Source: Candidatus Latescibacterota bacterium | GTDB lineage: Bacteria > Latescibacterota > UBA2968 > GCA-2709665 | Assembly (NCBI GenBank): GCA_965203805.1 | Contig: OZ241917.1 | Coordinates: 1,280,001-1,344,000 of the forward strand | DNA: 64,000 nucleotides | Direction: 5' to 3' | Shown here: positions 1 through 64,000 of the stretch, in pieces | How the letters are laid out: each line of letters starts with the position of its first letter | Position numbering within the stretch: position 1 is the first letter of the stretch | Translations under genes and position numbers: made by a program | The notes under the pieces: model-generated | What the model was told of the DNA's origin: nothing | Seen by the model: the letters and a program-made list of their open reading frames with translations, nothing else | The model's database searches: none

Positions 1-521
1 ACCGCGACAACCGCCGCGAGTACGTGGAGCCCGACGAACGCTCTGAAGAGCCCGTTCAGCGTCGGCCGCAGGTTCAGGCCCCACGTGGCGTACAGGACTC
101 CCGCGACAATGCCGGAATGCGAGATGAAATACTGGAAGAACCGGTACTGCGGAAAGTCAACCGACAGGTTACCCGGCGTGACAACCGCGTTCGCCGACCC
201 GACGAGGCCCCAGAAGTAGGCGATCTCGTACACTTTCTGATTGCGAAACAGCAGGGTGATCGACGTCAGAAAGATCGCGATTCCGCACAGATGGAGAGGC
301 AGGAAATATCGAAGGAATATATCGAGGCCATAGCCGGTGATCCGGAAGCCCCAGTGGATCAGTTCGTTGCCGAGGATGAGGACCGCCAGCACAAAGCCTA
401 CGGCGGAGGCCGTTCGTGGGCCGGCCCGTTTCGCGATCAGCGACAGCAGCACCGGCAGGGCCACCGTTAGCGCCATCGCGACCAGATGCGGCGGCCCGAA
501 CGTCTGAAATCCGCCGGTCAA
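1..521 (-). CDS. YwaF/TIGR02206-like integral membrane protein (partial, runs off window start)
   Basis: Not in ORF track; manual minus-strand translation MTGGFQTFGPPHLVAMALTVALPVLL...YFLPLHLCGIA has the FG..HL and LPLHLC motifs; TTG start overlaps the upstream stop. Confidence 0.75.
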   Translation of the reverse strand, partial: MTGGFQTFGPPHLVAMALTVALPVLLSLIAKRAGPRTASAVGFVLAVLILGNELIHWGFRITGYGLDIFLRYFLPLHLCGIAIFLTSITLLFRNQKVYEIAYFWGLVGSANAVVTPGNLSVDFPQYRFFQYFISHSGIVAGVLYATWGLNLRPTLNGLFRAFVGLHVLAAVVA

Positions 522-2479
522 CGCGCCCACCCCACGCCGGAAGCCAGGTCTCGTCCCACCCGCCATGTCTTTCCCGACACGTTGACAGTCATCTCCACGC
601 GATCGTTCCCGGCACCGGCCCCTGCGGGCAATTCGGCTGAAACGGCGGGCGGCTCCGTGCCGCGGTAGGGTACGATCACCGTGGCGAAAACCGCGGGCGC
701 CTGGTTGTCCAGCGCGAACCGGAACGCCTGCCGCGGCTTGCGGTAACCGTACTCCCACGCGAACCAGCCGGTCTCTTCGACGATTGACGCGGCGCACCCC
801 TCCGCCGCCTGCACCAGAACGTTGGCATCGTCAAATCCCGTGAACGCCCGGTTTCCCCCACCGTTGAACGTGACGTCTCCCGGCGCGAACTGGAAGTGAA
901 GGTCCAGCTGACCGGGCGCGTTGCCGATCGCCTCGTCGAGCAACACGAAGAAACGCCTGCTCACGAACCAGACCGTACGCCGGTGGATCAGGTTGGGATA
1001 CGATCCGTTCTCCACCGCCAGGACGTCTGAGTCGGACCCTTCGGAGACCCACATCAGGTGGCGCGCGTCGTCGGCGATATCCCCGCCGTCCAGAGTCAGG
1101 GTCTGATGCACCGAGGTCTGCCGGTGCCAGGCGCGCGCCTCCCCGTCACGTCCATAGGTATAGAAACCCGTGTCGGGCATCAACCAGCGGCCGTACGCGT
1201 ACAATTCGAACGTTCCGTTATCGGGCTGGTCGTGGCTCGAAATCGCGGGCGGAGAACAGTGCAGGGCCGCGTAGATCTGGTCGGGTCCCCAGGCGTTGCG
1301 CATCACGTAGAAGCCGGCCTCTTTGAACGCGTGGCTCTTCCGGTCCGGAAGGGCTTCGCGGTGCAGGTTCGCACGGGCCGCGTACTTGGGATCGTCCAGC
1401 AATTCGGTCGCGTTCACCAATTCGTCGTAGAGCGGCCACTCCGTCCGGACGTCCGTGGTTTTCAACGGACGCGAGCCATCCCCGAACATGGGCGGACCCA
1501 GGTCCGGCGTTGCGATCCAGAAGATGTAGTCGTACATCTTTCGGACACGCTCCAGGAACGCCTCCGGTATCTCGATGTCGAACGCGTCCAGGCGTCCGAA
1601 GATCTCCACGGCGTCCCTCAAAACGCCCTGGTGATAGCCGAAGGACCACTCTCTCTGCACCCCGTCCCCCGTTGTCTGCCCCAGGATGTTTTCTTCGACG
1701 CGCGCCAGCCCCAATTCCATCCACTCGCGAGACTCCCGGAACTCGTTGAACGTGTACGCGACATTGATGAATCCACGCTGTTCGAACACGGCCTTGTTGT
1801 GGATGAGGCCCATCGGAATCAGCTTTGTCTTCGTCTGATGGTCGTACAGGCTCGCGAGCAGCACGCCCAGAAACTCCGGCGTGAACGCCTCGGCCTGAAC
1901 CAGGCCGCGAAACGCCGCGCAGATATTCGTGGCCCGGATGCCCGTCTGCAGATCCAGCCACGCGAATCCTTTCCAGAATTTGTAGACGGGATGGGTTCTG
2001 GTGTGTTTTTCGAGCGGATGCTTCGATATCCAGTCGGTCGCCAGATCGACGAATGCCCGCCCGTACTTTTCGTCCCGCGTCGCCGCATAGGCGTTGGCAA
2101 GCGGGGCGGCCCAATAGAAACGATAGAGTACGCATACCCATTCGATATCCCCTGGCGGGTCCCACTCCCAGTCCATATCCTCGCCGTACTGCGCCTCTTC
2201 GTACGGCCCCCATTGGAAGATGCGGCGGCAGATCTTGTCAGCCGCTGTATGATCGCCTCCTCCGCGGGGTTCTTCCAGCGGGTATTTCCCCCGGTAATAG
2301 TCCAGCAGCGCGGTGAGTGCGCCCAACCGGTCGCCGGCATCGGCCGCGTGTTTCACCGCCTCCAGCCCCGCCCCTGTCAGGTCCAGTTTCTCAAGAATGT
2401 CTTGCGGGTCGAACGACGAAAGCGGCATCTCATGATCGATCTGATCCGCGCCCGCGGGGCGCTCCACAACGTAAGTCAT
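518..2479 (-). CDS. Heparinase II/III / alginate lyase family protein
   Basis: DGVQREWSFGYH, H.QPDNGTFELYAYGRWLMPDTG and HQTLTLDG motifs typical of Hepar_II_III proteins. Confidence 0.85.
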   Translation of the reverse strand: MTYVVERPAGADQIDHEMPLSSFDPQDILEKLDLTGAGLEAVKHAADAGDRLGALTALLDYYRGKYPLEEPRGGGDHTAADKICRRIFQWGPYEEAQYGEDMDWEWDPPGDIEWVCVLYRFYWAAPLANAYAATRDEKYGRAFVDLATDWISKHPLEKHTRTHPVYKFWKGFAWLDLQTGIRATNICAAFRGLVQAEAFTPEFLGVLLASLYDHQTKTKLIPMGLIHNKAVFEQRGFINVAYTFNEFRESREWMELGLARVEENILGQTTGDGVQREWSFGYHQGVLRDAVEIFGRLDAFDIEIPEAFLERVRKMYDYIFWIATPDLGPPMFGDGSRPLKTTDVRTEWPLYDELVNATELLDDPKYAARANLHREALPDRKSHAFKEAGFYVMRNAWGPDQIYAALHCSPPAISSHDQPDNGTFELYAYGRWLMPDTGFYTYGRDGEARAWHRQTSVHQTLTLDGGDIADDARHLMWVSEGSDSDVLAVENGSYPNLIHRRTVWFVSRRFFVLLDEAIGNAPGQLDLHFQFAPGDVTFNGGGNRAFTGFDDANVLVQAAEGCAASIVEETGWFAWEYGYRKPRQAFRFALDNQAPAVFATVIVPYRGTEPPAVSAELPAGAGAGNDRVEMTVNVSGKTWRVGRDLASGVGWAR

Positions 2480-2776
2480 CCGGCTTCCCTCTTTGACGGT
2501 TAACGAGCAATCGCTCTCGGTGTACGCACTCGACTGCGGCCTGCACTACCCACGTAACTTACGCTCCGGCCGTCGCATTTGCAATACAATTGTCGGGCAT
2601 TTGGGGGGAAGGGAAGACAATGGACAAACAGATTCGACAGGACGACAAACGAGAGGCCGGATCTGCCGGTTGGAGATGTTGACGGGAAACTGTTCGCCAG
2701 ATGCTGGAACGTCGAAAGGTAAATTTGAAAGTATCACTTGCAACTTTTACATCTTCGCAGTACATTCGCTGATGCT

Positions 2777-3958
2777 ATGGTTACTCGAGAGATTGCAGAC
2801 AGGCTGGTGGCATTATTCAAACAATACCCCTTTGTCACCGTGACCGGCCCGCGGCAGTCGGGCAAGACTACGCTCTGCCGCGCTGCGTTTCCCCATCTCG
2901 AATACGTCAACCTGGAAGCGCCGGATCAACGTCTCTTCGCCGAGTCGGATCCACGGGGTTTTCTTTCCCACGTCGGCGATGGGGTTATTCTGGATGAGAT
3001 CCAGCGCGTTCCGCAACTCCTTTCCTACCTCCAGGTCCTGGCAGACGAAACAGGCCGTAACAGTCTGTTCGTTTTGACCGGCAGCGAGCAGTTCAGGATA
3101 TCCGATACGATCAGTCAATCCCTGGCGGGTCGTACGGCGCTGCTTTGCCTCCTGCCATTCTCGCTGGACGAACGGAGACGCGCGGGCGCCAGCGGCGAGG
3201 TCGACGACATCCTGTTCTCCGGATGTTACCCCCGGATTCACGATCAAAAACTCGAACCCAGACAGGCGCTCGGCGACTATTTCGAAACCTATGTCGAGCG
3301 AGACGTGCGCCGCATGGGAGAGGTCCGCAATCTCTCCGGCTTTCGTCGATTCGCGCGGCTGTGCGCCGGGCGTGTGGGCCAGCTTCTCAATTTCTCGTCA
3401 CTTGGCGCCGACGCGGGCGTTTCGCATACTACGGCGCGCGAGTGGCTTTCGATTCTGGAAGCCAGCTACGTTGTCTTTCAGCTCCCGCCATTCTACGCCA
3501 ACATACGCAAACGCCTGACGAAGTCACCCAAGCTCTATTTCTACGACGTCGGTCTGGCGAGCTATCTGATCGGTATCGAACATGCGGATCAGATTGCAAC
3601 CCACCCTCTGCGCGGCGCGCTGTTCGAAAACGCCGTCGTCTCAGAGGCAATAAAGTATCTGTTCAACCGGGGCCGCCGTTCCAATCTCTCATTTTTCCGC
3701 GATACCCGGGGTCTGGAGTGCGACCTTCTCTACGAGCGGGGCAGTCGAATCGGCGCAATTGAGATCAAATCCGGCGCGACCGTGGCATCCGATTACTTCG
3801 ACGCGCTGAATCGGGTCGCAAGACTCCTGCCGCAGGTCTCCGACAGAGGATTGGTCTACGGAGGCGCGATGCGGCAGTCCCGTAGCGACGTTGAAGTGGT
3901 GACGCTCGCCGACGTCGGCGACCTGCTCGAGCGGTTTGACAATCGAAACGAGGGATGA
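2777..3958 (+). CDS. AAA_14 / DUF4143 ATP-binding protein
   Basis: Walker A GPRQSGKTT, LDEIQ Walker B, KSPKLYFYDVGL, GALFEN, ECD...AIEIK; likely start MVTRE. Confidence 0.92.
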   Translation: MVTREIADRLVALFKQYPFVTVTGPRQSGKTTLCRAAFPHLEYVNLEAPDQRLFAESDPRGFLSHVGDGVILDEIQRVPQLLSYLQVLADETGRNSLFVLTGSEQFRISDTISQSLAGRTALLCLLPFSLDERRRAGASGEVDDILFSGCYPRIHDQKLEPRQALGDYFETYVERDVRRMGEVRNLSGFRRFARLCAGRVGQLLNFSSLGADAGVSHTTAREWLSILEASYVVFQLPPFYANIRKRLTKSPKLYFYDVGLASYLIGIEHADQIATHPLRGALFENAVVSEAIKYLFNRGRRSNLSFFRDTRGLECDLLYERGSRIGAIEIKSGATVASDYFDALNRVARLLPQVSDRGLVYGGAMRQSRSDVEVVTLADVGDLLERFDNRNEG

Positions 3959-4059
3959 ACGATCCCGTCTCGATCCGAGCGGGATCAGCAATCCCGGGAC
4001 TGTGGTGCGAAGGCGATGTCATACCCTTCTAAATGACTGGAAAACAGGGATATATACTT

Positions 4060-5049
4060 ATGGATATAATTCGTCTCGGTCTCGTCGGTTCGGGCGGCAT
4101 GGCGCACAGCCGGGCGCGGACTTTCACGGAAATGCAGGGATGCCGGTTGACGGTCCTGGCCGCCCGGAACCCGCAAACCGGCGCGGAACTGGCCGACCGG
4201 CATTCATTGCCGCACCTGGGAAACTGGGAGGACCTGATCGGCCGATCCGACGTGGACGCCGTGGTGGTCTGTACCAATAACGACAGCCACGGTCCCATCG
4301 CAAGGGCCGCCCTGGAGGCTGGCAAACCCGTCTTTCTGGAATATCCCGTTGCGCGCCGCGTCGACGAGGGAGAAGCCCTGGTCGCACTCGCCCGTGAGAC
4401 GGGCACGGTCCTTCGCGTGGCCCATCCGGAGGCCGTATCCGGCGCTCACCGGCAACTCAAAGAGACCGTCGGTTCGCTGGGCGGTCTGCTGGCGGCGGTA
4501 TTCACGCGCCTGACCCCGGGGAGAGGGGCGCGGCCGGAGGTGCTGTTCAATCTGACCGCGTCGGGACCGCCGAGTCTCTTCTTCGTCTATCAGGTCTACC
4601 CGCTCGTCGACATGTTCGGCCCCGCGTCGTGGGTGGAAGGGTACGCCCATTACGAGGGAATGGACGACACCGGAACGTACAGACGCTTCGTCAACCGGGT
4701 CGTCGCGGGGTTTGCCGGCGGCGGCACAGCCGAATGGACGTGGGCCGGCGGGATCTCAATCGGGAAGGCCGAACAGTACCAACGGATCGTGCTGGAGAAC
4801 GGGACGCTGCGCCATGAGGGCGGGGGCTGGCGGCTTTCCACCGCTGACGGCAAAGAGGAACAACTGTCGTCGCCAGGACGGGAGACGTCGCTGGAGAGCC
4901 TGTTTCTGGAAGAAGCGCGCGGCAGTCGGAATGGATGGCGAGCAGACCTGGACACGGCCCTCGGCGCCATTCGCATCGGGCTGGGCGCGGAGGAGGCCGC
5001 GAACCGGGGCGGACGCGTGCATCTCGGGGATGGCGGAACCGGCGGGTGA
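4060..5049 (+). CDS. Gfo/Idh/MocA family oxidoreductase
   Basis: GLVGSGGMA Rossmann motif, H...ARAALEAGKPVFLEYP. Confidence 0.88.
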   Translation: MDIIRLGLVGSGGMAHSRARTFTEMQGCRLTVLAARNPQTGAELADRHSLPHLGNWEDLIGRSDVDAVVVCTNNDSHGPIARAALEAGKPVFLEYPVARRVDEGEALVALARETGTVLRVAHPEAVSGAHRQLKETVGSLGGLLAAVFTRLTPGRGARPEVLFNLTASGPPSLFFVYQVYPLVDMFGPASWVEGYAHYEGMDDTGTYRRFVNRVVAGFAGGGTAEWTWAGGISIGKAEQYQRIVLENGTLRHEGGGWRLSTADGKEEQLSSPGRETSLESLFLEEARGSRNGWRADLDTALGAIRIGLGAEEAANRGGRVHLGDGGTGG

Positions 5050-5053
5050 AGAT

Positions 5054-5830
5054 TTACTGTCTTGTCGTACCGGTCGCCTGGTCTTCGCGCGGGCCGAAGG
5101 CAGCCATGTAGAGGCGTGTGCGCTCGTTGAGCACGCCGTAAAACGCCCGCGTTTCGGGGTCGGGATCATCCCGCCATAACGCCGCGGGAATTCCCGAATC
5201 GTTCGCCAGCGCTGGCCTGTTGCGATGGCCGTAGTAAATCTGCGCGGTCTTCTGGACGGCCTGAGTGGGGCGCGTCGTAGCCGTGTGCAGCAGGGCGACG
5301 TTGAACAGCGCGCACGTACCGGCCGGACCATGGAGGTCGTACACCCCGCCCCGTTCCAGCTGTGACGCCGGATCGACCAGGACCGCATGATCGATGGATT
5401 CGGGCGAGATAGAAAAACAGTGCGTGCCCTCGTCCACGTCCGTGAGGTAAACCATCAGCTGAATATAGTCCATGCGCAGGGGATGTTCGGGCCAGTGGGG
5501 CCTGTCGCGATGCCAGGCCTGGTGGATATCGCCCGCATACGGACCCATCCCTCGCAGACCGATCTCGCCGAAGCAGACGGGACCGCCCATCAATTCCTCG
5601 ATGACGGGCAGAATTCTCGGGTGGCGGACCAGCTCATCGAATCGAGGCGTGGTGATCAGGGCGTTGTAGTTGGCGTCCTGGTGGTACCCGTAAGGATGCC
5701 AGAAATACGGATACCGGCGGCGGTCTTCCTCGAACAGATCGTGGAAGATACGCACCTCGTCGGGATCCAGGAATACGCCGAGGTTCAGGAAGCCGTTCCG
5801 GGCGAACGAGTCGCGGTCGATCGAATTCAT
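5054..5830 (-). CDS. Phytanoyl-CoA dioxygenase (PhyH) family protein
   Basis: F.RNGFL N-terminus, WHRD and LLH facial-triad motifs, MVYLTDV. Confidence 0.85.
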   Translation of the reverse strand: MNSIDRDSFARNGFLNLGVFLDPDEVRIFHDLFEEDRRRYPYFWHPYGYHQDANYNALITTPRFDELVRHPRILPVIEELMGGPVCFGEIGLRGMGPYAGDIHQAWHRDRPHWPEHPLRMDYIQLMVYLTDVDEGTHCFSISPESIDHAVLVDPASQLERGGVYDLHGPAGTCALFNVALLHTATTRPTQAVQKTAQIYYGHRNRPALANDSGIPAALWRDDPDPETRAFYGVLNERTRLYMAAFGPREDQATGTTRQ

Positions 5831-6025
5831 TGGGTTTCGTCCTGGCGATGAATGACCGGCATCGAGAAAGCGGTCGGTTGCGTACGGAGTGACGAGCGAC
5901 GCAAAGTGCGAAGAGATTGCCCGATGGGAATATATCCGGCCGGCGTCCCGAAGCCAAGCACCTTCAATGGCTGCCCGAAACCGGACCGGACACGGGATGA
6001 GACGTACTTACACCACGGAGGCCTG

Positions 6026-8761
6026 ATGAAATCGGACGGATACGCAAGCCGCATTGCGCGGTGGATTGTTGCGGCGGCAGGGGTCTTGGCCGTGTTCCTC
6101 GCGGTCACCCCGGCTTCTTCGCAAAGCGCGGCCGGCGACACCTTTTCCTTCGCCCTGATCGGAGACGTGCCCTACGCCGACGCCGACAGTATCCGGTTCG
6201 CAAGGGTGATCGACGAGATCAACGCGGATGAAGACATTCAATGGGTCATCCACGCCGGCGACATCAAAAGCGGCGGGCAACCCTGTACGGACGCGTATCT
6301 TGAAGAACGCCTCAAAAGATTCAGCCGCTTCGAGGACCCGTTCATCCTCACGCCCGGTGATAACGAATGGACGGACTGCCATAAGAAGAATGCCGGCCGC
6401 TTCGACCCGCTGGAACGCCTCCGGAAACTGCGGTCGCTGTTCTATCCCCGGGCCGGGATGACGCTCGGGAAGCGTCCGATGCGAGTTGACTCACAGGCGT
6501 CGTTTACGGAATACAGCGAGTTCATCGAGAACGTCCGCTGGGAACGGGCCGGGGTTCACTTCGCGACCGTTCACATCGTGGGGAGCAGGAACGGGCTGGC
6601 TGCGTTTCAGCGCCGGGACTCGACCGAGGTCGGATCGATCCCGATGAGGACGGAACGGCACGACACGGCGGTCGAGCGGCGCACCCGGGCAGGGATCGTA
6701 TGGCTTCGCAAAGCCTTCGCCGCGGCAGGTGAATCGGGCAAGGGTCTTTTTCTAACCCTTCATGCCACGATGGGACTGGAGCAGAAGCCGACGCCGGACC
6801 CGCCTCACTTTCAGGCGGTCCTCGACGTGTTGCGCGAGGAAACGGAGCGATTCGGCCGTCCCGTGGTGCTGGCGCACGGCGACTCGCACTATTTCCGGAT
6901 CGACAAACCGCTGAGACGCAAAGGAGGCGGCAGACGCCTTGCGAATTTCACGCGCGTGGAGACGTTCGGCGCCTCCGACGTACACTGGATCGAGGTGACA
7001 GTGGACCCCGCCAGCGAGAACGTGTTCCGATTCGAGCAGAGAATCGTGAACGAGGAACGGACGAACGGAGAACGGCATGACACGACGGAAAGGAGCGGGA
7101 TGAACATCGAAAAACGCGGCGACTCGAAACGTACGTCGCAGGAGATCATCGACGCCATGCACCGCCCCGCCTGGTGCGTAGAAACGGAGGCGGGGCGTCT
7201 GTATTGGGAACTCATCGGCGCCGCGATCCGGGACGACGCCGGCGCCCTGCGCAAACACTTGCGCGACGATCCGAACTGCGCCAGACTGCAGTTCTGGTAT
7301 ACCCCCCCAATCCACTTCGCGGTGCGGGAGGGCAATCTCGACGCCACGAGAGTGTTGTGGGAAGCCTATGCGCACGACGAGGTGTCCGATCTTATTGTCA
7401 TGGCCGACGACCGCGGCCACACGGCAGTGGCCGATTATCTCCGCAAGGCTGTCGGCGCCAGCGTGGCGTCGGATCTTCCGCTGCACGAGGCCGTGAAAGC
7501 CCGAGACCACGAGAAGATCCAACGCCTTCTCGAAGATTCGGACGGGATCGCATCACAACGGGACGCGGAAGGCAGGACCGCGCTACACGTTGCGGTCGCT
7601 GAGGGAGACGAGAAAGCGGTTCAGGTTCTTCTCGAGAGCAACATCGAGGTGGACGCGACCGACCATGCGGGTTTTCGCGCCGTCCACTATGCCCGTTGGC
7701 GCGACCTGATGTGGCACCGGTCAAGGGTGAACCCGGAACTGGCTGAACTGCTTCGAAAGGCAGGCTCTCGCGACACCCCCACGCTGGCTGCCGCGCGGGG
7801 CGACCTGGATGCCGTTCGCGCGTTCGTCGCGGCTGATCCCGCGGCCGTGAACGACGGCGACGGATTTCAGAAGCGCCCGCTCTCGGCCGCCGTGGAGCAC
7901 GGTCATCGCGAAATCGTCCGATTTCTGCTGGACAACGGCGCGGACCCCATCCTGCGTGAGGGTCGCATGTGTCCCTACGGGTCGTCCCTGATGACCGCCA
8001 CCGTGGAAGACGACCTGGAAGTCGCAACGTGGCTGCTGGAGGCGGGGGCCGATCCGAACGGACACGTCAACTCCTCGGGTTCCCCCGCGATCCGCGCTCG
8101 TACCGACGCCATGCGGGGTCTCCTGTACGGCTACGGAGGGCGCGCTTCCGGGGCGTGGGGGTACGTGCAGCGCGGTGACTTCGAAACCGTGGCGGCAATT
8201 CTGCGCTATACCGACGATCCGTTTTCCAATGAGGAGAGCGAGTATCTGACCACGCCCTACACCGCCGTCGTCAGCGGCTGCGGGCGCAAGGAGGACCGGG
8301 GAGAATCCACGGACGCCCACGAGGCGATGTTCAACATGTTTCTTCAGCGCAATCATCCGATGCCCCGTGTGCTCACGGCCTGCAAGACCTATCTCTACCA
8401 CGTGCCCCGCATGACGCGCAGGCTCCTCGAACACGGCCTGGACCCGGACCTGCCCGACTGGCAGCGGCGCACCCCGCTCCACGACCTCTGCCGGGGCAAC
8501 CGGGCCGTGGCCGACGCCGGGGCGATGGTGCGCATGTTCCTTGAGTACGGCGCGGACATCAACGCGATCGACGAGCATGACCGGTCCACCCCGCTGGGGA
8601 TCGCCGCCCGCGAGGGAAACACGGAGCTGGTTGGGCTGCTGCTGGACAGCGGCGCGGACCCCAACGCGGCGGGCGCCGAATGGGCAGCGCCCATGGCCTG
8701 GGCGGAACGCCGAGGTCACGAGACGATCGTGAAGATGCTCATGGACGGCGGTGCGCGGTAG
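6026..8761 (+). CDS. Secreted metallophosphoesterase domain fused to ankyrin-repeat protein
   Basis: Signal-peptide-like N-terminus; GDVPY, HAGDIK, PGDNEWTDC, HGDSH motifs; C-terminal ankyrin repeats (GRTALHVAV, RTPLHDL, STPLGIAA); GGAGG before ATG 6026 and AGGAG before an internal ATG at 7100. Confidence 0.75.
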   Translation: MKSDGYASRIARWIVAAAGVLAVFLAVTPASSQSAAGDTFSFALIGDVPYADADSIRFARVIDEINADEDIQWVIHAGDIKSGGQPCTDAYLEERLKRFSRFEDPFILTPGDNEWTDCHKKNAGRFDPLERLRKLRSLFYPRAGMTLGKRPMRVDSQASFTEYSEFIENVRWERAGVHFATVHIVGSRNGLAAFQRRDSTEVGSIPMRTERHDTAVERRTRAGIVWLRKAFAAAGESGKGLFLTLHATMGLEQKPTPDPPHFQAVLDVLREETERFGRPVVLAHGDSHYFRIDKPLRRKGGGRRLANFTRVETFGASDVHWIEVTVDPASENVFRFEQRIVNEERTNGERHDTTERSGMNIEKRGDSKRTSQEIIDAMHRPAWCVETEAGRLYWELIGAAIRDDAGALRKHLRDDPNCARLQFWYTPPIHFAVREGNLDATRVLWEAYAHDEVSDLIVMADDRGHTAVADYLRKAVGASVASDLPLHEAVKARDHEKIQRLLEDSDGIASQRDAEGRTALHVAVAEGDEKAVQVLLESNIEVDATDHAGFRAVHYARWRDLMWHRSRVNPELAELLRKAGSRDTPTLAAARGDLDAVRAFVAADPAAVNDGDGFQKRPLSAAVEHGHREIVRFLLDNGADPILREGRMCPYGSSLMTATVEDDLEVATWLLEAGADPNGHVNSSGSPAIRARTDAMRGLLYGYGGRASGAWGYVQRGDFETVAAILRYTDDPFSNEESEYLTTPYTAVVSGCGRKEDRGESTDAHEAMFNMFLQRNHPMPRVLTACKTYLYHVPRMTRRLLEHGLDPDLPDWQRRTPLHDLCRGNRAVADAGAMVRMFLEYGADINAIDEHDRSTPLGIAAREGNTELVGLLLDSGADPNAAGAEWAAPMAWAERRGHETIVKMLMDGGAR

Positions 8762-8809
8762 GCGGGCCGGAGTCAAACCGATCAACCGAAAACGGAGACG
8801 CGGTTGCAC

Positions 8810-9376
8810 ATGCCGGAAAAGACGGAAATACAGCCTCGATTCCTGGCGTTCCTGCGGGGCATCAACGTGGGCGGGAAGAACATCGTACCCAAAGACGCGC
8901 TCCGCGAGTGCTTCGAGTCCCTGGGATTCCGTAGCGCCCGCACCTACATCCAGAGCGGCAATATCCTCTTCCGGTCCGCCGAAACCGACGTTACCGCACT
9001 GACGGACGAGATCGAAATTGCGCTTTCGGTCAGATTCTCGTACGATGCCCGCGCCGTCGTCCTGTCCCGCGAATCATTTCGAACCGCGGTCGACTCGGCC
9101 CCGGAGGATTGGGGGCGCGACGACGCCCGGATGCACCACGCGCTCTTCACGATGGCGGGAATCACCTCCGAACGGATTATCTCCGGGCTTCGGTCGCCGA
9201 AACCGGAATGGGAAACCGTTACCGCCGGTCCCGGGGTGATCTTCTGGTCGGTGTCCAGGGCGCACGCGACCCGGGCGACCTGGGTGAAGCTGCCGGCGTC
9301 GCCGGAATACAAGCAGATCACCGCCCGAAATCACAATACGGTATTCAGACTCAGGGAACTCTTCGAGGAGATATAG
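8810..9376 (+). CDS. DUF1697 domain protein
   Basis: AFLRGINVGG, RTYIQSGN, TARNHNT motifs. Confidence 0.9.
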   Translation: MPEKTEIQPRFLAFLRGINVGGKNIVPKDALRECFESLGFRSARTYIQSGNILFRSAETDVTALTDEIEIALSVRFSYDARAVVLSRESFRTAVDSAPEDWGRDDARMHHALFTMAGITSERIISGLRSPKPEWETVTAGPGVIFWSVSRAHATRATWVKLPASPEYKQITARNHNTVFRLRELFEEI

Positions 9377-9380
9377 CCGA

Positions 9381-9710
9381 ATGGCCGGTGACGGGAAACT
9401 CATCCCGCGGATACGATCGATTCTGTCTCAGGAGGAGGGATTCTCCGAGAGAAGGATGTTCGGGGGCGTCTGCTTCATGATCCACGGGAACATGTGCGCC
9501 GGGACGTGGAAGGGTTCGCTGATCGTCCGCCTCGACAGGGCCGATCACGATGAGACGCTTGCGGAGCCGCACACGAAGGCGTTCGACGTCGCGGGTCGGG
9601 TCATGAGAGGATGGGCGATGGTAGGGCCGCCCGCGATCGAATCGGATGAGGGTCTTGAGGAATGGGTGTACAGGGCGGCTGATTACGTCCGGTCGCTTCC
9701 GGCGAAATGA
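9381..9710 (+). CDS. TfoX/Sxy N-terminal domain protein
   Basis: ERRMFGGVCFMIHGNM...GRVMRGW...SLPAK. Confidence 0.88.
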   Translation: MAGDGKLIPRIRSILSQEEGFSERRMFGGVCFMIHGNMCAGTWKGSLIVRLDRADHDETLAEPHTKAFDVAGRVMRGWAMVGPPAIESDEGLEEWVYRAADYVRSLPAK

Positions 9711-9750
9711 AGAGGCCGGCATCAAACGGAAACGGCGGCGCTCTGCTCCC

Positions 9751-10068
9751 CTATTGCAACGGTGAGAAGGAGGTTGGGATGAGGACGTGGGAGAAGACCT
9801 CATCCACGATGGGCCCGTTGGCTTCGGTCCGTTCCCTGGCCGCGATCCATTCGGGGTCCGCGCGGAATGCATCCCACGCCGTCTCCATCGCCTCTTCGCT
9901 TTCGAATGCGCAGAGGTAGATGAGTTCGCTGGCATCCTTTCGAGTCCAGAAACCGACGACTTTGATTCCGTGCCGGTCAAAGATGCCAAACGTGGTATTA
10001 TTGAACCGGTCGAGGATGTCCGGCATCCGGCCTTCGGGGATGCGGTAGGTACGGTGTTCGTAGATCAT
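9751..10068 (-). CDS. NIPSNAP family protein
   Basis: MIYEHRTY...WDAFRADPEW...PTSFSPLQ. Confidence 0.9.
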   Translation of the reverse strand: MIYEHRTYRIPEGRMPDILDRFNNTTFGIFDRHGIKVVGFWTRKDASELIYLCAFESEEAMETAWDAFRADPEWIAARERTEANGPIVDEVFSHVLIPTSFSPLQ

Positions 10069-10257
10069 CGGGCTTCTCCCTGGTGTGCAGGATCGTGATA
10101 AGTGGAGCATTCGGTCGGGCTGCGCCGCGGCATGGTAACAAGAAACAAGGCGGATGGAAAGGGCGGGGTTACCCGGTCGTCGTACATCGGCGGAACGCGG
10201 AAGACCGTCGATTCAATGCCAGGCAGTCGAGTACATGCCTGAGAGGATTAAGGAAAC

Positions 10258-11766
10258 GTGAGTACTGACAAACGCGGGGGAATCTGCTTCCGCGTGGACG
10301 ACAACAAACCGACACGACAGTGGATTGAGTTCGCGGACCTATTCAACCGGCACGGGCTGAAGTTCTGCGCCGCACTCTGTCCGGGAAGAATGGCGGGCGA
10401 CGAAACCTACGTAAGTCTCGTCCGGACGCTACAGGACCAGGGGCACGAAATCATGGACCACACGCCCCTTCACAGCGTCGACAAGATCCCGCTCCCCAGC
10501 GTCGCGGATGCGGATGCCTGGCGTATAAAACCGGGCGTCGACCACGTGGATGACACGCTCGTCTACCTGACCTACGCCGGAATTGACTCTGCCTCGCTTC
10601 CGGAGGGTCGCGCAGATATCTCGGGCAACCTGATGAAAGGACGTACGCCACGCGACCTTGCCGACACCAACCAGACGAGGTTCATCGCCGTCTACTTTCC
10701 GTGTATCGGACGCGTATTCCGGTTCAGGCAGATGGAGCATTCGGGCGATACTGCCCTGGCGTTGCGCAGCTTCTGGGACGAAGACAACGTCGATCTGGGA
10801 GAACTTCGGGATATCGCCTACCACAAGCTTGGCAAATCCGACGTTCGGATGACACTGGCTGCCCGCAGGCTCCTGGCCGAATCGTCGCTGAGGCTGTTCG
10901 ACGAGCTTGGCCTCGATCGACCCTATACGTGGATTCAGCCGGGGTCCGGCGGGTGTTCCGACTTCTGGCGCGGGGATGTCAAGGAATGTCTCGGAGATCT
11001 GTACGGATACGCGGCCGCGGCAACCTACCCGGACCGGTCCCACAAATGCTACAACGAGGCTGATCCGAGTGCCGACAAATGCTTCGGCATGCAGTGGGGA
11101 AACTTCGACGACGAGGCACAGGACCTGAATTGGAACCTGAAACGAATTGCGGACGGAATCGCCAGGCGCCATATTCTGATCGGCCACAGCCACTTCTGGG
11201 AGCACGCGATGCCGGATGGCTGGCAAGGCTACCTTGATCGGGTCGACGGAATCCTGTCCTGGTGCAGGCGCAACCACGTCCCTGTCAGGACCTATACGGA
11301 GTGGGCGGAGGTCCTCTATAACGTGAGAACGGACCCCAAAGTGAATGTGTTTCCCAATCTCGGCGTCGACCTGGATGCGGACTGTATACCGGACGGATAC
11401 GATGTGTTGTCGGCGAAACGGGTCCGAAACGAGGGCGCTCCCGATGGCCCGCCTGTCTATCTGGCGGTACGGGATGCCGGGCCGATCTGCAAAGTGGAGA
11501 GATTGGGCGGACTCGAAAAAGGCGCGAATACTTTCTCGGTCCGGACGTTCGGGCAGCCGGGCGACGCCATTGAGGCGACGTTCAGGTTCTTCGAAGTCGG
11601 ATCGATTGAGAAGCACGTGTTTTCAGTGGCAGGCCCCGAATGGACCGAACAATCCGCGACTCTCGAGGTGCCGCCGGAAGCATCTCTGGTGAATGTCTCC
11701 ATCGAGTGCACCCGTACCGGCGGCGGCTTGAAGTTAGGCGGGATGCGATTGAGCGCGTCCGAATGA
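10258..11766 (+). CDS. Polysaccharide deacetylase-like protein with C-terminal carbohydrate-binding-like domain
   Basis: FRVDD, GHEIMDHT and WIQPG motifs resemble NodB-type motifs. Confidence 0.55.
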   Translation: MSTDKRGGICFRVDDNKPTRQWIEFADLFNRHGLKFCAALCPGRMAGDETYVSLVRTLQDQGHEIMDHTPLHSVDKIPLPSVADADAWRIKPGVDHVDDTLVYLTYAGIDSASLPEGRADISGNLMKGRTPRDLADTNQTRFIAVYFPCIGRVFRFRQMEHSGDTALALRSFWDEDNVDLGELRDIAYHKLGKSDVRMTLAARRLLAESSLRLFDELGLDRPYTWIQPGSGGCSDFWRGDVKECLGDLYGYAAAATYPDRSHKCYNEADPSADKCFGMQWGNFDDEAQDLNWNLKRIADGIARRHILIGHSHFWEHAMPDGWQGYLDRVDGILSWCRRNHVPVRTYTEWAEVLYNVRTDPKVNVFPNLGVDLDADCIPDGYDVLSAKRVRNEGAPDGPPVYLAVRDAGPICKVERLGGLEKGANTFSVRTFGQPGDAIEATFRFFEVGSIEKHVFSVAGPEWTEQSATLEVPPEASLVNVSIECTRTGGGLKLGGMRLSASE

Positions 11767-11860
11767 AATCCAGAACTTCAGAATGAACGCCGGTCCGTCG
11801 CAAGCTCGGGCGTGTCGGACGAAATTAAAAAACGCCGTATCTACCGAACAGGAGCGATTG

Positions 11861-13000
11861 ATGTCCACAACGACCGATGCCTTTGATCTGCTGATTACGG
11901 CCGGCCGCGTCTTCTGCGCCGAGACCGGCCTGGACGGACCGGGCGCCGTGGCCGTACGCGGCGACCGCATCGTCGCCTCGGGCCCTGACCTGCAGGGGAG
12001 TGCGGCGCGGACTCTCGAGTACCCCGACGCCCTGCTTCTGCCGGGGCTGGTGGATATGCACGCGCACCCGTCCCGGGGCGGCTCGCGGTTCGGCGTCGAT
12101 CCCGACGCGCACTTTCTTCCGTGCGGGGTCACCACCTGCATGTCGCAGGGCGACGCGGGCGCCCTCAACTGGCCTGCCTATCGGGAGGAGGTCGTCCGTG
12201 GATGCCGCACCCGGGTGAGGCTGGCCCTCCACCTCTCGAAAACCGGTGAAACGCCGCCGGATCACTGCTTCGAGCAGCTCGAAAACGCCGACGTCGGCGT
12301 CTGTGCGGATACCGTCGCCGCAGCCGGAGACGAAATCTGGGGGATCGCGTTCAACACCGTACTTGAACCCAGGCTTGAACACGACCCGAAAGAGATCATG
12401 CGCCGCGGGATCGAAGCCGCCGAGCGAAGCGGGCGCCCCATCCTCTACGGCCCGCGCTTCAACGTGGATTTTCCGCTCACGGAACAGCTGGCGTGCCTGA
12501 GGGCGGGGGACGTTTTCACCTATACGTTCAGCCCCCGCCCGGACAATATCATCCAGGGCGGCAGGGTTCGGCGGGCCGTCCGGGAGGCCAGGGACCGGGG
12601 GATCCTCTTCGACGGATGCCACGGGGCGCAGTCTTTCAGTTTCGCCCACGCGGAGCCGGCCATCGCGGAGGGATTCTACCCCGACACGATTTCCACCGAC
12701 CAGTACATCGCTCACGTCGGCGCCGATCCGCCGCATCACCTGCCCAGGACGATGTCGAAGTACATCGCCGCCGGCATGCCCGAAGCGGAAGTCTTCGCGC
12801 GGGCAACCGCACGCCCGGCGGAATTGCTGGGGCTGAAGGGTGAGGTGGGGACGCTGGCGCCGGGCGCGTGCGCCGACCTGGCCGTCCTGCAGTGGAACCC
12901 GGAGGGGCGGCTGCGCGACGTGCTGGACGTCGCGCGCCCCGGCGGGTCCTGGGAGCCGCTGGCCACCGTGAAATCGGGCGAGTTTGTGTCGACGGGATGA
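11861..13000 (+). CDS. Amidohydrolase / dihydroorotase-like metallohydrolase
   Basis: PGLVDMHAH, PDTISTD, GTLAPGACADLAV. Confidence 0.85.
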   Translation: MSTTTDAFDLLITAGRVFCAETGLDGPGAVAVRGDRIVASGPDLQGSAARTLEYPDALLLPGLVDMHAHPSRGGSRFGVDPDAHFLPCGVTTCMSQGDAGALNWPAYREEVVRGCRTRVRLALHLSKTGETPPDHCFEQLENADVGVCADTVAAAGDEIWGIAFNTVLEPRLEHDPKEIMRRGIEAAERSGRPILYGPRFNVDFPLTEQLACLRAGDVFTYTFSPRPDNIIQGGRVRRAVREARDRGILFDGCHGAQSFSFAHAEPAIAEGFYPDTISTDQYIAHVGADPPHHLPRTMSKYIAAGMPEAEVFARATARPAELLGLKGEVGTLAPGACADLAVLQWNPEGRLRDVLDVARPGGSWEPLATVKSGEFVSTG

Positions 13001-13207
13001 ACTGGATGATTCAATATACTTCCCCGGTAAATATGCCGTTGAAGGGGATGATTGCCATGGCGAACGATACTGCCATAATTTTCATGTCGACGCTTGAATT
13101 TCACGCGGGCGCCAGATCCGGATTCGGTCTCTGCCTTCCATCCGAAAGCGAATTGTCGTGTCCACAAGACCCGCATGTCAAATCCTATCGAACGGAGGAA
13201 ACCCACT

Positions 13208-14158
13208 GTGAGTCAGGAAGTGATTATGATCGTCGGTTTTTTGCTCGGCGCCTATTCAATCGTAGGAAACGACGCGATCCAGACCCTCGGCACCTTTCTC
13301 AGTTCGAACGCGAGACGCCCGTGGTGGGTACTCTGGATCTTCGCCTGCAGTATTCTGGTGTTGGTACTCGCGTACGGATGGTGGTTCCACGACGACGTCT
13401 CCTACGGCAGGCTGGAGAAAATCCCCGAACCCGAACAGTGGACGTGGATCTACTGCGTCCCTCCGTTCGTTCTGCTCCTGCTGACCCGTTGGGGCATCCC
13501 GGTGAGCACCACGTTTCTGACCCTGACGATCTTCGCCCCGAAGGCACTGCCGAGCATGCTGATCAAATCGCTGGCCGGGTACGCGACCGCCTTCATTGCG
13601 GCCATCCTGATCTATCGATGGGTCACCCGCGGGCTCGAGTCCCGATTTCACAGAACGGAGGGTCCCACGAGCGGCTGGTGGGTCGTCGCGCAATGGTGTT
13701 CGACCGGTTTTCTATGGAGCCAATGGCTGATACAGGACCTGGCAAACATCTTCGTCTTCCTTCCACGCAGCCTCAGCGCGGAATGGTTCTTCTCGGCGGT
13801 CGTCGTCATGCTGGCCCTGCATGCCATTATCTTCTACAACCACGGTGGCGCAATCCAGAAGGTGGTCCTGACCAAGACGAACACCACCGACATACGGTCT
13901 GCCACATTCGTTGACCTGATCTACGGTATCGTACTGTTCCTGTTCAAGGAGGTATCCAAGCTTCCGATGAGTACAACGTGGGTCTTCGTCGGCCTTCTGG
14001 CAGGACGCGAGATCGCGGTCTCATGGAACCAGCGGCACCGGGGACGCAAGGAAGTGACGCGGCTGGTGGCGACGGATTTCGCCAAGATCACCGGCGGGCT
14101 GCTCGTCAGTATCGGCCTTGCCTACCTGCTGCCCAGACTGCAGGCGATGTTCGGTTGA
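13208..14158 (+). CDS. Multi-pass membrane protein, distant PiT/PHO4-like transporter
   Basis: GNDAIQT, repeated PVSTT/PMSTT motifs, many hydrophobic segments; GGAGG before GTG. Confidence 0.6.
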   Translation: MSQEVIMIVGFLLGAYSIVGNDAIQTLGTFLSSNARRPWWVLWIFACSILVLVLAYGWWFHDDVSYGRLEKIPEPEQWTWIYCVPPFVLLLLTRWGIPVSTTFLTLTIFAPKALPSMLIKSLAGYATAFIAAILIYRWVTRGLESRFHRTEGPTSGWWVVAQWCSTGFLWSQWLIQDLANIFVFLPRSLSAEWFFSAVVVMLALHAIIFYNHGGAIQKVVLTKTNTTDIRSATFVDLIYGIVLFLFKEVSKLPMSTTWVFVGLLAGREIAVSWNQRHRGRKEVTRLVATDFAKITGGLLVSIGLAYLLPRLQAMFG

Positions 14159-14334
14159 CCGGCTGCCTGTGGATCCGGTAGCGGGAACGGAAGCGGGCAC
14201 GGTTCACGACGTCAGGATCGAAGCAGAACAGTCCCTTGGACGTCAACGCGGATTATTTACCCATCTTTATCAAGATAAATCTTGACAGATTCAGCAAAAT
14301 GCCTCAATTTGACAAAAAAACGGGGTTCTGCGCT

Positions 14335-14562
14335 ATGAATTCGCCACGGGAAAAATTCTCGAGCCAGGTTGCACCGGAGTTGCTGGGCACGATGCGGGAG
14401 ATTGCCCGTGAGGAGGGGCGTCACTTCCAGGCGGTGTTGGAAGAGGCCATGCGGGAATACATCGACAACCGGACCCGGCAGAAGCTCCGCACCGAGGTCA
14501 TGGCCCATTTTCAGGCCAGCGTTGAGCGAAACCGCCGGCTGGGTGAAATGCTGGCCGGATGA
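14335..14562 (+). CDS. Putative antitoxin upstream of Doc toxin
   Basis: 75 aa, RHH-like N-terminus, ATGA overlap with doc. Confidence 0.7.
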   Translation: MNSPREKFSSQVAPELLGTMREIAREEGRHFQAVLEEAMREYIDNRTRQKLRTEVMAHFQASVERNRRLGEMLAG

Positions 14563-14948
14563 CCCGTGACTTCCCCACCATACAGGAAGTCATCGTCATC
14601 CACGGCGTCCTGATCGAGACTTTTGGCGGGTCGCCCGGCATTCGAGACGAAGGCGCCCTCGCTTCGGCGCTGATGCGACCCCAGCTTGGGTACTACGACG
14701 GTCTGATCGAGCAGGCCGCCGCGCTCATGGAAAGCCTGGCAAACAACCATCCCTTTGTAGACGGGAACAAACGGGCGGCCTTCTTCGTCACCGACACCTT
14801 CCTGCGCATGAACGGCCGCTTCATCGATTGCGACGACGATGAGGCATACGCGTTTATCGTCGGGATGCTGGAGGCCGGTTCATTCCGGTTCGCCGAGTTG
14901 AATACGTGGCTTCAGGAAAAGGTCGTACCCCTGCCGGGTGTTGGATGA
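14559..14948 (+). CDS. doc: Death-on-curing (Doc/Fic) family toxin
   Basis: GIRDEGALASALMRP and HPFVDGNKRAA Fic/Doc motif. Confidence 0.9.
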   Translation: MTRDFPTIQEVIVIHGVLIETFGGSPGIRDEGALASALMRPQLGYYDGLIEQAAALMESLANNHPFVDGNKRAAFFVTDTFLRMNGRFIDCDDDEAYAFIVGMLEAGSFRFAELNTWLQEKVVPLPGVG

Positions 14949-15062
14949 GCGGTCGAGATACGGTATTTTACGGATAGATTACTGTTTTTTTGAAGTTGAA
15001 GGAATATTGATAAGGGCCGAAGAACGCCCTGCGGTCCGGGCAGACCATCCGGGAGATTCCAA

Positions 15063-16352
15063 ATGCAATACCAGGCACCGAGGACGGAAGCGCAGATAGA
15101 AGCCGCTTTCCGACAGGCCGCCGAACAGTACGCCGCCGTTGGCGTAGACGCGTCGGAAGCAGTTGAAAAGGCGCTGGATGTGCCCATCTCGCTTCACTGC
15201 TGGCAGGCCGACGACGTGGCGGGGTTCGAGACGAAGGATGAAGCCGTGGAAGGCGGCGGCATCATGGCCACCGGGAACTATCCGGGCAGGGCGCGAAACG
15301 GCGAGGAGCTTCGCGGCGACCTGAAGCAGGTCATCGGCCTGTTGCCCGGGCAGCACCGCGCGAACGTCCACGCGTCGTACGGCGACACGGGCGGCAGAGT
15401 CGTGGACCGGGACCGCCTGGAACCCGGACACTTCGCCGGGTGGATAGACTGGGCGAAAAAAAACGACGTCGGTCTGGACTTCAACCCCACGTATTTCGCC
15501 CATCCGAAGGCGAACGACGGGTACACCCTGGCCCATCCTGACAAGGATATCCGTGAATTCTGGATCCGGCACGGCGTGGCCAGCCGGCGAATCGCGGAGG
15601 CCATCGGCACCGCGCTGGAAGACGTTTGCGTGAACAACCACTGGATTCCCGACGGCGCCAAGGACCATCCCGCGGACCGACTCGGGCCCCGCGAACGCCT
15701 GGTGGCGTCGCTCGACGCCGTCCTGGACCCCGCCCTGGGCATCGGACCTGCGTGCGTGGACGCCGTGGAGGGCAAACTCTTCGGCCTGGGCGTGGAAGAC
15801 TACACGGTGGGCTCCAATGACTTCTACGCGAACTACGCCCTGTCGCGGGGCGCGGTTCTCTGCCTGGACATGGGCCATTTCCACCCCACGGAGTCCATCG
15901 CAGACAAGATCTCCGCACACCTCCCCTTCCACGAGAAACTGCTCATCCACACCAGCCGGCCCATCCGCTGGGACTCGGACCACGTCGTGCTGTTCGGCGA
16001 CGACGTGCGCAACGTCTTCCTGGAGATCGTGCGGTGCGGCGCGCTCGACCGCGTGTACGTGGCCCTGGATTTCTTCGACGCCAGCATCAACCGTGTCGGG
16101 GCCTACGTAATCGGAACACGCGCGACGCGGAAAGCCATCCTCTATGCGCTGCTGGATCCTACGGAAAATCTGAATGAACTAGAACGGGAAGGAAAACTGG
16201 CGCAGAAGCTCGGTCTGATGGAAGACATGAAAACCATGCCGTTTGCCGCCGTCTGGGACATGGCCTGCCTGGCATCCGGCGTCCCCCCCGGCACCGCGTG
16301 GATTCCCGAAATGGAAGCCTACGAAGAACAGGTTTTGTCAAAACGAGGCTAA
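15063..16352 (+). CDS. rhaA: L-rhamnose isomerase
   Basis: ISLHCWQADDV, ATGNYPGRAR, DFNPTYFAHP, LDMGHFHPTE, RWDSDHVV, LDFFDASINR. Confidence 0.96.
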   Translation: MQYQAPRTEAQIEAAFRQAAEQYAAVGVDASEAVEKALDVPISLHCWQADDVAGFETKDEAVEGGGIMATGNYPGRARNGEELRGDLKQVIGLLPGQHRANVHASYGDTGGRVVDRDRLEPGHFAGWIDWAKKNDVGLDFNPTYFAHPKANDGYTLAHPDKDIREFWIRHGVASRRIAEAIGTALEDVCVNNHWIPDGAKDHPADRLGPRERLVASLDAVLDPALGIGPACVDAVEGKLFGLGVEDYTVGSNDFYANYALSRGAVLCLDMGHFHPTESIADKISAHLPFHEKLLIHTSRPIRWDSDHVVLFGDDVRNVFLEIVRCGALDRVYVALDFFDASINRVGAYVIGTRATRKAILYALLDPTENLNELEREGKLAQKLGLMEDMKTMPFAAVWDMACLASGVPPGTAWIPEMEAYEEQVLSKRG

Positions 16353-16472
16353 AGAAAAACGCGGATCGGTGTGCGTAACAACCCACACCGGTCCGCGTTC
16401 CCTATCGGCTTTGATTCTCTTGTGCACCCTACCGAATCAACCGGATATCCCACCGTTAGAATTACTTACCGC

Positions 16473-16646
16473 TCATTCCCAGTTTTGAAGTTCGTCGAGA
16501 TACGACCTGATCGCTTCGGCGACCAGGTTACGCACTTCATCCTCCGTTTCACCCGCCACGCCAATCCCCGGAAGTTCCGGCACATACGCCCCGTAGGACC
16601 GGGAGCCGTAATTCTCAATGATGACCAGATTCTCAGCCTGGGACAT
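16473..16646 (-). CDS. HicB family antitoxin (57 aa, orphan)
   Basis: Below ORF-track cutoff; MSQAENLVIIENYGSRSYGAYVPELPGIGVAGETEDEVRNLVAEAIRSYLDELQNWE; GAGGA RBS. Confidence 0.8.
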   Translation of the reverse strand: MSQAENLVIIENYGSRSYGAYVPELPGIGVAGETEDEVRNLVAEAIRSYLDELQNWE

Positions 16647-16716
16647 CTTTATCCTCGCTGTCGGCCTCTCTCAATCCGGCCTGTTTGAGTACCAGACTCA
16701 GCCGGTGGTTCATTTA

Positions 16717-16923
16717 TCAAACCAAATCCTTAATAACCGCTACAGTACCACTGACTAATACTAATAGAGGATTTTCAATAAGTTCAACGGCTTCTTTTGC
16801 TGATGTGTGGTCATCACAAATCATAAAGAAAAACATAAGTGTTATTGCAAGATAGCCAAGGAAAAATAACACAAATACGTTAAGACGAAATTTCGATTTA
16901 GTTTCGGTATGTGTCTGTTCCAT
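16717..16923 (-). CDS. Small AT-rich two-TM hypothetical protein
   Basis: 68 aa, AGGAG RBS, two hydrophobic segments, low GC. Confidence 0.55.
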   Translation of the reverse strand: MEQTHTETKSKFRLNVFVLFFLGYLAITLMFFFMICDDHTSAKEAVELIENPLLVLVSGTVAVIKDLV

Positions 16924-16949
16924 CTCTTCTCTCCTTTGACAACAATTGG

Positions 16950-17143
16950 CCTTGATTTGTCACTTTTGGGTGACGTTAAATCGAATATACGCAAGTTAAT
17001 AAAGGCGATTTGACGTCGGATTTCCAAGATACTTCAGGTCCCTGGATGTGAATGAACGGAAAAATGTCCGTTTCGACGACCTTTTCGGCCCAATTCGGAA
17101 GCATTTGTCGCGGCGCCGCGTTGCTGCTTTTGTTAAACTAAGG
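16950..17143 (+). mobile_element. ~190 bp MITE, copy 1 (CCTT-ended TIRs, possibly IS1380-derived)
   Basis: Ends CCTTGATTTGTCA / TGTTAAACTAAGG; homologous over its length to 59418-59594 plus 60414-60426 on the minus strand. Confidence 0.75.
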
Positions 17144-17388
17144 TTTTTGGCAGTATAAAGAAAAACGCCCTTGAAAACAAGGACGTTGATTTTTAATCAA
17201 TGTGTGACAAATAAGAGATTAAGTCACACCGACGACTTATTTGTTTAGGCGTCTCACGAACTCTTGAAACGACAGGCCCGGCGTTAAGCGTAGGAGGAGA
17301 AGGCTACCTGACCCCTGGGAGGCAGGAGAAGGATGGAGGCCAATGAGGGGTTGGCGCCAAAAAACATGAGCACACTTCTCGACCCACG

Positions 17389-20300
17389 TTACGTACCAAC
17401 CGGATCATAGGCGAGGTCGAATACCTTGTCAGTCATCCAGCGCTTGAAGCCCGGATTGTCCATGAACTGCTTGAACAGCTGGGTGTCGTCCTTCATCATC
17501 GCAGTCATCACTCGCACCAGAGCTGTATCGTGCTCGATCCGGGCATTCTGGCGGTCGGAGTTCTGCCGGGCGTTCTGGAACGCGGTGTCGGCAGCCACGC
17601 GGGCGGGAATGGTCTCTATGATGAGTTGCTCCACGCGGTCGCGATCTTCCCACTGAATATCACCAAAGTGTTCGTTGAAGTCCCGAAGTATGTTGGAAAG
17701 CCGATCCAATTCCAACTCCGGTTGATGTCCTCCGCCGGCCGTCGGTACCGGATCGATCTCTGCATCCTCGTCCGGCAACAGGATCTGTTGCATCGCCCGC
17801 TTCTCAACCCGGTAGCTGTCCAGATCGATCGCATCGAGGATCCCTTTGGAAAGGTCCTCCTCCTCGGGAGCGGGTAACTTCGGGACCAGGAAGTTGAGGA
17901 AAATCGAACGCTTTTCCCATTCCGCATTGTTGTAGTGAAGGATGGATGAAAGGAAGGCGTAGGTCCTCACGAAGGCCTTGGCCCTGCCCTTGAACGCGAC
18001 CTGGCCGTCTTCGTCCAGATCGCTTCGATAGACCGCAACACAAGCATCCAGGATGGGATCGAGACGGTCGCGTTCGGCCCCTTCCAGGTAGAGCCGCACA
18101 AAATCCTCGATCTGCATATCCGAATAGACCTGTGCGCCGTCCAGGTCCGCCTGCAGGTCGTGGAGCTTGTTCGGGTCGGTCTCGTCGGCCAGAATCGTCG
18201 TCCGGTAGAAGTCAGCGAACGCATCGCGGATGGTGTCCGTATCGTTGAGAAAATCAAGTACGAACACATCGTGCTTCTGCGGCTGAGCGCGGTTCAGGCG
18301 GGAAAGCGTCTGCACGGCCTTGATGCCGGACAGCGTCTTATCCACGTACATCGTGTGCAGCAGGGGCTCGTCGTACCCGGTCTGAAACTTGTCCGCGCAG
18401 ACCAGGAACCGGTAAGGGTCCTCCCGGAATCGCCCGGCGATCTGCGATGAGGGCAGGCCGTTCAAAGACGCCTCGCTGACTTTGGCGCCGCCGTATTCGT
18501 GCTCTCCTGAGAAAGCGACCAGGACCTGGTACTGGCTTTTCCGCTCCTTGAGATAGGTACGGATGGCGTGATAGTACTGAATCGCGCGCGCAATGCCGTT
18601 TGTGACCACCATTGCCCGCGCCGATCCGCCGATCTTTCCCTGCTTCAACACCTGGTCGTGGAAATGGTCGACCATGATCTCGGCCTTGAGGCGAATCGCG
18701 TGGTCGCTTCCTTCCACGAACCGGCGCAGCTTCCTTTGCGCCTTACGCACGTCGAACTCAGGATCGTCTTCAACCGTCTTGGCGAGCTTGTAGTAGCTGT
18801 TCACCGGCGTGTAGCGGGCGAGAACGTCGAGGATGAATCCTTCCTGAATGGCCTGCTTCATGGTGTAGCTATGAAAGGCCCGATGGCTCACCGTTCCGTC
18901 GGGCTGCGGGTCCGGCGCGCCGAAAATCTCGAGCGTCTTGTTCTTGGGTGTGGCGGTAAACGCGAAATAGCTGGCGTTGGGAAGCAGTTTCCGCGACTCC
19001 ATCAGGCGGTTAATCCGGTCTTCGAAGGTATCCTGATCGTCATCTTCTCCCGCTTCCGAAAGCGCCTGCGCCATGGCCGCGCTGGTGCGCCCCCCCTGGC
19101 TTGAATGGGCTTCGTCGATAATGATGGCGAAGCGTTTGCCCCGTTGCTCGTTGCCGATCTCGTCCAGGATGAACGGAAATTTCTGGACCGTGGAAATGAT
19201 GATCTTCTTTCCGCTTTCGATGAAGCGGCGCAGATCTCCCGAGGCGTCGGCGTGTCCTACCGTCGCCGCCACCTGGGCGTACTGTTTGATCGTGTCGCGG
19301 ATCTGCCGGTCCAGGATGAGCCTGTCCGTGACGACGATGATCGAGTCGAAAACAGGAGCGTCATCCTTCTCCAGGCCGATCAACTGGTGGGCAAGCCAGG
19401 CGATTGAGTTGCTCTTCCCACTGCCGGCGGAATGCTGGATCAGGTAGCGCTGTCCGGCGCCTCGTGCGCCCGAATCTTCCAGCAGCCGGCGAACCACGTC
19501 GAGTTGATGGAAACGCGGCCAGACCTGCGTCCTCCGGTTCTTACCGCTCTTCTCATCCTTCGACTCCACCACTTGCGCGTAGTTCTCAAGGATGTTGGCG
19601 AGACTCTCACGCGTGAGGACATCCCGCCACAGGTAGGCGACCGCGAGACCCTCCGGGTTGGGCGGATTGCCCGCGCCGTCGTTCCAGCCACGGTTAAAGG
19701 GAAGAAACCACGAAGCCTTCCCCTTCAGGTGGGTGCAAAAACGCACCTCACGCTCGTCCAACGCGAAGTGCGCGATACACCGCCCGAAGCCAAACAGCTT
19801 TTCTCGCGGATTCCGGTCTTTTCGGTACTGCCAGACCGCATCGTCCACCGTCTGTTTGGTCAGGCTGTTTTTCAATTCGAACGTGAACACGGGCAGCCCG
19901 TTGATGAAGAGCCCGATGTCCAGCGCCCGTTGCGCCTCGTCCCGGCTGTAGCGAAGCTGGCGGGTGACCGTGAAGCGGTTTTGTTCGAAGCGTTCCTGTG
20001 CGTTCGGGTTGTCCGGCGAAGGCGTACCGTAAAACAGATCCAGGTACAGCGGTCCGTGCTTGATCCCGTTGCGCAGCATGTCGATCGTACCGCGCTTGTT
20101 GATCTCGCCCTGTAGCCGACTCAAAAACGCGCGCCGGGTCGGTCCGTCCTTGGAAAACGATAGCGACTCGACGGCCTTGGGTTGCGTGTTCCGCAAGAAC
20201 GCCGACAATTGGACCAGATCGACGCAGTACTCCTGATCGTAATCGTGGGGATTGCCGCAACTCCAGCCAACGCCCCCATAACCGGCAGGAGGCTCTGCCA

Positions 20301-20391
20301 CGGTCCCGGAGGTCGGCGGCTCGCAGGCATTGCCCGTCAGGCCGGTGCAAATCAGGCGTTCAAGTCCGCGTTCGGAGGTGTCTGTGTTCAA
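17389..20391 (-). CDS. hsdR: Type I restriction endonuclease subunit R
   Basis: D...FINGLPVFTFELKN nuclease motif, QHSAGSGKS, IIDEAHSSQ, FAFTATP, KFQTGYDEP, QTLSRLNR. Confidence 0.97.
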   Translation of the reverse strand: MNTDTSERGLERLICTGLTGNACEPPTSGTVAEPPAGYGGVGWSCGNPHDYDQEYCVDLVQLSAFLRNTQPKAVESLSFSKDGPTRRAFLSRLQGEINKRGTIDMLRNGIKHGPLYLDLFYGTPSPDNPNAQERFEQNRFTVTRQLRYSRDEAQRALDIGLFINGLPVFTFELKNSLTKQTVDDAVWQYRKDRNPREKLFGFGRCIAHFALDEREVRFCTHLKGKASWFLPFNRGWNDGAGNPPNPEGLAVAYLWRDVLTRESLANILENYAQVVESKDEKSGKNRRTQVWPRFHQLDVVRRLLEDSGARGAGQRYLIQHSAGSGKSNSIAWLAHQLIGLEKDDAPVFDSIIVVTDRLILDRQIRDTIKQYAQVAATVGHADASGDLRRFIESGKKIIISTVQKFPFILDEIGNEQRGKRFAIIIDEAHSSQGGRTSAAMAQALSEAGEDDDQDTFEDRINRLMESRKLLPNASYFAFTATPKNKTLEIFGAPDPQPDGTVSHRAFHSYTMKQAIQEGFILDVLARYTPVNSYYKLAKTVEDDPEFDVRKAQRKLRRFVEGSDHAIRLKAEIMVDHFHDQVLKQGKIGGSARAMVVTNGIARAIQYYHAIRTYLKERKSQYQVLVAFSGEHEYGGAKVSEASLNGLPSSQIAGRFREDPYRFLVCADKFQTGYDEPLLHTMYVDKTLSGIKAVQTLSRLNRAQPQKHDVFVLDFLNDTDTIRDAFADFYRTTILADETDPNKLHDLQADLDGAQVYSDMQIEDFVRLYLEGAERDRLDPILDACVAVYRSDLDEDGQVAFKGRAKAFVRTYAFLSSILHYNNAEWEKRSIFLNFLVPKLPAPEEEDLSKGILDAIDLDSYRVEKRAMQQILLPDEDAEIDPVPTAGGGHQPELELDRLSNILRDFNEHFGDIQWEDRDRVEQLIIETIPARVAADTAFQNARQNSDRQNARIEHDTALVRVMTAMMKDDTQLFKQFMDNPGFKRWMTDKVFDLAYDPVGT

Positions 20392-20399
20392 CGTGAAGC

Positions 20400-20813
20400 C
20401 TACTGGTCGGTGAACGGGTTTATAATCCGGAGGCCATCGTAGTCCTGATCCGTGCTCAAATCCTCGGTGTACACGTCATCGCAGCCCATGGCACGGGCTG
20501 CGGCGAGAATTGCGCCGTCCCAATAGGACAGCCCGAAACGTTGGCTGATGGCGATTGCTGCAATGAACAAACTGAGCGTGATGTCCTGCACCGGAAAGTG
20601 ACTAATGCTCTCGATGAATTGCAGCGCGTGGTCCTGGGTGATCGCTCCAGGACGGCTGGAGCGCGTAGACTGGTGATAGAATTCCTGGAGTACTTGGACG
20701 GACAACGCAAGATCTCCCTCTTCCAGCAGCCGTTGAGCCGAACGCTGCTTGCCGGCTTCATCAGGAGCGGGGCTGGCCGCGTATATCAGGACGTTCGTAT
20801 CAACAAAGCGCAC
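20400..20813 (-). CDS. PIN domain (VapC) toxin
   Basis: FVDTNVLIYA, QVLQEF, SYWDGAILAAA, YTEDL. Confidence 0.92.
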   Translation of the reverse strand: MRFVDTNVLIYAASPAPDEAGKQRSAQRLLEEGDLALSVQVLQEFYHQSTRSSRPGAITQDHALQFIESISHFPVQDITLSLFIAAIAISQRFGLSYWDGAILAAARAMGCDDVYTEDLSTDQDYDGLRIINPFTDQ

Positions 20814-20818
20814 GGCGC

Positions 20819-21160
20819 TTACCCGCCCTTGGGATCCTGGCGTTCGACAGCGGCCGCTGCCTCGGCTTCGGCCCTTGCCCTGGCCCGGTCGTACAGCTCC
20901 TCTCGAGACAGGTTGTCGGCGGCCCTGAATCCGGGTGAAGTGGTGCGAATTTTCTCAATGACCTCGCTCAACATCCTGCGCCGACGCTTGGCCTCTGGCT
21001 CCGTGACCGTCCCGTTGTCGGCTGCGCCGCCTGCGCGGTCCGATGCCAGACTCTTCAGGTAGTCTCGCACGAGGGCCGATACCGACGTGTCCAATTCTGC
21101 CGCACGGATGCGCGCGAGCCGATGTGTCTCTTCGTCGACGGATACGGTGATATTTCTCAT
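20819..21160 (-). CDS. RHH-type antitoxin (VapB-like)
   Basis: MRNITVSVDEETHRLARIRAAELDTSVSALVRDYL...LSREELYDR directly upstream of PIN gene. Confidence 0.85.
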   Translation of the reverse strand: MRNITVSVDEETHRLARIRAAELDTSVSALVRDYLKSLASDRAGGAADNGTVTEPEAKRRRRMLSEVIEKIRTTSPGFRAADNLSREELYDRARARAEAEAAAAVERQDPKGG

Positions 21161-21797
21161 AGTCACAGCCTCACAGTTTCTGTGTATCACAATATACGCA
21201 TTAGCCGGCCGAATACCCGCGACCAGGCGGGCGGCCATCCTGATCGGCGCTGTCGATCAGGTCTCCGTTGGCCAACCCGTCCCACCCTTTTTCTGCCGCC
21301 GTATCGACTGAGTGTGCGGGGAATTCCCGCCTGAGGGGCCTGGGCGTACCGTGATCAAACAGTATCTTCAAGGCTGCTCACCGGCACGGGCGCCTTCAGG
21401 GAGTCTGCCACGTATTGCAGGACGGCTCTCACCTTCCATTCGTCGACGGGCGCGAACCACTCCATGAACTCCTTGATGGTGGCACCGGCCTCCAGGTTCT
21501 CAAACAGGGCCGATACGGGCAGTCTACTGTCGGTGAAGAGCCAGGCACCGCTGACCTTGCCAGGGATTCGCTCCACCCCAGGGCACTTCGACCAATCAAT
21601 CATGTCCTCTCCTCCTCTGCAACTGGGTACTCTTCTGCCGATTCTTCGGCGTCCGCCAGGCGTCTGTGGTCAAACTGTAACCGTGCAGTGGTTCACCACA
21701 ATCGAATTCGTCGCCGTTGCCGGTGGGGCTGCTCGTCGACGGATACGGTGATGTTCTTTATAGTCACAGTCTCACAGTTTCTGTGTGTCACAATATA
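21132..21797. repeat. 65-bp direct repeat (21132-21196 and 21733-21797): antitoxin upstream region plus 5' end; second copy is a relic (ATG>ATA)
   Basis: TCGTCGACGGATACGGTGAT...AGTCACAG.CTCACAGTTTCTGTGT.TCACAATATA in both; TCACAG/CTGTG repeats resemble an RHH operator. Confidence 0.85.
21355..21603 (-). CDS. DUF433 domain protein
   Basis: MIDWSKCPGVERIPGKVSGAWLF..RLPVSALFENLEAGATI.EF.EWF. Confidence 0.9.
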   Translation of the reverse strand: MIDWSKCPGVERIPGKVSGAWLFTDSRLPVSALFENLEAGATIKEFMEWFAPVDEWKVRAVLQYVADSLKAPVPVSSLEDTV

Positions 21798-21959
21798 GCC
21801 AACAATCGGTCGATGGGCAACGACTGCGGCAGCAGTCTGCTGGTCTTTATCGCTCGTTTTCGGCTAATTCTACCAGGTCGCCGCGGTACCTAAAGTCATA
21901 GTTGTGGTGTTCGCGACTAATCCACCGAGAAACCCATCACACCAGCGAACAGATGCGGC

Positions 21960-22562
21960 TCAAGAGTTCCTTCTCCGCATCCGCCTACCCAGGTCGTATT
22001 CACATCCACCCCGCCTATCGAAGGTTACATTCACAAGAAACTCAAGGTTTCGGGGAGTGAGTTTTCCCCAAGGCACGACTGAAACGTGCGCCTTAGGTGC
22101 AAGTAGATTATCAATTATTCGATCGGGCAAATGGGGATATCTCATTTCATATTCGGCGCGGTTGTCGATTGTCCCCCAAGATCCTATATCCGGATGGATT
22201 AGGCGTTTTTCCTCATCACCATGTGCTGCAGTGACGTATGTACATTGGGTGGAAGGCAAGTTGACAACAAGGATTCCAGACTTTTTGTTCCTGACGCCAT
22301 CAAACATGCTTGAGTACAGCTCCCAATCGATGTGTTTCCGCCACTTCGTTTCCGTACCGACGAGAAGAATTGTAACGGTTGAGTCTCGTAGATAATCATC
22401 ACGTATCTTCTCGCGTATTGTCTCATCGCTCAACTCTTCGGAGATGTCCCCGCTATCTACGGATCTATCGATGAAAACGCCAAAGTTCGTACCCATCTCA
22501 ATCAAACCATTCTTATAGGCTTGGTCGTTCTCGTGATGATAGCTGACAAACACTTTATGCAT
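21960..22562 (-). CDS. TIR domain protein (Thoeris ThsB-like / DUF1863)
   Basis: KVFVSYHH..DQ.YK, IRDDYLRDSTVTILLVG.ET..RKHIDWEL with catalytic Glu. Confidence 0.9.
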   Translation of the reverse strand: MHKVFVSYHHENDQAYKNGLIEMGTNFGVFIDRSVDSGDISEELSDETIREKIRDDYLRDSTVTILLVGTETKWRKHIDWELYSSMFDGVRNKKSGILVVNLPSTQCTYVTAAHGDEEKRLIHPDIGSWGTIDNRAEYEMRYPHLPDRIIDNLLAPKAHVSVVPWGKLTPRNLEFLVNVTFDRRGGCEYDLGRRMRRRNS

Positions 22563-23064
22563 AAGTTCGATCCCTTTCTGAGAAAGATTCTATCAAAATC
22601 CGCTGCGCCGTACAGGCCTTGCCTTCATCGGTTTGTGAATTTAGGCAAAAGGCGACTATCCCGATGACACAGATAAGCAGGAAGCCTAAAGGCATCAGCA
22701 GCCCAGTGTATTTCCGCCTAAAAAATCGACGTTTCTCAAATTCCTCCGTCTCGCGACCGAGAAAGTTGTATGGCAGGTCTTTTTCCAAAGTCACAAGTAC
22801 TTTGTGCTTTGCAGCCAGCCGGCCCGTCACGGAATGCAGCGAAAACATCCAGGAGAGGGATACAAGAATCCCCAACAGATACAGTACCCAGATCGTCTCA
22901 GTGCCCGGCGCCAGCTTGTGAAGGAGTACCGATGCTGCGACTATACTGGTGACCATTCCTGAATATAGCTTGTTCAAGCTCTCTCGAAGCGAAGCTACTC
23001 GTTCCGCAAGTTCGGCGTGGAGCTTATACGTCTCAAGCAACAATTTTCTATTGTCACCACTCAT
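22555..23064 (-). CDS. Three-TM membrane protein resembling RipA-family pore-forming proteins
   Basis: LETYKLHAELAERVASLRESLNKLY, two TMs, AKHKVLVTLEKDLP, third TM; overlaps TIR start. Confidence 0.6.
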   Translation of the reverse strand: MSGDNRKLLLETYKLHAELAERVASLRESLNKLYSGMVTSIVAASVLLHKLAPGTETIWVLYLLGILVSLSWMFSLHSVTGRLAAKHKVLVTLEKDLPYNFLGRETEEFEKRRFFRRKYTGLLMPLGFLLICVIGIVAFCLNSQTDEGKACTAQRILIESFSERDRTYA

Positions 23065-23207
23065 GCGGACTCCCTTCGCACACAGATCGGATCCAGTACC
23101 CGCTTGCACGAGAATGTTGCAACCGTGACGTCGACAGCGCATTGCGAGGGTATAACCTACAATCGCAAATCTACGTCAAAGGTCCCACACGAAGCTTTTT
23201 AAACAGC

Positions 23208-23678
23208 CTACAAGACATTCTCGCAAATCCACTCGTCTAATTCGCCCCGATCACGCAACCGCTCCAGAGCTCTCACTACCGTCGGCGAATTGTTAACCCA
23301 GTTATACATGATTCTTGCACGAGGCTTCTGCATGGCGTGTGCCCCGCCAATTTCGTAACCGATCCACATTGAAACCGCGATCGCAGCAGTCACGTTGACC
23401 AAGAAACCGTCACTATCGAGGATCGTGGTCATGATGTAGTCCGGTAATTCGTCTGAGTCCGTGTCGACATTATCGTCCCACTCAGCCATGTAAACCATGA
23501 CCCTGTGCGTGTTTACGATATATTCTGCTTCTCGTTCGGCCTTCCAATCGTCGGTTTTGTGAGACATGAAGACCAACCTGCTTTCAGGCGTCCTTTCGAG
23601 CACCAAATGCTCTGCAAAGACCTGTGAAACGGTTTCAGGGCGATGGAACCTTACCAATTTGTTGAATCTAAGTGCCAT
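23208..23678 (-). CDS. TIR-like domain protein (paralog A)
   Basis: VFMSHKTDD...I.DSDGFLV...SMWIGYEIGGA.AMQKP. Confidence 0.8.
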   Translation of the reverse strand: MALRFNKLVRFHRPETVSQVFAEHLVLERTPESRLVFMSHKTDDWKAEREAEYIVNTHRVMVYMAEWDDNVDTDSDELPDYIMTTILDSDGFLVNVTAAIAVSMWIGYEIGGAHAMQKPRARIMYNWVNNSPTVVRALERLRDRGELDEWICENVL

Positions 23679-23852
23679 AACTTTGTACACCAGAATCGAA
23701 GTTGAAGCACCAGCCCGTCCTGACGAAACGGTTGCTTTGCGCCCTAAGCAGTTCGCTTACTATACGCAATGAAACGTGAAATCGTCAGCATAGTCAGTAA
23801 TATCCAATTGCCAAGAGATGTTCGAGTGCTTGTACTTAGCCACCCGAACGAC

Positions 23853-24323
23853 TTATAGAATATTCTTCAAGATCCAATGGTCTACCTCGTACCGATTGCG
23901 CAACCGCTCCAGAGCATTCACTACAGACGGCAGACCCGCTATCGAGTCGTACATGATCTTAGCACGAGGCTTCTGCATCGCATGTGCCCCACCAATCTCG
24001 TAACCAATCCACATTGAAATCCTGATCGCAGCGATTACATTGACCAGAAATCCGTCACATTTGCGGATGGCATTCATAATGTAATCCGGCAATTCGTCCG
24101 AATCATCCTCAACATTGTCGTCCCATTCGGCCATGTAAACCATCACACCGGGCAAGAGCACGATGCGCCTTGCTTCCCGCTCGGCTTGCCAATCGCCGGT
24201 CTTGTGAGACATGAACACGATTTTATCGGTAGCGGCCTTAGTGCGTACTACCTGTTCGGCCAAATACCGGGTGTCGATTTCAGCGTGATCTCGTCGAACC
24301 AATCTGTTGAATCTAACCGCCAT
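23853..24323 (-). CDS. TIR-like domain protein (paralog B)
   Basis: Same length (156 aa) and motifs as paralog A. Confidence 0.8.
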   Translation of the reverse strand: MAVRFNRLVRRDHAEIDTRYLAEQVVRTKAATDKIVFMSHKTGDWQAEREARRIVLLPGVMVYMAEWDDNVEDDSDELPDYIMNAIRKCDGFLVNVIAAIRISMWIGYEIGGAHAMQKPRAKIMYDSIAGLPSVVNALERLRNRYEVDHWILKNIL

Positions 24324-24738
24324 AAGAATGAACCTCGAATTCGTCGGTGTTGAGCCCGCGATTTTCAAGTTTGCACTGCTGTCCGAAGGTAATGCAGGAT
24401 CTCACCCCAACCGAAGGTCCGTAATTTCCCAAAGTCAGCTCAATTACCCATCACTGTATTGCGTGATCGAAAGTAATCGATCGGTTGTGCGCCGTAATAG
24501 GGATTACTGAAATCAATCCATTACCGGTGGCGAGACATTCGCCATCGAATTTGGGCTGCCCTCCAAGTATTAGGTCAGTTGTAATCGTGTAACTTGGAAA
24601 CAGAACTTACGACAACTCCAAGTTGCGAACATACCCGCCGAAACCATCGGTAGCTTCGCGAAAATTCCAATCTGCGGTGTCGCTGTTGGTCACGCTATCT
24701 CTGTTCCGCATTCAGATCGGGAATTCACCAAATTCGCT

Positions 24739-24967
24739 TCAGGTTCGGATTGGCGTTCTGAGATGGTCAGCTTCGTGTTTCAGTACGACCGGGACCTGCC
24801 ACGGCCTCACTTCGGTGAACCACTCGAGGAACTGACTCAATGGTGGCCCCGCTCTCTCGGTCTTCAAAAAGAGCCACTACCGGCAACTTTTTTTCGGTGA
24901 ACGCAATGGCTCCGCCGATCTTCCTGTCATTTCGTTCGACTGCCAAGAAGTTGCTTCAGTCGGTCAT
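24739..24967 (-). pseudogene. DUF433 pseudogene
   Basis: MTD*SNFLAVERNDRKIGGAIAFTEKKLPVVALFEDRESGATI / QFLEWF..: premature stop and frameshift; homologous to 21355-21603. Confidence 0.8.
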
Positions 24968-26418
24968 ACGGTCATTTCGTCTTCGGCTGCGTACTCTTCT
25001 GCCGATTCCTCGGCGTCGGTGTAGTCGTCTTTGGGAAGCGTGTCGAGTTCCGGAAGTTCGGCCGCCGCTTCGCGCACGTCAAGCTTGCCGGTGACGACAT
25101 CGGCGATCAGGCGGGTGCGGTACTCTTGGATTAAGTCGATTTCTCGTTTTAACCGACCAATCGCATAATCCAGGCTGTTCGTTTTCTCAGAGATTACGTC
25201 AAGTATGGCTGCTTGCACTTCCAGAACTGGAAGAAAAACCGGAAATCTGCGCAGTGTGCTGCTATTGGTGGAGGCGAGGTTCGTCGTCTGCTTTGCTGTT
25301 AATTCGAAATATGTCCGTCCGTGTATCGACCCCATGAGTCCAACAAGAAATTCTGGGCTAAGGAGTCCTCGCTTACAACGCACCGCAAAGATGTGATTCT
25401 GGTGTAAACATCCAGGAATCTCATCTCGCCATACACATCCACGCCCGAGTTTGTCGATATCTCCACCTTCTGTCATCAGAACATCCCCCGTCAACACGGT
25501 GCTCCGATTCGCCTCATTCAGCGGCACACTGATAGACTTGATGTTTGTCAGGTCCAAACATCCTGCCTGAACATTAGCGACGCGTAAGTATGGTCGAGAT
25601 ATTGTTCGCGTACTACTGTAGTCCTTGCCCAACGTTAGACCTGTTTGAACCTGCGCTACATCCTTGAGACGGTGAAGTTGCCAATCCTCCGGCACCTGTC
25701 CTAGCCACTTCACACCTGACGGCTTGTAAGCCGGGTAGGGCTTTCCGGTTCGGACGTCGATCTGGCCTGTGACGGCCTGATGGATGATAGCCTGTTTCTG
25801 CTCCTCCAGCAGCGAAATCAGCCTCTGTTTGGCGCGGATGTAGCGCTGGATGCGCCGGTCGGCGTGGTCGAGGAAGCGGACGATGGCGGTTTGTTCGGCG
25901 AGGGGAGGGACACATGTGTAAATCATCTTGAAGTGTTCAGGACGCAGACTCCACATATCCGACGTAATGCCATAAGACCATCGCTCAGTCTCCTTTGCGA
26001 ATCCGGGCGTCCGGAACAGAAAATGGACGAAGTCAGAATCAACGCCATCGCGTGGACGTTGTACGATGTAGGCCGGACTTACGATGCCTTGGTAATCAGA
26101 AGCTCCGAAGGCGCCCTGCCAGGCTCGCATTTTGTTATATGCTATGTATCCGGGCCGGACCAATTTGTAGGCAGACTTATCCAGGTTCGAACCGTCTTTC
26201 TTTGTGCTGTCCTCCAGAAGCTGATTCTGAAGGATGACTCCCCGTTTGATCGTTACGGAGAGCATCGGTTCCTCTGGATGATCACGTTCCTTCACTTCTT
26301 CAAAGAGTGTGCGATTAGGTAAAACCTCCCAGTGGGACGGAACTTTACCCAACCACTTTACTCCGGAATCCTTCATTTTGGGATACGGCCACAATTCGTT
26401 GGTTTTCGAAAACTGCAT
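24964..26418 (-). CDS. hsdS: Type I restriction-modification specificity subunit
   Basis: Two TRDs, repeated YP..K.SGVKWLG.VP..W, PPLAEQTAIVRFLD, EYRTRLIADVVTGKLDVR. Confidence 0.96.
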   Translation of the reverse strand: MQFSKTNELWPYPKMKDSGVKWLGKVPSHWEVLPNRTLFEEVKERDHPEEPMLSVTIKRGVILQNQLLEDSTKKDGSNLDKSAYKLVRPGYIAYNKMRAWQGAFGASDYQGIVSPAYIVQRPRDGVDSDFVHFLFRTPGFAKETERWSYGITSDMWSLRPEHFKMIYTCVPPLAEQTAIVRFLDHADRRIQRYIRAKQRLISLLEEQKQAIIHQAVTGQIDVRTGKPYPAYKPSGVKWLGQVPEDWQLHRLKDVAQVQTGLTLGKDYSSTRTISRPYLRVANVQAGCLDLTNIKSISVPLNEANRSTVLTGDVLMTEGGDIDKLGRGCVWRDEIPGCLHQNHIFAVRCKRGLLSPEFLVGLMGSIHGRTYFELTAKQTTNLASTNSSTLRRFPVFLPVLEVQAAILDVISEKTNSLDYAIGRLKREIDLIQEYRTRLIADVVTGKLDVREAAAELPELDTLPKDDYTDAEESAEEYAAEDEMTV

Positions 26419-26701
26419 GCCAAGCGATCCTCGTCGGAATCTCCTGCATCATTCGGTATAACAACGATATTAAGCGTCACAAATGAAATACCTGGTTGTT
26501 CTCCCTCGATTAGGCCGGCAGGTTTTCCACGAACTGCTTGAAATTCGGTACTTTTTACACTACCGCATACAGGTCCTTTGAGAACTGCGCCTCCGGACAG
26601 CTTTCCGACCACGACGTTTCAGAACGGTGAGAAATTCGTGATCGACTTATGGTTTCTCGGCCCAGTGTTCCTTCTTCGCCAGTCGCCAAATCGCTTACCG
26701 T

Positions 26702-27085
26702 CTATCGAGCAGCGATGTCATCCAGCTTTGCGTTGATCGTCTTCCATCTCCATGGGATCGGGTCTTCAAGCGAGGATAGCCCACTATACGGCCTATCCTG
26801 AGCCACGATTTGGATGGTAGGCTTGCTGAGGCTGCGGGCTAACTCCGTTTCGACGATGACGCCGGGAGCGTTGTGCGTGTCTTGACCGATCAGGACGACT
26901 ACTACGTCACACTCTGCGATGGCCTTTTTCGCCTGGTTCTTCCAGTCTTCATCCGGGTACGCCTCATTGAGAGAGCAGTTGTGTACGCGATGTTGGGTAT
27001 GTTCTTTTGCCTGTTCGAAGAAGCTATTCTTGAGGTCGTGGTCTTTATCAAACTCAAAACTCACAAAAATGCTGAGACGCGGCAT
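26702..27085 (-). CDS. Minimal TIR domain protein (ThsB-like / DUF1863)
   Basis: IFVSFEFDKD...I.ECDVVVVLIGQDTHNAPGV.VE.ELA..L.KP. Confidence 0.85.
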   Translation of the reverse strand: MPRLSIFVSFEFDKDHDLKNSFFEQAKEHTQHRVHNCSLNEAYPDEDWKNQAKKAIAECDVVVVLIGQDTHNAPGVIVETELARSLSKPTIQIVAQDRPYSGLSSLEDPIPWRWKTINAKLDDIAAR

Positions 27086-27160
27086 AAGCTCTACCCTCCT
27101 CTGAATTTAAATTTGAATCGGATTTTCTCGGCGGCGTTCGAATGGATTTGTCGGGAGGTA

Positions 27161-27331
27161 CTAAGGTGCTTTTATGGTGTAAAAGCTATCGATTGCCTGA
27201 TTCTTCGCCTTGCGGCTATATACGTGTGTGTCATCCTGCGTATGGATGCCAAAACCGGAGGTGCTTGCTGAATAACCCCTGTCTACTTCATCTTCGCTGG
27301 TTTCAATAATGATCCCGGTGCTGGTCGTCAC
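27161..27331 (-). pseudogene. Degenerate HicB-like antitoxin
   Basis: IIIETSEDEVDRGYSAS..GFGIHTQDDT resembles the HicB-like GYSA.ALG.GIHTQGDT pattern; truncated. Confidence 0.5.
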
Positions 27332-27360
27332 TCGCTCTTGCACTTTCGTTTCCCTTCGGG

Positions 27361-27576
27361 TCAGCCGTCGCGACGGTCTGTTGGCCTGTTCTGTGTCGAA
27401 TTGCGAATCCGCGCGGCCATCGCTTCCAGCACGGGGTCGGAATACCGCCTGGAATTGAACCACTCCACCGTTTCCTCTGCTGTCATGTCGGCGGTTTCGG
27501 CAGTAATGCGGGCGCGGGCCTTGCGCATGAACTCGACACAGTCGAAATTCTTCTTGCGGCGGGGCTCTTCAGTCAT
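27361..27576 (-). CDS. Small FDC-motif protein (putative PIN-associated antitoxin)
   Basis: KKNFDCVEFMRKARARITAETADMT; near-duplicate of 30421-30636. Confidence 0.7.
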   Translation of the reverse strand: MTEEPRRKKNFDCVEFMRKARARITAETADMTAEETVEWFNSRRYSDPVLEAMAARIRNSTQNRPTDRRDG

Positions 27577-27726
27577 GGACGATTTCCTCGGGCGCGCAAA
27601 TGTCGATAGCACCGAATCCATTCTGACAATTGACCTCGTTGCAGGCCCTGATGCCATGCCAGTTCACCATCTGTCTGAAGCTCCAGCTTGCGCTGAAAGC
27701 CTCCACTCCCTTCCCGATCTTCATCA

Positions 27727-27963
27727 TCAATCGCCCTCGGCGCCGGATCGTCCGACGTCGCTTGCCCTATCGTCCTGCCAGGGTCGCACAACCCTGGACT
27801 TCGGAATGCGAGCGAAGAATGGATCTTTTCGGACAGCCGCATTGAGCCGCCGACGCCGCTCTTCCGGTGACATCCCCACCAGTTCCGCGTTGATCCTGTC
27901 CCGGACCTCGCGCGTCCACTTTACGCAGTCGAAAGCCCTTGCGCTGCTCTCACTATTCTTCAT
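27727..27963 (-). CDS. Small FDC-motif protein (putative antitoxin)
   Basis: AFDCVKWTREVRDRINAELVGMSPEER; overlaps end of PIN relic. Confidence 0.7.
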   Translation of the reverse strand: MKNSESSARAFDCVKWTREVRDRINAELVGMSPEERRRRLNAAVRKDPFFARIPKSRVVRPWQDDRASDVGRSGAEGD

Positions 27964-28111
27964 TTACATGCTCCGTCGGGCTGCGCATGTCCACCGGTGG
28001 GTATCCCATGCGCCGGTTCACCGCGTTGTACATCCTGATTCGCCACAGGTTCACCATGTGCCTGAAGTTCCAGCCTGTCGCCATCCGTAGCGGTGACGCG
28101 TGCGTATTCAT
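27953..28111 (-). pseudogene. Internally deleted PIN toxin relic
   Basis: WNFRHMVNLWRIRMYNAVNRRMGY matches the PIN C-terminus fused to HsdM (WNFRHMVNWRRNRLYNAVNRQMGY). Confidence 0.8.
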
Positions 28112-28259
28112 GACCGTCTGCCATCTCCAATAATCTCGTCTAACAACCCTTCGGTCTCCCTCTCAAGCGCCACGATGTCAGCCCGTATTTCTTCCAACGT
28201 CCGCATCGGCTGGGGTTTGTAGAAGTATCGCGTGAAGCTGATTTCATAGCCGATCTTGA
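28108..28259 (-). pseudogene. Duplicated hsdM 3' end with its own stop codon
   Basis: KIGYEISFTRYFYKPQPMRTLEEIRADIVALERETEGLLDEIIGDGRRS*; homologous to 31596-31710. Confidence 0.9.
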
Positions 28260-28920
28260 GGGTGGTCAGGTCCCAGGTGTGAGCAGCAGAGGCCAGACCC
28301 GGGCGTGGTCAGAATTCATGGGTCTGAGTTAGCCATGACTTCCTTGTGTTCTACAGGTATTCAACATGCCCGGCCATCTCTTCGGCTTCCAAAACCTGAT
28401 AGATCAACATCAAGCCACGAATTATCTCACCAACCGTGTTTTCTTGAGACGTGTAGACAATTCCTCTGTGGTCAGGTACAATTGCTGCAAGACGAAGAAA
28501 GTCATCGTCCTGCGTGAAGATGACTCGTTCTGTTTCCCTGGCAATTCCAAGGATTACCTCGTCTGACGCACCAAGATTCCCGGCTTCGGCAACAGTCAGT
28601 ACGTCCACGCCTCTCCGACGGAGCCCCATTACAATTGCTCTGGAGACATTCTCATGGAAGCTCTGATTAAGTTACCTATTGGCACGCCATGCAGAAAGTC
28701 GTAGAATTGGAGCGTGAGCCGTCGTGTTGTGATTTCTGATGGATCGACATAGAACGAGGGGCCCAGGGATGAAACAAATGAGTTTTTCGGATCTGGCGTA
28801 CAGGACGAAGAAGAAGCAGACGCGCAGGGAACGTTTTCTGAAAGAGATGGATGCGGTGTTGCCGTGGGAGATACTGCTTAAATCGATTGAGAGGAAGTAT
28901 CCGAAACCTGGCAACGGTCG

Positions 28921-28947
28921 CCTGCCTGCCGAGTCGGCGCAGGCAGG
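28921..28947. repeat. CCTGCCTG hairpin mini-insertion 1 (27 bp)
   Basis: CCTGCCTGCCGAGTCGGCGCAGGCAGG; removal restores GNGRRPIG. Confidence 0.92.
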
Positions 28948-29057
28948 TCGTCCGATCGGTGCGGAGGTGATGCTGCGTATCTACTTTATGCAACAATGGT
29001 ATGGATTGAGCGATCCGGGAATGGAAGACAGTCTCTACGACGTGGAGTCGATGCGTC

Positions 29058-29076
29058 CCTGCCTGCTGCAGGCAGG
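29058..29076. repeat. CCTGCCTG hairpin mini-insertion 2 (19 bp)
   Basis: CCTGCCTGCTGCAGGCAGG; removal restores SMRRFAG and the reading frame. Confidence 0.92.
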
Positions 29077-29612
29077 GCTTTGCGGGTGTGAACATCAACG
29101 GCGTACCTGATGAGACGACGATCTGCAAATTCCGTCACTTTCTGGAGCACCATGGGTTGACGGAAGCGTTGTTTCGGCAAACGAAGCGCTACTTGTCCAG
29201 GCGGGGATTGATCGTGAACGAAGGCACGATCGTGGATGCCACGATCATTCACGCGCCTTCTTCGACGAAGAACAAGGATCGGAAACGGGATCCTGAAATG
29301 GCCAGCACGAAGAAGGGCAACACGTGGCATTTCGGCATGAAGGCGCACGTGGGCGCGGATGTGAAGGGACGGGTGCACAGTGTGGTGACCACCCCCGCTT
29401 CGGTGCATGATTCGCAGGCGATGGATGCCTGTCTGCACGGAAAAGAAAAGACCATCTACGGCGACAAGGCCTATGCGGATCAGACGCGAAAAGAACGGGC
29501 CGAAGCCAACGACGTGGAATGGCGAGTGCTTCGCAAGGCCCGCCGGGGCAAGCGGCTCAACTGCGCGGATGTTTCGTTCAACAAGAAGAGCAATCGCACG
29601 CGCGCACGGGTC

Positions 29613-29648
29613 CCTGCCTGTGCGTGCTGTCTCACGCACGCAGACAGG
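29613..29648. repeat. CCTGCCTG hairpin mini-insertion 3 (36 bp)
   Basis: CCTGCCTGTGCGTGCTGTCTCACGCACGCAGACAGG; removal restores RARVEHPF. Confidence 0.92.
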
Positions 29649-29981
29649 GAACATCCCTTTGGGATCATCAAACACCTGTGGGGCTACCGAAAGGTCAGGT
29701 ATCGCGGTCTGGCGAAGAATACGGCGCATCTGTTCACCTTGTTTGCCTTGGCTAACTTCCATATGGCACGTCAGGAACTGGCTACTACATAGGCACCCGT
29801 GCCTCCAATTCGGACGCTGGCGGCCAAAATGGCCGGCACCGAGCGCATCCGGGGCCGGAATCACCCGTGCAAACCCGAAAGATGACGACCCTCTCAACAT
29901 AAACAGCCTCCGAAACGACCCATAAGTTACAACTTGCTCATTCCCTCTGGTTGATCAGAGGTTCCCTCATCGGTCAAAAAC

Positions 29982-30311
29982 TTAATCGTTGCCATGTTGG
30001 GTCGAGTCTTGGATCTTTTGGGAAATCTTCGAAGAAAACTTCTGACGCAAGGAATCTACAAATGCTCGACTCTCCTCAAGCGATCGGTCAATCTCATTCT
30101 GATGATCGAAATAGTAAGCCAGTGCTGCGTATACATCCGCCAGGGAAATGTCGTAATCACTGGCGATTTCGTCGGCGCTCTTGCCCAGGCGCTCGTGCCA
30201 GATGACGATATTCTCGACGGCAATTCGACGACCGACAATGCGCGGTTTGCCACCTGAAATGCCCGGGGTGATCTCAATATGTTGATTCAGGGTTTCCGTT
30301 GTCATTTCCAT
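29982..30311 (-). CDS. DUF433 domain antitoxin
   Basis: IEITPGISGGKPRIVGRRIAV...ADVYAALAYY; upstream of DUF5615. Confidence 0.93.
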   Translation of the reverse strand: MEMTTETLNQHIEITPGISGGKPRIVGRRIAVENIVIWHERLGKSADEIASDYDISLADVYAALAYYFDHQNEIDRSLEESRAFVDSLRQKFSSKISQKIQDSTQHGND

Positions 30312-30420
30312 CTCCTCCTGAGTTCAGCGACCGTCACGGAGCCCTCACGTTCATCGCCGACATCAAAGAAGAACCGGGGTCGGGGCGTCGCCCGCCCTTG
30401 CGCGTCAGTTTCCCTTCGGT

Positions 30421-30636
30421 TCAGCCGTCGGGACTGTCTGTTGCCCTGTTCTCATTCGATTTGCGTATTCGCGCGGCCATTGCTTCCAGCACAGGGTCGG
30501 AATACCGCCTGGAATTGAACCACTCTATCCGTTCGTCAGCAGTCATATCGGCGGTTTCGGCCGTAATGCGGGCGCGGGCCTGGCGCATGAATTTGACACA
30601 GTCGAAATTCTTCTTGTGGCGGGGGCTTTCAGACAT
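30421..30636 (-). CDS. Small FDC-motif protein (putative antitoxin)
   Basis: KKNFDCVKFMRQARARITAETADMT...YSDPVLEAMAARIR. Confidence 0.7.
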   Translation of the reverse strand: MSESPRHKKNFDCVKFMRQARARITAETADMTADERIEWFNSRRYSDPVLEAMAARIRKSNENRATDSPDG

Positions 30637-30900
30637 GGACGATTTTCTCATGGGCTCGATTGTCGATCGTGGCGTATCCATTGACGCCATTGCAGAGCAC
30701 GATGCGCATGAATCCTTCTATGCGGGAAAAGGCTTTAGGTCGGGGATCATGGAGTTACCCATAGAGAGTATCTCGTACTTCGCGATTGAATAAACCAAAA
30801 AGACCCGCAACGTCGGCAATGATTCAGTCAAGCGTCCCGACTCGCTCGTCCCGATGCCTCGGTACGGTCTCGCCGTGCCGGCTGCTTGTCAAGCCATTGA

Positions 30901-31104
30901 TCAGGGTTCATTCTCTTTGTCTTTTTCCGATTCGCGCAATGGCGCCGCCAGTCGTTCCAGAACAGGATCTTCATAGCGATACGTGCGATAGTACTGGATT
31001 CGCTCTGCAGGGCTCATGCCGGCTGTTTCTGCGGCAATCCTCGCACGAACCTCACGCACAAAGCGGATGCAGTCGAACCTCTCGGTTGCGGTATCATTTG
31101 TCAT
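30901..31104 (-). CDS. Small FDC-motif protein (putative antitoxin of the HsdM-fused PIN)
   Basis: RFDCIRFVREVRARIAAETAGMSPAER; overlaps hsdM-PIN stop. Confidence 0.7.
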   Translation of the reverse strand: MTNDTATERFDCIRFVREVRARIAAETAGMSPAERIQYYRTYRYEDPVLERLAAPLRESEKDKENEP

Positions 31105-33538
31105 AGCTGATCGCCTCCGGGGATAGGACGTTCAATTCCTCGTACCCCATTTGCCGGTTGACTGCGTTGTACAACCGGTTTCGTCGCCAGTTCACCATGT
31201 GCCTGAAATTCCAGCTTGCCAAAACGTCGGCCTCAGCCAGGGTTGCCAGGGCGATATGCTCCGCGTCGGCGCGGTTCGCAAGGCCGAGAGCCCCGGAACC
31301 AATGTATGCGTCCGCAAGCCGTTCTGCCTCATCTGTGAGAAAGAGCATCTCTTTGTTCGCAGCGGGAATCTGATCGATCACATTGCGCACGCTTTCCGGT
31401 GCCCCCGCCAGTTCCCTGAGAATGACTTCTGAATAAACGAGGATAGCATCTCCGTGCTTGAACTTATCAAACAACTCCATGGATGCCTCACGGACCTCAT
31501 CGTCCAGACATCCGCCGATCACCGAGGTGTCCACGTAGATGCGCGGCTTGCCGTACACAGCCGGCGGTTCCCGCACCATCGGCAGGTCGCCGAGTAACCC
31601 CTCGGTCTCTTTCTCCAGCGCTCTGATATCCACCCCGATCTCCTCCAACGTCCGCATCGGCTGGGGTTTGTAGAAGTACCGCGTGAAGCTGATTTCATAG
31701 CCGATCCTGACACTGTCGGGTCGGTACCAGGCGTCAGGCGCGTAGGGCAGGACCTCCCGCTGCAGGAACGCTTCGATGCCGCCCTCCTCTTGCAGCGGAA
31801 TCTGCTCTGTGTCGCGCAGGTCGGTGTCCGGTTCGTACTCGACCACGGCAGTCTTGCCGTTGACGGTAGCCTCAAAACGTCCACGTAGCGGGTCGGCTTC
31901 CGTGCCCTTTCTGTGGATCTTCTTGATAACGGGCGGCGCGGCTTCGCTACGCTCGCCGGTTTCCTTCATCTTCTTGATTTCGGCGGCCTTATAGGCACGG
32001 TTTGGGTCAATCCCTTCGATTCGAAGCGTGCGTTCGACGGCCACCTTCCAGTAGCCGAAGGCGGCGTTGTCGAAGATCTTGCTCTGCTCGCTCTCCTCGA
32101 AGGCCAGGAACGCGTCGCAGATCCGCCGGATGTCCTCTTCGCCAAGTTCGCAGTTTTTCTTGCCCAGGTTCTTGCGCAACGGCTTGTACCACTCGGTGGC
32201 ATCGATCAACTGCACCTTGCCCCGACGATGCTCCGGTTTTCGGTTGGTGATCACCCACACGTAGGTGGCGATGCCGGTATTGTAGAACATGTTGAGCGGC
32301 AGCGCGACGATCGCCTCCAGCCAGTCGTTTTCGATGATCCAGCGGCGGATGTTGCTCTCGCCCTGGCCGGCGTCGCCGGTGAACAGGGAACTGCCGTTGT
32401 GTACCTCGGCGATGTGACTGCCGCCCTCCTTCATCTTGGATAGTTTATTGGCGAGGAAGAGCATCTGCCCGTCGCTGGACCGGGTAACGAGTGAATATTC
32501 GGGATCGTCGGCGTGCTCAATCACGAAGCGCGGGTCCCGCATTTCCTTTTTGCCACCCATGCGCTCCAGATCGGTCTTCCAGCTCTTCCCATAGGGCGGA
32601 TTGGAGAGCATGAAGTCGAACTCGCGGGACGGGAAGGCGTCGTTTGCCAGGGTGGAATGCTCCGGGCCACCTACGATGTTATCGGCCGCGTCTCCTTCAC
32701 CCTTCAGCAGCAGGTCGGCCTTGCAGATGGCATAGGTCTCAGCATTGATCTCCTGGCCATACAGATGAGTGGAGACGTCTTTGTCGCGCTCGGCGGCGAG
32801 TTGCTGGAGCACGTCTTCTGCCACGGTCAACATCCCACCCGTGCCGCATGCGCCGTCGTAGATCAGGTACGTGCTGGATGTAATCTCGTCAGCGACGGGC
32901 AGAAAGACCAGCTTCGCCATCAACGTGACCGCGTCGCGCGGGGTCCAGTGCTCGCCCGCTTCTTCGTTGTTCTCCTCGTTGAAGCGCCGGATCAATTCCT
33001 CGAAGATCGTGCCCATGCCATGGTTGTCCAGGCCGGCGTGCCTGACCGTTCCGTCGGCGTTGTGCACCGGGTCCGGGCTCAGGTTGATGTCCGGCGACGT
33101 CAGCTTTTCGATCAGCGTGCCGAGGGCATCGGCCCTGGAAAGCCGCTGGATCTGGTTACGAAACTCGAAGTTTTCAAGGATGTCCTGGACGCTGGGCGAG
33201 AACCCGTCGAGCCAGGCCCTGAAATCGGCCTCGAGCTGCTGGCGATTGGCGCGGGCGCGCAGGTCGCGAAGGGTGAATTTCGACGTATTGTAGAAGGCCT
33301 GTCCTGCGACTTGCCGCAGGGTCGCCTCCTGCTCGACAACGCCGGCCTTGTCAAGGTTGGCCTTCATGTCCAAAACCGCCTGCTTGCTGTCTTCCAGCAC
33401 CGCGTCCAGCCGGCGCAGTACGGTCATCGGCAGAATCACGTCACGATACTTTCCGCGCACGTACAGATCGCGCAGAACGTCGTCGGCAATTACCCAGATG
33501 TAGTTGGCAATCCAGTTCAGGTCTGCGTTGGTTGTCAT
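31094..33538 (-). CDS. hsdM: Type I R-M methyltransferase subunit with C-terminal PIN domain
   Basis: EAGEHWTPR, YDGACGTGGML, NPPYG (N6-MTase); after IGYEISFTRYFY it continues in frame into IYVDTSVIGG...DAEHIALA...SWNFRHMVN (PIN). Confidence 0.95.
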   Translation of the reverse strand: MTTNADLNWIANYIWVIADDVLRDLYVRGKYRDVILPMTVLRRLDAVLEDSKQAVLDMKANLDKAGVVEQEATLRQVAGQAFYNTSKFTLRDLRARANRQQLEADFRAWLDGFSPSVQDILENFEFRNQIQRLSRADALGTLIEKLTSPDINLSPDPVHNADGTVRHAGLDNHGMGTIFEELIRRFNEENNEEAGEHWTPRDAVTLMAKLVFLPVADEITSSTYLIYDGACGTGGMLTVAEDVLQQLAAERDKDVSTHLYGQEINAETYAICKADLLLKGEGDAADNIVGGPEHSTLANDAFPSREFDFMLSNPPYGKSWKTDLERMGGKKEMRDPRFVIEHADDPEYSLVTRSSDGQMLFLANKLSKMKEGGSHIAEVHNGSSLFTGDAGQGESNIRRWIIENDWLEAIVALPLNMFYNTGIATYVWVITNRKPEHRRGKVQLIDATEWYKPLRKNLGKKNCELGEEDIRRICDAFLAFEESEQSKIFDNAAFGYWKVAVERTLRIEGIDPNRAYKAAEIKKMKETGERSEAAPPVIKKIHRKGTEADPLRGRFEATVNGKTAVVEYEPDTDLRDTEQIPLQEEGGIEAFLQREVLPYAPDAWYRPDSVRIGYEISFTRYFYKPQPMRTLEEIGVDIRALEKETEGLLGDLPMVREPPAVYGKPRIYVDTSVIGGCLDDEVREASMELFDKFKHGDAILVYSEVILRELAGAPESVRNVIDQIPAANKEMLFLTDEAERLADAYIGSGALGLANRADAEHIALATLAEADVLASWNFRHMVNWRRNRLYNAVNRQMGYEELNVLSPEAISYDK

Positions 33539-33777
33539 CGGAATTCCTTGCAGGTGCGCCCGGCCGGTCGCCCCTGCGGGTGATCAAGGCACCCGCTTCG
33601 CCTTTGCTCTAAAGAGATAAAGGCGAATCACCCGTGGCGAGTCGCCTTCCTCGAAGATGGCTTCCTCTACCCTCACCCCCGGTTCCCTACTCCCCCTGCG
33701 GACGAGAACTGTTCCCCCTCGATGAATCTGGAGGGGCGGAACGGGTGCAGATCAGGCTTCCCGGCCGTGGACCGGCT

Positions 33778-34575
33778 TCATCGCAAACTCTGAGTCTCTC
33801 CGCTGATAAAAGCGATAAACTCGTCCGGCCTCGACCAGCGAGACACCATAGACAGCGGCTCAACCAACCGAAAATCCTCATCTGCCCAGACGTCGGCAGT
33901 ATCATCGAACAAGGAAACGAAGGTCAGTGCCTCGGGCCCTGATGCAAGGTGATTCAGATCGTGCCAGGCGGCCAACACGTGCTCGGAAACTCTATGTGCT
34001 GCAGCACGATTCCCGGTGCTCAACACCTGTACAAGCGAACTCCTGAACTCCGCCCGGACGTGGAAATCGACCGTCCAGCCGCGCCCGGATCGGCCGGCAA
34101 GCCTTTCGGAACGCTCGTAACCCAGCTCCCGCTCTGAGAGGATATCCGCAACTTCGTCCGTAACGGATTGCACGGACTGTGTTCGAAACGTGAACCACAA
34201 ATCGGATACCCGAAGCGCCGCCTGAGCTACACGCGTTACAACATTCGCCAACTGATCACCAGGTCGACACCGGGCTTGAAGCATGCCGCGATAGAACTCT
34301 ATCCCATGGGTCAAACACGCATCTTCTATGAGCCGTCTCTGCTTCGGGGAACGACGAAGAGTCGACGACTGCATTCGGAGCCAACCGGTGGTCTCCGCAA
34401 GGTCGGTTATCGTCAACGAATTGTTGGAGACCTTACAGAAGAGGTCGATATTGTCGCCATCCGGATAGAGATATGGCGTACGAATTCGGTGAAATTCACC
34501 TTGTTCCGAGCACGTGAACAAGACGCCGATCTCCCGTTCCAATTTCTGACACAGATCCTTGCTGTCCATTACCAC
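33778..34575 (-). CDS. DUF1828/DUF1829 domain protein
   Basis: IRTPYLYPDGDNIDLF...ITDLAET; GRSGRGWTVDF nuclease-like C-terminus. Confidence 0.75.
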   Translation of the reverse strand: MVMDSKDLCQKLEREIGVLFTCSEQGEFHRIRTPYLYPDGDNIDLFCKVSNNSLTITDLAETTGWLRMQSSTLRRSPKQRRLIEDACLTHGIEFYRGMLQARCRPGDQLANVVTRVAQAALRVSDLWFTFRTQSVQSVTDEVADILSERELGYERSERLAGRSGRGWTVDFHVRAEFRSSLVQVLSTGNRAAAHRVSEHVLAAWHDLNHLASGPEALTFVSLFDDTADVWADEDFRLVEPLSMVSRWSRPDEFIAFISGETQSLR

Positions 34576-35024
34576 AGTTTTCCTTGAATAGCAGGCGGTC
34601 TACTCATCACGCCATCGTGTCGAATGCCTGCTTCAATGCAGAACTCCTGCCAAACCGACGCGGGATCCGAAACAAGCGCTTTAACGTCGTGCGGTACATA
34701 TGCTTCTTTATCACTGTAACGTTCTGACCACCTATGCTTGTGCTTTTCCCCAACCTGTTCACATTGCGGATTGTGATGATCCTTTCCGAGGTCAAGACCA
34801 TAGATGCGGCCCACGGTCGTCAGAATTAGCGCGTAGGTCAGCGTACCTGCGAGCGAATTGAAACGTCCCTTGACGAACAGCGGCCAACCACTCTCCGACG
34901 TGACGTTGACGTGGAATTCAAATGCAGGGGAGTGATCCTCGTCCTCAATCCAGTTAACGTCACCATCAATCCGCTTCGTGTCGTCATTCAGGATTGAGGT
35001 AAATTCGCCATCGGACAAGGGCAT
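34569..35024 (-). CDS. DUF6978-like protein
   Basis: LDL...HHNP...V.EKHKHRW.E...KEAY; coupled to DUF1828 gene. Confidence 0.65.
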   Translation of the reverse strand: MPLSDGEFTSILNDDTKRIDGDVNWIEDEDHSPAFEFHVNVTSESGWPLFVKGRFNSLAGTLTYALILTTVGRIYGLDLGKDHHNPQCEQVGEKHKHRWSERYSDKEAYVPHDVKALVSDPASVWQEFCIEAGIRHDGVMSRPPAIQGKLW

Positions 35025-35328
35025 TTCGGTACTCCGGATGTTCAGCTCATGGTTTTACCGGAGCAGCACAGTTGCACAACTGCTCCATTATCCAGTACGA
35101 GCATTTCGGAACACCTGCGGCAGTTTTCTCAATATACGAAATTTGGTGTCTAATGGAGTAGCGATTTCGGAATTTGACGCGACGGTCGGGCACAAATGGG
35201 GCTCGCACCTATGGTTCCCAGGAACACTCCAACCGCGTTTACCCTTCCTCTAACGAAACAAAGGCGAATCGCCCGTTGGGCGCCGCCATTGATCGCCTCG
35301 CCTACTCCAGAGTCAAGTCCCTCTTCTC

Positions 35329-36504
35329 TCACCCCCGGTTCCCCCCTCCCCATGCGGACGAGAACTGTTCCCCCTCGATGAATCTGGAGGGGCGGAACGG
35401 GTGCAGATCGAACGCCGGCGTCCGGCCGAGAATCACATCGCTCAGCGAGTCGGCGATGGGCGGCCCCAGCTTGAACCCATGCCCGCTCCCGCCGAAAAAG
35501 GCATAGTATCCCTCCAGCCCCGGTTCGGGGCCCACCAGCGGATGCCAGTCGTCGGTAATCGTATAGACCGACGCCCACCCCTTCAGGTATTCGCACTGAC
35601 GGAATGCCGGCACCCGTTCGAAGGTCCCGTTCTCAATGCGGCGGCGCGTGGGCTCATCCAGGTCCGGATCGTACGCGTCGACGTCCATCGGCTCCACCTC
35701 TTTGGGAAAACTCAGGCCGGCCAGCAGGCCGTTGTCGCCGTCGGGACGGAAGTAGACCCTCAGGTTGGGATCGGAAACGACCGGAAGCGGCCCGTATCCC
35801 TCCGGCAGGCGCAAGACCAGATCGCTCTCCCGGCTCCATCGCAGCGAATAATTCAGCCCCGCGGACAGCCCAATCCTGCGCCCCCAGGGACCCGCGGCGT
35901 TGATCACCAGACCGGTCCGGATTTCTCCGGCCTCGGTTTCAACGCCGGTCACCCGGTTGCCGGACAGGCGGATCCGCGTTGCCCCCACCCCCTCGTAACA
36001 CACCAGACCCCATTCCTTCGCCCGCGTCACCAGGTTCCGGACCGTCTTGACCGGGTCCGCGTACCCGGAAGCAGGTTCGTAGATGCCCGCGACGATCCCG
36101 TCCGTGTTCACACAGGGAATCAGCTCCCCGATCTCGTCCCTATCCACCTCCACGGCGCCGGTGCCGTTCCGCTGCTCCGCCTCGAGGACCGCCCGTCCCG
36201 CCGCGGCGGTATGCTCTCCCAGAAGACAGGTATATCCCGTATTGCGAAAGTCGCAGTCACCTCCCAGCGCCTCCTCCGCGTTCGCAAACATCTCCAGCGC
36301 CGCCGCGGACATCCGAATGGTCAGGTCATTCGAGTAGAACGTACGGATCACAGCGGCCGAATGCCCCGTACTCACGGCGGCCAGCGACCGTTTTTCCAGG
36401 AGCACGACGTCGCCGAGGCCCTTCTTCGCCAGAAAATGGGCCACGCTGGCCCCCATGATGCCTCCGCCGATCACCACGGCGTCTGCTGTCTTTACCATTC
36501 GCAT
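35329..36504 (-). CDS. FAD-dependent oxidoreductase (DAO / sarcosine oxidase beta family)
   Basis: VIGGGIMG, NAAGPW, SGHGFKLGP. Confidence 0.92.
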   Translation of the reverse strand: MRMVKTADAVVIGGGIMGASVAHFLAKKGLGDVVLLEKRSLAAVSTGHSAAVIRTFYSNDLTIRMSAAALEMFANAEEALGGDCDFRNTGYTCLLGEHTAAAGRAVLEAEQRNGTGAVEVDRDEIGELIPCVNTDGIVAGIYEPASGYADPVKTVRNLVTRAKEWGLVCYEGVGATRIRLSGNRVTGVETEAGEIRTGLVINAAGPWGRRIGLSAGLNYSLRWSRESDLVLRLPEGYGPLPVVSDPNLRVYFRPDGDNGLLAGLSFPKEVEPMDVDAYDPDLDEPTRRRIENGTFERVPAFRQCEYLKGWASVYTITDDWHPLVGPEPGLEGYYAFFGGSGHGFKLGPPIADSLSDVILGRTPAFDLHPFRPSRFIEGEQFSSAWGGGNRG

Positions 36505-36564
36505 TGCTCCCGCGCGACGCTTTCAAGACCGGCCCAAAATGCCAGCCAAACCCGGCGACACCGG

Positions 36565-36966
36565 TCAGACCTTGACGAAGACCATCGTCACCTGCGACCC
36601 GCCAAGGCTCGAACCCAATGTCAGTTCATTCCCGTCGACGGTGGCATTGGTACCGATCAGGCCCAGCGTCGCCGACTCCTGGAACAGAATACTTGAATCC
36701 TGTATGGTGTAGGTTCCTTCGGAGTACCGGTCTTCAAGCTGAAGCGACGGAATGCTCAGACTCATCGAAAAGTCGCCCGTTGTGGACAGAACAAGCGTGC
36801 CGGTTGCTTCCGGCGGACGGAGCGTCTGTGTTTGTGAACCGCCGGTCAGCTGTATTTCACGAAGCGTATACGTCCCTGCCAGCGTATCGTAATTCAGCGG
36901 ATTGTCTTCCCCGCAGGACATCAGAAACAGTGCCACGACAATTAAAAGCGGATGCAACCTCCTCAT
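36565..36966 (-). CDS. Lipoprotein, lipocalin-like
   Basis: Lipobox LMSC, LAGTYTL, GTYTI. Confidence 0.7.
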   Translation of the reverse strand: MRRLHPLLIVVALFLMSCGEDNPLNYDTLAGTYTLREIQLTGGSQTQTLRPPEATGTLVLSTTGDFSMSLSIPSLQLEDRYSEGTYTIQDSSILFQESATLGLIGTNATVDGNELTLGSSLGGSQVTMVFVKV

Positions 36967-37011
36967 CGTGCACCTCCGGACCCGTTGTCGTTTATGAAAT
37001 TCGAGACGTCG

Positions 37012-37875
37012 TTAACGAATGATCTCCTCCAGATACGCCTTGGCCGCAAGCAGCCCCTCCTGATTCAGAGCCGTACTGCCCATATACCGGTCGTCTTCCA
37101 GCTCAATTGCCAGCGGACCGTCGTAGCCGAATTCCTCGAGCCGCGCCACAATCCATATCCAGTCCGCTTCGCCCCAACCGGGAATGCAGTAGCGCCACCA
37201 GCCTTCCCCGTGTCCGTACCGCTTGCCGAAACTCTGGCCCAGGCTGCCGTACAGATACTGGCCGTCAGCCAGCAGTTCCGTATCCTTGGCGTGCACGTGC
37301 CGGACGCGATCTCCGAACTCCATCAACAGGCGCTGATAGTCCACGCCGATCCGGATGAAATGGGAGGGATCGTAGCAGATCCCCAGATGAGGCGAGGGTA
37401 CAACCTCGAATACCGCCCGGAGCGTCTCAGGGGTACATCCCAGATTGCCGTAACCCGGCGCACCGCCCGGATAGGGTTCGATGGCAAGGTGCACATCCAG
37501 CTGTTCCGCGAAATCGACCACGCCGGGATAGACCTCCTTGAACACCTCGAAACTCTCGGATCGGGCCTGCATTGGATCGTCCGGCGCCAGACAGAGGAAG
37601 ACCACGCCGGAACCGTGGGCGCCCGTGGCCCGGATGCGGTCCTTCATGGCCGAGACCGCTCCGCTTCGCGCATGGGCGTCCTTGCTCAACAGAGCCCCTC
37701 CCACGCCCCAGTCGACCGTTCCGATTGCCAGACCTGCATCGTCGAAGACCTTTCGTATTCCCCCATCGACTTCCGGGACGTCCACAGATCCGAATCCGCA
37801 CTCGCCCGCCCAGGCCGCCACACCCTCGAGGCCCAATTCCCTTCCCATGGGTGGAATCCTCATCCCAACGTGCAT
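37012..37875 (-). CDS. Sugar phosphate isomerase/epimerase (AP_endonuc_2)
   Basis: LAIEP, YDPSH, HVHAKD, IELED. Confidence 0.88.
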   Translation of the reverse strand: MHVGMRIPPMGRELGLEGVAAWAGECGFGSVDVPEVDGGIRKVFDDAGLAIGTVDWGVGGALLSKDAHARSGAVSAMKDRIRATGAHGSGVVFLCLAPDDPMQARSESFEVFKEVYPGVVDFAEQLDVHLAIEPYPGGAPGYGNLGCTPETLRAVFEVVPSPHLGICYDPSHFIRIGVDYQRLLMEFGDRVRHVHAKDTELLADGQYLYGSLGQSFGKRYGHGEGWWRYCIPGWGEADWIWIVARLEEFGYDGPLAIELEDDRYMGSTALNQEGLLAAKAYLEEIIR

Positions 37876-37945
37876 AATGCCCTCCCGTAACAACGTAAGA
37901 AGATCTCCAATGTACCCGGCCCGGACCCCGTCTGGCGAAACCCGC

Positions 37946-38851
37946 CTACACCGTCCAGAGTTCCGCGACGTCGGACAGGATGGCGTCCAGTTCGGCGTGA
38001 TCGTGCGCATCCAGCGGGCGGGTCGCCGCCGTCCTTACGTAAGCCGAGCGAATCACCCCGCGCCGGCGCAGCACTTCCTTGTATGCGTGCACGCTGTGAA
38101 GCATTTCGAAATTCAACAGCGGCAACAGGCGGTTGAAGACGCCCCTGGCGCCGGACACGTCGCCCGCCTGCCAGGCATTCCAGACCGCGGCGTGCACGTC
38201 GGGAACGTCGCAGCCGGGCATCGTCCCGGCGGCGCCCCGCCTCATCTCGTCCAGCATGAACCGGCCCGCCGCGCCTCCGAAAACGCCCTCCACCGACGCT
38301 CCGCAGGCCGCGATATCGGCCGAAACCGAATGTGTGACCGGAGGGACTTCCTCCTTGACGTAGCGAACGCGTTCGATCTCGCGGGCAAGTTGGCCCAACA
38401 GCGCGGCCGACATTGGAACTCCGATCGGCAACGGATAGTTCTGTATGAAGACCGGCAGACCCGTCGCCTCCGCGATCGCCTCGTAATACGCCCTCACGCC
38501 ATCGGCAGGGGGCTTGGAAATATACGGCGGCAACGCGATCACGGCGTCCGCCCCCTCGGCCTCGGCGTGTTTCGCGAACCACACGGCCACCGGGGCGCTC
38601 ACCCCGGACACGCCGGCGACGAAGGGCAGCCGCCCCCCTACCGTCCGGCCTATCACCTCGATCACCCGCAATCGTTCGGGATCGGACAGCGCGCTGAATT
38701 CGCTCGCGTTCGCGGGCGAGACCAATCCGTGCGCCCCCGCCGCGATCGAAAACTCCACGACGTTGTTCAGCCCGTCTACGTCGAGCGAACCATCGTCCGA
38801 AAACGGCGTTGCCAGGATGACAAACACCCCACGAAACGGCCGCCCCGCCAT
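37946..38851 (-). CDS. Dihydrodipicolinate synthase family protein
   Basis: TPFSDDGSLD, ASEFSALSD.ER, YVKEE. Confidence 0.9.
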   Translation of the reverse strand: MAGRPFRGVFVILATPFSDDGSLDVDGLNNVVEFSIAAGAHGLVSPANASEFSALSDPERLRVIEVIGRTVGGRLPFVAGVSGVSAPVAVWFAKHAEAEGADAVIALPPYISKPPADGVRAYYEAIAEATGLPVFIQNYPLPIGVPMSAALLGQLAREIERVRYVKEEVPPVTHSVSADIAACGASVEGVFGGAAGRFMLDEMRRGAAGTMPGCDVPDVHAAVWNAWQAGDVSGARGVFNRLLPLLNFEMLHSVHAYKEVLRRRGVIRSAYVRTAATRPLDAHDHAELDAILSDVAELWTV

Positions 38852-38953
38852 TCATCGCCCTTTCAATCAGTATTATGCGACTGACCCGACACCCCATTCA
38901 ATGGTAAGGCGGGGAGGCCAGATGTCAAGCGGAAAATCCCCGTGATATTTCCA

Positions 38954-38982
38954 TTGACTTGCCCCGGACCCCAACCTACAAT
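38954..38982 (+). promoter_or_regulatory. Sigma70-type promoter (a divergent one at ~38901-38928 on minus)
   Basis: TTGACT-17-TACAAT; on minus strand TTGACA-16-TACCAT. Confidence 0.6.
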
Positions 38983-39021
38983 ACCCATTCCACGGGCCCG
39001 AACACCACTTGCCGCGAACCG

Positions 39022-39759
39022 ATGCAGATCGATCCGAAAAGACTTTGTGAACTCCACGCCTTCATGGACGCGCTCGAACCCGACGGTCCACCGCGGGCGG
39101 CGTTTCTCCGCAGGGCGGCGAGCCGTCTCACCCGTCCCGGCGGCAACCTGGTTGTGATGGATGCCTCGTTCAATCCCATGACCGTTGCCCACGAAGCCAT
39201 GCTGCATCGCGCTTCCGACGCCTTCAGGGTCGGCGAAGCCCTCCTGCTGCTGTCTCACGCAAACGTGGACAAGGGCGTCTACGGGGCGACGCTGGCGCAA
39301 CGCCTGGCCATGCTCGACCATTACGCGGAATCATCTCGAAACCTCTCCGTTGCCGGTTGCAGCCATGCCAGATTCGTCGATAAGGCGCGCGCCCTTGGCC
39401 CCCTCTACCCGAAATCGACGGTTCTGTATTTCGTGGTCGGGTACGACACCCTGCTGAGGCTGTTCGACCCCCGGTATTACAGCAACTTCAGGGACGAACT
39501 GTCCGAATTCTTCGCCGGCGCACGCGTCGTCGCGGCCAACCGAGCCAATACCGATCCGGACGCCATGCGGAGGCTGAAGATCAGTCCGGAATATGACGCA
39601 TTTTCCGACAGAATCCATTTCATCGGCCTGGACGGCGCTCATTCGCGCATGTCCTCCACGGAAGTCCGGACGCTCAAGAAAGCAGACGCCGGGATCGGTC
39701 ACCTTGTTCCGTCCCGCATCGCAAAAGCCATCGATGCGCTGCACCTGTATGGCGTCTGA
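39022..39759 (+). CDS. Nicotinamide/nicotinate-nucleotide adenylyltransferase-like protein
   Basis: SFNPMTVAH, FVDKA, VGYDTLLRLFDPRYY, MSSTEVR. Confidence 0.8.
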   Translation: MQIDPKRLCELHAFMDALEPDGPPRAAFLRRAASRLTRPGGNLVVMDASFNPMTVAHEAMLHRASDAFRVGEALLLLSHANVDKGVYGATLAQRLAMLDHYAESSRNLSVAGCSHARFVDKARALGPLYPKSTVLYFVVGYDTLLRLFDPRYYSNFRDELSEFFAGARVVAANRANTDPDAMRRLKISPEYDAFSDRIHFIGLDGAHSRMSSTEVRTLKKADAGIGHLVPSRIAKAIDALHLYGV

Positions 39760-39858
39760 AGGATCGCCGCTCGCGACGACAAACGGCCACGGATCCTCTC
39801 CCTGCGCCGATCATCTCGAACCTGAAAATCCCTGCAAGGATGTATTGGAGGACCGCAA

Positions 39859-41490
39859 ATGAACGGCGCGGATCTGCTGGCGGCGGAACTGAAGAAGAAG
39901 GGCGTCGCCTTTGTCGCGACGCTGTGCGGGCATGGGCTGGACGACCTCGACGATGCCTGCGACCGGGCTGGAATGCGGCTTGTGGACGTGCGCAATGAAC
40001 AGGCCGCGGGATATATCGCCGAGGCCGTCGGACGCCTCAGCCGCAACGTGGGCGTCTGCGCCGTCAGCAGCGGCGTGGCGCACGTGAACGCGCTAACCGG
40101 CGTCTGCAACGCCCACTTCGACGGCGCGCCGATGCTGCTCATCACCGGAAGCGGACCCGCGGGCACCGCGGGCCTCGGACACTTTCAGGACCTCGACCAG
40201 GTGGCCATCGCAGCGCCCCTGTGCAAATACGCGGAGACCGTCCACCATCCGGAGCGGATCCCGCAGATGCTGCATGAGGCCTTCGTAGCCGCCATATCCG
40301 GGAGGCCCGGACCCGTGCATCTCACCGTTCCGCAGAACGTACTGGCCGCCGACGTTCGCGCAGACGCGGTCCATCGGGTTCACGACTCCCGTCATCCCGC
40401 ACCCACCCTTGCGCCTGCGCGCCCGCAGGATATCGACCGGATCGCGGACCTGCTTGCGCGGTCCGACCGCCCCCTTCTGATCGCCGGCGGTGGCGTACAC
40501 TATGCGGACGGCGGCGCGGCGCTGGCTGAGTTCACACGCACTCTGGCCGTTCCGGTGATGGTGCCTATCTGGGACCGCGGCGCGATACCGCGGCCCATCG
40601 ATCCGTATATGGGCGTCGTGGGCGCGGCGAGCGGCGGCCCCCGGCTTCTGCCCGATGCCGACCTGGTGCTGATGGCCGGGGCGACCTGCGATTACCGGGT
40701 GGGCTACCTTCAGCCGCCCGCCGTGCACCCCGAGGCAACCATTGTGCGCATCCACGCGGATGCCCTCTGCCTCAATCAGGGCGCTGGCGCCCACCTGAGC
40801 GTGGCGGCAGATCCGGGTTCCGCGCTCGAACAGTTGTCCGAAGCCGCACGAGCAAAAGAAATCGCGCCCAGGACCGCCTGGCTCGAGGAAGCCGCCGGAC
40901 GCCGGAACGCGTATCGCCGGCGGTGCCTGGACGCCCGTAAAGGAAACGGCCTGCACGCGCTCGACATTATCCAGGCGGTACAGGCCGTCCTGACTGACGA
41001 CACCGTCGTTATCATCGACGGCGGCAACATCGGACAGTGGGCGCACCAGATCCTCTGCGACCGATATCCCGGCCACTGGCTCACCTGCGGTGCCAGCGGC
41101 GTCGTGGGCTACGGGATTCCGGCAGCGATGGGCGCCCGCCTGCTCTACCCCGACCGGCCGGTCATTCTCATTTCAGGGGATGGCGCGCTCACGTTCACCG
41201 TTGCCGAACTCGAGGCCGCCGCCCGCCAGAATCTGCCCTTTGTGGTCCTGCTCGCCGACGATGAAGCCTGGGGCATCACCCTCACCGGGCACGAGGCGCG
41301 TTACGGCCGCGGGATTACCTCCGAACTGGGACCCATCCAATACGCGGGCATGGCGGAAGCTTTCGGCGCAAAAGGCGCTCGAATAGAACACGCCGATCAA
41401 ATCCTGCCCGCGCTTCGGGAAGGCCTTGAAGCGGAGGCGCCCACGCTCATCCATGTGCCGGTTGCCCGGAGCAGTCCCACCGATGAATAG
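39859..41490 (+). CDS. Thiamine pyrophosphate-binding protein (acetolactate synthase-like)
   Basis: VRNEQAAG, GRPGPVHL, SGDGA TPP motif. Confidence 0.92.
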   Translation: MNGADLLAAELKKKGVAFVATLCGHGLDDLDDACDRAGMRLVDVRNEQAAGYIAEAVGRLSRNVGVCAVSSGVAHVNALTGVCNAHFDGAPMLLITGSGPAGTAGLGHFQDLDQVAIAAPLCKYAETVHHPERIPQMLHEAFVAAISGRPGPVHLTVPQNVLAADVRADAVHRVHDSRHPAPTLAPARPQDIDRIADLLARSDRPLLIAGGGVHYADGGAALAEFTRTLAVPVMVPIWDRGAIPRPIDPYMGVVGAASGGPRLLPDADLVLMAGATCDYRVGYLQPPAVHPEATIVRIHADALCLNQGAGAHLSVAADPGSALEQLSEAARAKEIAPRTAWLEEAAGRRNAYRRRCLDARKGNGLHALDIIQAVQAVLTDDTVVIIDGGNIGQWAHQILCDRYPGHWLTCGASGVVGYGIPAAMGARLLYPDRPVILISGDGALTFTVAELEAAARQNLPFVVLLADDEAWGITLTGHEARYGRGITSELGPIQYAGMAEAFGAKGARIEHADQILPALREGLEAEAPTLIHVPVARSSPTDE

Positions 41491-41515
41491 GCGTGGCAGT
41501 AAAGATCGCCGGTTC

Positions 41516-43624
41516 TCACATAACGCCGTACCAACCGTACTGATCTTCGGGAACCAGCACGAAATTGGACCGCGCCGCGGGATACCAGGCGTCCGGGTTC
41601 TTCTCAAGGTGATCGTCCACGGCGCGGACCTCTACATAGTACATCCGATTGGCCTCCGGCACCTTCCAGACAAGTGACGTGTCGCCGGTCGTATGGGACA
41701 TCACTTCCTCGCGACACGCCCGATCCGAGAACACGCGGACATCGTATTCGATCCTGCCGCCGCCCATCTTTATGGACCGCGCCCAATTCAACCGGACCTC
41801 CTGCCGGCCGGCGCGCTGAGCGGGCAGCGGCAGAGGGAACGTTGGCGGATGCGCCTTTTCGGCCCCGAGGTAGTACGAGTAATACGGTTCCGATCCCCAG
41901 ATGCCGAAAACGTACCCCAGAATCCAGAACCGGTCCTCGCTTTCGAGCAGTTCGGGATCATACGCGAAACATTCCTGCGCGAAGCCGTCGGCGAAATAGA
42001 TGTCCGATTTCAGTTCGTCCACGGACAACACACGGCCTGCTTTGTGCGGCTGGTTGGCGCCGAAAAACAGCGCGTCCACGATGTGGTCTCTCCCGTCGTA
42101 TCTGGCCTCCGCGACCACGTGGTGGAACAGACCCACTGATCGCACCGGAATGCCGAGGGCTTCCAGAATAGCCACCGTGACCGTGACGCCCTGGCCGCAC
42201 CGTGCATCGTGCCCCTCCAGAATGGCCACCGGATCCTTCGTGTCGGGTATCTGAATCGGATTGTAGTACAGCGCCCGGTTCACGTAACCTGCAACCCGCC
42301 TGACGGCTTCGGCATCCGAAGAAGCGCCGCCGGTAACGGCGTCGGCAAGATGCCCGAGGTACTCCGCCCGGTCGGTTCCGGCGGCGCGGCGGATCAACTC
42401 GGCTTCCATCCCGGGCGGATAATCCGTTGCGGGCCCCTCCATATTCACAGTAGGCGGCGTCCACGGCATATGCGGCAGATACAGCGACCTTTTTGCGCCG
42501 TAGGTCCGCCGGTACCGGCCAAGATGCGCCTGCCTGTCGAAAGCCGTGTCCGGAACGCCGAATCCCGGCTCCTGTGCGGCGGGTTCGCTCTGCATCACAA
42601 GCCAGGACCCGAAAATCTCTCCCGGCTTGCCGGGTTGCGCGTACGGGACCGTCGTGCCCGTAATAGCGAACCGCTGGCCATCCGTCCAGTGATAACAAAG
42701 CAGCGCGACGCCGTCCGGCTGTTCCGGAGCCGCCAGGTAGTCAAAGGTCCCGGCGTCCGGGTCAAATACGAGAAACCGGTCCAGAAACCTGGGCGGCCTG
42801 CCGTCGATCGTCAACGGTCCGTCGGGGACCACGATCCGGCCGGTTTCGGGGTTCAGCCGGCTCGGATGCATATAGGTGCTCAGGCAGACATACGCGCGGC
42901 CCCCGTAACCGAAGCCCCCGCCCATGAAGCCGTAGGTTTTTCCATGGTCCGGCGTTGGAATCCCTTCCCCCCAGCGACCCCCACCCGGTTCCATCGGAAA
43001 GATCCGTCCTTTCGAGACATCCCACACATAGAGCACGCCGCGATGCAGGAGGTGACCCGACAGAACGGCCTGCGGGCAGGGCCCCGGGCGCTCGTCTATG
43101 AATCGTTCCGAACAGGGATCGAACCTGACGATTCGCGACGGGTCGCACAACGCGGAATAGACCATCCCCTCAACACACCACCCACCCGCCAACTGCCCGT
43201 GAAACGGACAGTCCACAACGCGCGGTTCAGCCAGCGGGCCGTCCAGAACCAGAATCCCGGATTCCGACCGCTCGAACAGCAGAACCTTACCGCCGGGCGT
43301 CTTCAATCCGTACCAGACAATGGGCCTGGCGCCCGGGATTTCCCGTTTTTCACAGGTGCGCCGTACGGGGTCGAATACCAGGTAGTACGGAACGTCCCCA
43401 AGGGTGAGCACCAGCTTTTCCTCCCAAGCAATGACCTGGACAATCGACTGACCGGCCATCTCGGGCACGGGAATCTGGACCGTCTCCGCCGTACGCAAGT
43501 GATGACCCGTCAATCGGTTGCGACCACATCCCTCCCAGAGCCAGTCCGCGGCGTCCACGTCCACGCCGAACGGCCGTCCGGTCTGGATATCGTCGTGTCT
43601 GTACAACCACACCTGGTCTCTCAT
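41516..43624 (-). CDS. Beta-propeller + transglutaminase-like + FN3-like protein
   Basis: FDP/LDG blade repeats, RCGQ...HHVVAE...HIVD triad. Confidence 0.6.
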   Translation of the reverse strand: MRDQVWLYRHDDIQTGRPFGVDVDAADWLWEGCGRNRLTGHHLRTAETVQIPVPEMAGQSIVQVIAWEEKLVLTLGDVPYYLVFDPVRRTCEKREIPGARPIVWYGLKTPGGKVLLFERSESGILVLDGPLAEPRVVDCPFHGQLAGGWCVEGMVYSALCDPSRIVRFDPCSERFIDERPGPCPQAVLSGHLLHRGVLYVWDVSKGRIFPMEPGGGRWGEGIPTPDHGKTYGFMGGGFGYGGRAYVCLSTYMHPSRLNPETGRIVVPDGPLTIDGRPPRFLDRFLVFDPDAGTFDYLAAPEQPDGVALLCYHWTDGQRFAITGTTVPYAQPGKPGEIFGSWLVMQSEPAAQEPGFGVPDTAFDRQAHLGRYRRTYGAKRSLYLPHMPWTPPTVNMEGPATDYPPGMEAELIRRAAGTDRAEYLGHLADAVTGGASSDAEAVRRVAGYVNRALYYNPIQIPDTKDPVAILEGHDARCGQGVTVTVAILEALGIPVRSVGLFHHVVAEARYDGRDHIVDALFFGANQPHKAGRVLSVDELKSDIYFADGFAQECFAYDPELLESEDRFWILGYVFGIWGSEPYYSYYLGAEKAHPPTFPLPLPAQRAGRQEVRLNWARSIKMGGGRIEYDVRVFSDRACREEVMSHTTGDTSLVWKVPEANRMYYVEVRAVDDHLEKNPDAWYPAARSNFVLVPEDQYGWYGVM

Positions 43625-43718
43625 CGATGAACCCCTTTTTCGCCGCACAACCGGCCGCAGGCCCCGATCGGGAACGGGAGGCGCGGCGGCCGGCAGGACA
43701 CCCCGGCCGTTAAATCCG

Positions 43719-43746
43719 TTGACAAACCGAAAATACTCACTAACTT
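43719..43746 (+). promoter_or_regulatory. Sigma70-type promoter
   Basis: TTGACA-16-TAACTT upstream of cytidylate-kinase-like gene. Confidence 0.5.
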
Positions 43747-43823
43747 ATGCCGATCTTCAAATCTCGTCACCATCCGCTCAATGATGGAAGTGGACGCGAC
43801 TTCTCACATCAGCGAGGCTCACT

Positions 43824-44516
43824 ATGGGTGTGATTACCGTCTCACGAGAATACGGCAGCGACGGACGATCGGTCGCGCAGAAGGCCGCCGATCTGCTGGG
43901 CTATCTTTGCATGAACAAAGACCTGCTCGTGGAAGTGGCCAACGAAGCCCAGGTCCCGGTCTCCGAGGCCGAACGTTTCGACGAGCGTCCCGAACACCCC
44001 GCGATGCGCGTGATCCGGAAATTCCTTACACCCGGACACCCGGAAGCCGTCACCGGCCTCTCGGAGTACGAATGGTGGGCAACCGCCACCGTCCCCGAAC
44101 TGACCGGACGAAGCGACTCCGGTCTGCCTCTGCCGGATGAAGAGGCCTTTGTGAACATCACGCGCGAGGTCGTCACGCGTCTGGCCGAGCGGGACAACGT
44201 GGTCCTGGTGGGTCGGGGCGGGCAGACTCTGCTGAGAGATCGACCCGCCACGCTGCATCTGCGGGTGGTCGCCGCAATCGACTATCGGATTCAGGTGGTC
44301 ATGAAACGGGAAGACCTGGATGCCGGCGCCGCGGCCAAACGCATTCGAAAAATGGACGAATACCGGAAACGCTATCTCAAGAGGCACTACGGAATTGCGT
44401 GGAGCACCGCGGAAAATTACCACCTGACGCTCAATACCAGCCAGACCGGCATCGAGGGCGCCGCCAGCATCGTCGCGGAAGCCATGCGGTATATGGTGAA
44501 GTCCCGGCAAAACTGA
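43824..44516 (+). CDS. Cytidylate kinase-like family protein
   Basis: ITVSREYGSDG, VLVGRGG, YHLTLNTS. Confidence 0.9.
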   Translation: MGVITVSREYGSDGRSVAQKAADLLGYLCMNKDLLVEVANEAQVPVSEAERFDERPEHPAMRVIRKFLTPGHPEAVTGLSEYEWWATATVPELTGRSDSGLPLPDEEAFVNITREVVTRLAERDNVVLVGRGGQTLLRDRPATLHLRVVAAIDYRIQVVMKREDLDAGAAAKRIRKMDEYRKRYLKRHYGIAWSTAENYHLTLNTSQTGIEGAASIVAEAMRYMVKSRQN

Positions 44517-44547
44517 CGGTCGCGGTCCGGAAGTCCGGAGAACGCAC

Positions 44548-44585
44548 AAAGATGCCCCGGGGGTTCCTCCGGGGCGTCTTTTTTT
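44548..44585. terminator. Rho-independent terminator between convergent genes
   Basis: AAAGATGCCCCGG-loop-CCGGGGCGTCTTTTTTT. Confidence 0.85.
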
Positions 44586-44606
44586 GCGAACCGATCCTGC
44601 AGGGGC

Positions 44607-45047
44607 TCATGCTTCGTCCGTGAGCATCTCCACCAGCATCTCCAACGCCGCGATATAGCCCCGCCATTTGAATCCCGCAACCTGCCCCACCATGATCGCC
44701 GAAAAGCAGGACCGGCTCCGGAACGCTTCCCTCGCATGGATATTGGACAGATGCACTTCCACCGCGGGCAGCCGGCTGTCTTCGATCGCATCGCGAAGCG
44801 AGTATCCGAATCCGGTCAGCCCCCCGGGGTTGAGGATAATCCCCCGGACACGGTCCCGTTCCTCCTGGACCTTGTCGACGAGGACGCCCTCGTGGTTGGA
44901 CTGCAGAAACTCCAACTCGCAGTCCATCGCTCGCGCCCGTTCCTGGAGCCGCCGGTGAATCTCGTCCAGCGTGATACGCCCGTAATGGGCGGCCTTCCGC
45001 CTACCAAGCATATTCAGATTGGGTCCCTGGAGTACCAGTATTCTCAT
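44607..45047 (-). CDS. aroQ: Type II 3-dehydroquinate dehydratase
   Basis: GPNLNMLG.R...YG, QSNHEG, EVHLSNIHAREAFR. Confidence 0.96.
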   Translation of the reverse strand: MRILVLQGPNLNMLGRRKAAHYGRITLDEIHRRLQERARAMDCELEFLQSNHEGVLVDKVQEERDRVRGIILNPGGLTGFGYSLRDAIEDSRLPAVEVHLSNIHAREAFRSRSCFSAIMVGQVAGFKWRGYIAALEMLVEMLTDEA

Positions 45048-45183
45048 GTCGACTTCTCCGTTCCGGTTCGAAACGCCCCGATGCCGTGTTCACGGTCCAT
45101 TTCGGCCGGCGAGCCCGGAAGGCCTTCCGATCTCCGCCAGGCGCCCTCGATCCGGCGTTCGGGTCCGGCGACGAAATCGACCG

Positions 45184-46257
45184 CTAAAGATATTCCGCGC
45201 GGCCATCCCGCAGGGCCGCGACAACGTCTCTGACGCGCTGGGCACGGTCGCGCCGGCAGATCAACAACGCATCCGGCGTATCGACGACGACCAGACCCTC
45301 CACGTCCACGAGCGCGATCAGCTTGCCCTCGACCCCATAGGCGGTGACATCCCGCGAGTCAAGATTCAGCACGTCGCCGGAGATCAGATTGCCCTCGGCG
45401 TCGACGGGAAGGATGTCCTGCAACGCGCCCCAACTGCCGATGTCGCTCCAGTCGATATCGGCTTCGAGGGTGGCCACACTGGGGGCTCTTTCGATGATCG
45501 CATTGTCAATGGCCACTTCCTTCATACGGGGATATTCCCGTTCGATCGCGGTTCTCTCCGCTCCGGTGCCTACCGCTGCCTGAATACGCATCAGAATGCG
45601 GTGAAGGTCGGGTTCGAACTGCTCGAACAGCGCCAGAACCGTCCTCGCCTTCCAGACGAACATGTTGCTGTTCCAGAGATAGTCGCCACTTTCCACGTAC
45701 GCCCTTGCGGTCGTTTCGTCGGGTTTCTCCCTGAAACGGGCCACGCCGTACACCGGCACGCCATTGACCCGCCTTGCAACGCCGCCCTTCTGAATGTAGC
45801 CGTATCCCGTTTCCACGCGGGTGGGTTTCACCCCCAGCGTAAACAGGGTATCGGGGTCCTCCTCCGCGGCTTCCCCGGCTGCGCGGAGCAGACGGCAGAA
45901 TTCCTCCGGCTTTCCGATGTGGTGGTCGGAGCCAAGGCTGGCCACCGTACAGCCCGGGTACCGGCTCTCGAGAAGCACGCATTCGAGCCCCACGGCCGGC
46001 CCCGTATTGCGTAACGCCGGTTCGACGACCAGTCCGGTCGGGGGGAGTTCGGGGAGCTGTTCCCGTACCAGCGCAACCAGTTCGCTTCCCGTTGAAACGA
46101 GGAGATCGCGGACGCCGACCAGCGGCCGGATCCGGTGCACGGCCTCCTGCAGCATGGTCCGTTCGCCGACCATTCTGTGGAACTGCTTGGGGCGCGTCGT
46201 CCGACTGAAGGGCCACAGACGGGTGCCGAAGCCGCCGGCCCGAATCACGAATTCCAT
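45184..46257 (-). CDS. manC: Mannose-1-phosphate guanylyltransferase
   Basis: AGGFGTRLWPFSR..PKQF, EP..RNTGPA, ETGYGYI, WSDIGSW. Confidence 0.92.
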   Translation of the reverse strand: MEFVIRAGGFGTRLWPFSRTTRPKQFHRMVGERTMLQEAVHRIRPLVGVRDLLVSTGSELVALVREQLPELPPTGLVVEPALRNTGPAVGLECVLLESRYPGCTVASLGSDHHIGKPEEFCRLLRAAGEAAEEDPDTLFTLGVKPTRVETGYGYIQKGGVARRVNGVPVYGVARFREKPDETTARAYVESGDYLWNSNMFVWKARTVLALFEQFEPDLHRILMRIQAAVGTGAERTAIEREYPRMKEVAIDNAIIERAPSVATLEADIDWSDIGSWGALQDILPVDAEGNLISGDVLNLDSRDVTAYGVEGKLIALVDVEGLVVVDTPDALLICRRDRAQRVRDVVAALRDGRAEYL

Positions 46258-46787
46258 GGGTCTTCCCGTTGTCCGGACAATCCCCCGACTCCCGGCCGAC
46301 TCACGCTTACAATACTGATGGCGCCGCATGTCGTCGCGTCTTCTACCGCAAAATACACGTCCGTAGAACCGGACTCCTCTGCCGCAAGCGCCAGATTAAG
46401 CGCGTAACCGGCGTTTTCGACGAGATCCAAGTCGCCCACGCGGTCCAGCGCAACCCAGTGCAGCCGGCCTTCGTTACAGGGCGTCAATGTCTCACAGCCG
46501 GTTTGCCCTGTAAAAAACACCACGGTGGTGACGTCTCCGCGTTCCGGCCTTGTGAGCACGAGGCGCATCTCGAGGTTCTCGACGTCCGCCGCTCCGATTC
46601 CGGTTTCCTCGTCCACCTCGCGGAGCGCCGCCGTTTCCAGATTCCCCGTCTCCTCCGGTTCCACCCGACCGCCGACACCTGTCCAGCGGCCGGGCGCAAA
46701 GCCCTTGTGAGACGCACGCTCAAGTAACAAAACACGGTTTTTCCGAAAGAGAAAAACCGTCACATAGACATTCAGACCCGTGCCCAT
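46245..46787 (-). CDS. NUDIX hydrolase
   Basis: GGRVEPEE...AALREVDEETG. Confidence 0.9.
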   Translation of the reverse strand: MGTGLNVYVTVFLFRKNRVLLLERASHKGFAPGRWTGVGGRVEPEETGNLETAALREVDEETGIGAADVENLEMRLVLTRPERGDVTTVVFFTGQTGCETLTPCNEGRLHWVALDRVGDLDLVENAGYALNLALAAEESGSTDVYFAVEDATTCGAISIVSVSRPGVGGLSGQREDPWNS

Positions 46788-46874
46788 TTCCGCCTCAGGG
46801 AAAACCGCCGTCCGGGAGCCGGAACAGCGTAGGGACGGGGTCCCGGTCGTGCCGGACTCGGGCGGGTCCCACGG

Positions 46875-47750
46875 TCAGGCGCGCACATCCGCGCCGGATC
46901 GCGGGTTCAGCAGAAGGGAAAACAGCCTGGACAGCATCTGGCGCATTTCGCTGCGCGGCACGATCATATCGACAAATCCATGCTCCAGTACTTTCTCCGC
47001 GCGCTGTGCGCGACGCAGGGCTTCCAGTTCCTCCTCTCCCACCGAACTTCCGGTTATCCGCTCGCCCGTAAAGCCGATCAGCGCGTTGGGTTCCGCGATG
47101 TTGATATCGCCGATCAGCGCATAGCTGGCCGACACGCCGGCCGTCGTCGGATCGGTCAGGATGGAAATGAACAGGAGCTCCTCGTCTGCAAACTGGGCCA
47201 GCCTGGCGTTGATTTTCGCCAGCTGCATCAGGGAGAGCGCGCTTTCCATCATCCTCGCTCCACCGGAGCGACAGATCAGGATCAGCGGCAGACGCTCGGT
47301 GATGCAGCGATCGATCAGCCGGCAGAACCGCTCGCCCTCCGCGGAAGACAGGGTACCCATGATGAACGACGGCTCGTGGATGCCCACGCCCACGCGCCAG
47401 CCATCGAGCTTACCGATGCCGACACAGACCGCCGCATCCAGTCCCGTGGCTTTGCGACCCTCCCGGATCCGATCGGCATATCGCTTTCTGTCTTCGAAAT
47501 TCAGGGGATCGGCGGACTTCACCTCCGTGGCGATCTCCTCGAAAGCGCCCGGATCAAGGATGTGGTCCAGGTACTCTTTGTAGCCTATTCTGAAGTGCGC
47601 GCCGCAATGGGGACAGATTCCGTATTCCTTCCGCACCTGCTTGCTGTAGAGCGTCTGGTGGCAACGTTCGCACTTGATCCACAGATTGTCGGGCATCGTC
47701 CGCCGGACAAGCGTCTGAATGCCGGATTTCAATCGATCAAACCAATTCAC
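46875..47750 (-). CDS. accD: Acetyl-CoA carboxylase carboxyltransferase beta subunit
   Basis: LWIKCERC...CPHC zinc finger, SGGARMMES..SLMQLAK, AEPNALIGF. Confidence 0.95.
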   Translation of the reverse strand: MNWFDRLKSGIQTLVRRTMPDNLWIKCERCHQTLYSKQVRKEYGICPHCGAHFRIGYKEYLDHILDPGAFEEIATEVKSADPLNFEDRKRYADRIREGRKATGLDAAVCVGIGKLDGWRVGVGIHEPSFIMGTLSSAEGERFCRLIDRCITERLPLILICRSGGARMMESALSLMQLAKINARLAQFADEELLFISILTDPTTAGVSASYALIGDINIAEPNALIGFTGERITGSSVGEEELEALRRAQRAEKVLEHGFVDMIVPRSEMRQMLSRLFSLLLNPRSGADVRA

Positions 47751-47878
47751 GATGAAGTTTCCCTGTAAGGTCCCGCTGTGTCCTGTCTTCATGCCCCCGG
47801 ATCCCGTCCGGGCGGAACGCGAAATATACCCCCATGGACAGTTTGACACAAGAAAATTAAACCATAGCAAGCAGTTAG

Positions 47879-48038
47879 CAGTCCGTTGAAAAAGTCGCTC
47901 TGCAGGCGAGGCCGAGTCATTGTGGCCGAAGACAAGGCGCGCGACCGACGCGAATCCCTGGATTCGGGGAGGGAGCGCAACGCCGTATTTCGGTTACAAG
48001 GGCCGGACGCAGCCCGGATGGACTTTATCAACGGGCTG
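47879..48038. mobile_element. 160-bp MITE with TTAG target duplication
   Basis: TIRs CAGTCCGTTGAAAAAGTC / GACTTTATCAACGGGCTG flanked on both sides by TTAG. Confidence 0.85.
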
Positions 48039-48318
48039 TTAGACCGATTCGTCGCCAGGATCTCCGGCTTTCGTCCGACTGCGGACGATGTTCGATTCAT
48101 CATACGAAGAGATCCGGGAACGCAGCCCGGTCATATAGATTTTCTGTTGACATGCTTTCGCAAACCTTATAGTTTCCTTTCGTGATTCACCGACCGATAC
48201 CGGGGTGCGCGCGCGTGGTGCGGCCCCCTGATTCCGCGAGATCCCGAAGCCGTTTCGGACGACCGGCATCACGTCCGTATCGGGAAAACGTCCGTCAAAC
48301 CGAACGGGAAACCGGCTT

Positions 48319-49203
48319 GTGCTAACCGAGAGTCTGAAGGTCTTCTGCGACCTCATCGAAACCCAGAGCTTTTCCAAAACCGCCGTACTCAATGACGTCA
48401 GCCAGTCGGCTGTGAGCCAGCAGCTCAAAAGCATCGAGAAACGACACGGGCGTCAACTCGTACAGCGGGAGAAAAGGCGACTTTCTCTCACGGCGGAAGG
48501 TGAAATCTTCTACGGCTACGCGCGGGAAATCGTCCGCCGTTTCGATGAGATGCAGCACCGCATTCAGGCCTTGAGCGGCGAGGTTTCCGGTACGGTTCGA
48601 CTCACTGCCATCTACAGCGTGGGCATGTTGGAACTGGCGCCATATCTCAAGAGCTACCTCAAATCACATCCGGGAGTCAACCTGCGACTGTCCTATTCCC
48701 GGGCCGGGCACATTTATGACAATGTGGCGAGCGGCCAGATCGACCTGGGAATCGTCGCCTTTCCCCGCTCGCAGCGAAACGTGGACGCGGTCCCGTTTGC
48801 GCAGGACCGGATGGTGGTGATCTGCTCCGTGTCCAACCCGCTCAGCGCGCAACCGTCCGTAAGTCCCGGTCAGCTGGCCGAACATTCCCTCATTCTGTTC
48901 ACACCCGAGGCGCCCACCCGGACGGCCGTCGACCGTCACTTCCGGAAACACGGCGTGACGCTCAAACCGGTCATGGAACTGGACCACATCGCTACCCTGA
49001 TCCACGCCGTCGAAGTCGACATCGGGATCTCCCTCGTTCCTGCATCGGCATTGAGGCAGGGACGATTCAAAGACACCCTCAAAGCGCTTCCGCTCCGGGG
49101 CAAGCCGTTGATCCGCACCCTCGGCGTCCTGCAACGCAAGGGCCGCAGTTTCTCCATGGCCGCACAGAAGCTGATGGAGACGCTGTCCCGCGGCAATCGA
49201 TAA
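48319..49203 (+). CDS. LysR family transcriptional regulator
   Basis: SFSKTA....SQSAVSQQLK.IE HTH, IDLGIV. Confidence 0.93.
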   Translation: MLTESLKVFCDLIETQSFSKTAVLNDVSQSAVSQQLKSIEKRHGRQLVQREKRRLSLTAEGEIFYGYAREIVRRFDEMQHRIQALSGEVSGTVRLTAIYSVGMLELAPYLKSYLKSHPGVNLRLSYSRAGHIYDNVASGQIDLGIVAFPRSQRNVDAVPFAQDRMVVICSVSNPLSAQPSVSPGQLAEHSLILFTPEAPTRTAVDRHFRKHGVTLKPVMELDHIATLIHAVEVDIGISLVPASALRQGRFKDTLKALPLRGKPLIRTLGVLQRKGRSFSMAAQKLMETLSRGNR

Positions 49204-49272
49204 GCTGGCGCGGAAATCCCGCTACGTCAGAAACCCGCGGGAACGGCCGCATCGTGAAGAAAAGGAGCCCGT

Positions 49273-49833
49273 ATGTCGTTACCGAGCCGGGATGAAGCGT
49301 TTCAGCTGTTGTGCGAACACACCCGGAATCCGAATCTGATCAAGCACATGCTGGCTGTCGAAGCCGCAATGCGGGCCTATGCGCGCCGCTTCGGACAGGA
49401 CGAGGACCTGTGGGGCATCACGGGGCTGCTGCACGACTTCGACTACGAAAAACATCCGGATCCCGAGGAACACCCAATGGTGGGCGTTGGTATCCTGACA
49501 GAAAAAGGATATCCCCCGGAAGTCCTCCACGCCATCAAATCCCACGCCACCTATCTTGGCGTGCCCAGAGACTGTCTGCTCGACAAGGCCCTGTTCGCCG
49601 TGGACGAACTCACCGGATTCATCGTGGCCGTTACGCTGATGCAGCCTTCCAGGAAACTTGCGGACCTGAAGACTTCGTCCGTACGCCGGAAGCTGAAGCA
49701 GAAGGGATTCGCGAGGGCCGTCAGTCGGGAGGACATCCACGCCGGGGCATCGGAACTGGGGGTGGACATGGACGAACACATTGCATTCGTACGCGACGCA
49801 ATGGCCGGCATCGCTCAGGATCTGGGCCTGTAG
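49273..49833 (+). CDS. HD/HDIG domain phosphohydrolase
   Basis: KHMLAVEAAM, GLLHDFDYE, DELTGFI. Confidence 0.9.
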   Translation: MSLPSRDEAFQLLCEHTRNPNLIKHMLAVEAAMRAYARRFGQDEDLWGITGLLHDFDYEKHPDPEEHPMVGVGILTEKGYPPEVLHAIKSHATYLGVPRDCLLDKALFAVDELTGFIVAVTLMQPSRKLADLKTSSVRRKLKQKGFARAVSREDIHAGASELGVDMDEHIAFVRDAMAGIAQDLGL

Positions 49834-49947
49834 CAGCCGGGCCCTGGGTCACCCGGCCTTCTCCGGGCCTGCCTGCGCCGACATCACGAGCAGGCCTCGG
49901 AATCACCGGGGGCGGCCGTCCCCGCATCGGAGAACCTCACACCCCGG

Positions 49948-52900
49948 CTACCTTTTCAGCACATACAGCACGCCGTCTTCGGATGCCGCGGCAATCTCCG
50001 GGATGCCGTCACCGTCCACGTCCGCGGCAGCCACTGTCATCAGCGCGCCGCCGGTCTTGAATCGCGCCACCGTCCGCCCGTCATTATTGGCAAGCACGTG
50101 TATTGAACCGTCCTCGGTGCCAGCGGCGACTTCGGGTTTGCCGTCGCCGTCGAAATCACCCACGGCAATACAACGCACGACTTCCCCCAGGTCCGCCCGC
50201 CAGACGAGGGTGCGTCCGTCGCCCTTGATCACGTACACGTTGAAACTCATCGAAGACGCCACGACCTCGTCCAACCCATCGCCGTCCATGTCTGCCGTCA
50301 CGACCTGCGTCACCTCATCCCCGGTGTTGAACTGCCAGAGGAGTTCGCCATCGGCATTCAGGGTGTGGACATGCGTATCGGCCCCCGCGAAGATGACTTC
50401 CTTGCGGCCGTCGCCGTCCAGATCTCCCGCAGCGGCGGAATTGGTCCGAGGGCCCGTACGCGGATGGTAGGACCACCGGATCTCACCGCTGCCGTCAATG
50501 CAATGCCATCGGTGATATTCCGTTCCCGCAATCACCTCGTCTCGGCCGTCGCCGTCGATATCCGCCGCGCATCCATGCGTGGAGGAGTGCACCGTCATCT
50601 GATACCAAAGCAGCTTGCCATCGTGGCTGAATGCGTAGTATCGCCAGGACTCCGCCCCCGCGATCACCTCCAGTTTGCCATCCCCGTCGATATCGCCGGC
50701 AAAAACGGTCTTCAACATCGGCTTCCGGTAGTACAGAGGAATTTCATAGTCCCATTTCAACCTTCCCGTGGCGTTGAGCACGTAGACCTTCGTATCGGCA
50801 GACCCGGCAATCACCCGCGTCCTGCCGTCCCGCGCCAGGTCCGCCGCCCAAACGGACCGGACCTCGCCTCCCGTACGGAAACGCCAGAGCGCTTCACCGT
50901 CGCGCAGCGCGCAGACCGACCCGCCCCGGCCGCCCGCCACCAGTACGTCCGACCCGTCTCTCAGAAGATCGGCCCCTTGCACCGAGAGGAACGGACCCTC
51001 CTTACCGTACGCCCACAACGCCTTCAACCGGCCCACGCGACCCCGTCGCGGTCGGATCAGCGCCGGTTGAACCACTTTCGTGCGGACCGTACGGGTGGCC
51101 GCCTCGCGCAAGGCCATCACGGCGTCCGGCACCAGGGTGAACCGATGGTTGCCCTTCCGCAACGCAAATGACACCATCCCGTCGGAAACCGACGCATCCA
51201 CGGGTTTTCCGTTGACAATGACGCCCGACCGACCTTCCGACCACAGGCACAGCCGCGTGGCCTGCCGGACCGCGGCGCATCCCTCTCCCCGAACCGGATC
51301 GTACTCGATGGAAACCGGGTGCTCCGATCTCAGCTGTACCCCTCCCCACGAGACCCGCGTGCCGTCTGCAATCGCAATCCTGGACGGAGACACCATAAAC
51401 TGCGCAGCGGCCACGGTGGGACCATCGGAAATGACGACCGGGACATTGCACTCCCCCACGCCGGCGAACAGGACTTCCTCGCCCCCGTCGATCCGGACCG
51501 CCCCGTCGGCAAGCTGCACCAGTTTCAGACGCCTCGCCGCCGGATCGCCGCCGCAGTAGAGCAGATTGAAGAACCGGTACGTCTCGCCCGCCTTCAAACG
51601 AACGTCCACAATCTGCTGCAGAATCCGCACGACCGGTTCCGCGTGCGGATAGTCCGTCCAGTTCGTGCCGGTCTCGTGGTCGTCCTCCAGTTTGAGCGAC
51701 GGCCCCTTCAGTCCTTCGATATAGAACCGCTCCCCATCCTGTTCCACCGCCAGCCCGCCGCCTCGCAAAGTCACGTTGCCCAGCGTCTGCCATACCGCCC
51801 GGAAACCGTAATCGTCGTCCGACAGTGCGTCCATCTCGTCGATGACGAGGAAGAACCGGCCCCGGCTCCAGAGAATGTTGCGGTGCCAGTCCACCCCGCT
51901 ATAGTTGCGAAGTGTCGTCTCGGAAAATCCCGAACTGCCGAGATTCGCCGCGCGCTCGAGTTCGACAAACGGGGGGATTTCGGCGGACTGTCCATCCCTG
52001 AAAACCAGCACGCCGTTGTGAAATTTGGGCAGGGACTTGATATAGTCGCAGTCGGCCAGCCAGATCCGCCGCCGCTGCGTGATGCGTGATATCGAATTCC
52101 CGTCGTAGTGCTTGTGACCGCCGTTGGAGAGTCCGTCGAGAAAAAGGTACTGCGACATCGGATCGTACCCGTCCCTGAACACCACCTTGTCGAAAGTCTT
52201 CTTCAGGGGAAGATGGTCCTCGCCGCCGTTCGACGCGTAATACAACGGGTCCACCGGAAACACCTGAGTCCCGTCCAGATCCGACGGTTCGACGGGGGTT
52301 ATCCGCCTGTGATACTCATAAGCGGCAAATTGAGGCTCGACGGCCGTCTTCTTGTCCAGCATCCACTGATGGCGACCGTCTCCCAGCGCGAAAACCGCCG
52401 CACGAAGATACGGCAGTTCGCTCCACCAGCCGAAAGGCGACGCATTGTCGCCGTATGGAAGCGCATAGCCCAGATTGTCCGTTGTCAGGATCGCATAGTC
52501 CGCCGCTTTCCGGGCGCATCCATTCTCGAAAAACGTCATATCTCCGCTGGAAAGCGAATACCTGGCGAGGTGGTAGTGGGTCAGCCACTGGTATCCACTG
52601 CAATCTTCGTGGGGCTTGAATGCCTTCGCCTGGAACCGGAAGCACTCGTCGGACAGCGCCAGCCAGGCGTCGGCCTCCGGCAATCCGTAGTATTTCCGAT
52701 AATAGACGCCCGCGTAGTGCAGCCCCAATGCGGCGAACGTGGTGTGGTTGTGCCTCACGTGGGGGATTTTCATATTGCCCACGTGGTCCACGCAGTCGGT
52801 AATGAACTCGAACAGGATCCGGGTGATCCGCAGCCGATCGTCCTCCGAAATGACCGGACTTTCCTCCACGAGGTCCCACCCCGGCATCACCTTGTGCAGA

Positions 52901-53646
52901 GCAAAATCAGCGTCGAATCCCCAGATGCCGCCGTAGTTGTCCGGATCGGACATCGCGTGCCGGTACATGCGATAGACGAGGCGCTTATAGAGTTCGGCGT
53001 AGAGGTCGTTTCCAGTCAGCCCGTACAACAATCCCCGTTCTCCGATCCGGCTCCAGAGGCCCGTATGTTCGCCCCGGCGCAACGCCTCCTCGGCGGCCTC
53101 CATTTCCGAATCCACATCCGGATCGTCTTCAAGTTTCGGAATCGTCAAGGCGTCCGGGCCGAACCGGACGTCGAAACGAGGCCCCGTCGAAAGCGTCTTG
53201 TCCTCAGGCAACGTCTCCAAAAACCGGCCGACCGATGCGCGGACCCCTTCCAGATCGCTGCCCAAAAGCCCCACCGCGTTCGTTCCACTCCCCCACGGGT
53301 CGTGTATGGTATGAACCAGATAACCCCCGCGCCCCGGATACACATCGTCCGCGGGGGTGTAGTTGTAGCCGTAGAGACGGAATACCACGCGGTTCGTATT
53401 CAGGTTTCCCAGCAGAAGAAGATGCCGGTCCGGCGGCGTTTTCGCGTCCCTGTCCGTCACAATCGGGACGTCCGCGCCGGAAAGCTCGCGGATCGCGGCT
53501 CGAAGTTCGGCGGCAAGTTCCCGGTAGCGCGCATCGTTGGGACAGACGATCTCGGATGCGGGTTCGCCTCGTACCACCAGCACCGTGTCCGGGTAGCGTT
53601 TTTTCGGCCGTTTCAGGTTCGGATGGGCCGTATTGCCGTTCGGCAT
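49948..53646 (-). CDS. Large heparinase II/III-like protein with C-terminal FG-GAP/PQQ-like propeller
   Basis: HNH, GHKHYDGNSI, HNGVLV; repeated D.DGDG..EVIAG. Confidence 0.7.
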   Translation of the reverse strand: MPNGNTAHPNLKRPKKRYPDTVLVVRGEPASEIVCPNDARYRELAAELRAAIRELSGADVPIVTDRDAKTPPDRHLLLLGNLNTNRVVFRLYGYNYTPADDVYPGRGGYLVHTIHDPWGSGTNAVGLLGSDLEGVRASVGRFLETLPEDKTLSTGPRFDVRFGPDALTIPKLEDDPDVDSEMEAAEEALRRGEHTGLWSRIGERGLLYGLTGNDLYAELYKRLVYRMYRHAMSDPDNYGGIWGFDADFALHKVMPGWDLVEESPVISEDDRLRITRILFEFITDCVDHVGNMKIPHVRHNHTTFAALGLHYAGVYYRKYYGLPEADAWLALSDECFRFQAKAFKPHEDCSGYQWLTHYHLARYSLSSGDMTFFENGCARKAADYAILTTDNLGYALPYGDNASPFGWWSELPYLRAAVFALGDGRHQWMLDKKTAVEPQFAAYEYHRRITPVEPSDLDGTQVFPVDPLYYASNGGEDHLPLKKTFDKVVFRDGYDPMSQYLFLDGLSNGGHKHYDGNSISRITQRRRIWLADCDYIKSLPKFHNGVLVFRDGQSAEIPPFVELERAANLGSSGFSETTLRNYSGVDWHRNILWSRGRFFLVIDEMDALSDDDYGFRAVWQTLGNVTLRGGGLAVEQDGERFYIEGLKGPSLKLEDDHETGTNWTDYPHAEPVVRILQQIVDVRLKAGETYRFFNLLYCGGDPAARRLKLVQLADGAVRIDGGEEVLFAGVGECNVPVVISDGPTVAAAQFMVSPSRIAIADGTRVSWGGVQLRSEHPVSIEYDPVRGEGCAAVRQATRLCLWSEGRSGVIVNGKPVDASVSDGMVSFALRKGNHRFTLVPDAVMALREAATRTVRTKVVQPALIRPRRGRVGRLKALWAYGKEGPFLSVQGADLLRDGSDVLVAGGRGGSVCALRDGEALWRFRTGGEVRSVWAADLARDGRTRVIAGSADTKVYVLNATGRLKWDYEIPLYYRKPMLKTVFAGDIDGDGKLEVIAGAESWRYYAFSHDGKLLWYQMTVHSSTHGCAADIDGDGRDEVIAGTEYHRWHCIDGSGEIRWSYHPRTGPRTNSAAAGDLDGDGRKEVIFAGADTHVHTLNADGELLWQFNTGDEVTQVVTADMDGDGLDEVVASSMSFNVYVIKGDGRTLVWRADLGEVVRCIAVGDFDGDGKPEVAAGTEDGSIHVLANNDGRTVARFKTGGALMTVAAADVDGDGIPEIAAASEDGVLYVLKR

Positions 53647-53675
53647 GGGTATTTCCTCGCAAATAAACTATGGGG

Positions 53676-54395
53676 CTATATTTCAACGAATTTTTCGAAC
53701 AGAAACATCCCGATCAGCAGAAAAACCAGGCCCACAAGCAACGTGTACACCATCAGCGCCGCGGCGGACGACAGATATCCCTGCGCGGCGTTCATGAAAT
53801 CACCCGCCAACGCCAGATAGATGAAGGCGGATATGACAAGTGAAGCGGCTGCCGCGAGACCTCTGAGGCGCGCCGCCGAGAATTTGACGCCCTCCATGGC
53901 TGTCACGACGCCAAGCGACAAGACCAGCCACGACGCGATAAAGCCCATGGCGGTTTCGAATACGCCTGCTGGAGTTACTTCGACTTGATTCATCAATTGA
54001 AACAGGACGGATTGAGTCGCACGTTGGGCGACAAGATAGATCCCGGTCCCCGCGATTGCGATGAGCGCAAGGCCGAAACTCAGCATCGCGGCACACTTGC
54101 ACAATGCCGTCAGTCCGGTGCGGACGGGAAGCGCGAACAGCAGATGGTACGTATTGCCGCGCCACTCCCCCTTGAAAGAAGATGCCAGCATGAAGGGGGA
54201 AACGAACAGGACCCCCCACACGGGCAGCCAGGAAAGAAAAATGCCGATCGTTTGATTATCTACGGCAAGGAGAACCCAAACCTGCAATACGAGAGTACCG
54301 ATGGCAAACGCGCAGAATGCACCCCTGACGTCCTTTACCTCCTTGACGAAGAGCGCGATGAACATCCTCATAACCGGCTTCCCCCGTTTGCTCAA
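53676..54395 (-). CDS. ABC transporter permease
   Basis: Six TMs, EWRGNT..LLFALPV; coupled to ATPase. Confidence 0.75.
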   Translation of the reverse strand: MSKRGKPVMRMFIALFVKEVKDVRGAFCAFAIGTLVLQVWVLLAVDNQTIGIFLSWLPVWGVLFVSPFMLASSFKGEWRGNTYHLLFALPVRTGLTALCKCAAMLSFGLALIAIAGTGIYLVAQRATQSVLFQLMNQVEVTPAGVFETAMGFIASWLVLSLGVVTAMEGVKFSAARLRGLAAAASLVISAFIYLALAGDFMNAAQGYLSSAAALMVYTLLVGLVFLLIGMFLFEKFVEI

Positions 54396-55081
54396 TCGAC
54401 GTACAACGCGAAGATCTCGGACAAGGACTTCCCGTGGTCCCGTTGCAGCTGACTCGAACTGCCCGACGCGGGAATCTCTCCGCGGTGGAGAAAAACCACA
54501 TCCTCGAGATAGGGCTCGACTTCCGATACGAGATGCGTCGAAATCAGAATCGTCTGGTCCTCCCGGCGGAACTCGTTGAAGAGACTTTCCAGAATGCGTC
54601 TCCGCGACGGGGGGTCGATACCCCCCAGAGGCTCATCCATCAGCACCACTTCAGGGGACCACGAGAATGCAGAAACCACCTTCAGCCTTGCACGCTGCCC
54701 GCGTGAAAGGGCGCCCACCTTCCGGTCTTTCGGCAGATTCATGAATTCGAGCAGTTGTTCGGCCTTCCGTGCGTCCCACGTGGCATGGAAGGCCGAAAGG
54801 AAATTCAGCTGTTCGTCGACCTTCATCCAGGAATAAAACGGATCGATCTCGGGAAGATAGGACACCCTGCGCTTCGTGGCGAACCCCGCCGGGATTTGCC
54901 CGATCCGCGCCTGTCCCCGGGTAGGACGCGTCACACCCGCGAGAATCCGGAACAGCGTACTCTTTCCGCTTCCGTTTTCTCCGAGTACGCCCAGCACCCC
55001 GCCGCGCGCCACCGTCAATGAAACACCCCTGAGCGCCCATACGCCGGGATATCTCTTCCAGAGGTCTACGACGTCGATCAT
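54392..55081 (-). CDS. ABC transporter ATP-binding protein
   Basis: GENGSGKST, LSRGQ, LMDEPLGGID, ISTH. Confidence 0.95.
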   Translation of the reverse strand: MIDVVDLWKRYPGVWALRGVSLTVARGGVLGVLGENGSGKSTLFRILAGVTRPTRGQARIGQIPAGFATKRRVSYLPEIDPFYSWMKVDEQLNFLSAFHATWDARKAEQLLEFMNLPKDRKVGALSRGQRARLKVVSAFSWSPEVVLMDEPLGGIDPPSRRRILESLFNEFRREDQTILISTHLVSEVEPYLEDVVFLHRGEIPASGSSSQLQRDHGKSLSEIFALYVD

Positions 55082-55174
55082 CGGTGCACATCCCCGGTAT
55101 AGAAAAAGGCCGCCCCGGTACCCATTCCAGAAGCGGCCGTATTCAGATCGCCACCTGACTCACGCCAGCGGGAT

Positions 55175-55654
55175 TCAGCGCATATCGCGATCGATGAGAA
55201 ACAGCCCGTATCGATCGTCGCCTACAAGCTCCAGCTTTTTCACGATGGCGCGAAGCCGGGCCTCTTCCTCCACCTGTTCGTTGACGAACCACTGCAGAAA
55301 CGTGTTGGTCGCGTGGGCGCGGTTCTTCATTGCCAGATCGACCAGATTGTCGATCCGTCCGCTGGCTTCCTGTTCCCGCCGGTATGCCGCCGAAATCGCG
55401 TCCAGGGGTGAACCCCAATCCGCCGGGGGTTCTGGAATGGGTTTGAACCCGACCGGCGCCTCCCTTTCGTGCAGGAATTCGTAGATCTTCATCGCGTGCG
55501 TCATCTCTCGCTGTGCCTGCTTGCCCATCCACCTGGCAAATCCATTCAGATTGACCGACTTGAAATAGGAGGACATGGCCAGGTAGGTATACCAGGCGAG
55601 GAATTCGCTGTTGATCTGCTCGTTCAGCGCTGACTGAATCTCCTTACTAAACAT
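55175..55654 (-). CDS. ftnA: Ferritin
   Basis: LNEQINSEF...YLAMS, HAMK, FLQWFVNEQVEEE. Confidence 0.93.
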   Translation of the reverse strand: MFSKEIQSALNEQINSEFLAWYTYLAMSSYFKSVNLNGFARWMGKQAQREMTHAMKIYEFLHEREAPVGFKPIPEPPADWGSPLDAISAAYRREQEASGRIDNLVDLAMKNRAHATNTFLQWFVNEQVEEEARLRAIVKKLELVGDDRYGLFLIDRDMR

Positions 55655-55711
55655 CTGCGCCCCCTGAGGGTTTCCTGAATGACGACATGCGATCCCCTGT
55701 GGCTGCGACGA

Positions 55712-56065
55712 TTAATGGGGCGCCGGGACCTTGCAGCATCCCGGCAGACTCGCGTACGCTGTGCTGTCGGCAGGGGCCTGATTCGCCTGATAACCGGCCG
55801 CGGCGATGGCCTGTTCCATCGTTGCCGTATCGGTGCGCTTCGCGTCGTACGTTACGCTAACAACCTTGACATCCATATCGACGTTCACCTCTGTCACGCC
55901 GTCAACCTTCTTCAAGGCCTTGTCAATGTTGTTTGCGCACATCATGCACTGCGCCGTGGGCACGTTGATTTTTGCCGTACGGGTTTCCGCCGTGGAACAG
56001 GCGGTGACCGCGAGAGTGCCGAAAGCGAGCGCGCAGCTGAGCGCGAGAGACATGATCTTGCGCAT
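55712..56065 (-). CDS. Exported heavy-metal-associated (HMA) domain protein
   Basis: Signal/lipoprotein N-terminus, CMMC, AGY, LPGCCK. Confidence 0.88.
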   Translation of the reverse strand: MRKIMSLALSCALAFGTLAVTACSTAETRTAKINVPTAQCMMCANNIDKALKKVDGVTEVNVDMDVKVVSVTYDAKRTDTATMEQAIAAAGYQANQAPADSTAYASLPGCCKVPAPH

Positions 56066-56157
56066 GAATCAACCTCCTTGAGTTAAAAGGGAACGTTTGG
56101 CACATTCCCGAAATCTGACGTCCACAACTTCGAATATATGACAACACCCATCGATAA

Positions 56158-59100
56158 TCAACGCTCATCTTTCAACGATCGCCCTTTCCAGAATGCGTAT
56201 ACCGCGGGTATCACGATCAGCGTCAGCAGCGCGGACGAGGCGACACCCCCCACCATCGGCGCCGCGATGCGCTTCATGGTCTGCGACCCGATCCCATGCC
56301 CCCACATAATGGGCAGCAGCCCAAGCAGCGTTGTCAGCACCGTCATCATCTTCGGCCTGACCCGTTCGACGGCGCCGGCGACAACCGCCCTCCGGAGGTC
56401 CGCGGCGTTCATATCACCTCCCCGCGCCGCGCGAATGCGATCGTACGCCTGATCCAGATAGACCAGCATAACCACGCCGGTTTCCGCCGCGAGGCCGCCG
56501 AGCGCGATGAAGCCGACGCCCACCGCAACGCTCATGTTGTAGTCCAGCAGGTACATCAGCCAGATGCCGCCCACCATCGCGAACGGAAGGGACAGCATGA
56601 CGATAAGGCTTTCCTGCACGTTCCTGAAATTGAGATACAACAACAGGAAGATGATTCCAAGCGTGAGCGGCACCACCAGCTTCAGGCGCTTTTCCGCCCG
56701 CAGCATGTACTCATACTGACCGCTCCAGGAAACCGAATAGCCCGGCGGCATGGGCACCTTCTCCAGCACCGTCTGTTGCGCGCGTTTCACGTAGGTTCCG
56801 ACGTCGATGCCCTGGATATCCACGTACACCCAGGCGTTCGGACGGGCGTTCTCGCTCTTGATCCCCGGCGGGCCCTTTCTGATGCGGATATCGGCAAGTT
56901 GCGCGATCGGGATCTGGGCGCCGGTGGGCGTGGGAACCAGCACGCGACGGAGCGCGGGCAGGTTGTCCCGCAATTCTCTATCGTACCGGAGATTTACGGG
57001 ATAGCGTTCCAGCCCCTCCACGGTTGTGGTGATGTTCTTCCCCCCCATCGCGAACATAATCACGTCCTGGACGTCGCCAACGGTGAGCCCGAAACGCGCG
57101 GCAGCCTCGCGGTCGATGTCGAAATCCAGGTAGTTGCCGCCGACGGCCCGTTCCGCGAACACGCTCAGGGTACCCGGCAGGTCGCGAATCACCGTCTCGA
57201 TCCGTTCCCCCAGACGCTGCAGCACCTCCAGATCTTCACCCGCGATCTTGATGCCCACCGGCGTCTTGATCCCCGTGGACAGCATATCGATGCGTGTCTT
57301 GATCGGCATCGTCCACGAATTGGTCAGGCCGGGAAACTGGATCGCCTCATTCAACCGCCCGATCAACTTTTCGGGCGTCATTCCGGGGCGCCATTCGCGC
57401 TCCGGCTTCAGCGTTATCGTCGTTTCTATCATGGCCAGCGGCGCCGGGTCGGTCGCGGTTTCAGCCCGTCCAATCTTTCCGAATACGTCCTGTACCTCGG
57501 GAAAAGCCTTGATGATCTTATCGGTCTGCTGAAGCAATTCGCGCGCCCTTGTCACCGATACCCCCGGCAGGGTGGTTGGCATATAGAGCAGGTCCCCCTC
57601 ATAGAGCGGCGGCATGAATTCGGACCCGATCCGCTGCAGCGGGAACAGCCGGTCCAATCTCACCAGGGCCCGGTACGCGAGGCTTTGCGGCGCGTCGGAA
57701 AACCTGTCGAGCACCAGGCTGCGGAATGGAAAGAGCGTAACCAGAAGAACGGCCGCCGCCATTACCAGTGTTGCAGCCCGGTGATTCAGGACCCACGCAA
57801 TCACCGGGCGATACATCCAGATGAAGAACCTGCTGCTGGGATTGCGCGCTTCGGGACGGATCTTTCCCCGGACGAAAACACTCACCAGCACGGGTACGAT
57901 CGTGATCGCCAGCAGGGCCGCCGCACCCATCGCGTAGGTCTTGGTATAGGCCAGCGGTTTGAACAGCCGGCCCTCCTGCTCCTGCAGGGCAAAGACGGGA
58001 AGAAAGGAAACCGTAATCATCAGCAGCGAGTAAAACAGCGCCGGGCCGATCTCTTTCGATGCGTCGACGATGATCTCCAGATGCCCCTTCCTGCCGTTGT
58101 TCTGTTCCAGGTGTTTGTGAGCATTCTCGATCATCACGATCGACGCGTCGACCATGGCCCCGATAGCGACCGCAATTCCCCCGAGCGACATGATATTGGA
58201 GTTCAGCCCCTGGGTGTGCATCACGCCGAACGAGATCAGTACGCCCGCAGACAGCGCGAATACCGCGACAAACGCGCTGCGGAAGTGCAGGAGAAATACG
58301 ACGCAGACCAGCGCCACGACCGTCATTTCCTCGATCAGTTTGGTTCGCAGGTTGTCGATGGCGTCGCGAATCAACGCCGACCGGTCGTAGGCCGTCCGAA
58401 TTGAAACGCCCTCGGGCAGACCCGGCTTGAGCGAGTCGATCTTCTCTTTTACCCGATCGATCACGGCAAGGGCGTTTTCGCCGTAGCGCATGACGACGAT
58501 TCCGCCCACGACCTCACCCTCTCCGTTCCATTCGGCAAGCCCGCGGCGCAGCTCCGGACCCAGCCGCACGGTGGCGACGTCTCCAACCCTGACGGGCGTT
58601 CCCCCGGCATCCACCCCGACCGCGATGTTCCGGATGTCGTCGATCGAGCGGATATAACCGAGTCCGCGCACCATGAACTCGGTTTCTCCGAACTCCACGG
58701 TCCGCCCGCCCACGTCATTGTTGCTCCGCCGAATCGCCGAACTCACCTTTTGCAGCGGAATATTGTATGCCAGCAGACGGTTCGGGTCCACGGTGACCTG
58801 GTACTGTTTAACGTACCCCCCCACGGCCGCCACCTCGGCCACGCCCGGGACGCTACTGAGTTCGTAACGCAGGTACCAGTCCTGGATGGATCGCAATTCC
58901 GCCAGATCGCGACGTCCCGTACGGTCCTCCAGCACGTATTCGTACACCCATCCTACCCCGGTCGCATCCGGGCCGAGCCGGGGCGCGACGCCGCGGGGCA
59001 ATCGATTCGACACGGTGTTGAGCGATTCCAGAACCCGGCTTCTCGCCCAGTACATGTCCGTGCCATCCTCGAAGATCACGTAGACGAACGACAGACCGAA

Positions 59101-59361
59101 GAAGGAAAACCCACGCACGGCCTTCGCGTAGGGCACCGCCAGCATCGCCGACGTGAGCGGATACGTGACCTGGTCCTCCACCACCCGCGGCGCCTGCCCG
59201 GGGTATTCGGTCAGAACGATGACCTGAACGTCCGACAGATCCGGGATCGCGTCCAGCGGCGTATTCAGCATCGCATAGACGCCCCAGGCGATCGCAAACA
59301 CGGTGGCTGCCGCGATCAGAAACCGGTTCCGAAGACTGAGCTCAATGACTCGACCGATCAT
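56158..59361 (-). CDS. cusA: CusA/CzcA family heavy-metal RND efflux pump
   Basis: DAIPDLSDVQVI, GPDATGVGWVY, MLSTGIKTPVGIK, RVRPKMMT. Confidence 0.96.
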   Translation of the reverse strand: MIGRVIELSLRNRFLIAAATVFAIAWGVYAMLNTPLDAIPDLSDVQVIVLTEYPGQAPRVVEDQVTYPLTSAMLAVPYAKAVRGFSFFGLSFVYVIFEDGTDMYWARSRVLESLNTVSNRLPRGVAPRLGPDATGVGWVYEYVLEDRTGRRDLAELRSIQDWYLRYELSSVPGVAEVAAVGGYVKQYQVTVDPNRLLAYNIPLQKVSSAIRRSNNDVGGRTVEFGETEFMVRGLGYIRSIDDIRNIAVGVDAGGTPVRVGDVATVRLGPELRRGLAEWNGEGEVVGGIVVMRYGENALAVIDRVKEKIDSLKPGLPEGVSIRTAYDRSALIRDAIDNLRTKLIEEMTVVALVCVVFLLHFRSAFVAVFALSAGVLISFGVMHTQGLNSNIMSLGGIAVAIGAMVDASIVMIENAHKHLEQNNGRKGHLEIIVDASKEIGPALFYSLLMITVSFLPVFALQEQEGRLFKPLAYTKTYAMGAAALLAITIVPVLVSVFVRGKIRPEARNPSSRFFIWMYRPVIAWVLNHRAATLVMAAAVLLVTLFPFRSLVLDRFSDAPQSLAYRALVRLDRLFPLQRIGSEFMPPLYEGDLLYMPTTLPGVSVTRARELLQQTDKIIKAFPEVQDVFGKIGRAETATDPAPLAMIETTITLKPEREWRPGMTPEKLIGRLNEAIQFPGLTNSWTMPIKTRIDMLSTGIKTPVGIKIAGEDLEVLQRLGERIETVIRDLPGTLSVFAERAVGGNYLDFDIDREAAARFGLTVGDVQDVIMFAMGGKNITTTVEGLERYPVNLRYDRELRDNLPALRRVLVPTPTGAQIPIAQLADIRIRKGPPGIKSENARPNAWVYVDIQGIDVGTYVKRAQQTVLEKVPMPPGYSVSWSGQYEYMLRAEKRLKLVVPLTLGIIFLLLYLNFRNVQESLIVMLSLPFAMVGGIWLMYLLDYNMSVAVGVGFIALGGLAAETGVVMLVYLDQAYDRIRAARGGDMNAADLRRAVVAGAVERVRPKMMTVLTTLLGLLPIMWGHGIGSQTMKRIAAPMVGGVASSALLTLIVIPAVYAFWKGRSLKDER

Positions 59362-60029
59362 ACGTTGGACTCCTGGTATTCTGTCCCATAAATGGAATGA
59401 ATGGATCCGAACCGGGACCTTAATTCGACAAAAGCAGCGACGCGGCGCCGCGACAGAACCTCCCGAAACGGGCCGAAAAGGTCGTCCGGATGGACATTTT
59501 TCCGTTCACGTCAAGTGACCTGACGTGTCATAGAAATCAGCAGTTAAATCGCCTTTATTCACTTGCACATATTCGAATTAACGTCCCCGAATAAGTAGAG
59601 TCGGGATGTGGCGCGGTAGTTTAGGAGTGGCCTATCCGTTTCCGCCCCTTTCGTCTGGCGGTGCCTCAATAGCCCCTCCGTGCCCCGTTTCCACATCCCG
59701 CTCGTCGAACCGGACGTGCGGTTTTCCCGCATCCGGCTCTCCGACGGACGTCGCCTTCAGGCACACGCTGACCGCGCTGCCCGGACAGCTTCACCTGAAG
59801 CCCAAGCTTGTTCTGGAGTCGCCTCGTCTACTTTTGGAGGAGGTTATAGGCTTGCGCCACTCTCCCGACCGTTGTCCCCTTCACAAGCACATCCGAAGTC
59901 AGGCCCCTTCCCTCCACCGGCGTTACCCGGCTTCACGGGTACTACGAGCCTGTCCGCCACCCCATGCGGCCCGGCCTGTCCCTCACGGGCGTCCGGTTGG
60001 TGTCCCTGCACCACCGCTGGGGCTTCCCG

Positions 60030-60062
60030 CCTGCCTGCCGAGCAGGACTCGGCGCAGGCAGG
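60030..60062. repeat. CCTGCCTG hairpin mini-insertion 4 (33 bp)
   Basis: CCTGCCTGCCGAGCAGGACTCGGCGCAGGCAGG splitting intron motif GGGCTTCCCG|TGTTGCG. Confidence 0.88.
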
Positions 60063-60108
60063 TGTTGCGTCGGATCTCCTTGTATACGTGCCTCCGCCAT
60101 TTCCCCGG

Positions 60109-60135
60109 CCTGCCTGCGTCCCTCGGACAGGCAGG
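60109..60135. repeat. CCTGCCTG hairpin mini-insertion 5 (27 bp)
   Basis: CCTGCCTGCGTCCCTCGGACAGGCAGG splitting CCCCGG|CGGGACCG. Confidence 0.85.
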
Positions 60136-60426
60136 CGGGACCGCTGGATGCTCGCGTTGCTGTCTTTTTCCAGCGACGGCGGCCTTCCCCGATCGTCAGA
60201 CGGGTCGGCTCCCGCATTACCCTTTTCGAGGCCTGCTCAGCGTTCACTGCACGTTTCGGCCCGCATACTCGCCGAGTCGCCTTGCGACCCTCTACACCGG
60301 AGGCTTCAGAGATTTCGTTGCCTACGTCCCTGCTCCGATTGCTACCGACTGAAGCAACCCTTGTCGGGTTGGGACTCTCACCCACTGAAGATCCGCGCCT
60401 TTTCACGGCGCACTGACGAATCAAGG

Positions 60427-61710
60427 TTAATGTTGATGACCCTTCGACCCGACCGCCCCGTGATGTTCGCCCATGGTGCCCAGCGCCGCCTTGAGATTGC
60501 TCTCCGAGTCGATCAGGAACTGCGATGAAACGACAATCCGCTCGTCTCCCCGCAGCCCTGCGGTCACCTCGTGGACCTCGCCTGTTTCGACACCCAGCGT
60601 CACCTCACGCGGCGCGAATCGACCCTCGCCAAGGTCCAGAATCACCACGTTTCTTTCGCCGGACCGGATCACCGCCTGGGAGGGAACCACCACGGCCTCC
60701 TTCGTAACCTCCGACCGGATCCTTACCGTGGCGAACATCTCCGGCTTCAGGTCCAGTTCGGGGTTGTCGAATACCATCCTGACTTTCGCGGTTCGAGTCT
60801 TCGATTCAAGGAAAGGATAGATGTAGGTCACCACACCATCGAACACCCGCCCTGGCGCGTAGGACAGTTCGACCTCGGCCGCCTGCCCCTCCTTAATCCA
60901 GGGCAACTCGTACTCGTAGATGTCGGCAACTACCCAGACCCGGGAAAGATCGGCGATGCGATAGAGATGCTCTCCGGCCCTGATATACGCCCCGTCGAAT
61001 ACCGCTCGATGCACCACCACGCCCTCCTGGGGGGAGTGTATCGTCATCGTTCGCTTTGTCTGCCGCGTCTTTTCCAGATCGGCGATCTGATCTTCCATTA
61101 TATCCCAGTAGATCAGGCGCTGCCTGGCCGCGCTCAGGAGCGCCTGTGCGCCCTTTAAGGCTTCCGCCGAAGCATTCTGTTCGAGGCGCCGAACGTAGTC
61201 CAGCGCCGTCAGATACTCTTCTTGCGCGGCGACCAGTTCGGGACTGTAGATCTGCAGCAGGGGCTGACCCTTCTTCACCTCCTGCCCGGTGAAGTCGACG
61301 AACAGCCCCTCCACCCATCCGGTCACCTTCGTGTTGACTTCCGTCATCCGGGTCTCGTCGTAATCGACGCGGCCCATCGCACGAACGGTCCGGCTCAACG
61401 CCCGCCGTTCCACACCGGCAGTTCTGACGCCCATATTCTGTACGGTCGTCGGATTGATCCTGACCTCCGAAGCGTCTTCGTCGTGGTCGCCTTCGTGCCC
61501 CGATCGTCCCGGCTGATCCGGCACAAGGTCCATGCCGCAGACGGGACAGCTCGCCGGCCTTTCCGACACGACCGTGGGGTGCATCGGGCACCGGTAGACG
61601 GACGGTCCGGAATCGTGAGACTCCGACGCTTCCTCCCCGCCCAGCCAGACTCCGGCGACAAATCCGACGCCCAGGGCCAGAACAACCACAACAATCGTCT
61701 TTGGATTCAT
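60427..61710 (-). CDS. cusB: CusB-like RND periplasmic adaptor with heavy-metal-binding domain
   Basis: YRCPMHP..CPVCGMDL, YSPELVAAQEEYL, LKPEMFA, SQFLIDSESNL. Confidence 0.92.
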   Translation of the reverse strand: MNPKTIVVVVLALGVGFVAGVWLGGEEASESHDSGPSVYRCPMHPTVVSERPASCPVCGMDLVPDQPGRSGHEGDHDEDASEVRINPTTVQNMGVRTAGVERRALSRTVRAMGRVDYDETRMTEVNTKVTGWVEGLFVDFTGQEVKKGQPLLQIYSPELVAAQEEYLTALDYVRRLEQNASAEALKGAQALLSAARQRLIYWDIMEDQIADLEKTRQTKRTMTIHSPQEGVVVHRAVFDGAYIRAGEHLYRIADLSRVWVVADIYEYELPWIKEGQAAEVELSYAPGRVFDGVVTYIYPFLESKTRTAKVRMVFDNPELDLKPEMFATVRIRSEVTKEAVVVPSQAVIRSGERNVVILDLGEGRFAPREVTLGVETGEVHEVTAGLRGDERIVVSSQFLIDSESNLKAALGTMGEHHGAVGSKGHQH

Positions 61711-61763
61711 AACGCGACCTCTCTCTTCTTCGCCGTGCGCAGGCACGGTCTTCAAACGGCTTT

Positions 61764-62013
61764 TGGTGTCCGGTCCCAAAAATACCTCACCATTCTTCCG
61801 CCTGCCTGCGCAGTGCCCTGCCTGCCTGTGCGTGTACGCACGCAGACAGGCGCTGCAGGCAGGCCGATTCATCCCGTCTCGCAGCGTTGCCTTCGCTGGC
61901 CGACCTGGCCAGGTCGCCTGCGCTCTGGCGCTGGGTCCAGAGCCTGTCGAAGGATGCGAGCCGGGCGACTCGACGGCCGAATTCAGGCGACTTATTTTCG
62001 GGACAGAACACTA
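61764..62013. mobile_element. ~250 bp MITE at the TolC stop codon
   Basis: Imperfect TIRs TGGTGTCCGGTCCCAAAAATA / TATTTTCGGGACAGAACACTA; internal palindromes. Confidence 0.7.
61801..61863. repeat. Nested CCTGCCTG mini-insertions 6 and 7 (33-bp outer, 30-bp inner at 61821-61850)
   Basis: CCTGCCTGCGCAGTGCCCTG[CCTGCCTGTGCGTGTACGCACGCAGACAGG]CGCTGCAGGCAGG. Confidence 0.88.
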
Positions 62014-63273
62014 GAATAGGCGTTTCCCCACGACCGACTCGAGTTCAGCCAGCTTTTTCTCGCGCTGGATCACATGACGGTAGTATTCGATCTCAAAGTC
62101 GAAGAGGGAAACCTGGTTATTCAGCAGGGTCAGAAAATCCACCTTGTCCACCTGGTATGCGGCCATCGCGGATTCCAGCGACTGCTGCGCCTGGGGAACA
62201 ATCGCGGTGCGATACAGTTCCGCCTCCTTCCAGTGCTGCTCGATTTCCAGACAGATGCGCTCCACCAGAAACAGAATCTCCCGGCTTGCGTCCTCTTTGC
62301 GCGCGCGGCCCATTCGAACATGGGCCTGTGCTTCAGCAACCCGGGAATCCCTTTTTCTTCCATTGAAGACGGGAAGGTTCAACCCCACGCCGAACGACAG
62401 AAAGTCGCTGCCCTTTACCGGATCTGAGCCAACTGCGTCGCGTTGCATATATCCGAGGTGAAACGTCAGGTCCGGCCATCCCGATCGCCGTGCAACCTGT
62501 TCGGTCGCCGACCAGCCGGATATTGCCTGCTCGATTTTCTTCAACATCGGGCGGTGCGCAAGTGCCTGCCGCTGTATCTCCTGTACCGAGTGTTCGAACG
62601 GCGTCGGACTCACCTGTCGGGGCGCGATCACGGAAGTCCGCGGAGGCCTGTCGAGCACCCGGTTGAGGCGGGCCAGCGCAAGCAGCCACCCGGATTCCAA
62701 CCTGATGAGGCGGTCTCTCAATGCCGACAGCGACACATGCGCCTTCAGGACGTCCTGCTGCAGCCCGCTGCCCACCTCGTATTTTTTCTGTGCGATCCGG
62801 ATCAGGTCTTCGAGCAGGGTCCGGTTCTTTTCCGTCACCTCGATAGCCCGGTCGTAAAACGCCAGCGCGAAGTATTCCTGCTTCACCCGACTGACGATTG
62901 AGACCTTCCGGTCCAGGAGGGCTTCCCTGGCCGCACCGGCGGCGTATTCCGCGGCCATCTGTTTGGCGCGAAGCACGCCGGGAAGGGGAAATCGCTGGCT
63001 GACGGACAACTGTTTTCCGGACATCGGCGTACTGTCGAAATCCAGACTGCCGGCGGGCACGTTTTTCAGATCCAGGCGCAGCATCGGATCATCCAGAGCG
63101 CCCGCCCGGGGCACCCTGGCCTCGAACGCCGCAAGCCGATGCTCCAGAACCTTCAACCCGGTATTTTTCGCCAGCGCCGTGTCGATCAGCCCCTCCAGGT
63201 CGGGCGAACCGGCCCCGGCGATACCGGGACGCAGCGCCAGGCACAGAGCGACGAGAATCAGGAATCCCTTCAA
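62011..63273 (-). CDS. TolC family outer membrane efflux protein
   Basis: Signal peptide, GALDDPML, SQRFPLPG, AYQVDKVDFLTLL; upstream of cusBA. Confidence 0.9.
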   Translation of the reverse strand: MKGFLILVALCLALRPGIAGAGSPDLEGLIDTALAKNTGLKVLEHRLAAFEARVPRAGALDDPMLRLDLKNVPAGSLDFDSTPMSGKQLSVSQRFPLPGVLRAKQMAAEYAAGAAREALLDRKVSIVSRVKQEYFALAFYDRAIEVTEKNRTLLEDLIRIAQKKYEVGSGLQQDVLKAHVSLSALRDRLIRLESGWLLALARLNRVLDRPPRTSVIAPRQVSPTPFEHSVQEIQRQALAHRPMLKKIEQAISGWSATEQVARRSGWPDLTFHLGYMQRDAVGSDPVKGSDFLSFGVGLNLPVFNGRKRDSRVAEAQAHVRMGRARKEDASREILFLVERICLEIEQHWKEAELYRTAIVPQAQQSLESAMAAYQVDKVDFLTLLNNQVSLFDFEIEYYRHVIQREKKLAELESVVGKRLF

Positions 63274-63424
63274 GACGCGTCACCTCCCTGACAGAATTAT
63301 GTGGAAATGCAAATATGGATACCTGAGACGACGCCAAGGGACTCGCCTCAGGCAAATGCCGTGCAGACTGTACGAAACGGGATGAAACCTGAGATGCCGC
63401 GGAGGTCGCGGGCAGGGGGGAAAA

Positions 63425-63787
63425 TCAGATCAGAAACGACGCATTCATCACGTACACAGGGGGCAATGCACGGACGGAAGCCGGGGACGACGCATACCCA
63501 TCGCGGCTGCGTGAAAACAGAATCTCGTGCGAGCCGGTCGATTGAAGTGCGGTATGGACGTCCGCACCCGAAATTCTCGGACTCGCGGCCGCCAGGGCGG
63601 GCGGCAATTGCGCGGGCTCGCTGGTGACGCTGCCGTCGTTCCCGGCGCAGCAGCAGTTCGATTCCGCCGGCTGGACATGGCAGGTCTCAGCCTCAACCGG
63701 CATCACGCACAGACACTGGACGGCGGCAAGAACGAAGCCGACGGCCAGGCAGGAGATGGCGAGGGTACGGATCACGGCTTGCCTCAC
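63425..63787 (-). CDS. Cys/His-rich exported hypothetical protein heading the metal efflux operon
   Basis: CLC...CH...CCC and C-terminal PPVYVMNASFLI. Confidence 0.65.
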   Translation of the reverse strand: MRQAVIRTLAISCLAVGFVLAAVQCLCVMPVEAETCHVQPAESNCCCAGNDGSVTSEPAQLPPALAAASPRISGADVHTALQSTGSHEILFSRSRDGYASSPASVRALPPVYVMNASFLI

Positions 63788-63808
63788 ATAAGGGCTTGTT
63801 GTCTCGGA

Positions 63809-63837
63809 ACTATCGTTATTACATATACGTTTGTCAA
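63809..63837 (-). promoter_or_regulatory. Sigma70-type promoter of metal efflux operon
   Basis: TTGACA-17-GATAGT in an AT-rich patch. Confidence 0.55.
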
Positions 63838-64000
63838 GTCCGGTTGTTCAATAAAAGTGAATTTCGAAATTGTGCGCCGGACCGGCGAACACCGTTTCCG
63901 GCCCGCCAGGCGCACACATTACCGCCGATTCCTGGTCGTGGCGGAACCCGCGCTACCCGCGACCGGCGCCGCGTCGGACGACCACCGGGATGAGGATCAC

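Follow-up and report, generated by a model that had tools for sequence, protein, structure and literature searches.

The closest described parallels to the locus reported here are the polymorphic toxin loci, which include the C-terminal displacement arrays of rhs genes (Jackson et al. 2009, PMC2935791), orphan rhs modules (Koskiniemi et al. 2014, PMC3967940), and T6SS effector-immunity arrays (Kirchberger et al. 2017, PMC5361080). As far as these accounts set them out, the published models are homologous recombination through circular intermediates for rhs (PMC2935791) and homology-facilitated illegitimate recombination for T6SS (PMC5361080), and the analogy with integrons is explicit in the polymorphic-toxin literature. 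An integron-like route of growth, suggested in the initial annotation of our locus, had already been published for T6SS arrays and rhs, circular intermediates included. In those loci, as here, a conserved core ends in a hypervariable C-terminal toxin tip with a sharp boundary and a cognate small gene directly downstream; further downstream lie orphans, each with part of the core, a tip and the small gene, and orphan types of one strain are active in others; within a genome the core fragments are similar to its core, and there is no integrase. However, the scaffold here is the cytoplasmic DNA methyltransferase of a restriction system rather than an exported toxin, and there is no delivery apparatus; the tip is VapC/PIN, so that the small gene would be an antitoxin and not an immunity protein against neighbouring cells; and further scars at this locus involve hsdS, an RHH gene and a housekeeping gene on its flank. 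Conserved gene ends as recombination anchors have already been published for other loci; what is new is that the swappable toxin tips sit on HsdM.

A second parallel is the insertion of restriction-modification (RM) genes with long target duplication (Furuta et al. 2010, PMC2853133, citing Nobusato et al. 2000). In the cases given there, long imperfect direct repeats flank the insert (46-423 bp, compared with about 170, 115-1360 and 200 nt here), the repeats align to a single-copy target in a genome without the insert, mobility genes are not linked, and type I systems are included. There the insert is made up of RM genes; in contrast, the RM operon here is the recipient, the inserts are toxin-antitoxin or defence genes, and the repeat copies may come from different allele lineages.

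Homology-facilitated illegitimate recombination needs one homologous anchor, one illegitimate joint and no element-encoded enzyme (as described in PMC3240628), and two of the scars discussed below (slot 3 and the extra unit of G001) fit this description. The process was defined experimentally in transformable bacteria, whereas here it is known from sequence scars, without donor sequences. It is reportedly treated by de Vries and Wackernagel (2002), Prudhomme et al. (2002), and Meier and Wackernagel (2003). Defence genes also occur inside type I RM operons, as described for TgvAB in Vibrio cholerae VPI-2 (PMC11411939) and by Payne et al. (2024, bioRxiv 10.1101/2024.01.29.577857), where PrrC is named. 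As at our locus, independent defence genes lie between hsdM, hsdS and hsdR, and PDC-M24, found here, is a candidate system from the same work. Unlike the present analysis, these papers cover content and function; in the available text of Payne et al. neither "recombination" nor "hotspot" occurs, so the entry route of the embedded genes is unaddressed there. The scars described below bear on how such genes enter type I RM operons.

Here we analyse a type I RM island in a window of 64,000 nucleotides (the whole stretch of DNA examined) from contig OZ241917.1. This genome, G000, is assembled as one contig of 5.87 Mb, and 14 congeners (G001-G014) were compared with it at the same locus. The island is bordered by an oxidoreductase gene (DAO) and rhaA; its framework is as follows.

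35329..36504, minus strand: FAD-dependent oxidoreductase of the DAO family (Pfam PF01266, E 3.6e-58), a conserved chromosomal gene at one island border
26702..27085, minus strand: TIR-like gene upstream of hsdS (Pfam ThsB_TIR, E 1.1e-5)
24964..26418, minus strand: hsdS specificity subunit (Pfam Methylase_S; PADLOC Specificity_I, E 3.8e-100)
17389..20391, minus strand: hsdR restriction subunit (Pfam; PADLOC REase_I), the final gene of the island
15063..16352, plus strand: rhaA, the opposite island border

DAO orthologues are found in all 14 congeners (86-96% amino acid identity). The DAO-rhaA site is empty in two of them (G005 and G010), and the other 12 carry mosaic island DNA with differing cargo: Mrr, GmrSD, HNH, HEPN/MNT, HicAB, AbiU2 and AAA ATPases. 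The initial annotation had pointed to relatives as the place to look for empty and alternative cassettes, and both occur, together with un-duplicated or looped-out states for each of the three repeat pairs described next (pair 1 in G003, G007 and G014; pair 2 in G007; pair 3 in G013, where the hsdS-DUF433 junction is un-split).

Self-blastn of positions 15000-38000 recovered all three same-orientation repeat pairs that had been annotated. Pair 1 (33664-33753 and 35320-35409) is identical at 85/90 positions (E 3.4e-34) and extends to 33601-33646 and 35242-35287 (78%); pair 2 (28145-28259 and 31596-31710) is 86% identical over 115 positions (E 4.2e-33), with further homologous blocks at 27323-27622 and 30383-30682 (84%, E 1.8e-88) and at 28001-28077 and 31142-31218 (82%); pair 3 (21454-21653 and 24817-25017) is 68% identical over 206 columns (E 3.2e-9) and contains a 27-nt hsdS tail with 26/27 identical positions. 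A fourth repeat (21719-21797 and 21118-21196; 86%, E 4.5e-20) holds an RHH promoter and the first 40 or so codons, and is a stranded 5' end. Each of the three pairs is part of a longer duplication that crosses a gene junction: the last 82 nt of DAO with about 87 nt of spacer in pair 1, the HsdM tail with a further homologous block in pair 2, and the hsdS tail with the first 150 nt or so of a DUF433 gene in pair 3. The annotated pattern, a stranded 3' end of the preceding gene, holds in that gene ends are displaced, but all three duplications cross junctions and one stranded end is a 5' end. The cargo between the repeats does consist of defence or toxin-antitoxin genes. The repeats are unique in the genome, except that another type I locus has a paralogous hsdM tail.

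The hsdM gene, with pair 2, is the clearest case of such scars.

31580..33538, minus strand: HsdM methyltransferase body, aa 1-652 of an 814-aa fusion (Pfam HsdM_N and N6_Mtase; PADLOC MTase_I, E 5e-236)
31094..31579, minus strand: VapC/PIN-like toxin tip of class A, aa 653-814, fused in frame to HsdM
30904..31104, minus strand: sm_A, a small gene (67 aa) whose start overlaps the stop of hsdM::PIN and which is predicted to encode the cognate antitoxin
30421..30690, minus strand: class B orphan small gene, which follows a very short remnant of PIN_B
28136..28259, minus strand: repeat 2, stranded HsdM tail (aa about 609-652), 86% identical to 31596-31710 and ending in a tail of the unfused type
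27361..28077, minus strand: orphan array, made up of the next four features
28001..28077, minus strand: PIN_C remnant
27727..27963, minus strand: sm_C, 91% identical to the small gene of the active tip in G008
27614..27690, minus strand: PIN_B remnant
27361..27657, minus strand: sm_B

Positions 31596-31710 had been read as the hsdM 3' end; instead, the reading frame continues to 31094 as a PIN domain. The class A tip is modelled by AlphaFold2 with a pLDDT of 88, matches VapC and FitB toxins in Foldseek (TMt up to 0.69), and gives a PIN_3 match that lies under the family cut-off (E 0.007); its invariant residues are D17, E56, D105 and D118. Among nine fused alleles the HsdM body is 87-98% identical at the amino acid level, whereas the tips, which form four classes, are 55-62% identical between classes—the switch from body to tip identity is sharp at about aa 650. 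A small gene of matching class directly follows each tip, and small-gene class co-varies with PIN class; the small genes are putative antitoxins of the matching tips.

Further downstream, arrays hold intact orphan small genes, each after a PIN remnant of the last 40 or so aa; eight of 10 remnants begin at aa 119-131, in the conserved stretch SWNFRHMVNW, and those at 27361..28077 retain only aa 121-160 or thereabouts. The orphan classes of G000 are active elsewhere: class B as the tips of G004, G006, G011 and G014, and class C as the tip of G008. The class B orphan at 30421..30690 is 79% identical to the small gene after the active PIN_B tip in G004, compared with 43% to its own sm_A. The stranded HsdM block is likewise closer to another allele than to its own: positions 28257-27658 are collinear over 600 nt (91%) with G007 sequence that covers the end of its functional hsdM and the genes that follow, versus just 82-86% identity to the functional copy in G000. 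In a tree the stranded tail groups with the G003 and G007 alleles, with weak support (84/76, 141 columns), and it has the same upstream context in five congeners. Finally, G001 carries an extra hsdM-tail-PIN-small unit that is 79% identical to its resident unit; the latter shares 95.6% identity with the unit of G000 and 94.9% with that of G012, which argues that the extra unit is a recent import and not an in-situ duplication.

We regard the hsdM locus as a case of the C-terminal displacement known from Rhs, CDI and T6SS loci, and consider it probable, though by no means certain, that the scars across the island were left by the cell's homologous recombination with the DNA of related islands, without an integrase. 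One side of an incoming block would pair in register with a conserved stretch, for example the HsdM body, and its opposite side would join out of register or illegitimately; the new piece would settle beside the core gene, and the resident piece, carrying a fragment of the conserved gene, would be pushed downstream. The stranded fragment would then likely act as a portable homology arm, by which cargo could be moved, converted or looped out through RecA-type recombination alone. We infer the pathway, the substrate (linear, as in homology-facilitated illegitimate recombination, or circular, of Campbell type) and the direction of each event from the scars. The idea that conserved gene ends serve as anchors is broadly right, in that conserved coding stretches look like anchors; the polarity, however, would often be the reverse of that first proposed, with an incoming upstream block (a new HsdM tip or hsdS allele) displacing resident DNA downstream as the better fit. 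Nor can at least two of the three scars, which are old and common to several species, be taken to show that the island is growing at present. Some points count against recombination with related islands. For microhomology at the distal junctions, where it had been anticipated, the sole hint is a shared GATCT at pair 1, provided that the resident flank was of the G004/G007 type. Additionally, pairs 2 and 3 are old, and the first event could have been an ancient tandem duplication followed by divergence.

Pair 1 brackets a two-gene cassette at the DAO end.

35242..35409, minus strand: repeat 1, in-gene copy, with the last 82 nt of DAO and spacer of the DAO-hsdM type
33778..35024, minus strand: cargo 1, candidate defence system PDC-M24, two genes (Pfam and PADLOC; PDC-M24A, E 2.7e-66, and PDC-M24B, E 1.6e-102)
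34569..35024, minus strand: DUF6978 gene of PDC-M24 (Pfam)
33778..34575, minus strand: DUF1828 gene of PDC-M24 (Pfam)
33601..33753, minus strand: repeat 1, stranded copy, with the DAO tail and spacer continuing into the native hsdM upstream region

G003, G007 and G014 have an un-duplicated DAO-spacer-hsdM junction, to which positions 33753-33539 align collinearly (80-83%, 215 nt). Compared with one another, the stranded DAO copies of G000 and G001 share 79% identity, yet both contain patches that match the in-gene copy of the same genome: 57 identical nt at the start in G000, and 50 of the final 51 nt in G001. These patches indicate that the repeats recombine, and the 94% identity of pair 1 reflects gene conversion rather than youth. 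The same gene pair is found in G004, between hsdR and rhaA, and in G008, where a decayed RM island lies on one side of it and a stranded end of DAO on the other. The islands of G000 and G012 are about as alike as their flanks (about 90-93% at the nucleotide level), which suggests that the cassette, and not the RM block, is the newcomer at pair 1.

A newcomer cassette fits displacement and insertion with target duplication equally well. In the latter, cargo would enter an intact junction through, for example, widely staggered breaks or template switching during repair, with both repeat copies made from resident sequence. The order of core gene, duplicated junction, cargo, duplicated junction and next gene is indeed seen in all three pairs, un-duplicated targets exist in relatives, and such insertions are documented for all RM types, with 46-423 bp repeats and no mobility genes, in the cases reported by Furuta et al. 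(PMC2853133). The right end of the PDC-M24 cassette also lies at the same position, within 2 nt, in the G000/G001, G008 and G004/G007 contexts; this may point to a cassette with a defined end or to a hot spot at this place, and counts against our preferred reading, as random illegitimate joining predicts otherwise. However, copying resident sequence cannot yield the mixture of allele lineages in pair 2 (where the stranded copy is of the G003/G007 type), the 79% unit of G001, or orphan small genes of different classes that are active elsewhere, and we consider target duplication an unlikely general account.

Slightly less probable again is tandem duplication in situ, by unequal crossing-over of sister chromosomes followed by decay, deletion and gene conversion, with no horizontal input. 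The features around pair 3 are as follows.

24817..25017, minus strand: repeat 3, proximal copy, with the hsdS tail and a broken DUF433 5' part (24817-24963)
21454..21653, minus strand: repeat 3, distal copy, with a stranded hsdS tail (about 21604-21653) and the 5' part of an intact DUF433 gene
21355..21603, minus strand: intact DUF433 gene
21960..24368, minus strand: cargo 3 (Pfam and PADLOC), GC 0.48-0.50
23853..24368 and 23208..23690, minus strand: tandem TIR-like paralogues of cargo 3 (Pfam/PADLOC)
22555..23142, minus strand: 8xMP membrane protein of cargo 3 (Pfam/PADLOC)
21960..22562, minus strand: ThsB-type TIR protein of cargo 3 (Pfam/PADLOC)
21719..21829, minus strand: stranded 5' end of an RHH antitoxin gene, a promoter-like region and about 40 codons
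20819..21238, minus strand: RHH antitoxin (Pfam), paired with the PIN toxin
20400..20813, minus strand: PIN toxin (Pfam), paired with the RHH antitoxin

The two TIR-like paralogues repeat with a 645-nt period at 76% identity, PIN-small and RHH-DUF433 units are arrayed repeatedly in many congeners, the sequences after both HsdM tails of G000 are homologous, and one novel joint per event would be enough. However, the orphans are of different toxin-antitoxin classes, whose small genes are 36-46% identical from one class to another, the divergence of the G001 units speaks against simple duplication, which had been named as a possible refutation, and pair 2 would need a second copy of the DUF433-DUF5615 gene pair listed below; none is present. 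The GC content of cargo 3 is foreign, and relatives within the family are lacking: tblastn of the 14 congener loci gave no matches, and the 8xMP protein is missing from all 14 congener genomes, its best match in the phylum sample being 52% identical. The slot-3 scar is better read under recombination with related islands—a donor-type RHH 5' fragment set against a resident hsdS tail, which a single illegitimate joint would give exactly. A leader of about 50 nt of hsdS tail precedes DUF433 genes in G001, G004, G006, G007, G011 and G012, and the stranded RHH 5' end, which matches RHH aa 2-40 in tblastn, is shared with G012 and G001.

Attachment sites classically lie in gene 3' ends. A site-specific recombinase, either supplied in trans or lost since, with integron-like or tandem integrative islands at the DAO 3' end and gene ends or a palindrome as attachment sites, would account for the recurrence of stranded DAO tails (G000/G001, G008 and G013) and for the constant cassette end; relatives' islands also have, at their module borders, a perfectly conserved 28-nt palindrome, which could be a recombination site and is a further point against our preferred reading. 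We nevertheless think such a recombinase highly improbable. The DAO breakpoints vary by event (aa about 365 in G000/G001, aa about 320 in G008, only the last 18 nt or so in G013), and the junctions have no visible common core sequence; the repeat junctions of G000 lack the palindrome, of which a single degenerate copy lies at 33548-33579, and elsewhere it falls between ordinary or housekeeping genes. The window, island included, has no tyrosine recombinase, the genome has three (PF00589, the closest 47 kb off) and no serine recombinase (PF00239), and the 133 ORFs scanned, out of 177 from 12 related islands, gave no match to either family and one to an rve transposase. ComEC and DprA homologues are present in the genome, which is not evidence of competence.

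Strain-chimeric misassembly is the least credible source of the repeats: the relatives are labelled metagenome-assembled genomes and CheckM-type contamination is 9%, but the genome is a single contig, the repeats (68-94% identical) are diverged beyond collapse or mis-joining, and the arrangements recur in independent congener assemblies, that of pair 1 in G001 (92.6% over 1949 nt), that of pair 2 in 5/14 congeners and that of pair 3 in six.

The reported lack of any recombinase gene thus stands for tyrosine and serine enzymes; there is, however, one transposase in the interval, and its element parts a gene pair.

29982..30311, minus strand: DUF433 gene, partner of the DUF5615 gene (Pfam, E 3.1e-18)
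28656..29965, plus strand: IS5-family insertion sequence (NCBIfam transpos_IS5_4, E 4.7e-70)
28351..28629, minus strand: DUF5615 (Mut7-C/PIN-like) gene (Pfam, E 7.3e-15)

The element has four further copies elsewhere in the genome (99.8-100% identity), and its flanks are contiguous in G001; the two genes that it separates adjoin in G001, G008 and G009. It lies at none of the repeat junctions and is a recent insertion, unrelated to the repeats.

Across the 14 congeners, the locus can be read as a record of gene capture—the ends of conserved genes serve repeatedly as anchors, older modules are shifted downstream, and there is no element-encoded recombinase. The island of type I restriction-modification (RM) genes and cargo is bounded by the DAO oxidoreductase gene on one side and by rhaA on the other; its genes all lie on the minus strand, and the window holds no tRNA gene. 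Starting at DAO, the order of the island is as follows:

First half, minus strand: DAO; PDC-M24A and PDC-M24B, a candidate defence pair (PADLOC E 2.7e-66 and 1.6e-102); stranded DAO tail; hsdM fused to a PIN-like tip (hsdM::PIN); small genes; DUF433, IS5 element (28656–29965, plus strand), DUF5615
Middle, minus strand: stranded HsdM tail with PIN remnants and small genes; TIR-like gene; hsdS; broken DUF433
Last part, minus strand: three TIR-like genes and the 8xMP membrane protein; stranded RHH 5′ end; stranded hsdS tail with intact DUF433; RHH-PIN; hsdR

The initial annotation had described the 3′ ends of DAO, hsdM, and hsdS as each recurring around a block of cargo (here pairs 1, 2, and 3). 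Self-blastn of positions 15000–38000 bears this out: the three pairs are direct repeats far beyond chance, and the 27-nt hsdS tail lies inside the pair 3 repeat, with 26 of 27 positions identical. The copies are real, but they are not gene ends alone—all of the pairs sit in longer duplications that span a gene junction, and there is a fourth repeat, in which a 5′ end is stranded. The repeats are:

33664–33753 and 35320–35409: pair 1, 85/90 identical, E 3.4e-34; the duplication comprises the DAO tail and ~87 nt of spacer
33601–33646 and 35242–35287: continuation of pair 1, 78%
28145–28259 and 31596–31710: pair 2, 86% of 115, E 4.2e-33; the duplication comprises the HsdM tail and ~1 kb of the genes after it
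27323–27622 and 30383–30682: the genes after the HsdM tail in pair 2, 84%, E 1.8e-88
21454–21653 and 24817–25017: pair 3, 68% over 206 columns, E 3.2e-9; the duplication comprises the hsdS tail and the 5′ part of the DUF433 gene
21719–21797 and 21118–21196: fourth repeat, RHH promoter and first ~40 codons, 86%, E 4.5e-20

The genome (G000; 5.87 Mb, single contig) has no further copies of the repeats other than a paralogous hsdM tail at its second type I locus. The IS5-family element has a two-ORF transposase and four other copies in the genome at 99.8–100% identity; it interrupts a DUF433/DUF5615 pair left whole in the congeners G001, G008, and G009, and is a later simple insertion that leaves the repeats unexplained. 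The duplicated RHH 5′ region (21790–21830 and 21190–21215) holds a sigma-70-like promoter seen by eye (TTGCCC, 17 nt, TATATT) as well as an inverted repeat, TGTGA..ACAGAAACTGTGAG, so that the stranded RHH copy may now drive the downstream DUF433 gene.

Pair 2 is best read as a displacement array. A 161-aa domain with a VapC/PIN fold (predicted structure, pLDDT 88) is joined in frame to HsdM, and Foldseek matches this domain to VapC and FitB toxins; four acidic residues are invariant in this tip, and its match to PIN_3 (E 0.007) falls below the cut-off. Among nine fused alleles the HsdM bodies are 87–98% identical at the amino acid level, and at aa ~650 they switch to tips of four classes (A to D) with 55–62% identity between classes. 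Each tip is followed by a small gene (sm) of 67–78 aa and of matching class, with a start that overlaps the stop codon of the fusion; small-gene class follows tip class in 9/9 fused alleles and in G000. Position, overlap, and co-variation together lead us to predict that the small genes encode antitoxins.

Downstream of the active unit, small genes remain as intact orphans; they commonly follow a PIN remnant consisting of the last ~40 aa, and 8/10 remnants begin at aa 119–131, within the conserved stretch SWNFRHMVNW. The array in G000 reads PIN_A-sm_A, sm_B, the DUF433-IS5-DUF5615 block, HsdM tail-PIN_C remnant-sm_C, and PIN_B remnant-sm_B, and its orphan classes are active elsewhere: class B forms the tips of G004, G006, G011, and G014, and class C the tip of G008. 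The stranded HsdM block of G000 bears the tail of the unfused G003/G007 alleles; over 600 nt it runs collinear, at 91%, with G007 through the functional gene end and the region after it, compared with 82–86% for its own functional copy. G007 looks like either a post-recombination state, between two HsdM tails, or a pre-insertion state. Behind DUF5615 the stranded tail has the same upstream context in G000 and 5/14 congeners, which points to one old event.

G001 contains one unit more than G000: an active class D tip and its small gene, followed by HsdM(595-652)-PIN_A-sm_A. This displaced unit shares 95.6% identity with G000 and 94.9% with G012, but only 79% with the new G001 unit; the G001 hsdM body is about equally distant (87–91%) from all other alleles, and G001 DAO and PDC-M24 are ~95–98% identical to G000. 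We read the extra unit as imported from a lineage that the sample does not contain, an event that left the resident gene end stranded, rather than as a duplication in situ. Simple tandem duplication would explain some of the local arrays; however, it fails on the class differences between units and on the G001 event. That the new stranded HsdM tail of G001 begins at the same codon (~594) as the old one was considered and dropped, as in the alignment the old copy reaches further upstream, to aa 543–586 by tblastn.

At pair 1, the stranded DAO tail and spacer continue unbroken into the start of hsdM, a layout collinear (215 nt, 80–83%) with the DAO-spacer-hsdM junction that is native to G003, G007, and G014; the insert (33754–35241) carries PDC-M24. 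The same genes are found between hsdR and rhaA in G004. In G008 they are flanked on one side by an RM island with heavy deletions and on the other by a second stranded DAO tail with a different breakpoint (aa ~320), after which comes another, complete RM island; the two G008 islands are 84–97% identical. In G013, hsdM is preceded by the last ~18 nt of DAO and the spacer, which follow another gene. On its right side the PDC-M24 cassette ends (33754–33780) at a base that is constant to within 2 nt, ~24 nt past the DUF1828 stop codon, across three contexts—the stranded DAO tail, a 187-nt filler, and the rhaA flank—with equivalent joints in the extracted loci L013 (G001), L015 (G008), L022 (G004), and L021 (G007). 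We rejected a placement of the pair 1 joint exactly at the start of rhaA-flank homology; alignment of the rhaA flank puts the beginning of the conserved flank ~35 nt further on.

The PDC-M24 cassette is likely a newcomer at this slot, because the islands of G000 and G012 are about as similar as their flanks. The stranded DAO copies of G000 and G001 occupy the same position and are 79% identical to each other, and each matches, in patches, the in-gene copy of its own genome. The repeats are thus subject to gene conversion, and the age of pair 1 cannot be read from its 94% identity. Dating events by repeat divergence was discarded as invalid for the same reason—conversion homogenises the copies.

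For pair 3, G013 provides an un-split junction in which DUF433 directly follows hsdS (150 nt, 73% against pair 3). In G012 and G001, hsdS is followed by a palindrome, an RHH 5′ fragment, an ~50-nt hsdS tail, and DUF433-RHH-PIN. On the simplest reading, the pair 3 scar would be one illegitimate joint between a donor segment (a new hsdS allele and the start of its neighbour RHH) and the resident hsdS tail. An hsdS-tail leader stands ahead of DUF433 genes in six congeners; hence this scar is old too. The TIR/8xMP block that forms cargo 3 occurs in G000 alone among these genomes (0/14 congeners) and has a low GC content (0.48–0.50); no close relative that could be its donor was found, and in a phylum sample 8/167 other genomes match, with a best identity of 52%. 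Within this G000-specific cargo, tandem TIR-like paralogues (23208–23690 and 23853–24368; 62% aa, 76% nt) repeat with a 645-nt period. Together with the adjacent 8xMP protein and a ThsB-type TIR, these paralogues may form a Thoeris-like module with a membrane effector.

The relatives were compared by taking 20 kb downstream of each DAO orthologue (14/14 genus genomes) and mapping the window proteins onto it; since each species is represented by one genome, most events seen in this way are old. The comparison of the locus across relatives, as first proposed, yielded both empty sites and differing cargo: the DAO-rhaA site is empty in 2/14 congeners (G005 and G010), and the other 12 contain island DNA, with remnants only in G002. 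Cargo in the relatives varies among Mrr, GmrSD, HNH, HEPN/MNT, HicAB, AbiU2, and AAA ATPases. The early claim that the island lacks a recombinase also stands, the IS5 transposase apart—the genome has three PF00589 (tyrosine recombinase) matches, none in the window and the nearest at 1362715, and no serine recombinase match. From the relatives' islands 177 ORFs were called and 133 scanned (44 that overlapped genes already named by tblastn were skipped); the scanned ORFs gave 0 matches to tyrosine or serine recombinase families and a single match to an rve transposase, in G001. A site-specific recombination system is disfavoured, as neither an enzyme nor a common joint was found.

The data favour recombination between related islands by host functions. 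Host recombination would join two such islands through one crossover in register and another that is out of register or illegitimate; new pieces would land beside the core gene, and old ones would shift downstream. The scar architecture fits homology-facilitated illegitimate recombination, with one homologous anchor and one illegitimate joint—a process proposed for T6SS immunity arrays by Kirchberger et al. 2017 (PMC5361080), who also draw the integron analogy. A 5-nt GATCT shared at one joint is at most a hint of microhomology. ComEC and DprA homologues are present, which permits DNA uptake and is no evidence of it.

Several known systems resemble the island in part. In the insertions of RM genes reported by Furuta et al. 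2010 (PMC2853133) for all RM types, the target duplications are long and variable, and mobility genes are absent. Here too, direct repeats of >30 bp around each insert align with single-copy sequence in an insert-free genome (G003/G007/G014 for pair 1, G007 for pair 2, and G013 for pair 3, at the lengths and identities reported for each), no mobility gene is linked, and the inserts are <20 kb (~1.5, 2.1 (+1.3-kb IS), and 3.2 kb). The difference is in content; the search of Furuta et al. was for inserts with R and M gene homologues, whereas the inserts here are PDC-M24, PIN/small genes with DUF433/DUF5615, and TIR/8xMP.

Displaced rhs tips carry partial cores, for which Jackson et al. 2009 (PMC2935791) proposed homologous recombination with circular intermediates, and Koskiniemi et al. 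2014 (PMC3967940) showed that a main rhs gene recombines with an orphan. As in rhs, CDI, and T6SS arrays, there is a conserved core with an exchangeable, hypervariable C-terminal toxin tip and a sharp boundary, and the downstream orphans (partial core, tip, and putative protective gene) are of types active in other genomes. Those toxins are exported or delivered; in contrast, the carrier here is HsdM, a cytoplasmic methyltransferase. In the fusion protein Pfam recognises no domain for export or delivery, and none of the named island genes is a secretion gene. Integrons have an IntI tyrosine recombinase beside the array and attC-type imperfect palindromes at cassette boundaries, whereas we found no such recombinase in the window or in the scanned ORFs of relatives, and no inverted repeat shared by the G000 junctions.

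The HsdM::VapC fusion is widespread. The tip matches 171 protein clusters (E ≤ 1e-5), mostly 810–896 aa long and named only N-6 DNA methylase in their sources, and 453 loci in many phyla, with Pseudomonadales genomes among them, encode a tip relative. We surveyed 4 kb downstream of the best 80 of the 453 loci, 69 of which come from other taxa; among these 69, an HsdM body lies upstream in 56 and at least one small gene is found in 62, with more than one small gene in 12, a second PIN match in 3, and a stranded HsdM tail in 1 within that 4 kb. A search of the open-access literature by title and abstract returned no description of polymorphic tips on HsdM; what is new here is the scaffold, an HsdM with a polymorphic VapC tip and a co-varying small gene.

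Embedded genes in type I operons are established (PMC11411939; bioRxiv 10.1101/2024.01.29.577857), and defence genes embedded in restriction and BREX-type operons have been catalogued by the thousand; in the text of the catalogue by Payne et al. 2024 (bioRxiv 10.1101/2024.01.29.577857), the entry route of such genes is not discussed and the word 'recombination' is used 0 times. We tentatively suggest, as a possibility somewhat short of probable, that type I restriction operons are integrase-free cassette platforms with a swappable HsdM VapC tip and antitoxin; new tips from relatives would push out their predecessors, with arrays of retained antitoxins left behind, and stranded conserved ends would serve as portable homology arms by which any captured gene could pass from one related operon to another by RecA alone. 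Displacement would then follow the course known from polymorphic toxin loci, with an intracellular immune enzyme as its setting. If true, this would account for the entry of embedded defence genes into multi-gene immune systems, and the retained antitoxins might guard against the toxin tips of incoming restriction islands. If the tip is an RNase restrained by the small protein, an abortive-infection toxin would be covalently coupled to the restriction complex, and the orphan arrays would be a new case of retained immunity.

In the second type I RM locus of the genome (L031, G000:C1:2946000-2965999), hsdM is unfused (67% aa), hsdS is directly preceded by a ThsB-like TIR gene, and ~10 kb of embedded cargo lies ahead of hsdR; self-blastn finds no stranded gene ends there, the sole repeat being 59 nt at locus positions 14349/16255. 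In a genome of another genus (G020), a lone frameshifted DAO 3′ fragment (G020:C1:2566028-2566420, L122 10028-10421; aa 260–390, 61–72%) was dropped as a trace of the island; this genome is without a full-length DAO orthologue, and no island genes lie near the fragment. At the island edge, between hsdR and a small ORF beside rhaA, a ~190-nt dispersed repeat (16950–17145) has >80 genome copies at 72–87% identity and looks MITE-like.

A 28-nt perfect palindrome (GTAGGGGCGACCGGCCGGTCGCCCCTAC) is specific to the genus, with 4–24 copies in each of 14/14 congeners and in 0/8 genomes of the neighbouring family, and is kept without mismatch across species. In the islands of relatives it stands at module borders (after hsdS, before hsdM). 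It was rejected as a cassette site, as in G000 it lies between ordinary genes and is absent from the repeat junctions; it could be a terminator, a REP-like element, or a recombination hot spot. Its copies in G000 are:

G000:C1 2547525, 4163102, 4168277, 4171012, 5088019, 5287540: perfect copies
33548–33579 in the window: single degenerate copy

Finally, a ~200-nt region upstream of hsdM recurs within the islands of relatives, ahead of internal modules, at 73–76% identity; it may be a reused promoter region that provides extra homology for recombination. Counted from the DAO end, it is found at:

G013 (L018): 1556–1773
G004 (L022): 4979–5196
G006 (L023): 4885–5102
G008 (L015): 2123–2340
G009 (L017): 6178–6378

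Follow-up and report, generated by a model that had tools for sequence, protein, structure and literature searches.

IS200/IS605 elements move by a peel-and-paste route that leaves no target duplication, makes exact junctions and relies on the recognition of hairpins. Among small palindromic repeats, the Rickettsia palindromic elements (RPEs) are about 100-150 nt long and insert into genes in frame, and the small dispersed repeats (SDRs) of cyanobacteria, reportedly described by Elhai and colleagues in 2008, are said to be very small and nested. Inserts that are passed over during translation are known from gene 60 of phage T4 and from the byps of yeast mitochondria. REPs, as presented in excerpts of Di Nocera et al. 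(2013, PMC3733652), are GTAG- or CGTC-tagged palindromes that include intragenic ones, some of them lying in ORFs and adding in-frame residues; in the same excerpts no dedicated transposase is identified for the CGTC-tagged class. In excerpts of Bertels & Rainey (2011, PMC3116915), REPINs are proposed to be moved by RAYTs, and population reads revealed REPIN excision. Here we describe an insertion sequence from a Candidatus Latescibacterota bacterium whose transposase gene carries three hairpin inserts, and we compare it with these systems.

The window (the whole 64,000-nt stretch of DNA that was analysed, from whose first letter all positions are counted) contains on its plus strand a 1310-bp insertion sequence of the IS5 family at 28656-29965, which measures 1228 bp without its hairpins. 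Its terminal inverted repeats of 15 nt, at 28656-28670 and 29951-29965 (both given on the plus strand), are 87% complementary to each other and read GGAAGCTCTGAT... and ...ATCAGAGGTTCC, and the element is flanked by a target-site duplication, CTCAT, at 28651-28655 and 29966-29970. The assignment to IS5 follows from a transposase with DUF772 (PF05598) and DDE_Tnp_1 (PF01609) domains, which scores 240 bits against the NF033581 IS5-family transposase model (cut-off 140), and from the terminal inverted repeats with their short target duplication. The element interrupts a gene for a DUF5615 (PIN/Mut7-C-like) protein on the minus strand, as the 3' part of this gene lies at 28351-28650 and its first ~10 codons at 29966-29995; a DUF433 gene (29982-30311, minus strand) lies upstream of it. 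The empty site of the IS at this very locus is preserved in three sets of metagenome contigs (X4, X5 and X6), in which 28650 is joined to 29966 with 5 shared letters. These contigs, like X3 below, are Logan contigs, which drop rare variants, and the runs that hold matching contigs are labelled as coral or sponge metagenomes.

The transposase gene is split into two parts. The 5' part, with the N-terminal DUF772 region, occupies 28769-29110 (plus strand) and runs out of frame past the second insert to a TGA, while the 3' part, with the DDE domain, occupies 29077-29792 (plus strand) in the +1 frame relative to the 5' part, a frame that is open from 29010. Insert 1 (28921-28947, plus strand) is 27 nt long and in frame, adding 9 aa; its boundary is ambiguous by 1 nt, so its target reads GGTCG^TCG or GGTC^GTCG. 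Insert 2 (29058-29076, plus strand; target CGTC^GC) is 19 nt long and shifts the frame. Insert 3 (29613-29648, plus strand; target GGGTC^GAAC) is 36 nt long and in frame, adding 12 aa. All three begin with CCTGCCTG and end with CAGGCAGG (inserts 1 and 2) or CAGACAGG (insert 3), and their DNA folds at -10.4, -8.0 and -11.3 kcal/mol, respectively, with z about -2.5 to -2.8. The word CCTGCCTG occurs 18 times in the window against an expectation of 1.84, a count reached by 0 of 100 shuffles.

When the inserts are removed in silico, 942 nt remain that encode 313 aa and one terminal stop, with no internal stop, and the restored ORF contains the peptides GNGRRP, SMRRFAG and RARVEHPF. Its product aligns to 313-aa homologues with 0 gap columns (255 identical positions with L047 and 236 with L066). 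The region R-x3-E-x6-K (RarV / eH.FG..K) is conserved in 34 aligned homologues, and its glutamate is, we presume, the catalytic one, as in IS4/IS5 transposases. Insert 3 falls between RARV and EHPF, directly before this glutamate, and splits R-x3-E. A single intact ORF with a D, D, E triad and R-x3-E-x6-K is absent from the gene as it stands and present after the in-silico removal of the inserts. With a frameshift and 12 additional residues beside the catalytic Glu, the transposase should be dead, judging from the sequence; for insert 3, we infer the loss of function from the position of the motif, and a diverged IS (L017) that contains an identical insert speaks against it.

We weighed an artefact of assembly or polishing, or else natural variation of the transposase sequence, as the origin of the inserts: the genome seems to be one contig recovered from a metagenome, and polishing can make repeats uniform. 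A 988-nt contig from an independent run (X3) is identical across inserts 1 and 2 and into insert 3, and hairpins of this kind are found in assemblies of other projects. Natural variation would have to accommodate the 76 homologous loci that we examined, of which 48 encode proteins of 313 or 315 aa; the aligned homologues lack the inserts, L065 excepted. We regard both possibilities as extremely improbable. X3 also shows a loose end at 29948, which is uninformative, as its flank is absent from the genome described here.

Exact empty sites show how the inserts arrived. IS relatives from other members of the genus or family, which BLAST aligns at 77-84% identity, have sites that are empty to the base for inserts 1 and 2 in L018, L019 and L022, and for insert 3 in L018, L019 and L020. 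A coral-metagenome contig (X4, record 12) holds an IS that is more than 99% identical and lacks all three inserts: the 27 nt are left out at 28920, the 19 nt are left out at 29058, and 29612 is joined to 29649. It otherwise differs by 9 substitutions, clustered in 28801-28893, and its 313-aa ORF is open. This copy occupies another site, with a TATA duplication; in all, TATA duplications were found at two sites other than those of the five genomic copies. The empty sites in related copies, together with the nearly identical insert-free copy, mean that insertion was exact, duplication-free and recent; the inserts are real and young. The sequence-only reading had proposed inserts of 27, 19 and 36 bp whose removal restores a 313-aa ORF, and the gap-free alignment and the real empty sites bear this out. 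Its statements that no other frameshift or stop is present (the 942 nt are open) and that the inverted repeats and target duplication are kept hold as well, as does its view that insertion was precise and without duplication. Measured against point mutation, the hits are very young, as the insert-free sibling with its nine clustered substitutions indicates.

Two further sets of contigs touch on these events. One X5 contig has insert 2 and other X5 contigs lack inserts 1 and 3, which would suit an intermediate with a single insert; as the contigs are separate, unlinked records, we do not accept this as proof, and they may derive from different IS copies. The only RNA contig (X6), whose coverage lies outside inserts 1 and 2, lacks insert 3, which raised the prospect of removal at the RNA level. 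The DNA of the same sample (X4) lacks insert 3 likewise, which makes X6 uninformative on splicing.

The inserts belong to a large family of hairpins. The pattern CCTG[CT]CTG...CAG[AG]CAGG has 282 hits in 231 loci of the 5.87-Mb genome (59% GC), with nested ones included. Members begin and end as CCTGYCTG...CAGRCAGG, are GC-rich hairpins of 19-58 nt and carry no gene; the commonest lengths are 33 nt (63 loci), 31 (49), 27 (15), 19 (12), 30 (12) and 36 (10). Nesting of one hairpin within another is frequent, and the longer members have a 2-nt bulge. In size and copy number the family corresponds to REPs (imperfect palindromes of 20-40 nt in many dispersed copies). A gap-free empty paralogous site exists for 63 of the 231 loci. 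The 36-mer of insert 3 has identical copies at three other loci of this genome and in four others (G007, G008, G011 and G015), the 27-mer of insert 1 has one in G016, and the 19-mer of insert 2 has identical copies at four other loci of this genome. Local template switching as an origin of the hairpins is argued against by such identical copies at unrelated loci. The family is patchily common to related Latescibacterota genomes, with counts per genome of 166 (here), 185, 136, 124, 74, 31, 26 and so on, and of 0 in 34 of 61 relatives; the reversed pattern, used as a control, gives 0-1. An ORF of at least 150 codons spans 104 of the 231 hairpin loci and 799 of 1000 random positions, although this ORF test is crude and its conclusions weak, because a genome of 59% GC has long spurious ORFs. 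Among the hits listed by a full-text literature search for the motif CCTGCCTGC, which are primers or constructs, the repeat is not described, and searches of main-text literature (supplements lay outside them) for palindromic repeats of Latescibacterota or sponges, and for RAYT or in-frame hairpins, returned no report of these elements.

The hairpins cluster in repeated or mobile DNA: at 138 of the 231 hairpin loci, compared with 58 of 1500 random positions, the 100-nt flanks on both sides are repeats, an enrichment of about 15-fold. Part of this is hitch-hiking on multicopy carriers, since the IS5 copies alone give 15 loci, and part probably reflects the tolerance of non-essential DNA. Segments of the length of the IS with at least three hairpins number 15, against 0.087 expected if the 231 loci were spread uniformly, and 5 of them are the IS copies themselves. 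These numbers and the count of CCTGCCTG in the window rule out chance. With fifteen loci that have at least three hairpins within 1310 bp, a triple hit is not unique to the IS5 element. An IS1380-like family comprises four clean copies with an intact frame of 489 codons and four others that bear hairpins, as many as four in one copy, and one hairpin-to-hairpin deletion was found. All four hairpin-bearing copies have a 21-nt hairpin in common, to which some add a shared 19-mer that shifts the frame; they lie at different loci, three of the four with 4-bp duplications of their own, and the four intact relatives are in the same genome. Hairpin occupancy differs between IS1380-like copies that are 97% identical. 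Of the hairpins whose length is not a multiple of three, two were inspected closely: one is in an IS630-like gene, the other upstream of a glycosyltransferase domain. In the window itself, two further family hairpins (60030-60062 and 60109-60135) lie inside a group II intron, and a pattern search located nested ones at 61801-61863.

The thrice-hit IS5 element is itself multicopy. Five copies are present in the genome, 100% identical over 1310 bp and with the same three inserts, in different flanks and with target duplications TCAA, TTGA, TTAA, GTAC and CTCAT (4 bp in four of the five, 5 bp in the window copy). The three hits consequently occurred in one ancestral copy. The sequence-only reading had pictured a single copy caught just after three hits, which does not fit five identical copies that share them all. 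It had also allowed that identical inserts in every copy would speak for one ancient event; the copies do share their inserts, but the events are recent rather than ancient. Its further proposal, that insertion is focused locally on this element, gives way to an enrichment of hairpins in mobile DNA generally, with an IS1380-like copy that carries four. A tblastn search of the complete 5.87-Mb contig with both gene halves (E<=1e-5) found no other homologous transposase. Read depth in X3 (34 versus 7-13 in the flanks) is in line with about five copies of the crippled IS, and the intact IS looks single-copy in the X4 strain (33.5 versus 30-45). These copy numbers, about five for the crippled version and about one for the intact, are the reverse of the naive expectation.

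We think it probable, though well short of certain, that one IS copy was crippled by REP-like mini-elements and that it later multiplied either as a non-autonomous element or through gene conversion. An active IS like that of X4 would have been hit recently, in separate steps, by three hairpin mini-elements, each copied into a new site at an exact phosphodiester bond without duplication of the target. The hairpins would most likely travel as folded single strands, with the enzyme that acts on them provided in trans. The colonised transposase gene would have become a pseudogene through the 19-nt frameshift and the 12 residues between R and E. The ends of the IS are intact, so the element stayed mobilisable, and it may have reached five sites by transposition in trans, with an intact sibling (of the kind that exists in related strains) since lost from the genome; gene conversion among existing copies may have led to the same outcome. 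As no helper is present in the complete contig, the trans route presupposes that the helper was lost recently or resides elsewhere in the population, in other cells, and copies this identical would look alike after transposition and after gene conversion. The inserts, their exactness and recency, the hairpin family, the five identical copies and the absence of a resident helper are established by the data; we infer that the transposase no longer works, how the element came to occupy five sites, and that the hairpins move as single strands. The hairpin-bearing IS1380-like copies at different loci provide a precedent, in the same genome, for the spread of a crippled IS.

Five identical copies and the lack of any other transposase in the genome would also be expected if the element were still autonomous. 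In that case a +1 shift (or hop) within the overlap at 29010-29107 would join the two parts and the in-frame inserts would be tolerated, so that the 19-nt hairpin would have made a frameshift-regulated element, of the IS1 or IS3 kind, out of an IS with one ORF. As the downstream frame has no stop from 29010 onward and the first ORF stops at 29108, a single +1 event anywhere in ~98 nt would give a full-length product, and CCC-U (29057-60) and GGG-CUU-U (29076-82), which we take to be +1-prone contexts, fall in this overlap. The X5 contig that has insert 2, beside X5 contigs free of inserts 1 and 3, could represent such a stage, but these are separate records and possibly different copies. Moreover, insert 3 splits R-x3-E beside the catalytic Glu, no matched take-off and landing codons bracket the 19-nt insert, and neither experiment nor comparison points to recoding. 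Both hairpins of non-triplet length that were checked lie outside essential genes, so nothing demands a bypass mechanism. We therefore give continued autonomy little credence.

Another way to restore activity would be to remove the hairpins, and the distribution of insert 3 bears on this. The same 36 nt (36/36 identical) are present at the same nucleotide in L017, an IS that is 88% identical to the window IS, and are absent from L020 and the X4 copy, which are 97% identical to L017 and more than 99% identical to the window IS, respectively. This pattern requires that the insert was gained twice at a single bond or precisely lost twice, and by simple arithmetic zero changes in 36 nt at 12% divergence has a probability of ~0.01 for a single old neutral insert. 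If hairpins were reversible, a precise excision of the peel-and-paste type in some cells could restore a transposase that acts on all copies, and the absence of insert 3 from the closest relatives of both of its carriers would be understandable. Excision of REP doublets was observed in population sequencing of Pseudomonas according to excerpts of PMC3116915, in which, however, no excision of single REPs was found. Copies made after an excision should be free of inserts, yet five of five carry all three, and we consider this explanation doubtful. A broader variant, in which the hairpins would be a minimal kind of mobile DNA, of as little as 19 nt, and reversible hyperparasites of mobile elements that enter and leave exactly or are read through by a +1 shift, and so serve as on/off or throttle switches of transposition, strikes us as unlikely too, if slightly less so. 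A transposase gene with three hairpins would then remain usable. This variant would explain five identical "broken" copies without a helper, and also an identical 36-mer at the same nucleotide of a diverged IS, although the nearest relatives of both ISs lack it.

Target choice in the IS is non-random. The junction contexts given by the sequence-only reading (GGTCG^TCG, CGTC^GC and GGTC^GA) are right, and each of the three inserts is found at a sense-strand (G/C)GTC^G. They occupy three of the five SGTC^G sites of that strand, compared with none of six on the other. The chance of three such hits is roughly (11/1227)^3, about 7e-7, for a motif that was picked post hoc. So narrow a preference, along with the identical 36-mer at the same site of a diverged IS lineage, might suggest that the five copies came first and were then hit independently at the same three sites through highly site-specific targeting. 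This would require 15 identical events with zero misses and zero extras, and occupancy varies between IS1380-like copies that are nearly identical. Furthermore, at five further loci that contain the 36-mer, the targets have no motif in common, and an SGTC^G site on the same strand at 28720 is unoccupied in all copies. Independent hits are thus very improbable. Across the genome, the junction is G^C in 93 of 168 distinct sites and C^G in 15, a class that is thus rare outside the IS, as the 15 include four IS entries and ten from one composite repeat; GTC^ stands on one side in 9 of 154 distinct sites.

The exact, duplication-free junctions, the hairpin ends, the 2-nt bulge and the asymmetry that results from G·T wobbles suggest that what moves is a folded single strand acted on by an enzyme in trans, as in IS200/IS605 and RAYT systems, and the case for single-strand or HUH mobility of the hairpins is circumstantial. 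A replication-strand bias of the asymmetric (G·T-wobble) hairpins is unconvincing, as the two classes of replichore placement number 54 and 41, counts that are inflated by repeats. Guide-like complementarity between the interior of a hairpin and its target flanks amounted to matches of just 4-6 nt by eye, to which we gave no weight.

We also looked for the enzyme. The genome encodes one RAYT, at C1:4533506-4534114 (NF047646, 104 bits), with HUH and Tyr motifs, which is flanked by its own low-copy doublets of GGGCAGGGATGCCCTC (18 arms). A CCTGCCTG hairpin lies 10 nt past its stop codon, at a site that is empty in the ortholog of G001. Orthologs of about 100 bits are found in 6 genomes with 16-185 hairpins each, although these genomes are related and do not count as independent, and G015 has 136 hairpins with no RAYT match above 47 bits. 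Because another repeat flanks the RAYT and the G001 site is empty, we rejected it as the cognate enzyme; it looks dedicated to another repeat. A second RAYT-like domain lies in frame inside an ORF for a DUF1156 methylase, right after a 27-nt hairpin, and the same architecture of DUF1156 with a RAYT-like domain recurs in G008, G011 and G016. As a candidate mobiliser, this domain is a lead and nothing more. An autonomous parent with long terminal repeats of the CCTGCCTG type was sought among 154 arm pairs at distances of 150-6000 nt, which gave two weak candidates, neither of them accepted, and the genome yielded no DDE parent whose long terminal repeats match. A repeat-dense zone at 3.25-3.47 Mb was considered as a possible array of integron attC sites and rejected, with a best TIGR02249 score of 93 bits against a cut-off of 265; the recombinase of this zone reads as XerD-like from its sequence.

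The locus amounts to a natural time series, with insert-free, possibly one-insert and three-insert versions of an IS that are otherwise almost identical. It indicates that the copying of 19-36-nt hairpins into exact bonds is still going on in an uncultivated phylum whose members live as symbionts of sponges and corals. There, the hairpins parasitise other mobile DNA (IS5, IS1380-like and IS630-like elements as well as a group II intron) and are then carried along by it. The puzzle it poses is how, in a genome that lacks a helper, a frameshifted transposase gene came to be present five times in identical form. Identification of the mobilising enzyme could also explain the long-standing "orphan" CGTC-type REPs.

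How these hairpins relate to described systems can now be considered. They resemble REPs, as these are described in the excerpts used here, in being GC-rich imperfect palindromes of 20-40 nt with tens to hundreds of copies, lineage-specific and in part intragenic in frame. Unlike REPs, however, the family has no GTAG head, and the GTC or CGTC beside the IS inserts is target sequence, as it is present in the empty sites; a conserved GTAG or CGTC tag was not found within the hairpin repeat. By the same excerpts, they differ from REPs in that hairpins here are single rather than dimers, often nested, and concentrated in mobile DNA and not at the 3' ends of genes. With the REPIN/RAYT system, as excerpted, they share the character of non-autonomous hairpin DNA that is thought to be moved by an HUH tyrosine transposase, and a RAYT is present here. 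This RAYT, in contrast, is flanked by a different doublet repeat and the adjacent CCTGCCTG hairpin is a secondary insertion, and the unit here is a single hairpin of down to 19 nt, whereas a REPIN is, in those excerpts, a doublet of ~100 nt.

Exact junctions without duplication, and IS inserts that all lie 3' of one short motif on one strand, are reminiscent of IS200/IS605. The hairpins depart from that model in their genome-wide preference for G^C (93/168), with no fixed one-sided tetranucleotide and no replichore bias seen, and no TnpA-bearing parent element accompanies them. RPEs and SDRs are likewise small palindromic repeats, the former genic and in frame and the latter very small and nested, but RPEs are longer and the sequences of SDRs are unrelated to this family. 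To our knowledge, neither has been reported to riddle a transposase gene that then multiplied. Translational bypass inserts, so far as excerpts describe them, are also short GC-rich hairpin inserts in coding DNA with a mobile origin; here there are no matched take-off and landing codons, and none of these hairpins was found in essential genes. MITEs are non-autonomous and multicopy and have inverted-repeat ends, as the hairpins do, yet the hairpins make no target duplication, are 5-10 times smaller and have no parent IS with matching long terminal repeats. What differs from all of these systems is the combination of untagged ends, a single-hairpin unit of as little as 19 nt, nesting, a concentration in mobile elements, and a transposase gene that was hit three times and then multiplied.

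Hairpins of the CCTGYCTG...CAGRCAGG family are also found in IS1380-like elements, four copies of which carry them on the 5.87-Mb contig of the source genome (G000:C1:433149-434928, 1368430-1370069, 4028072-4029776 and 4184538-4186263). Each of these copies has 1-4 hairpins, in combinations that differ between copies, and four further IS1380-like copies in the same genome are hairpin-free with an intact 489-codon frame. The copy at 1368430 is missing ~100 nt between two hairpins, apparently through recombination between them. Two more hairpins of the family (window 60030-60062 and 60109-60135) lie in a group II intron on the minus strand (window 59595-60387; Rfam families RF02003, matching 60249-60387, and RF00029, matching 59595-59741), in which the D1-D4 and D5-D6 matches are just ~500 nt apart. 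Hairpin occupancy varies among paralogous copies of this intron elsewhere in the genome. There is also a composite repeat with 29 copies (G000:C1:3245339-3470697, plus one at 5654669), each unit having a 31-nt hairpin (at GGGTC^GGGG) and, after it, a second one of the form CCCTCTCCT-N3-AGGAGAGGG. These composite repeats are crowded into a repeat-dense zone of ~225 kb, the orientation of which switches twice.

The window copy of the IS5-family element splits a minus-strand DUF5615 (PIN/Mut7-C-like) gene (window 28351-28650 and 29966-29995) ~10 codons past its ATG. A DUF433 gene (window 29982-30311, minus strand) lies directly upstream, and the two look like a toxin-antitoxin-type pair. A DUF5615 allele without the interruption was found in contigs of three sequencing runs (X4, X5 and X6). 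Plus-strand ORFs to the left and right of the IS (window 27338-28090 and 30299-30793) have a long near-identical stretch in common in their translations, suggestive of a further repeat family bordering the locus. MAGs assigned by their labels to different phyla (Latescibacterota, Gemmatimonadota, Rhodothermales, Gammaproteobacteria and Thermodesulfobacteriota) contain close relatives of the transposase (loci L039-L118; 58-88% amino acid identity), in many identical copies, and this distribution suggests that the IS has moved horizontally between bacterial lineages.

The genome also encodes homologs of RAYT, the HUH/Tyr transposase proposed to move REPINs. A complete RAYT-like Y1 domain (91.6 bits to the RAYT profile NF047646), with HUH and Tyr regions, is embedded in frame within a 1225-aa DUF1156 DNA-methylase-like ORF (L038; G000:C1:4546926-4550600), where a 27-nt in-frame hairpin directly precedes it. 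RAYT-like matches also fall within comparably long ORFs (1203-1441 aa) in the related genomes G008, G011 and G016. At the locus of a stand-alone RAYT gene (L037; G000:C1:4532765-4534725), copies of GGGCAGGGATGCCCTC border the gene on both sides as inverted doublets with ~125 nt between them. This REPIN-like repeat has just 18 arms in the whole genome; the RAYT ortholog of the related genome G001 has the same doublet arrangement.

What the first reader, a model, noticed from the sequence alone, without database searches (positions are those of the whole stretch)
28921..61863. Family of 19-36 bp CCTGCCTG...CAG(G/A)CAGG hairpin insertions found only inside other mobile elements
Seen: seven copies at 28921, 29058, 29613, 60030, 60109, 61801 and 61821. 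They share fixed 8-bp termini around variable self-complementary cores. There are two subtypes, with CAGGCAGG ends or with CCTGCCTGTGCGTG...ACGCACGCAGACAGG. All lie in an IS5 transposase, a group II intron or a MITE; I found none in ~55 kb of host genes. Reconstructable empty sites show no target duplication. Inference: this is an ultra-minimal non-autonomous element mobilised in trans, for example by an HUH/RAYT- or GIY-YIG-type enzyme, none of which is encoded here. It may target or silence mobile DNA, or it may only be tolerated there. I recall similar palindromes translating as LPAGRQ/PACRQAG in metagenomic proteins, but cannot verify that or name a mechanism.
Basis: partly seen in the sequence, partly recalled or inferred. 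Interest (0 to 1): 0.9.

Follow-up and report, generated by a model that had tools for sequence, protein, structure and literature searches.

The report
Tiny mobile DNA hairpins, 19-37 bp
The window holds seven copies of a real family of very small (19-37 bp) DNA hairpins that get inserted precisely into other DNA, a family that turns out to be present in many bacterial phyla and whose moving enzyme is still unknown.

Summary
All seven copies are at the stated places (0 expected by chance). The genome holds about 262 such hairpins, nested up to three deep. Paralogues, relatives and contigs from other samples show empty sites. Each insertion is exactly CCTG...CAGG, without target duplication, at a purine^pyrimidine step (G^C here).

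"Only inside mobile elements" holds for the window but not for the genome. Of 226 sites, 169 are intergenic, mostly inside other small repeats. A few lie in-frame in host genes. Host genes are strongly depleted. Transposase genes, a group II intron and REP-like repeats carry many copies.

The minimal 19-mer occurs with identical sequence in at least 15 phyla. One gammaproteobacterial genome has 606 copies, and several of its insertion-sequence families are riddled with frameshifting copies.

Two RAYT genes exist in this genome, but their own REPs are a different family. Two hairpin-rich genomes have no Y1 transposase, so the mobilising enzyme is unidentified. I read this as a new superfamily of ultra-small, non-autonomous, REP-like elements, probably moved as folded single strands. 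It accumulates where insertions are tolerated. Deliberate targeting of mobile DNA is not shown.

The parts
28921..28947 (.). 27-bp hairpin element inside the IS5 transposase gene (in-frame)
   Evidence: Regex hit. Folds at -10.4 kcal/mol. Absent as a clean 27-bp gap from IS5 homologues of G007, G002 and G013, and left out in contigs of X4 and X5.
29058..29076 (.). Minimal 19-bp hairpin element inside the IS5 transposase gene. It shifts the reading frame.
   Evidence: Clean 19-bp gap in G007, G002 and G013. Left out in the X4 contig but kept in the X5 contig. The same 19-mer occurs in many phyla.
29613..29648 (.). 36-bp hairpin element (CAGACAGG subtype) inside the IS5 transposase gene (in-frame)
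   Evidence: Clean 36-bp gap in G002, G013 and G003. An identical 36-mer sits at the same site in G007, whose IS5 is only 82% identical. Skipped in contigs of X4, X5 and X6.
28656..29965 (+). Host element: IS5-family insertion sequence, 1310 bp. One of five 99.8-100% identical copies, all carrying the three hairpins.
   Evidence: 5 copies, each with its own 4-bp flanking duplication. DDE_Tnp_1. Absent from this locus in X4, X5 and X6 contigs (joint 28650->29966).
60030..60062 (.). 33-bp hairpin element inside a group II intron
   Evidence: Three empty paralogous intron copies.
60109..60135 (.). 27-bp hairpin element inside the same group II intron
   Evidence: One empty paralogous copy. The same 27-mer also sits at an unrelated site in a 3-copy transposase gene.
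59595..60387 (-). Host element: ORF-less group II intron (domains 1-4 and 5-6), about 6 copies in the genome
   Evidence: Rfam RF02003 at 60249-60387 and RF00029 at 59595-59741, both on the minus strand. Copies listed.
61801..61863 (.). Compound locus: a 33-bp outer hairpin element (61801-61820 plus 61851-61863) interrupted by the inner element
   Evidence: Sequence. The uninterrupted 33-mer occurs at 17 other loci. Eighteen empty copies of the surrounding short repeat.
61821..61850 (.). 30-bp inner hairpin element (CAGACAGG subtype) nested in the outer one
   Evidence: Thirty-six copies of the outer element or its relatives lack this insert. Iterative excision reveals 30+5 further outer elements genome-wide.

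Best explanation
These are copies of a genuine, currently or recently active family of ultra-small (19-37 bp) non-autonomous insertion elements.

Anatomy. Each element is one hairpin. An invariant 8-bp stem, CCTG(C/T)CTG...CAG(G/A)CAGG, forms the two ends. It encloses a variable, usually self-complementary core that defines subfamilies.

Shown. The elements are inserted exactly, end to end, without target duplication. The target is a purine^pyrimidine step: G^C in this GC-rich genome, and G^C, A^T, G^T or A^C in G031. The left junction, the right junction and the joined ends are therefore all R^Y too. The elements nest inside each other. The same subfamily sits at unrelated sites, and different subfamilies sit at the same site. 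Nearly identical IS copies in different samples carry 0, 1 or 3 of them. They are rare in host genes, where interior copies are in-frame. They are common in intergenic DNA, in small REP-like repeats, in transposase genes and in a group II intron. The minimal 19-mer is found with identical sequence in many phyla.

Inferred. A trans-acting, sequence-specific strand transferase recognises the folded (CCTG)2/(CAGG)2 stem. It cuts at its base and moves the hairpin as a single strand into R^Y steps of exposed single-stranded DNA. This is formally like HUH/Y1 enzymes (IS200/IS605, RAYT), but the enzyme is not identified. The distribution is mostly explained by where insertions are tolerated, not by deliberate aiming at mobile DNA.
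For: Reality and abundance:
- 7 copies in the window against 0 in shuffles.
- 277 regex hits in 231 loci genome-wide. Eight unrelated palindromic 8-mer pairs gave 0-4 hits and the reversed genome gave 2.
- Iterative excision gives 227+30+5 = 262 elements.

Precise insertion:
- 92 of 231 loci have ungapped empty paralogues.
- Orthologous IS5 copies show exact gaps.
- Contigs of other samples lack exactly 27, 19 and 36 bp at more than 99% flank identity.

Target:
- G^C at 52 of 93 collapsed sites against 8.5% background; -1 G in 66 of 93 and +1 C in 66 of 93.
- In G031, R^Y at 146 of 203 independent sites.

Copying of whole elements:
- Identical asymmetric cores at unrelated sites.
- Subfamily-specific T.G / C.A asymmetry in the stem.

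Distribution:
- 57 of 226 sites lie in predicted genes although 81% of the genome is coding.
- Independent sites per 100 kb: 0.31, 3.2, 9.4 and 15.7.
- 52 of 81 independent sites lie in repeated DNA against 29 of 400 random G^C sites.
- G031 repeats the pattern: 1.4, 23, 16.5 and 46.

Spread:
- 18 of 31 related genomes have the family, with counts from 0 to 190 within one genus.
- At least 120 stretches from many phyla hold the 19-mer; my arithmetic expects about 4-5 by chance.
- 606, 65, 52, 35 and 13 copies in five unrelated genomes, with 0 for the reversed pattern.

Hint of strand-specific insertion:
- In G031 the central base of the 19-mer is T on the + strand at 51 of 87 independent sites left of dnaA.
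- It is T at 10 of 33 sites right of dnaA (Fisher p = 0.008).
Against: No enzyme is tied to the family.
- RAYT1 of this genome and its 5 orthologues are flanked by GAGGGCA(N3-4)TGCCCTC REPs, not by these hairpins. The single hairpin beside RAYT1 is an insertion into one of those REPs.
- G031 (606 copies, closed chromosome) and G032 (35 copies) have no Y1_Tnp match. G017 has 13 RAYT-like matches and no hairpin.
- The -1 preference is only R. No tetranucleotide target of the IS200/IS605 kind is seen.

The replication-strand signal is modest (about 60-70%). I had seen the bins before I chose the dnaA boundary, and GC skew puts the switch elsewhere (p = 0.03 at that boundary). In G000 the numbers were too small to say anything.

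Target flanks in G000 are not notably hairpin-like: a stem of 5 or more in 11% against 5.7% of controls.

All five IS5 copies here carry the frameshifting 19-mer. All 8 full copies of an IS481-like element in G031 carry 4-6 frameshifting 19-mers. A simple 'dead on arrival' view does not explain how those IS copies multiplied.
Confidence: 0.6

Rival explanations
1. Ordinary REP/RAYT system: the hairpins are REPs of one of the genome's two RAYT transposases and are moved by it.
For: Two genes pass NCBIfam's REP-associated tyrosine transposase cut-off (104 and 91 bits, cut-off 80). Each has a hairpin within about 300 bp in G000. Size, hairpin shape, copy number and mostly intergenic position resemble REPs. 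REPs inside palindromes and inside ORFs are described for GTAG/CGTC REPs (passages of PMC3733652).
Against: RAYT1 is flanked by a different, well-defined REP (GAGGGCA...TGCCCTC) in 6 of 6 loci examined, and 0 of 5 orthologous loci hold a CCTG hairpin. The hairpins next to both RAYTs are insertions into those REPs. There is no GTAG/CGTC-type tag. G031 (606 copies) and G032 (35) have no Y1_Tnp hit. G015 has 140 hairpins but only a 47-bit RAYT-like match, and G017 has 13 matches and 0 hairpins.
Confidence: 0.12
2. A dedicated system aims the hairpins at mobile DNA and so silences transposases. It might be reversible by precise excision.
For: In G000, 64% of independent sites (52 of 81) lie in repeated DNA against 7% of random G^C sites (29 of 400). 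Transposase genes are 3 times denser than unique intergenic DNA. In G031 an IS481-like element carries 4-6 frameshifting 19-mers in all 8 full copies, and IS630-, IS5-, IS110- and ISAs1-like genes are also interrupted. The same site is filled in diverged IS5 copies (G000 and G007). The patterns abdef / abcdef / cdef among IS copies need recurrent gain or precise loss.
Against: Most sites are intergenic, not in IS. In G031, repeated genes (16.5 per 100 kb) are less dense than unique intergenic DNA (23.1). Every hairpin-bearing IS family in G000 also has hairpin-free sub-lineages; for example 4 of 8 and 7 of 9 copies are clean. No associated gene was found. Depletion from host genes is what purifying selection alone predicts.
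Confidence: 0.12
3. DUF559 (Vsr-like PD-(D/E)XK) nucleases, which sit among hairpin-bearing repeats, are the mobilising enzymes.
For: Within the window's family of genomes, strong stand-alone DUF559 matches occur in all 11 genomes with 8 or more hairpins. They occur in none of the 7 genomes with 3 or fewer, apart from one fragmented 80%-complete genome. In G016, hairpins lie within about 50-180 bp of 4 of 5 DUF559 matches. In G000 one DUF559 gene is bracketed by two hairpin-bearing repeats.
Against: G031 (606 hairpins) and G035 (65) have no DUF559 match. G019, G020 and G024 have DUF559 with 0-1 hairpins, and G021 has 19 hairpins without it. The adjacency is explained by the hairpins inserting into the DUF559 element's own flanking palindrome (...GAGGGGGAGTCG^CAGAAGCC...), which is also hit where no DUF559 is near. 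The kin are not independent.
Confidence: 0.07
4. The hairpins are not copied as units. They are filler or footprints: either excision scars or internal-deletion derivatives of a DDE transposon with CCTGCCTG ends (a MITE), or sequence synthesised onto both ends of a double-strand break and annealed.
For: The ends are 8-bp inverted repeats. The minimal form is just two 9-nt arms around one base. Insertion without duplication fits a blunt break.
Against: No long or multi-copy element with these ends exists in G000. The 722 solo 8-mers are in the range of control 8-mers, and no repeated sequence follows them except known IS. Asymmetric cores with bulges recur identically at many unrelated sites, which needs copying of whole units. 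DDE transposition would leave target duplications.
Confidence: 0.06
5. Assembly or sequencing artefact, or host-encoded functional hairpins (for example terminators) that only look inserted.
For: Palindromes can be created by some library artefacts. Many copies lie between genes.
Against: The elements are present in closed and draft genomes from many laboratories and platforms, including cultured isolates. They are present in contigs of independent runs and absent from others at the same site. They are nested and occur inside coding sequence, so they are not positioned like terminators.
Confidence: 0.02

Closest known systems
REP / REPIN elements mobilised by RAYT (HUH Y1) transposases
   Same: Both are 20-40 bp imperfect palindromes present in hundreds of copies. 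Both are mostly intergenic, non-autonomous and presumably handled as folded single strands. Both can sit inside other palindromes and occasionally inside ORFs (passages of PMC3733652).
   Different: There is no GTAG/CGTC tag; instead both ends are the same 8-bp inverted repeat. The mobile unit is a single hairpin as small as 19 bp, not a REP doublet. It is not found flanking a RAYT as that RAYT's own REP. It is present in genomes without any Y1 transposase. The sequence is identical across phyla, whereas REPs are lineage-specific (that last point is recalled).
IS200/IS605 family and its non-autonomous derivatives (PATEs)
   Same: Insertion and excision without target duplication or footprint. 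Dependence on DNA hairpins. A possible bias with respect to the direction of replication.
   Different: Those elements have separate subterminal hairpins at each end. They insert 3' of a specific tetra- or pentanucleotide (recalled: TTAC for IS608). Here one hairpin is the whole element and the target is only R^Y.
Rickettsia palindromic elements (RPE) and REPs inside genes
   Same: Palindromic repeats found in-frame inside genes that probably still work. Here these are a GH20-like gene, an outer-membrane efflux gene and a methylase, all with lengths that are multiples of 3.
   Different: RPEs are about 100-150 bp and restricted to one genus (recalled). Here genic copies are rare exceptions, and many copies in transposase genes shift the frame.
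Mobile GC clusters and 'byp' elements of yeast mitochondria; the T4 gene 60 bypass element
   Same: Very short GC-rich hairpin insertions that invade coding sequence and other mobile elements; their mechanism of spread is poorly known (recalled; the T4 preprint was seen only in the listing).
   Different: Those are organellar or phage systems. Byps are skipped by ribosomes between matched take-off and landing codons. Here no duplication exists that could supply matched codons, and host genes are depleted of copies.
MITEs (for example Correia, Nezha)
   Same: Non-autonomous, with terminal inverted repeats and many copies.
   Different: MITEs are 70-300 bp, derive from a DDE insertion sequence and make target duplications. 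Here there is no duplication and no parent element.
IS1111/IS110-family elements that insert into REPs or transposon ends
   Same: A habit of landing inside other mobile or palindromic DNA without target duplication (recalled; PMC1525189 was seen only in the listing).
   Different: Those are 1.2-1.5 kb autonomous elements with a DEDD transposase. A 19-bp element cannot form the double-stranded circle they use.

Membership tests
REP (repetitive extragenic palindrome) with cognate RAYT | Short imperfect palindrome in high copy number | tested here: met
   262 elements of 19-45 bp. They fold as hairpins.
REP (repetitive extragenic palindrome) with cognate RAYT | Conserved tetranucleotide tag (GTAG or CGTC) at one end | tested here: not met
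   Both ends are CCTG(C/T)CTG / CAG(G/A)CAGG. 'CCTG' does not occur in the text of PMC3733652. Its supplementary lists could not be seen.
REP (repetitive extragenic palindrome) with cognate RAYT | A RAYT gene flanked by copies of the same REP (REPtron) | tested here: not met
   RAYT1 and its 5 orthologues are flanked by GAGGGCA(N3-4)TGCCCTC. None of the 5 orthologous loci holds a CCTG hairpin.
REP (repetitive extragenic palindrome) with cognate RAYT | Presence goes with a Y1 (RAYT) gene in the genome | tested here: not met
   G031 has 606 copies and 0 PF01797 hits. G032 has 35 copies and 0 hits. G017 has 13 RAYT-like hits and 0 hairpins.
IS200/IS605-type single-strand transposition (non-autonomous derivative) | No target duplication and precise boundaries | tested here: met
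   Empty sites in paralogues (92 of 231 loci), in relatives and in other samples.
IS200/IS605-type single-strand transposition (non-autonomous derivative) | Insertion 3' of a fixed tetra- or pentanucleotide | tested here: not met
   Only position -1 (purine) and +1 (pyrimidine) are constrained.
IS200/IS605-type single-strand transposition (non-autonomous derivative) | Orientation bias relative to replication (lagging-strand template) | tested here: inconclusive
   G031: T-centred on the + strand at 51 of 87 sites left of dnaA and 10 of 33 right of it, p = 0.008. The boundary was chosen after I had seen the bins, and GC skew disagrees. G000 was uninformative.
IS200/IS605-type single-strand transposition (non-autonomous derivative) | Catalysis by an HUH tyrosine enzyme | not testable with these tools
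   This needs biochemistry or genetics. No enzyme could be assigned.
MITE derived from a DDE insertion sequence | Terminal inverted repeats | tested here: met
   8-bp inverted ends.
MITE derived from a DDE insertion sequence | Target-site duplication | tested here: not met
   None at any reconstructed empty site.
MITE derived from a DDE insertion sequence | Parent element with the same ends | tested here: not met
   No repeated sequence follows solo termini in the cleaned G000 genome other than known IS. Other genomes were not searched for this.
Translational-bypass ('byp'-like) insertions | Matched take-off and landing codons, and tolerance inside essential genes | tested here: not met
   No duplicated flank exists. 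Unique genes hold 0.31 sites per 100 kb against 3.2 in unique intergenic DNA. Translation itself was not tested.

The most novel reading that the evidence does not exclude
The 19-bp CCTGCCTGC-N-GCAGGCAGG hairpin is the smallest mobile DNA element so far seen. It would be an inter-phylum 'hyperparasite' moved by a not-yet-recognised strand transferase that cuts at R^Y at the base of a folded (CCTG)2 stem. It would go in and out precisely, so that it works as a reversible off-switch on transposases and other mobile DNA. That would explain how IS copies full of frameshifting hairpins still multiply.
Probability: 0.25. Interest if true: 0.9.

Novelty: new variant of a known kind. Interest (0 to 1): 0.75.

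Why it matters
If this holds, bacteria of many phyla share a mobile element that is only one hairpin long. That is far below the size thought necessary for a transposable unit, and its sequence is conserved across phyla, unlike REPs.

It would point to an unrecognised DNA strand-transfer activity.

It would explain a class of odd peptide insertions and frameshifts in metagenomic gene calls: CCTGCCTG...CAGGCAGG read in frame gives strings such as LPA..., PAC..., ...RQAG.

It also gives annotators a simple rule: excise the hairpin to recover broken transposase and host genes.

The presence/absence differences between nearly identical IS copies in different samples make the element's mobility directly testable.

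Tried and rejected
Approaches that led nowhere or were rejected:

- Literature search for the motif: 43 papers hold the string, and all 20 listed are primer or CRISPR contexts. Three further searches and one on bypassing showed no description of this family in their listings. That is no proof it is unpublished. Subscription journals and supplementary files were not visible.
- Replichore orientation in G000: 1-10 independent sites per subfamily, so uninformative.
- The idea that targets are tips of other hairpins: suggested by eye in the cross-phylum flanks and in G031. In G000, flanks with a stem of 5 or more are 11% of 81 sites against 5.7% of 4050 controls. I did not run the statistic on the other genomes.
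- Search for an autonomous parent element: none.
- Genes bracketed by hairpins. In G000 there are 9, all ordinary host genes except one DUF559 gene. In G031, 50 gaps hold transposase fragments or host genes. No candidate enzyme emerged.
- Viral contigs: only 7 stretches, so no sign of a phage vehicle.
- RNA-level removal. The RNA contig of X6 lacks the 36-mer, but so does the DNA contig of the same sample (X4). There is therefore no evidence for it. Only contigs, not raw reads, were available, so minor alleles and excised forms cannot be seen.
- Translational bypass: considered and set aside because no matched flanking codons exist and host genes are depleted (inference).
- A resemblance of the ends to resolvase or relaxase cutting preferences that I recall: not tested and not used.
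- RAYT and DUF559 as drivers: see the rival explanations.

Full report
**1. Is it there?**

Reading the DNA shows six loci.
- Three lie in an IS5-family element: 28921-28947 (27 bp), 29058-29076 (19 bp) and 29613-29648 (36 bp).
- Two lie at 60030-60062 (33 bp) and 60109-60135 (27 bp).
- One is a compound locus at 61801-61863. A 30-bp element (61821-61850) sits inside a 33-bp element.

A relaxed scan (one mismatch per terminus) adds nothing in the window and finds 0 in the reversed window. All elements fold as DNA hairpins better than shuffles, with z-scores of -2.5 to -4.4.

- The IS5 element spans 28656-29965. It has a DDE_Tnp_1 domain and five copies, each with its own 4-bp target duplication.
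- An ORF-less group II intron lies on the minus strand (RF02003 and RF00029).
- A short dispersed repeat lies upstream of an efflux-pump gene, with 18 empty paralogues.

**2. How big is the family?**

The window lies in a closed 5.87-Mb genome of 59% G+C. The pattern occurs 277 times in 231 loci. Eight unrelated palindromic 8-mer pairs give 0-4 hits and the reversed genome gives 2.

Removing the innermost elements repeatedly uncovers further complete elements. The rounds give 227, then 30, then 5, for 262 in all, so elements are nested up to three deep. The commonest lengths are 33 (93), 31 (50), 30 (27), 27 (17), 36 (14), 19 (12) and 37 (11).

Subfamilies are defined by the core. The 8-bp ends are constant. 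Some subfamilies carry CCTGTCTG opposite CAGGCAGG, so one strand has a T.G pair where the other has a C.A mismatch. Identical asymmetric cores at many unrelated sites mean that whole elements are copied.

**3. Are they insertions?**

Yes, and exact ones.
- For 92 of 231 loci the joined flanks match another place in the genome without a gap.
- Excising 27, 19 and 36 bp restores the IS5 frame (...GNGR|RPI......SMR|RFAGV......RARV|EHPFG...).
- IS5 homologues of 77-83% identity in four relatives show clean gaps of those lengths. G007 is the exception: it has the identical 36-mer at the same site.
- Contigs from other samples add to this. A coral metagenome (X4) holds this IS5 at more than 99% identity with none of the three hairpins.
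- A sponge metagenome (X5) holds it with only the 19-mer.
- Run X1, which carries the IS5 with no differences and is probably the window's own source, holds all three.

The insertions are therefore young relative to the IS sequence and differ between populations. No site shows a target duplication.

**4. Target.**

I collapsed sites with similar flanks to 93. The junction is G^C in 52 (background 8.5%), with G at -1 in 66 and C at +1 in 66. In the 59%-G+C gammaproteobacterial genome G031, the junction is R^Y in 146 of 203 independent sites: GC 44, AT 41, GT 31, AC 30.

Because the element starts with C and ends with G, the left junction, the right junction and the joined ends are all R^Y as well. 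That is what a conservative cut-and-join reaction at one kind of step would leave (inference). Flanks in G000 are not notably palindromic.

Different subfamilies fill the same position in different copies of a repeat, and one subfamily fills unrelated positions.

**5. Where do they sit?**

I used a crude self-trained gene caller on the hairpin-free genome (3979 genes, 81% coding). Only 57 of 226 sites are in predicted genes. Of these, 33 are in multi-copy genes. The other 169 sites are intergenic: 83 in long repeats, 66 in short repeats and 20 unique.

The multi-copy genes are transposases: IS5, two IS1380-type families, a DUF772/IS5-type family and an rve/Mu-type family. Each family also has hairpin-free sub-lineages.

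In single-copy genes, several 'genic' sites are really upstream of the true start (for example a dnaE2-like gene) or lie in IS630-like remnants. The clear interior cases are all multiples of three: a GH20-like protein (33 bp), an outer-membrane efflux protein just after its signal peptide (45 bp) and a DUF1156 methylase (27 bp).

Independent sites per 100 kb:

| Class | Sites per 100 kb |
|---|---|
| Unique genes | 0.31 |
| Unique intergenic | 3.2 |
| Repeated genes | 9.4 |
| Repeated intergenic | 15.7 |

Sixty-four percent of independent sites (52 of 81) are in repeated DNA, against 7% (29 of 400) of random G^C sites. It is not a rule.

**6. Beyond this genome.**

Among 30 relatives, 17 have the family. 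Counts within one genus range from 0 to 190, and two other genera have 140 and 132.

My arithmetic for 596 Gb gives about 4-5 by chance. The record titles name Gammaproteobacteria, Latescibacterota, Bacteroidota (including cultured isolates), Ignavibacteria, Acidobacteriota, Brocadiaceae, Desulfobacteraceae, Dehalococcoidia, Bipolaricaulota, Elusimicrobiota, Armatimonadota, Peribacteria and others. The flanks are unrelated.

The Latescibacterota records share the window's subfamilies, so the window probably belongs to that phylum.

Whole-genome counts in five of these genomes are 606, 65, 52, 35 and 13, and the reversed pattern gives 0. Only 7 stretches were found in viral contigs.

**7. A second genome in detail.**

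I held 2.4 of the 3.66 Mb of G031. It has 413 elements, nearly all 19-mers. The distribution repeats:

| Class | Sites per 100 kb |
|---|---|
| Unique genes | 1.4 |
| Unique intergenic | 23 |
| Repeated genes | 16.5 |
| Repeated intergenic | 46 |

Transposase genes are thus not denser than intergenic DNA there, which favours tolerance over aiming.

The picture in IS elements is nevertheless striking. An IS481-like element has 8 full copies, each with 4-6 frameshifting 19-mers, all in one orientation. The presence patterns are abdef, abcdef and cdef. These cannot arise on a simple tree without recurrent gain, precise loss or conversion. No clean copy exists in that genome. Removing the hairpins in silico restores a 344-aa frame. 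IS630-, IS5-, IS110- and ISAs1-like genes are interrupted too.

**8. Who moves them?**

The genome has two RAYT genes.
- RAYT1 is flanked by arrays of a different palindrome, GAGGGCA(N3-4)TGCCCTC, here and in five orthologous loci. None of those five holds a CCTG hairpin. The hairpin beside RAYT1 is an insertion into one of these REPs.
- RAYT2 lies in-frame inside a methylase ORF, and its neighbouring hairpin again sits inside another palindrome.

RAYT-like matches do not track hairpin load. G031 and G032 have no Y1 transposase match at all.

DUF559 nuclease genes track hairpin load well within the window's family of genomes and often lie next to hairpins. They are, however, absent from G031 and G035 and present in hairpin-free genomes of the sister family. 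The adjacency is explained by the hairpins hitting the DUF559 element's own flanking palindrome.

No long element with these ends exists in G000. The enzyme is therefore unknown.

One hint favours a single-strand mechanism. In G031 the central base of the 19-mer is T on the + strand at 51 of 87 independent sites left of dnaA and at 10 of 33 right of it (p = 0.008). I had seen the bins before fixing the boundary, and the weak GC skew suggests another switch point (p = 0.03 there).

**9. What I conclude.**

Shown:
- A real, abundant, nested, precisely inserting hairpin family without target duplication.
- An R^Y target.
- Polymorphism between populations.
- Depletion from host genes.
- Spread over many phyla.

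Inferred:
- Movement in trans as a folded single strand by a sequence-specific strand transferase, HUH-like in logic but unidentified.
- Accumulation mainly where insertions are tolerated.

Unexplained:
- How IS copies carrying frameshifting hairpins multiplied. All five IS5 copies here do, and so do all eight IS481-like copies in G031. Trans-complementation, conversion between copies, very frequent re-insertion at hot spots, or reversible precise excision are all open.
- The RNA contig available lacks a hairpin only where the DNA of the same sample lacks it too.

**10. Known or new?**

The closest known things are REPs/REPINs with RAYTs, IS200/IS605 derivatives, Rickettsia RPEs, mitochondrial GC clusters and MITEs.

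The family fails the defining tests of REP/RAYT (tag, cognate RAYT, dependence on Y1). It fails those of MITEs (target duplication, parent element) and those of IS200/IS605 (fixed target word, two end hairpins).

My searches and the passages read in PMC3733652 show no description of it.

I file it as a new variant, a new superfamily, of small palindromic non-autonomous elements. The mechanism may prove new.

Noticed in passing
G000:C1:4546977-4550684 (locus L002); not in the window: A RAYT (Y1 transposase) domain lies in-frame inside a DUF1156/N6-adenine methylase ORF of about 1250 aa. The same arrangement appears as long open frames (1203-1441 aa) in G008, G011 (twice) and G016. It therefore looks like a conserved domain insertion rather than an accident.
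   Followed up: partly
G000:C1:4532300-4535500 (locus L001/L009): A classical REPtron. RAYT1 (201 aa) is flanked by arrays of GAGGGCA(N3-4)TGCCCTC palindromes in alternating orientation. The same holds in five orthologous loci of relatives.
   Followed up: partly
G000:C1:3336199-3336513 and four other loci; G016 locus L184: Small DUF559 (Vsr-like nuclease) genes sit between composite repeats. In some genomes they lie in-frame inside larger ORFs (open frames of 687-802 aa in G016), flanked by a ...CCCCCTTGAGGGGGAGTCG... palindrome. They look like a separate small mobile module.
   Followed up: partly
G000:C1:3.24-3.47 Mb: A roughly 230-kb region holds about a quarter of all hairpin loci (bins of 34, 13, 10 and so on per 100 kb). 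It also holds composite repeats with up to about 38 copies. The 31-bp subfamily there flips orientation near 3.33 Mb and again near 3.46 Mb. The nature of the region was not examined.
   Followed up: no
window 28650-29966: The IS5 copy itself is absent from this locus in contigs of two other DNA samples and one RNA sample (joint 28650->29966). It is a strain-specific, recent insertion.
   Followed up: yes
window 27361-27657, 27727-27963, 30421-30690, 30901-31104 (all minus strand): Four paralogous small ORFs (67-98 aa) share a ...FDC[VI]xFxRxxRxRIxAExAxM... motif. They lie on both sides of the IS5 and of a small gene pair. The family was not identified.
   Followed up: no
G031 (loci L197-L330): This genome is full of other REP-like palindromes (for example ...cattcccgc...gggaatg... 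and ...ggattccggc...gccggaatgac...). Yet it has no Y1/RAYT match, so its ordinary-looking REPs also lack a visible transposase.
   Followed up: no
G000:C1:1260706-1264494 (locus L187): A 30-bp hairpin lies just upstream of the probable start of a dnaE2-like error-prone polymerase gene. PMC3733652 remarks that REPs often lie in DnaE2 and repair genes (passage seen).
   Followed up: no
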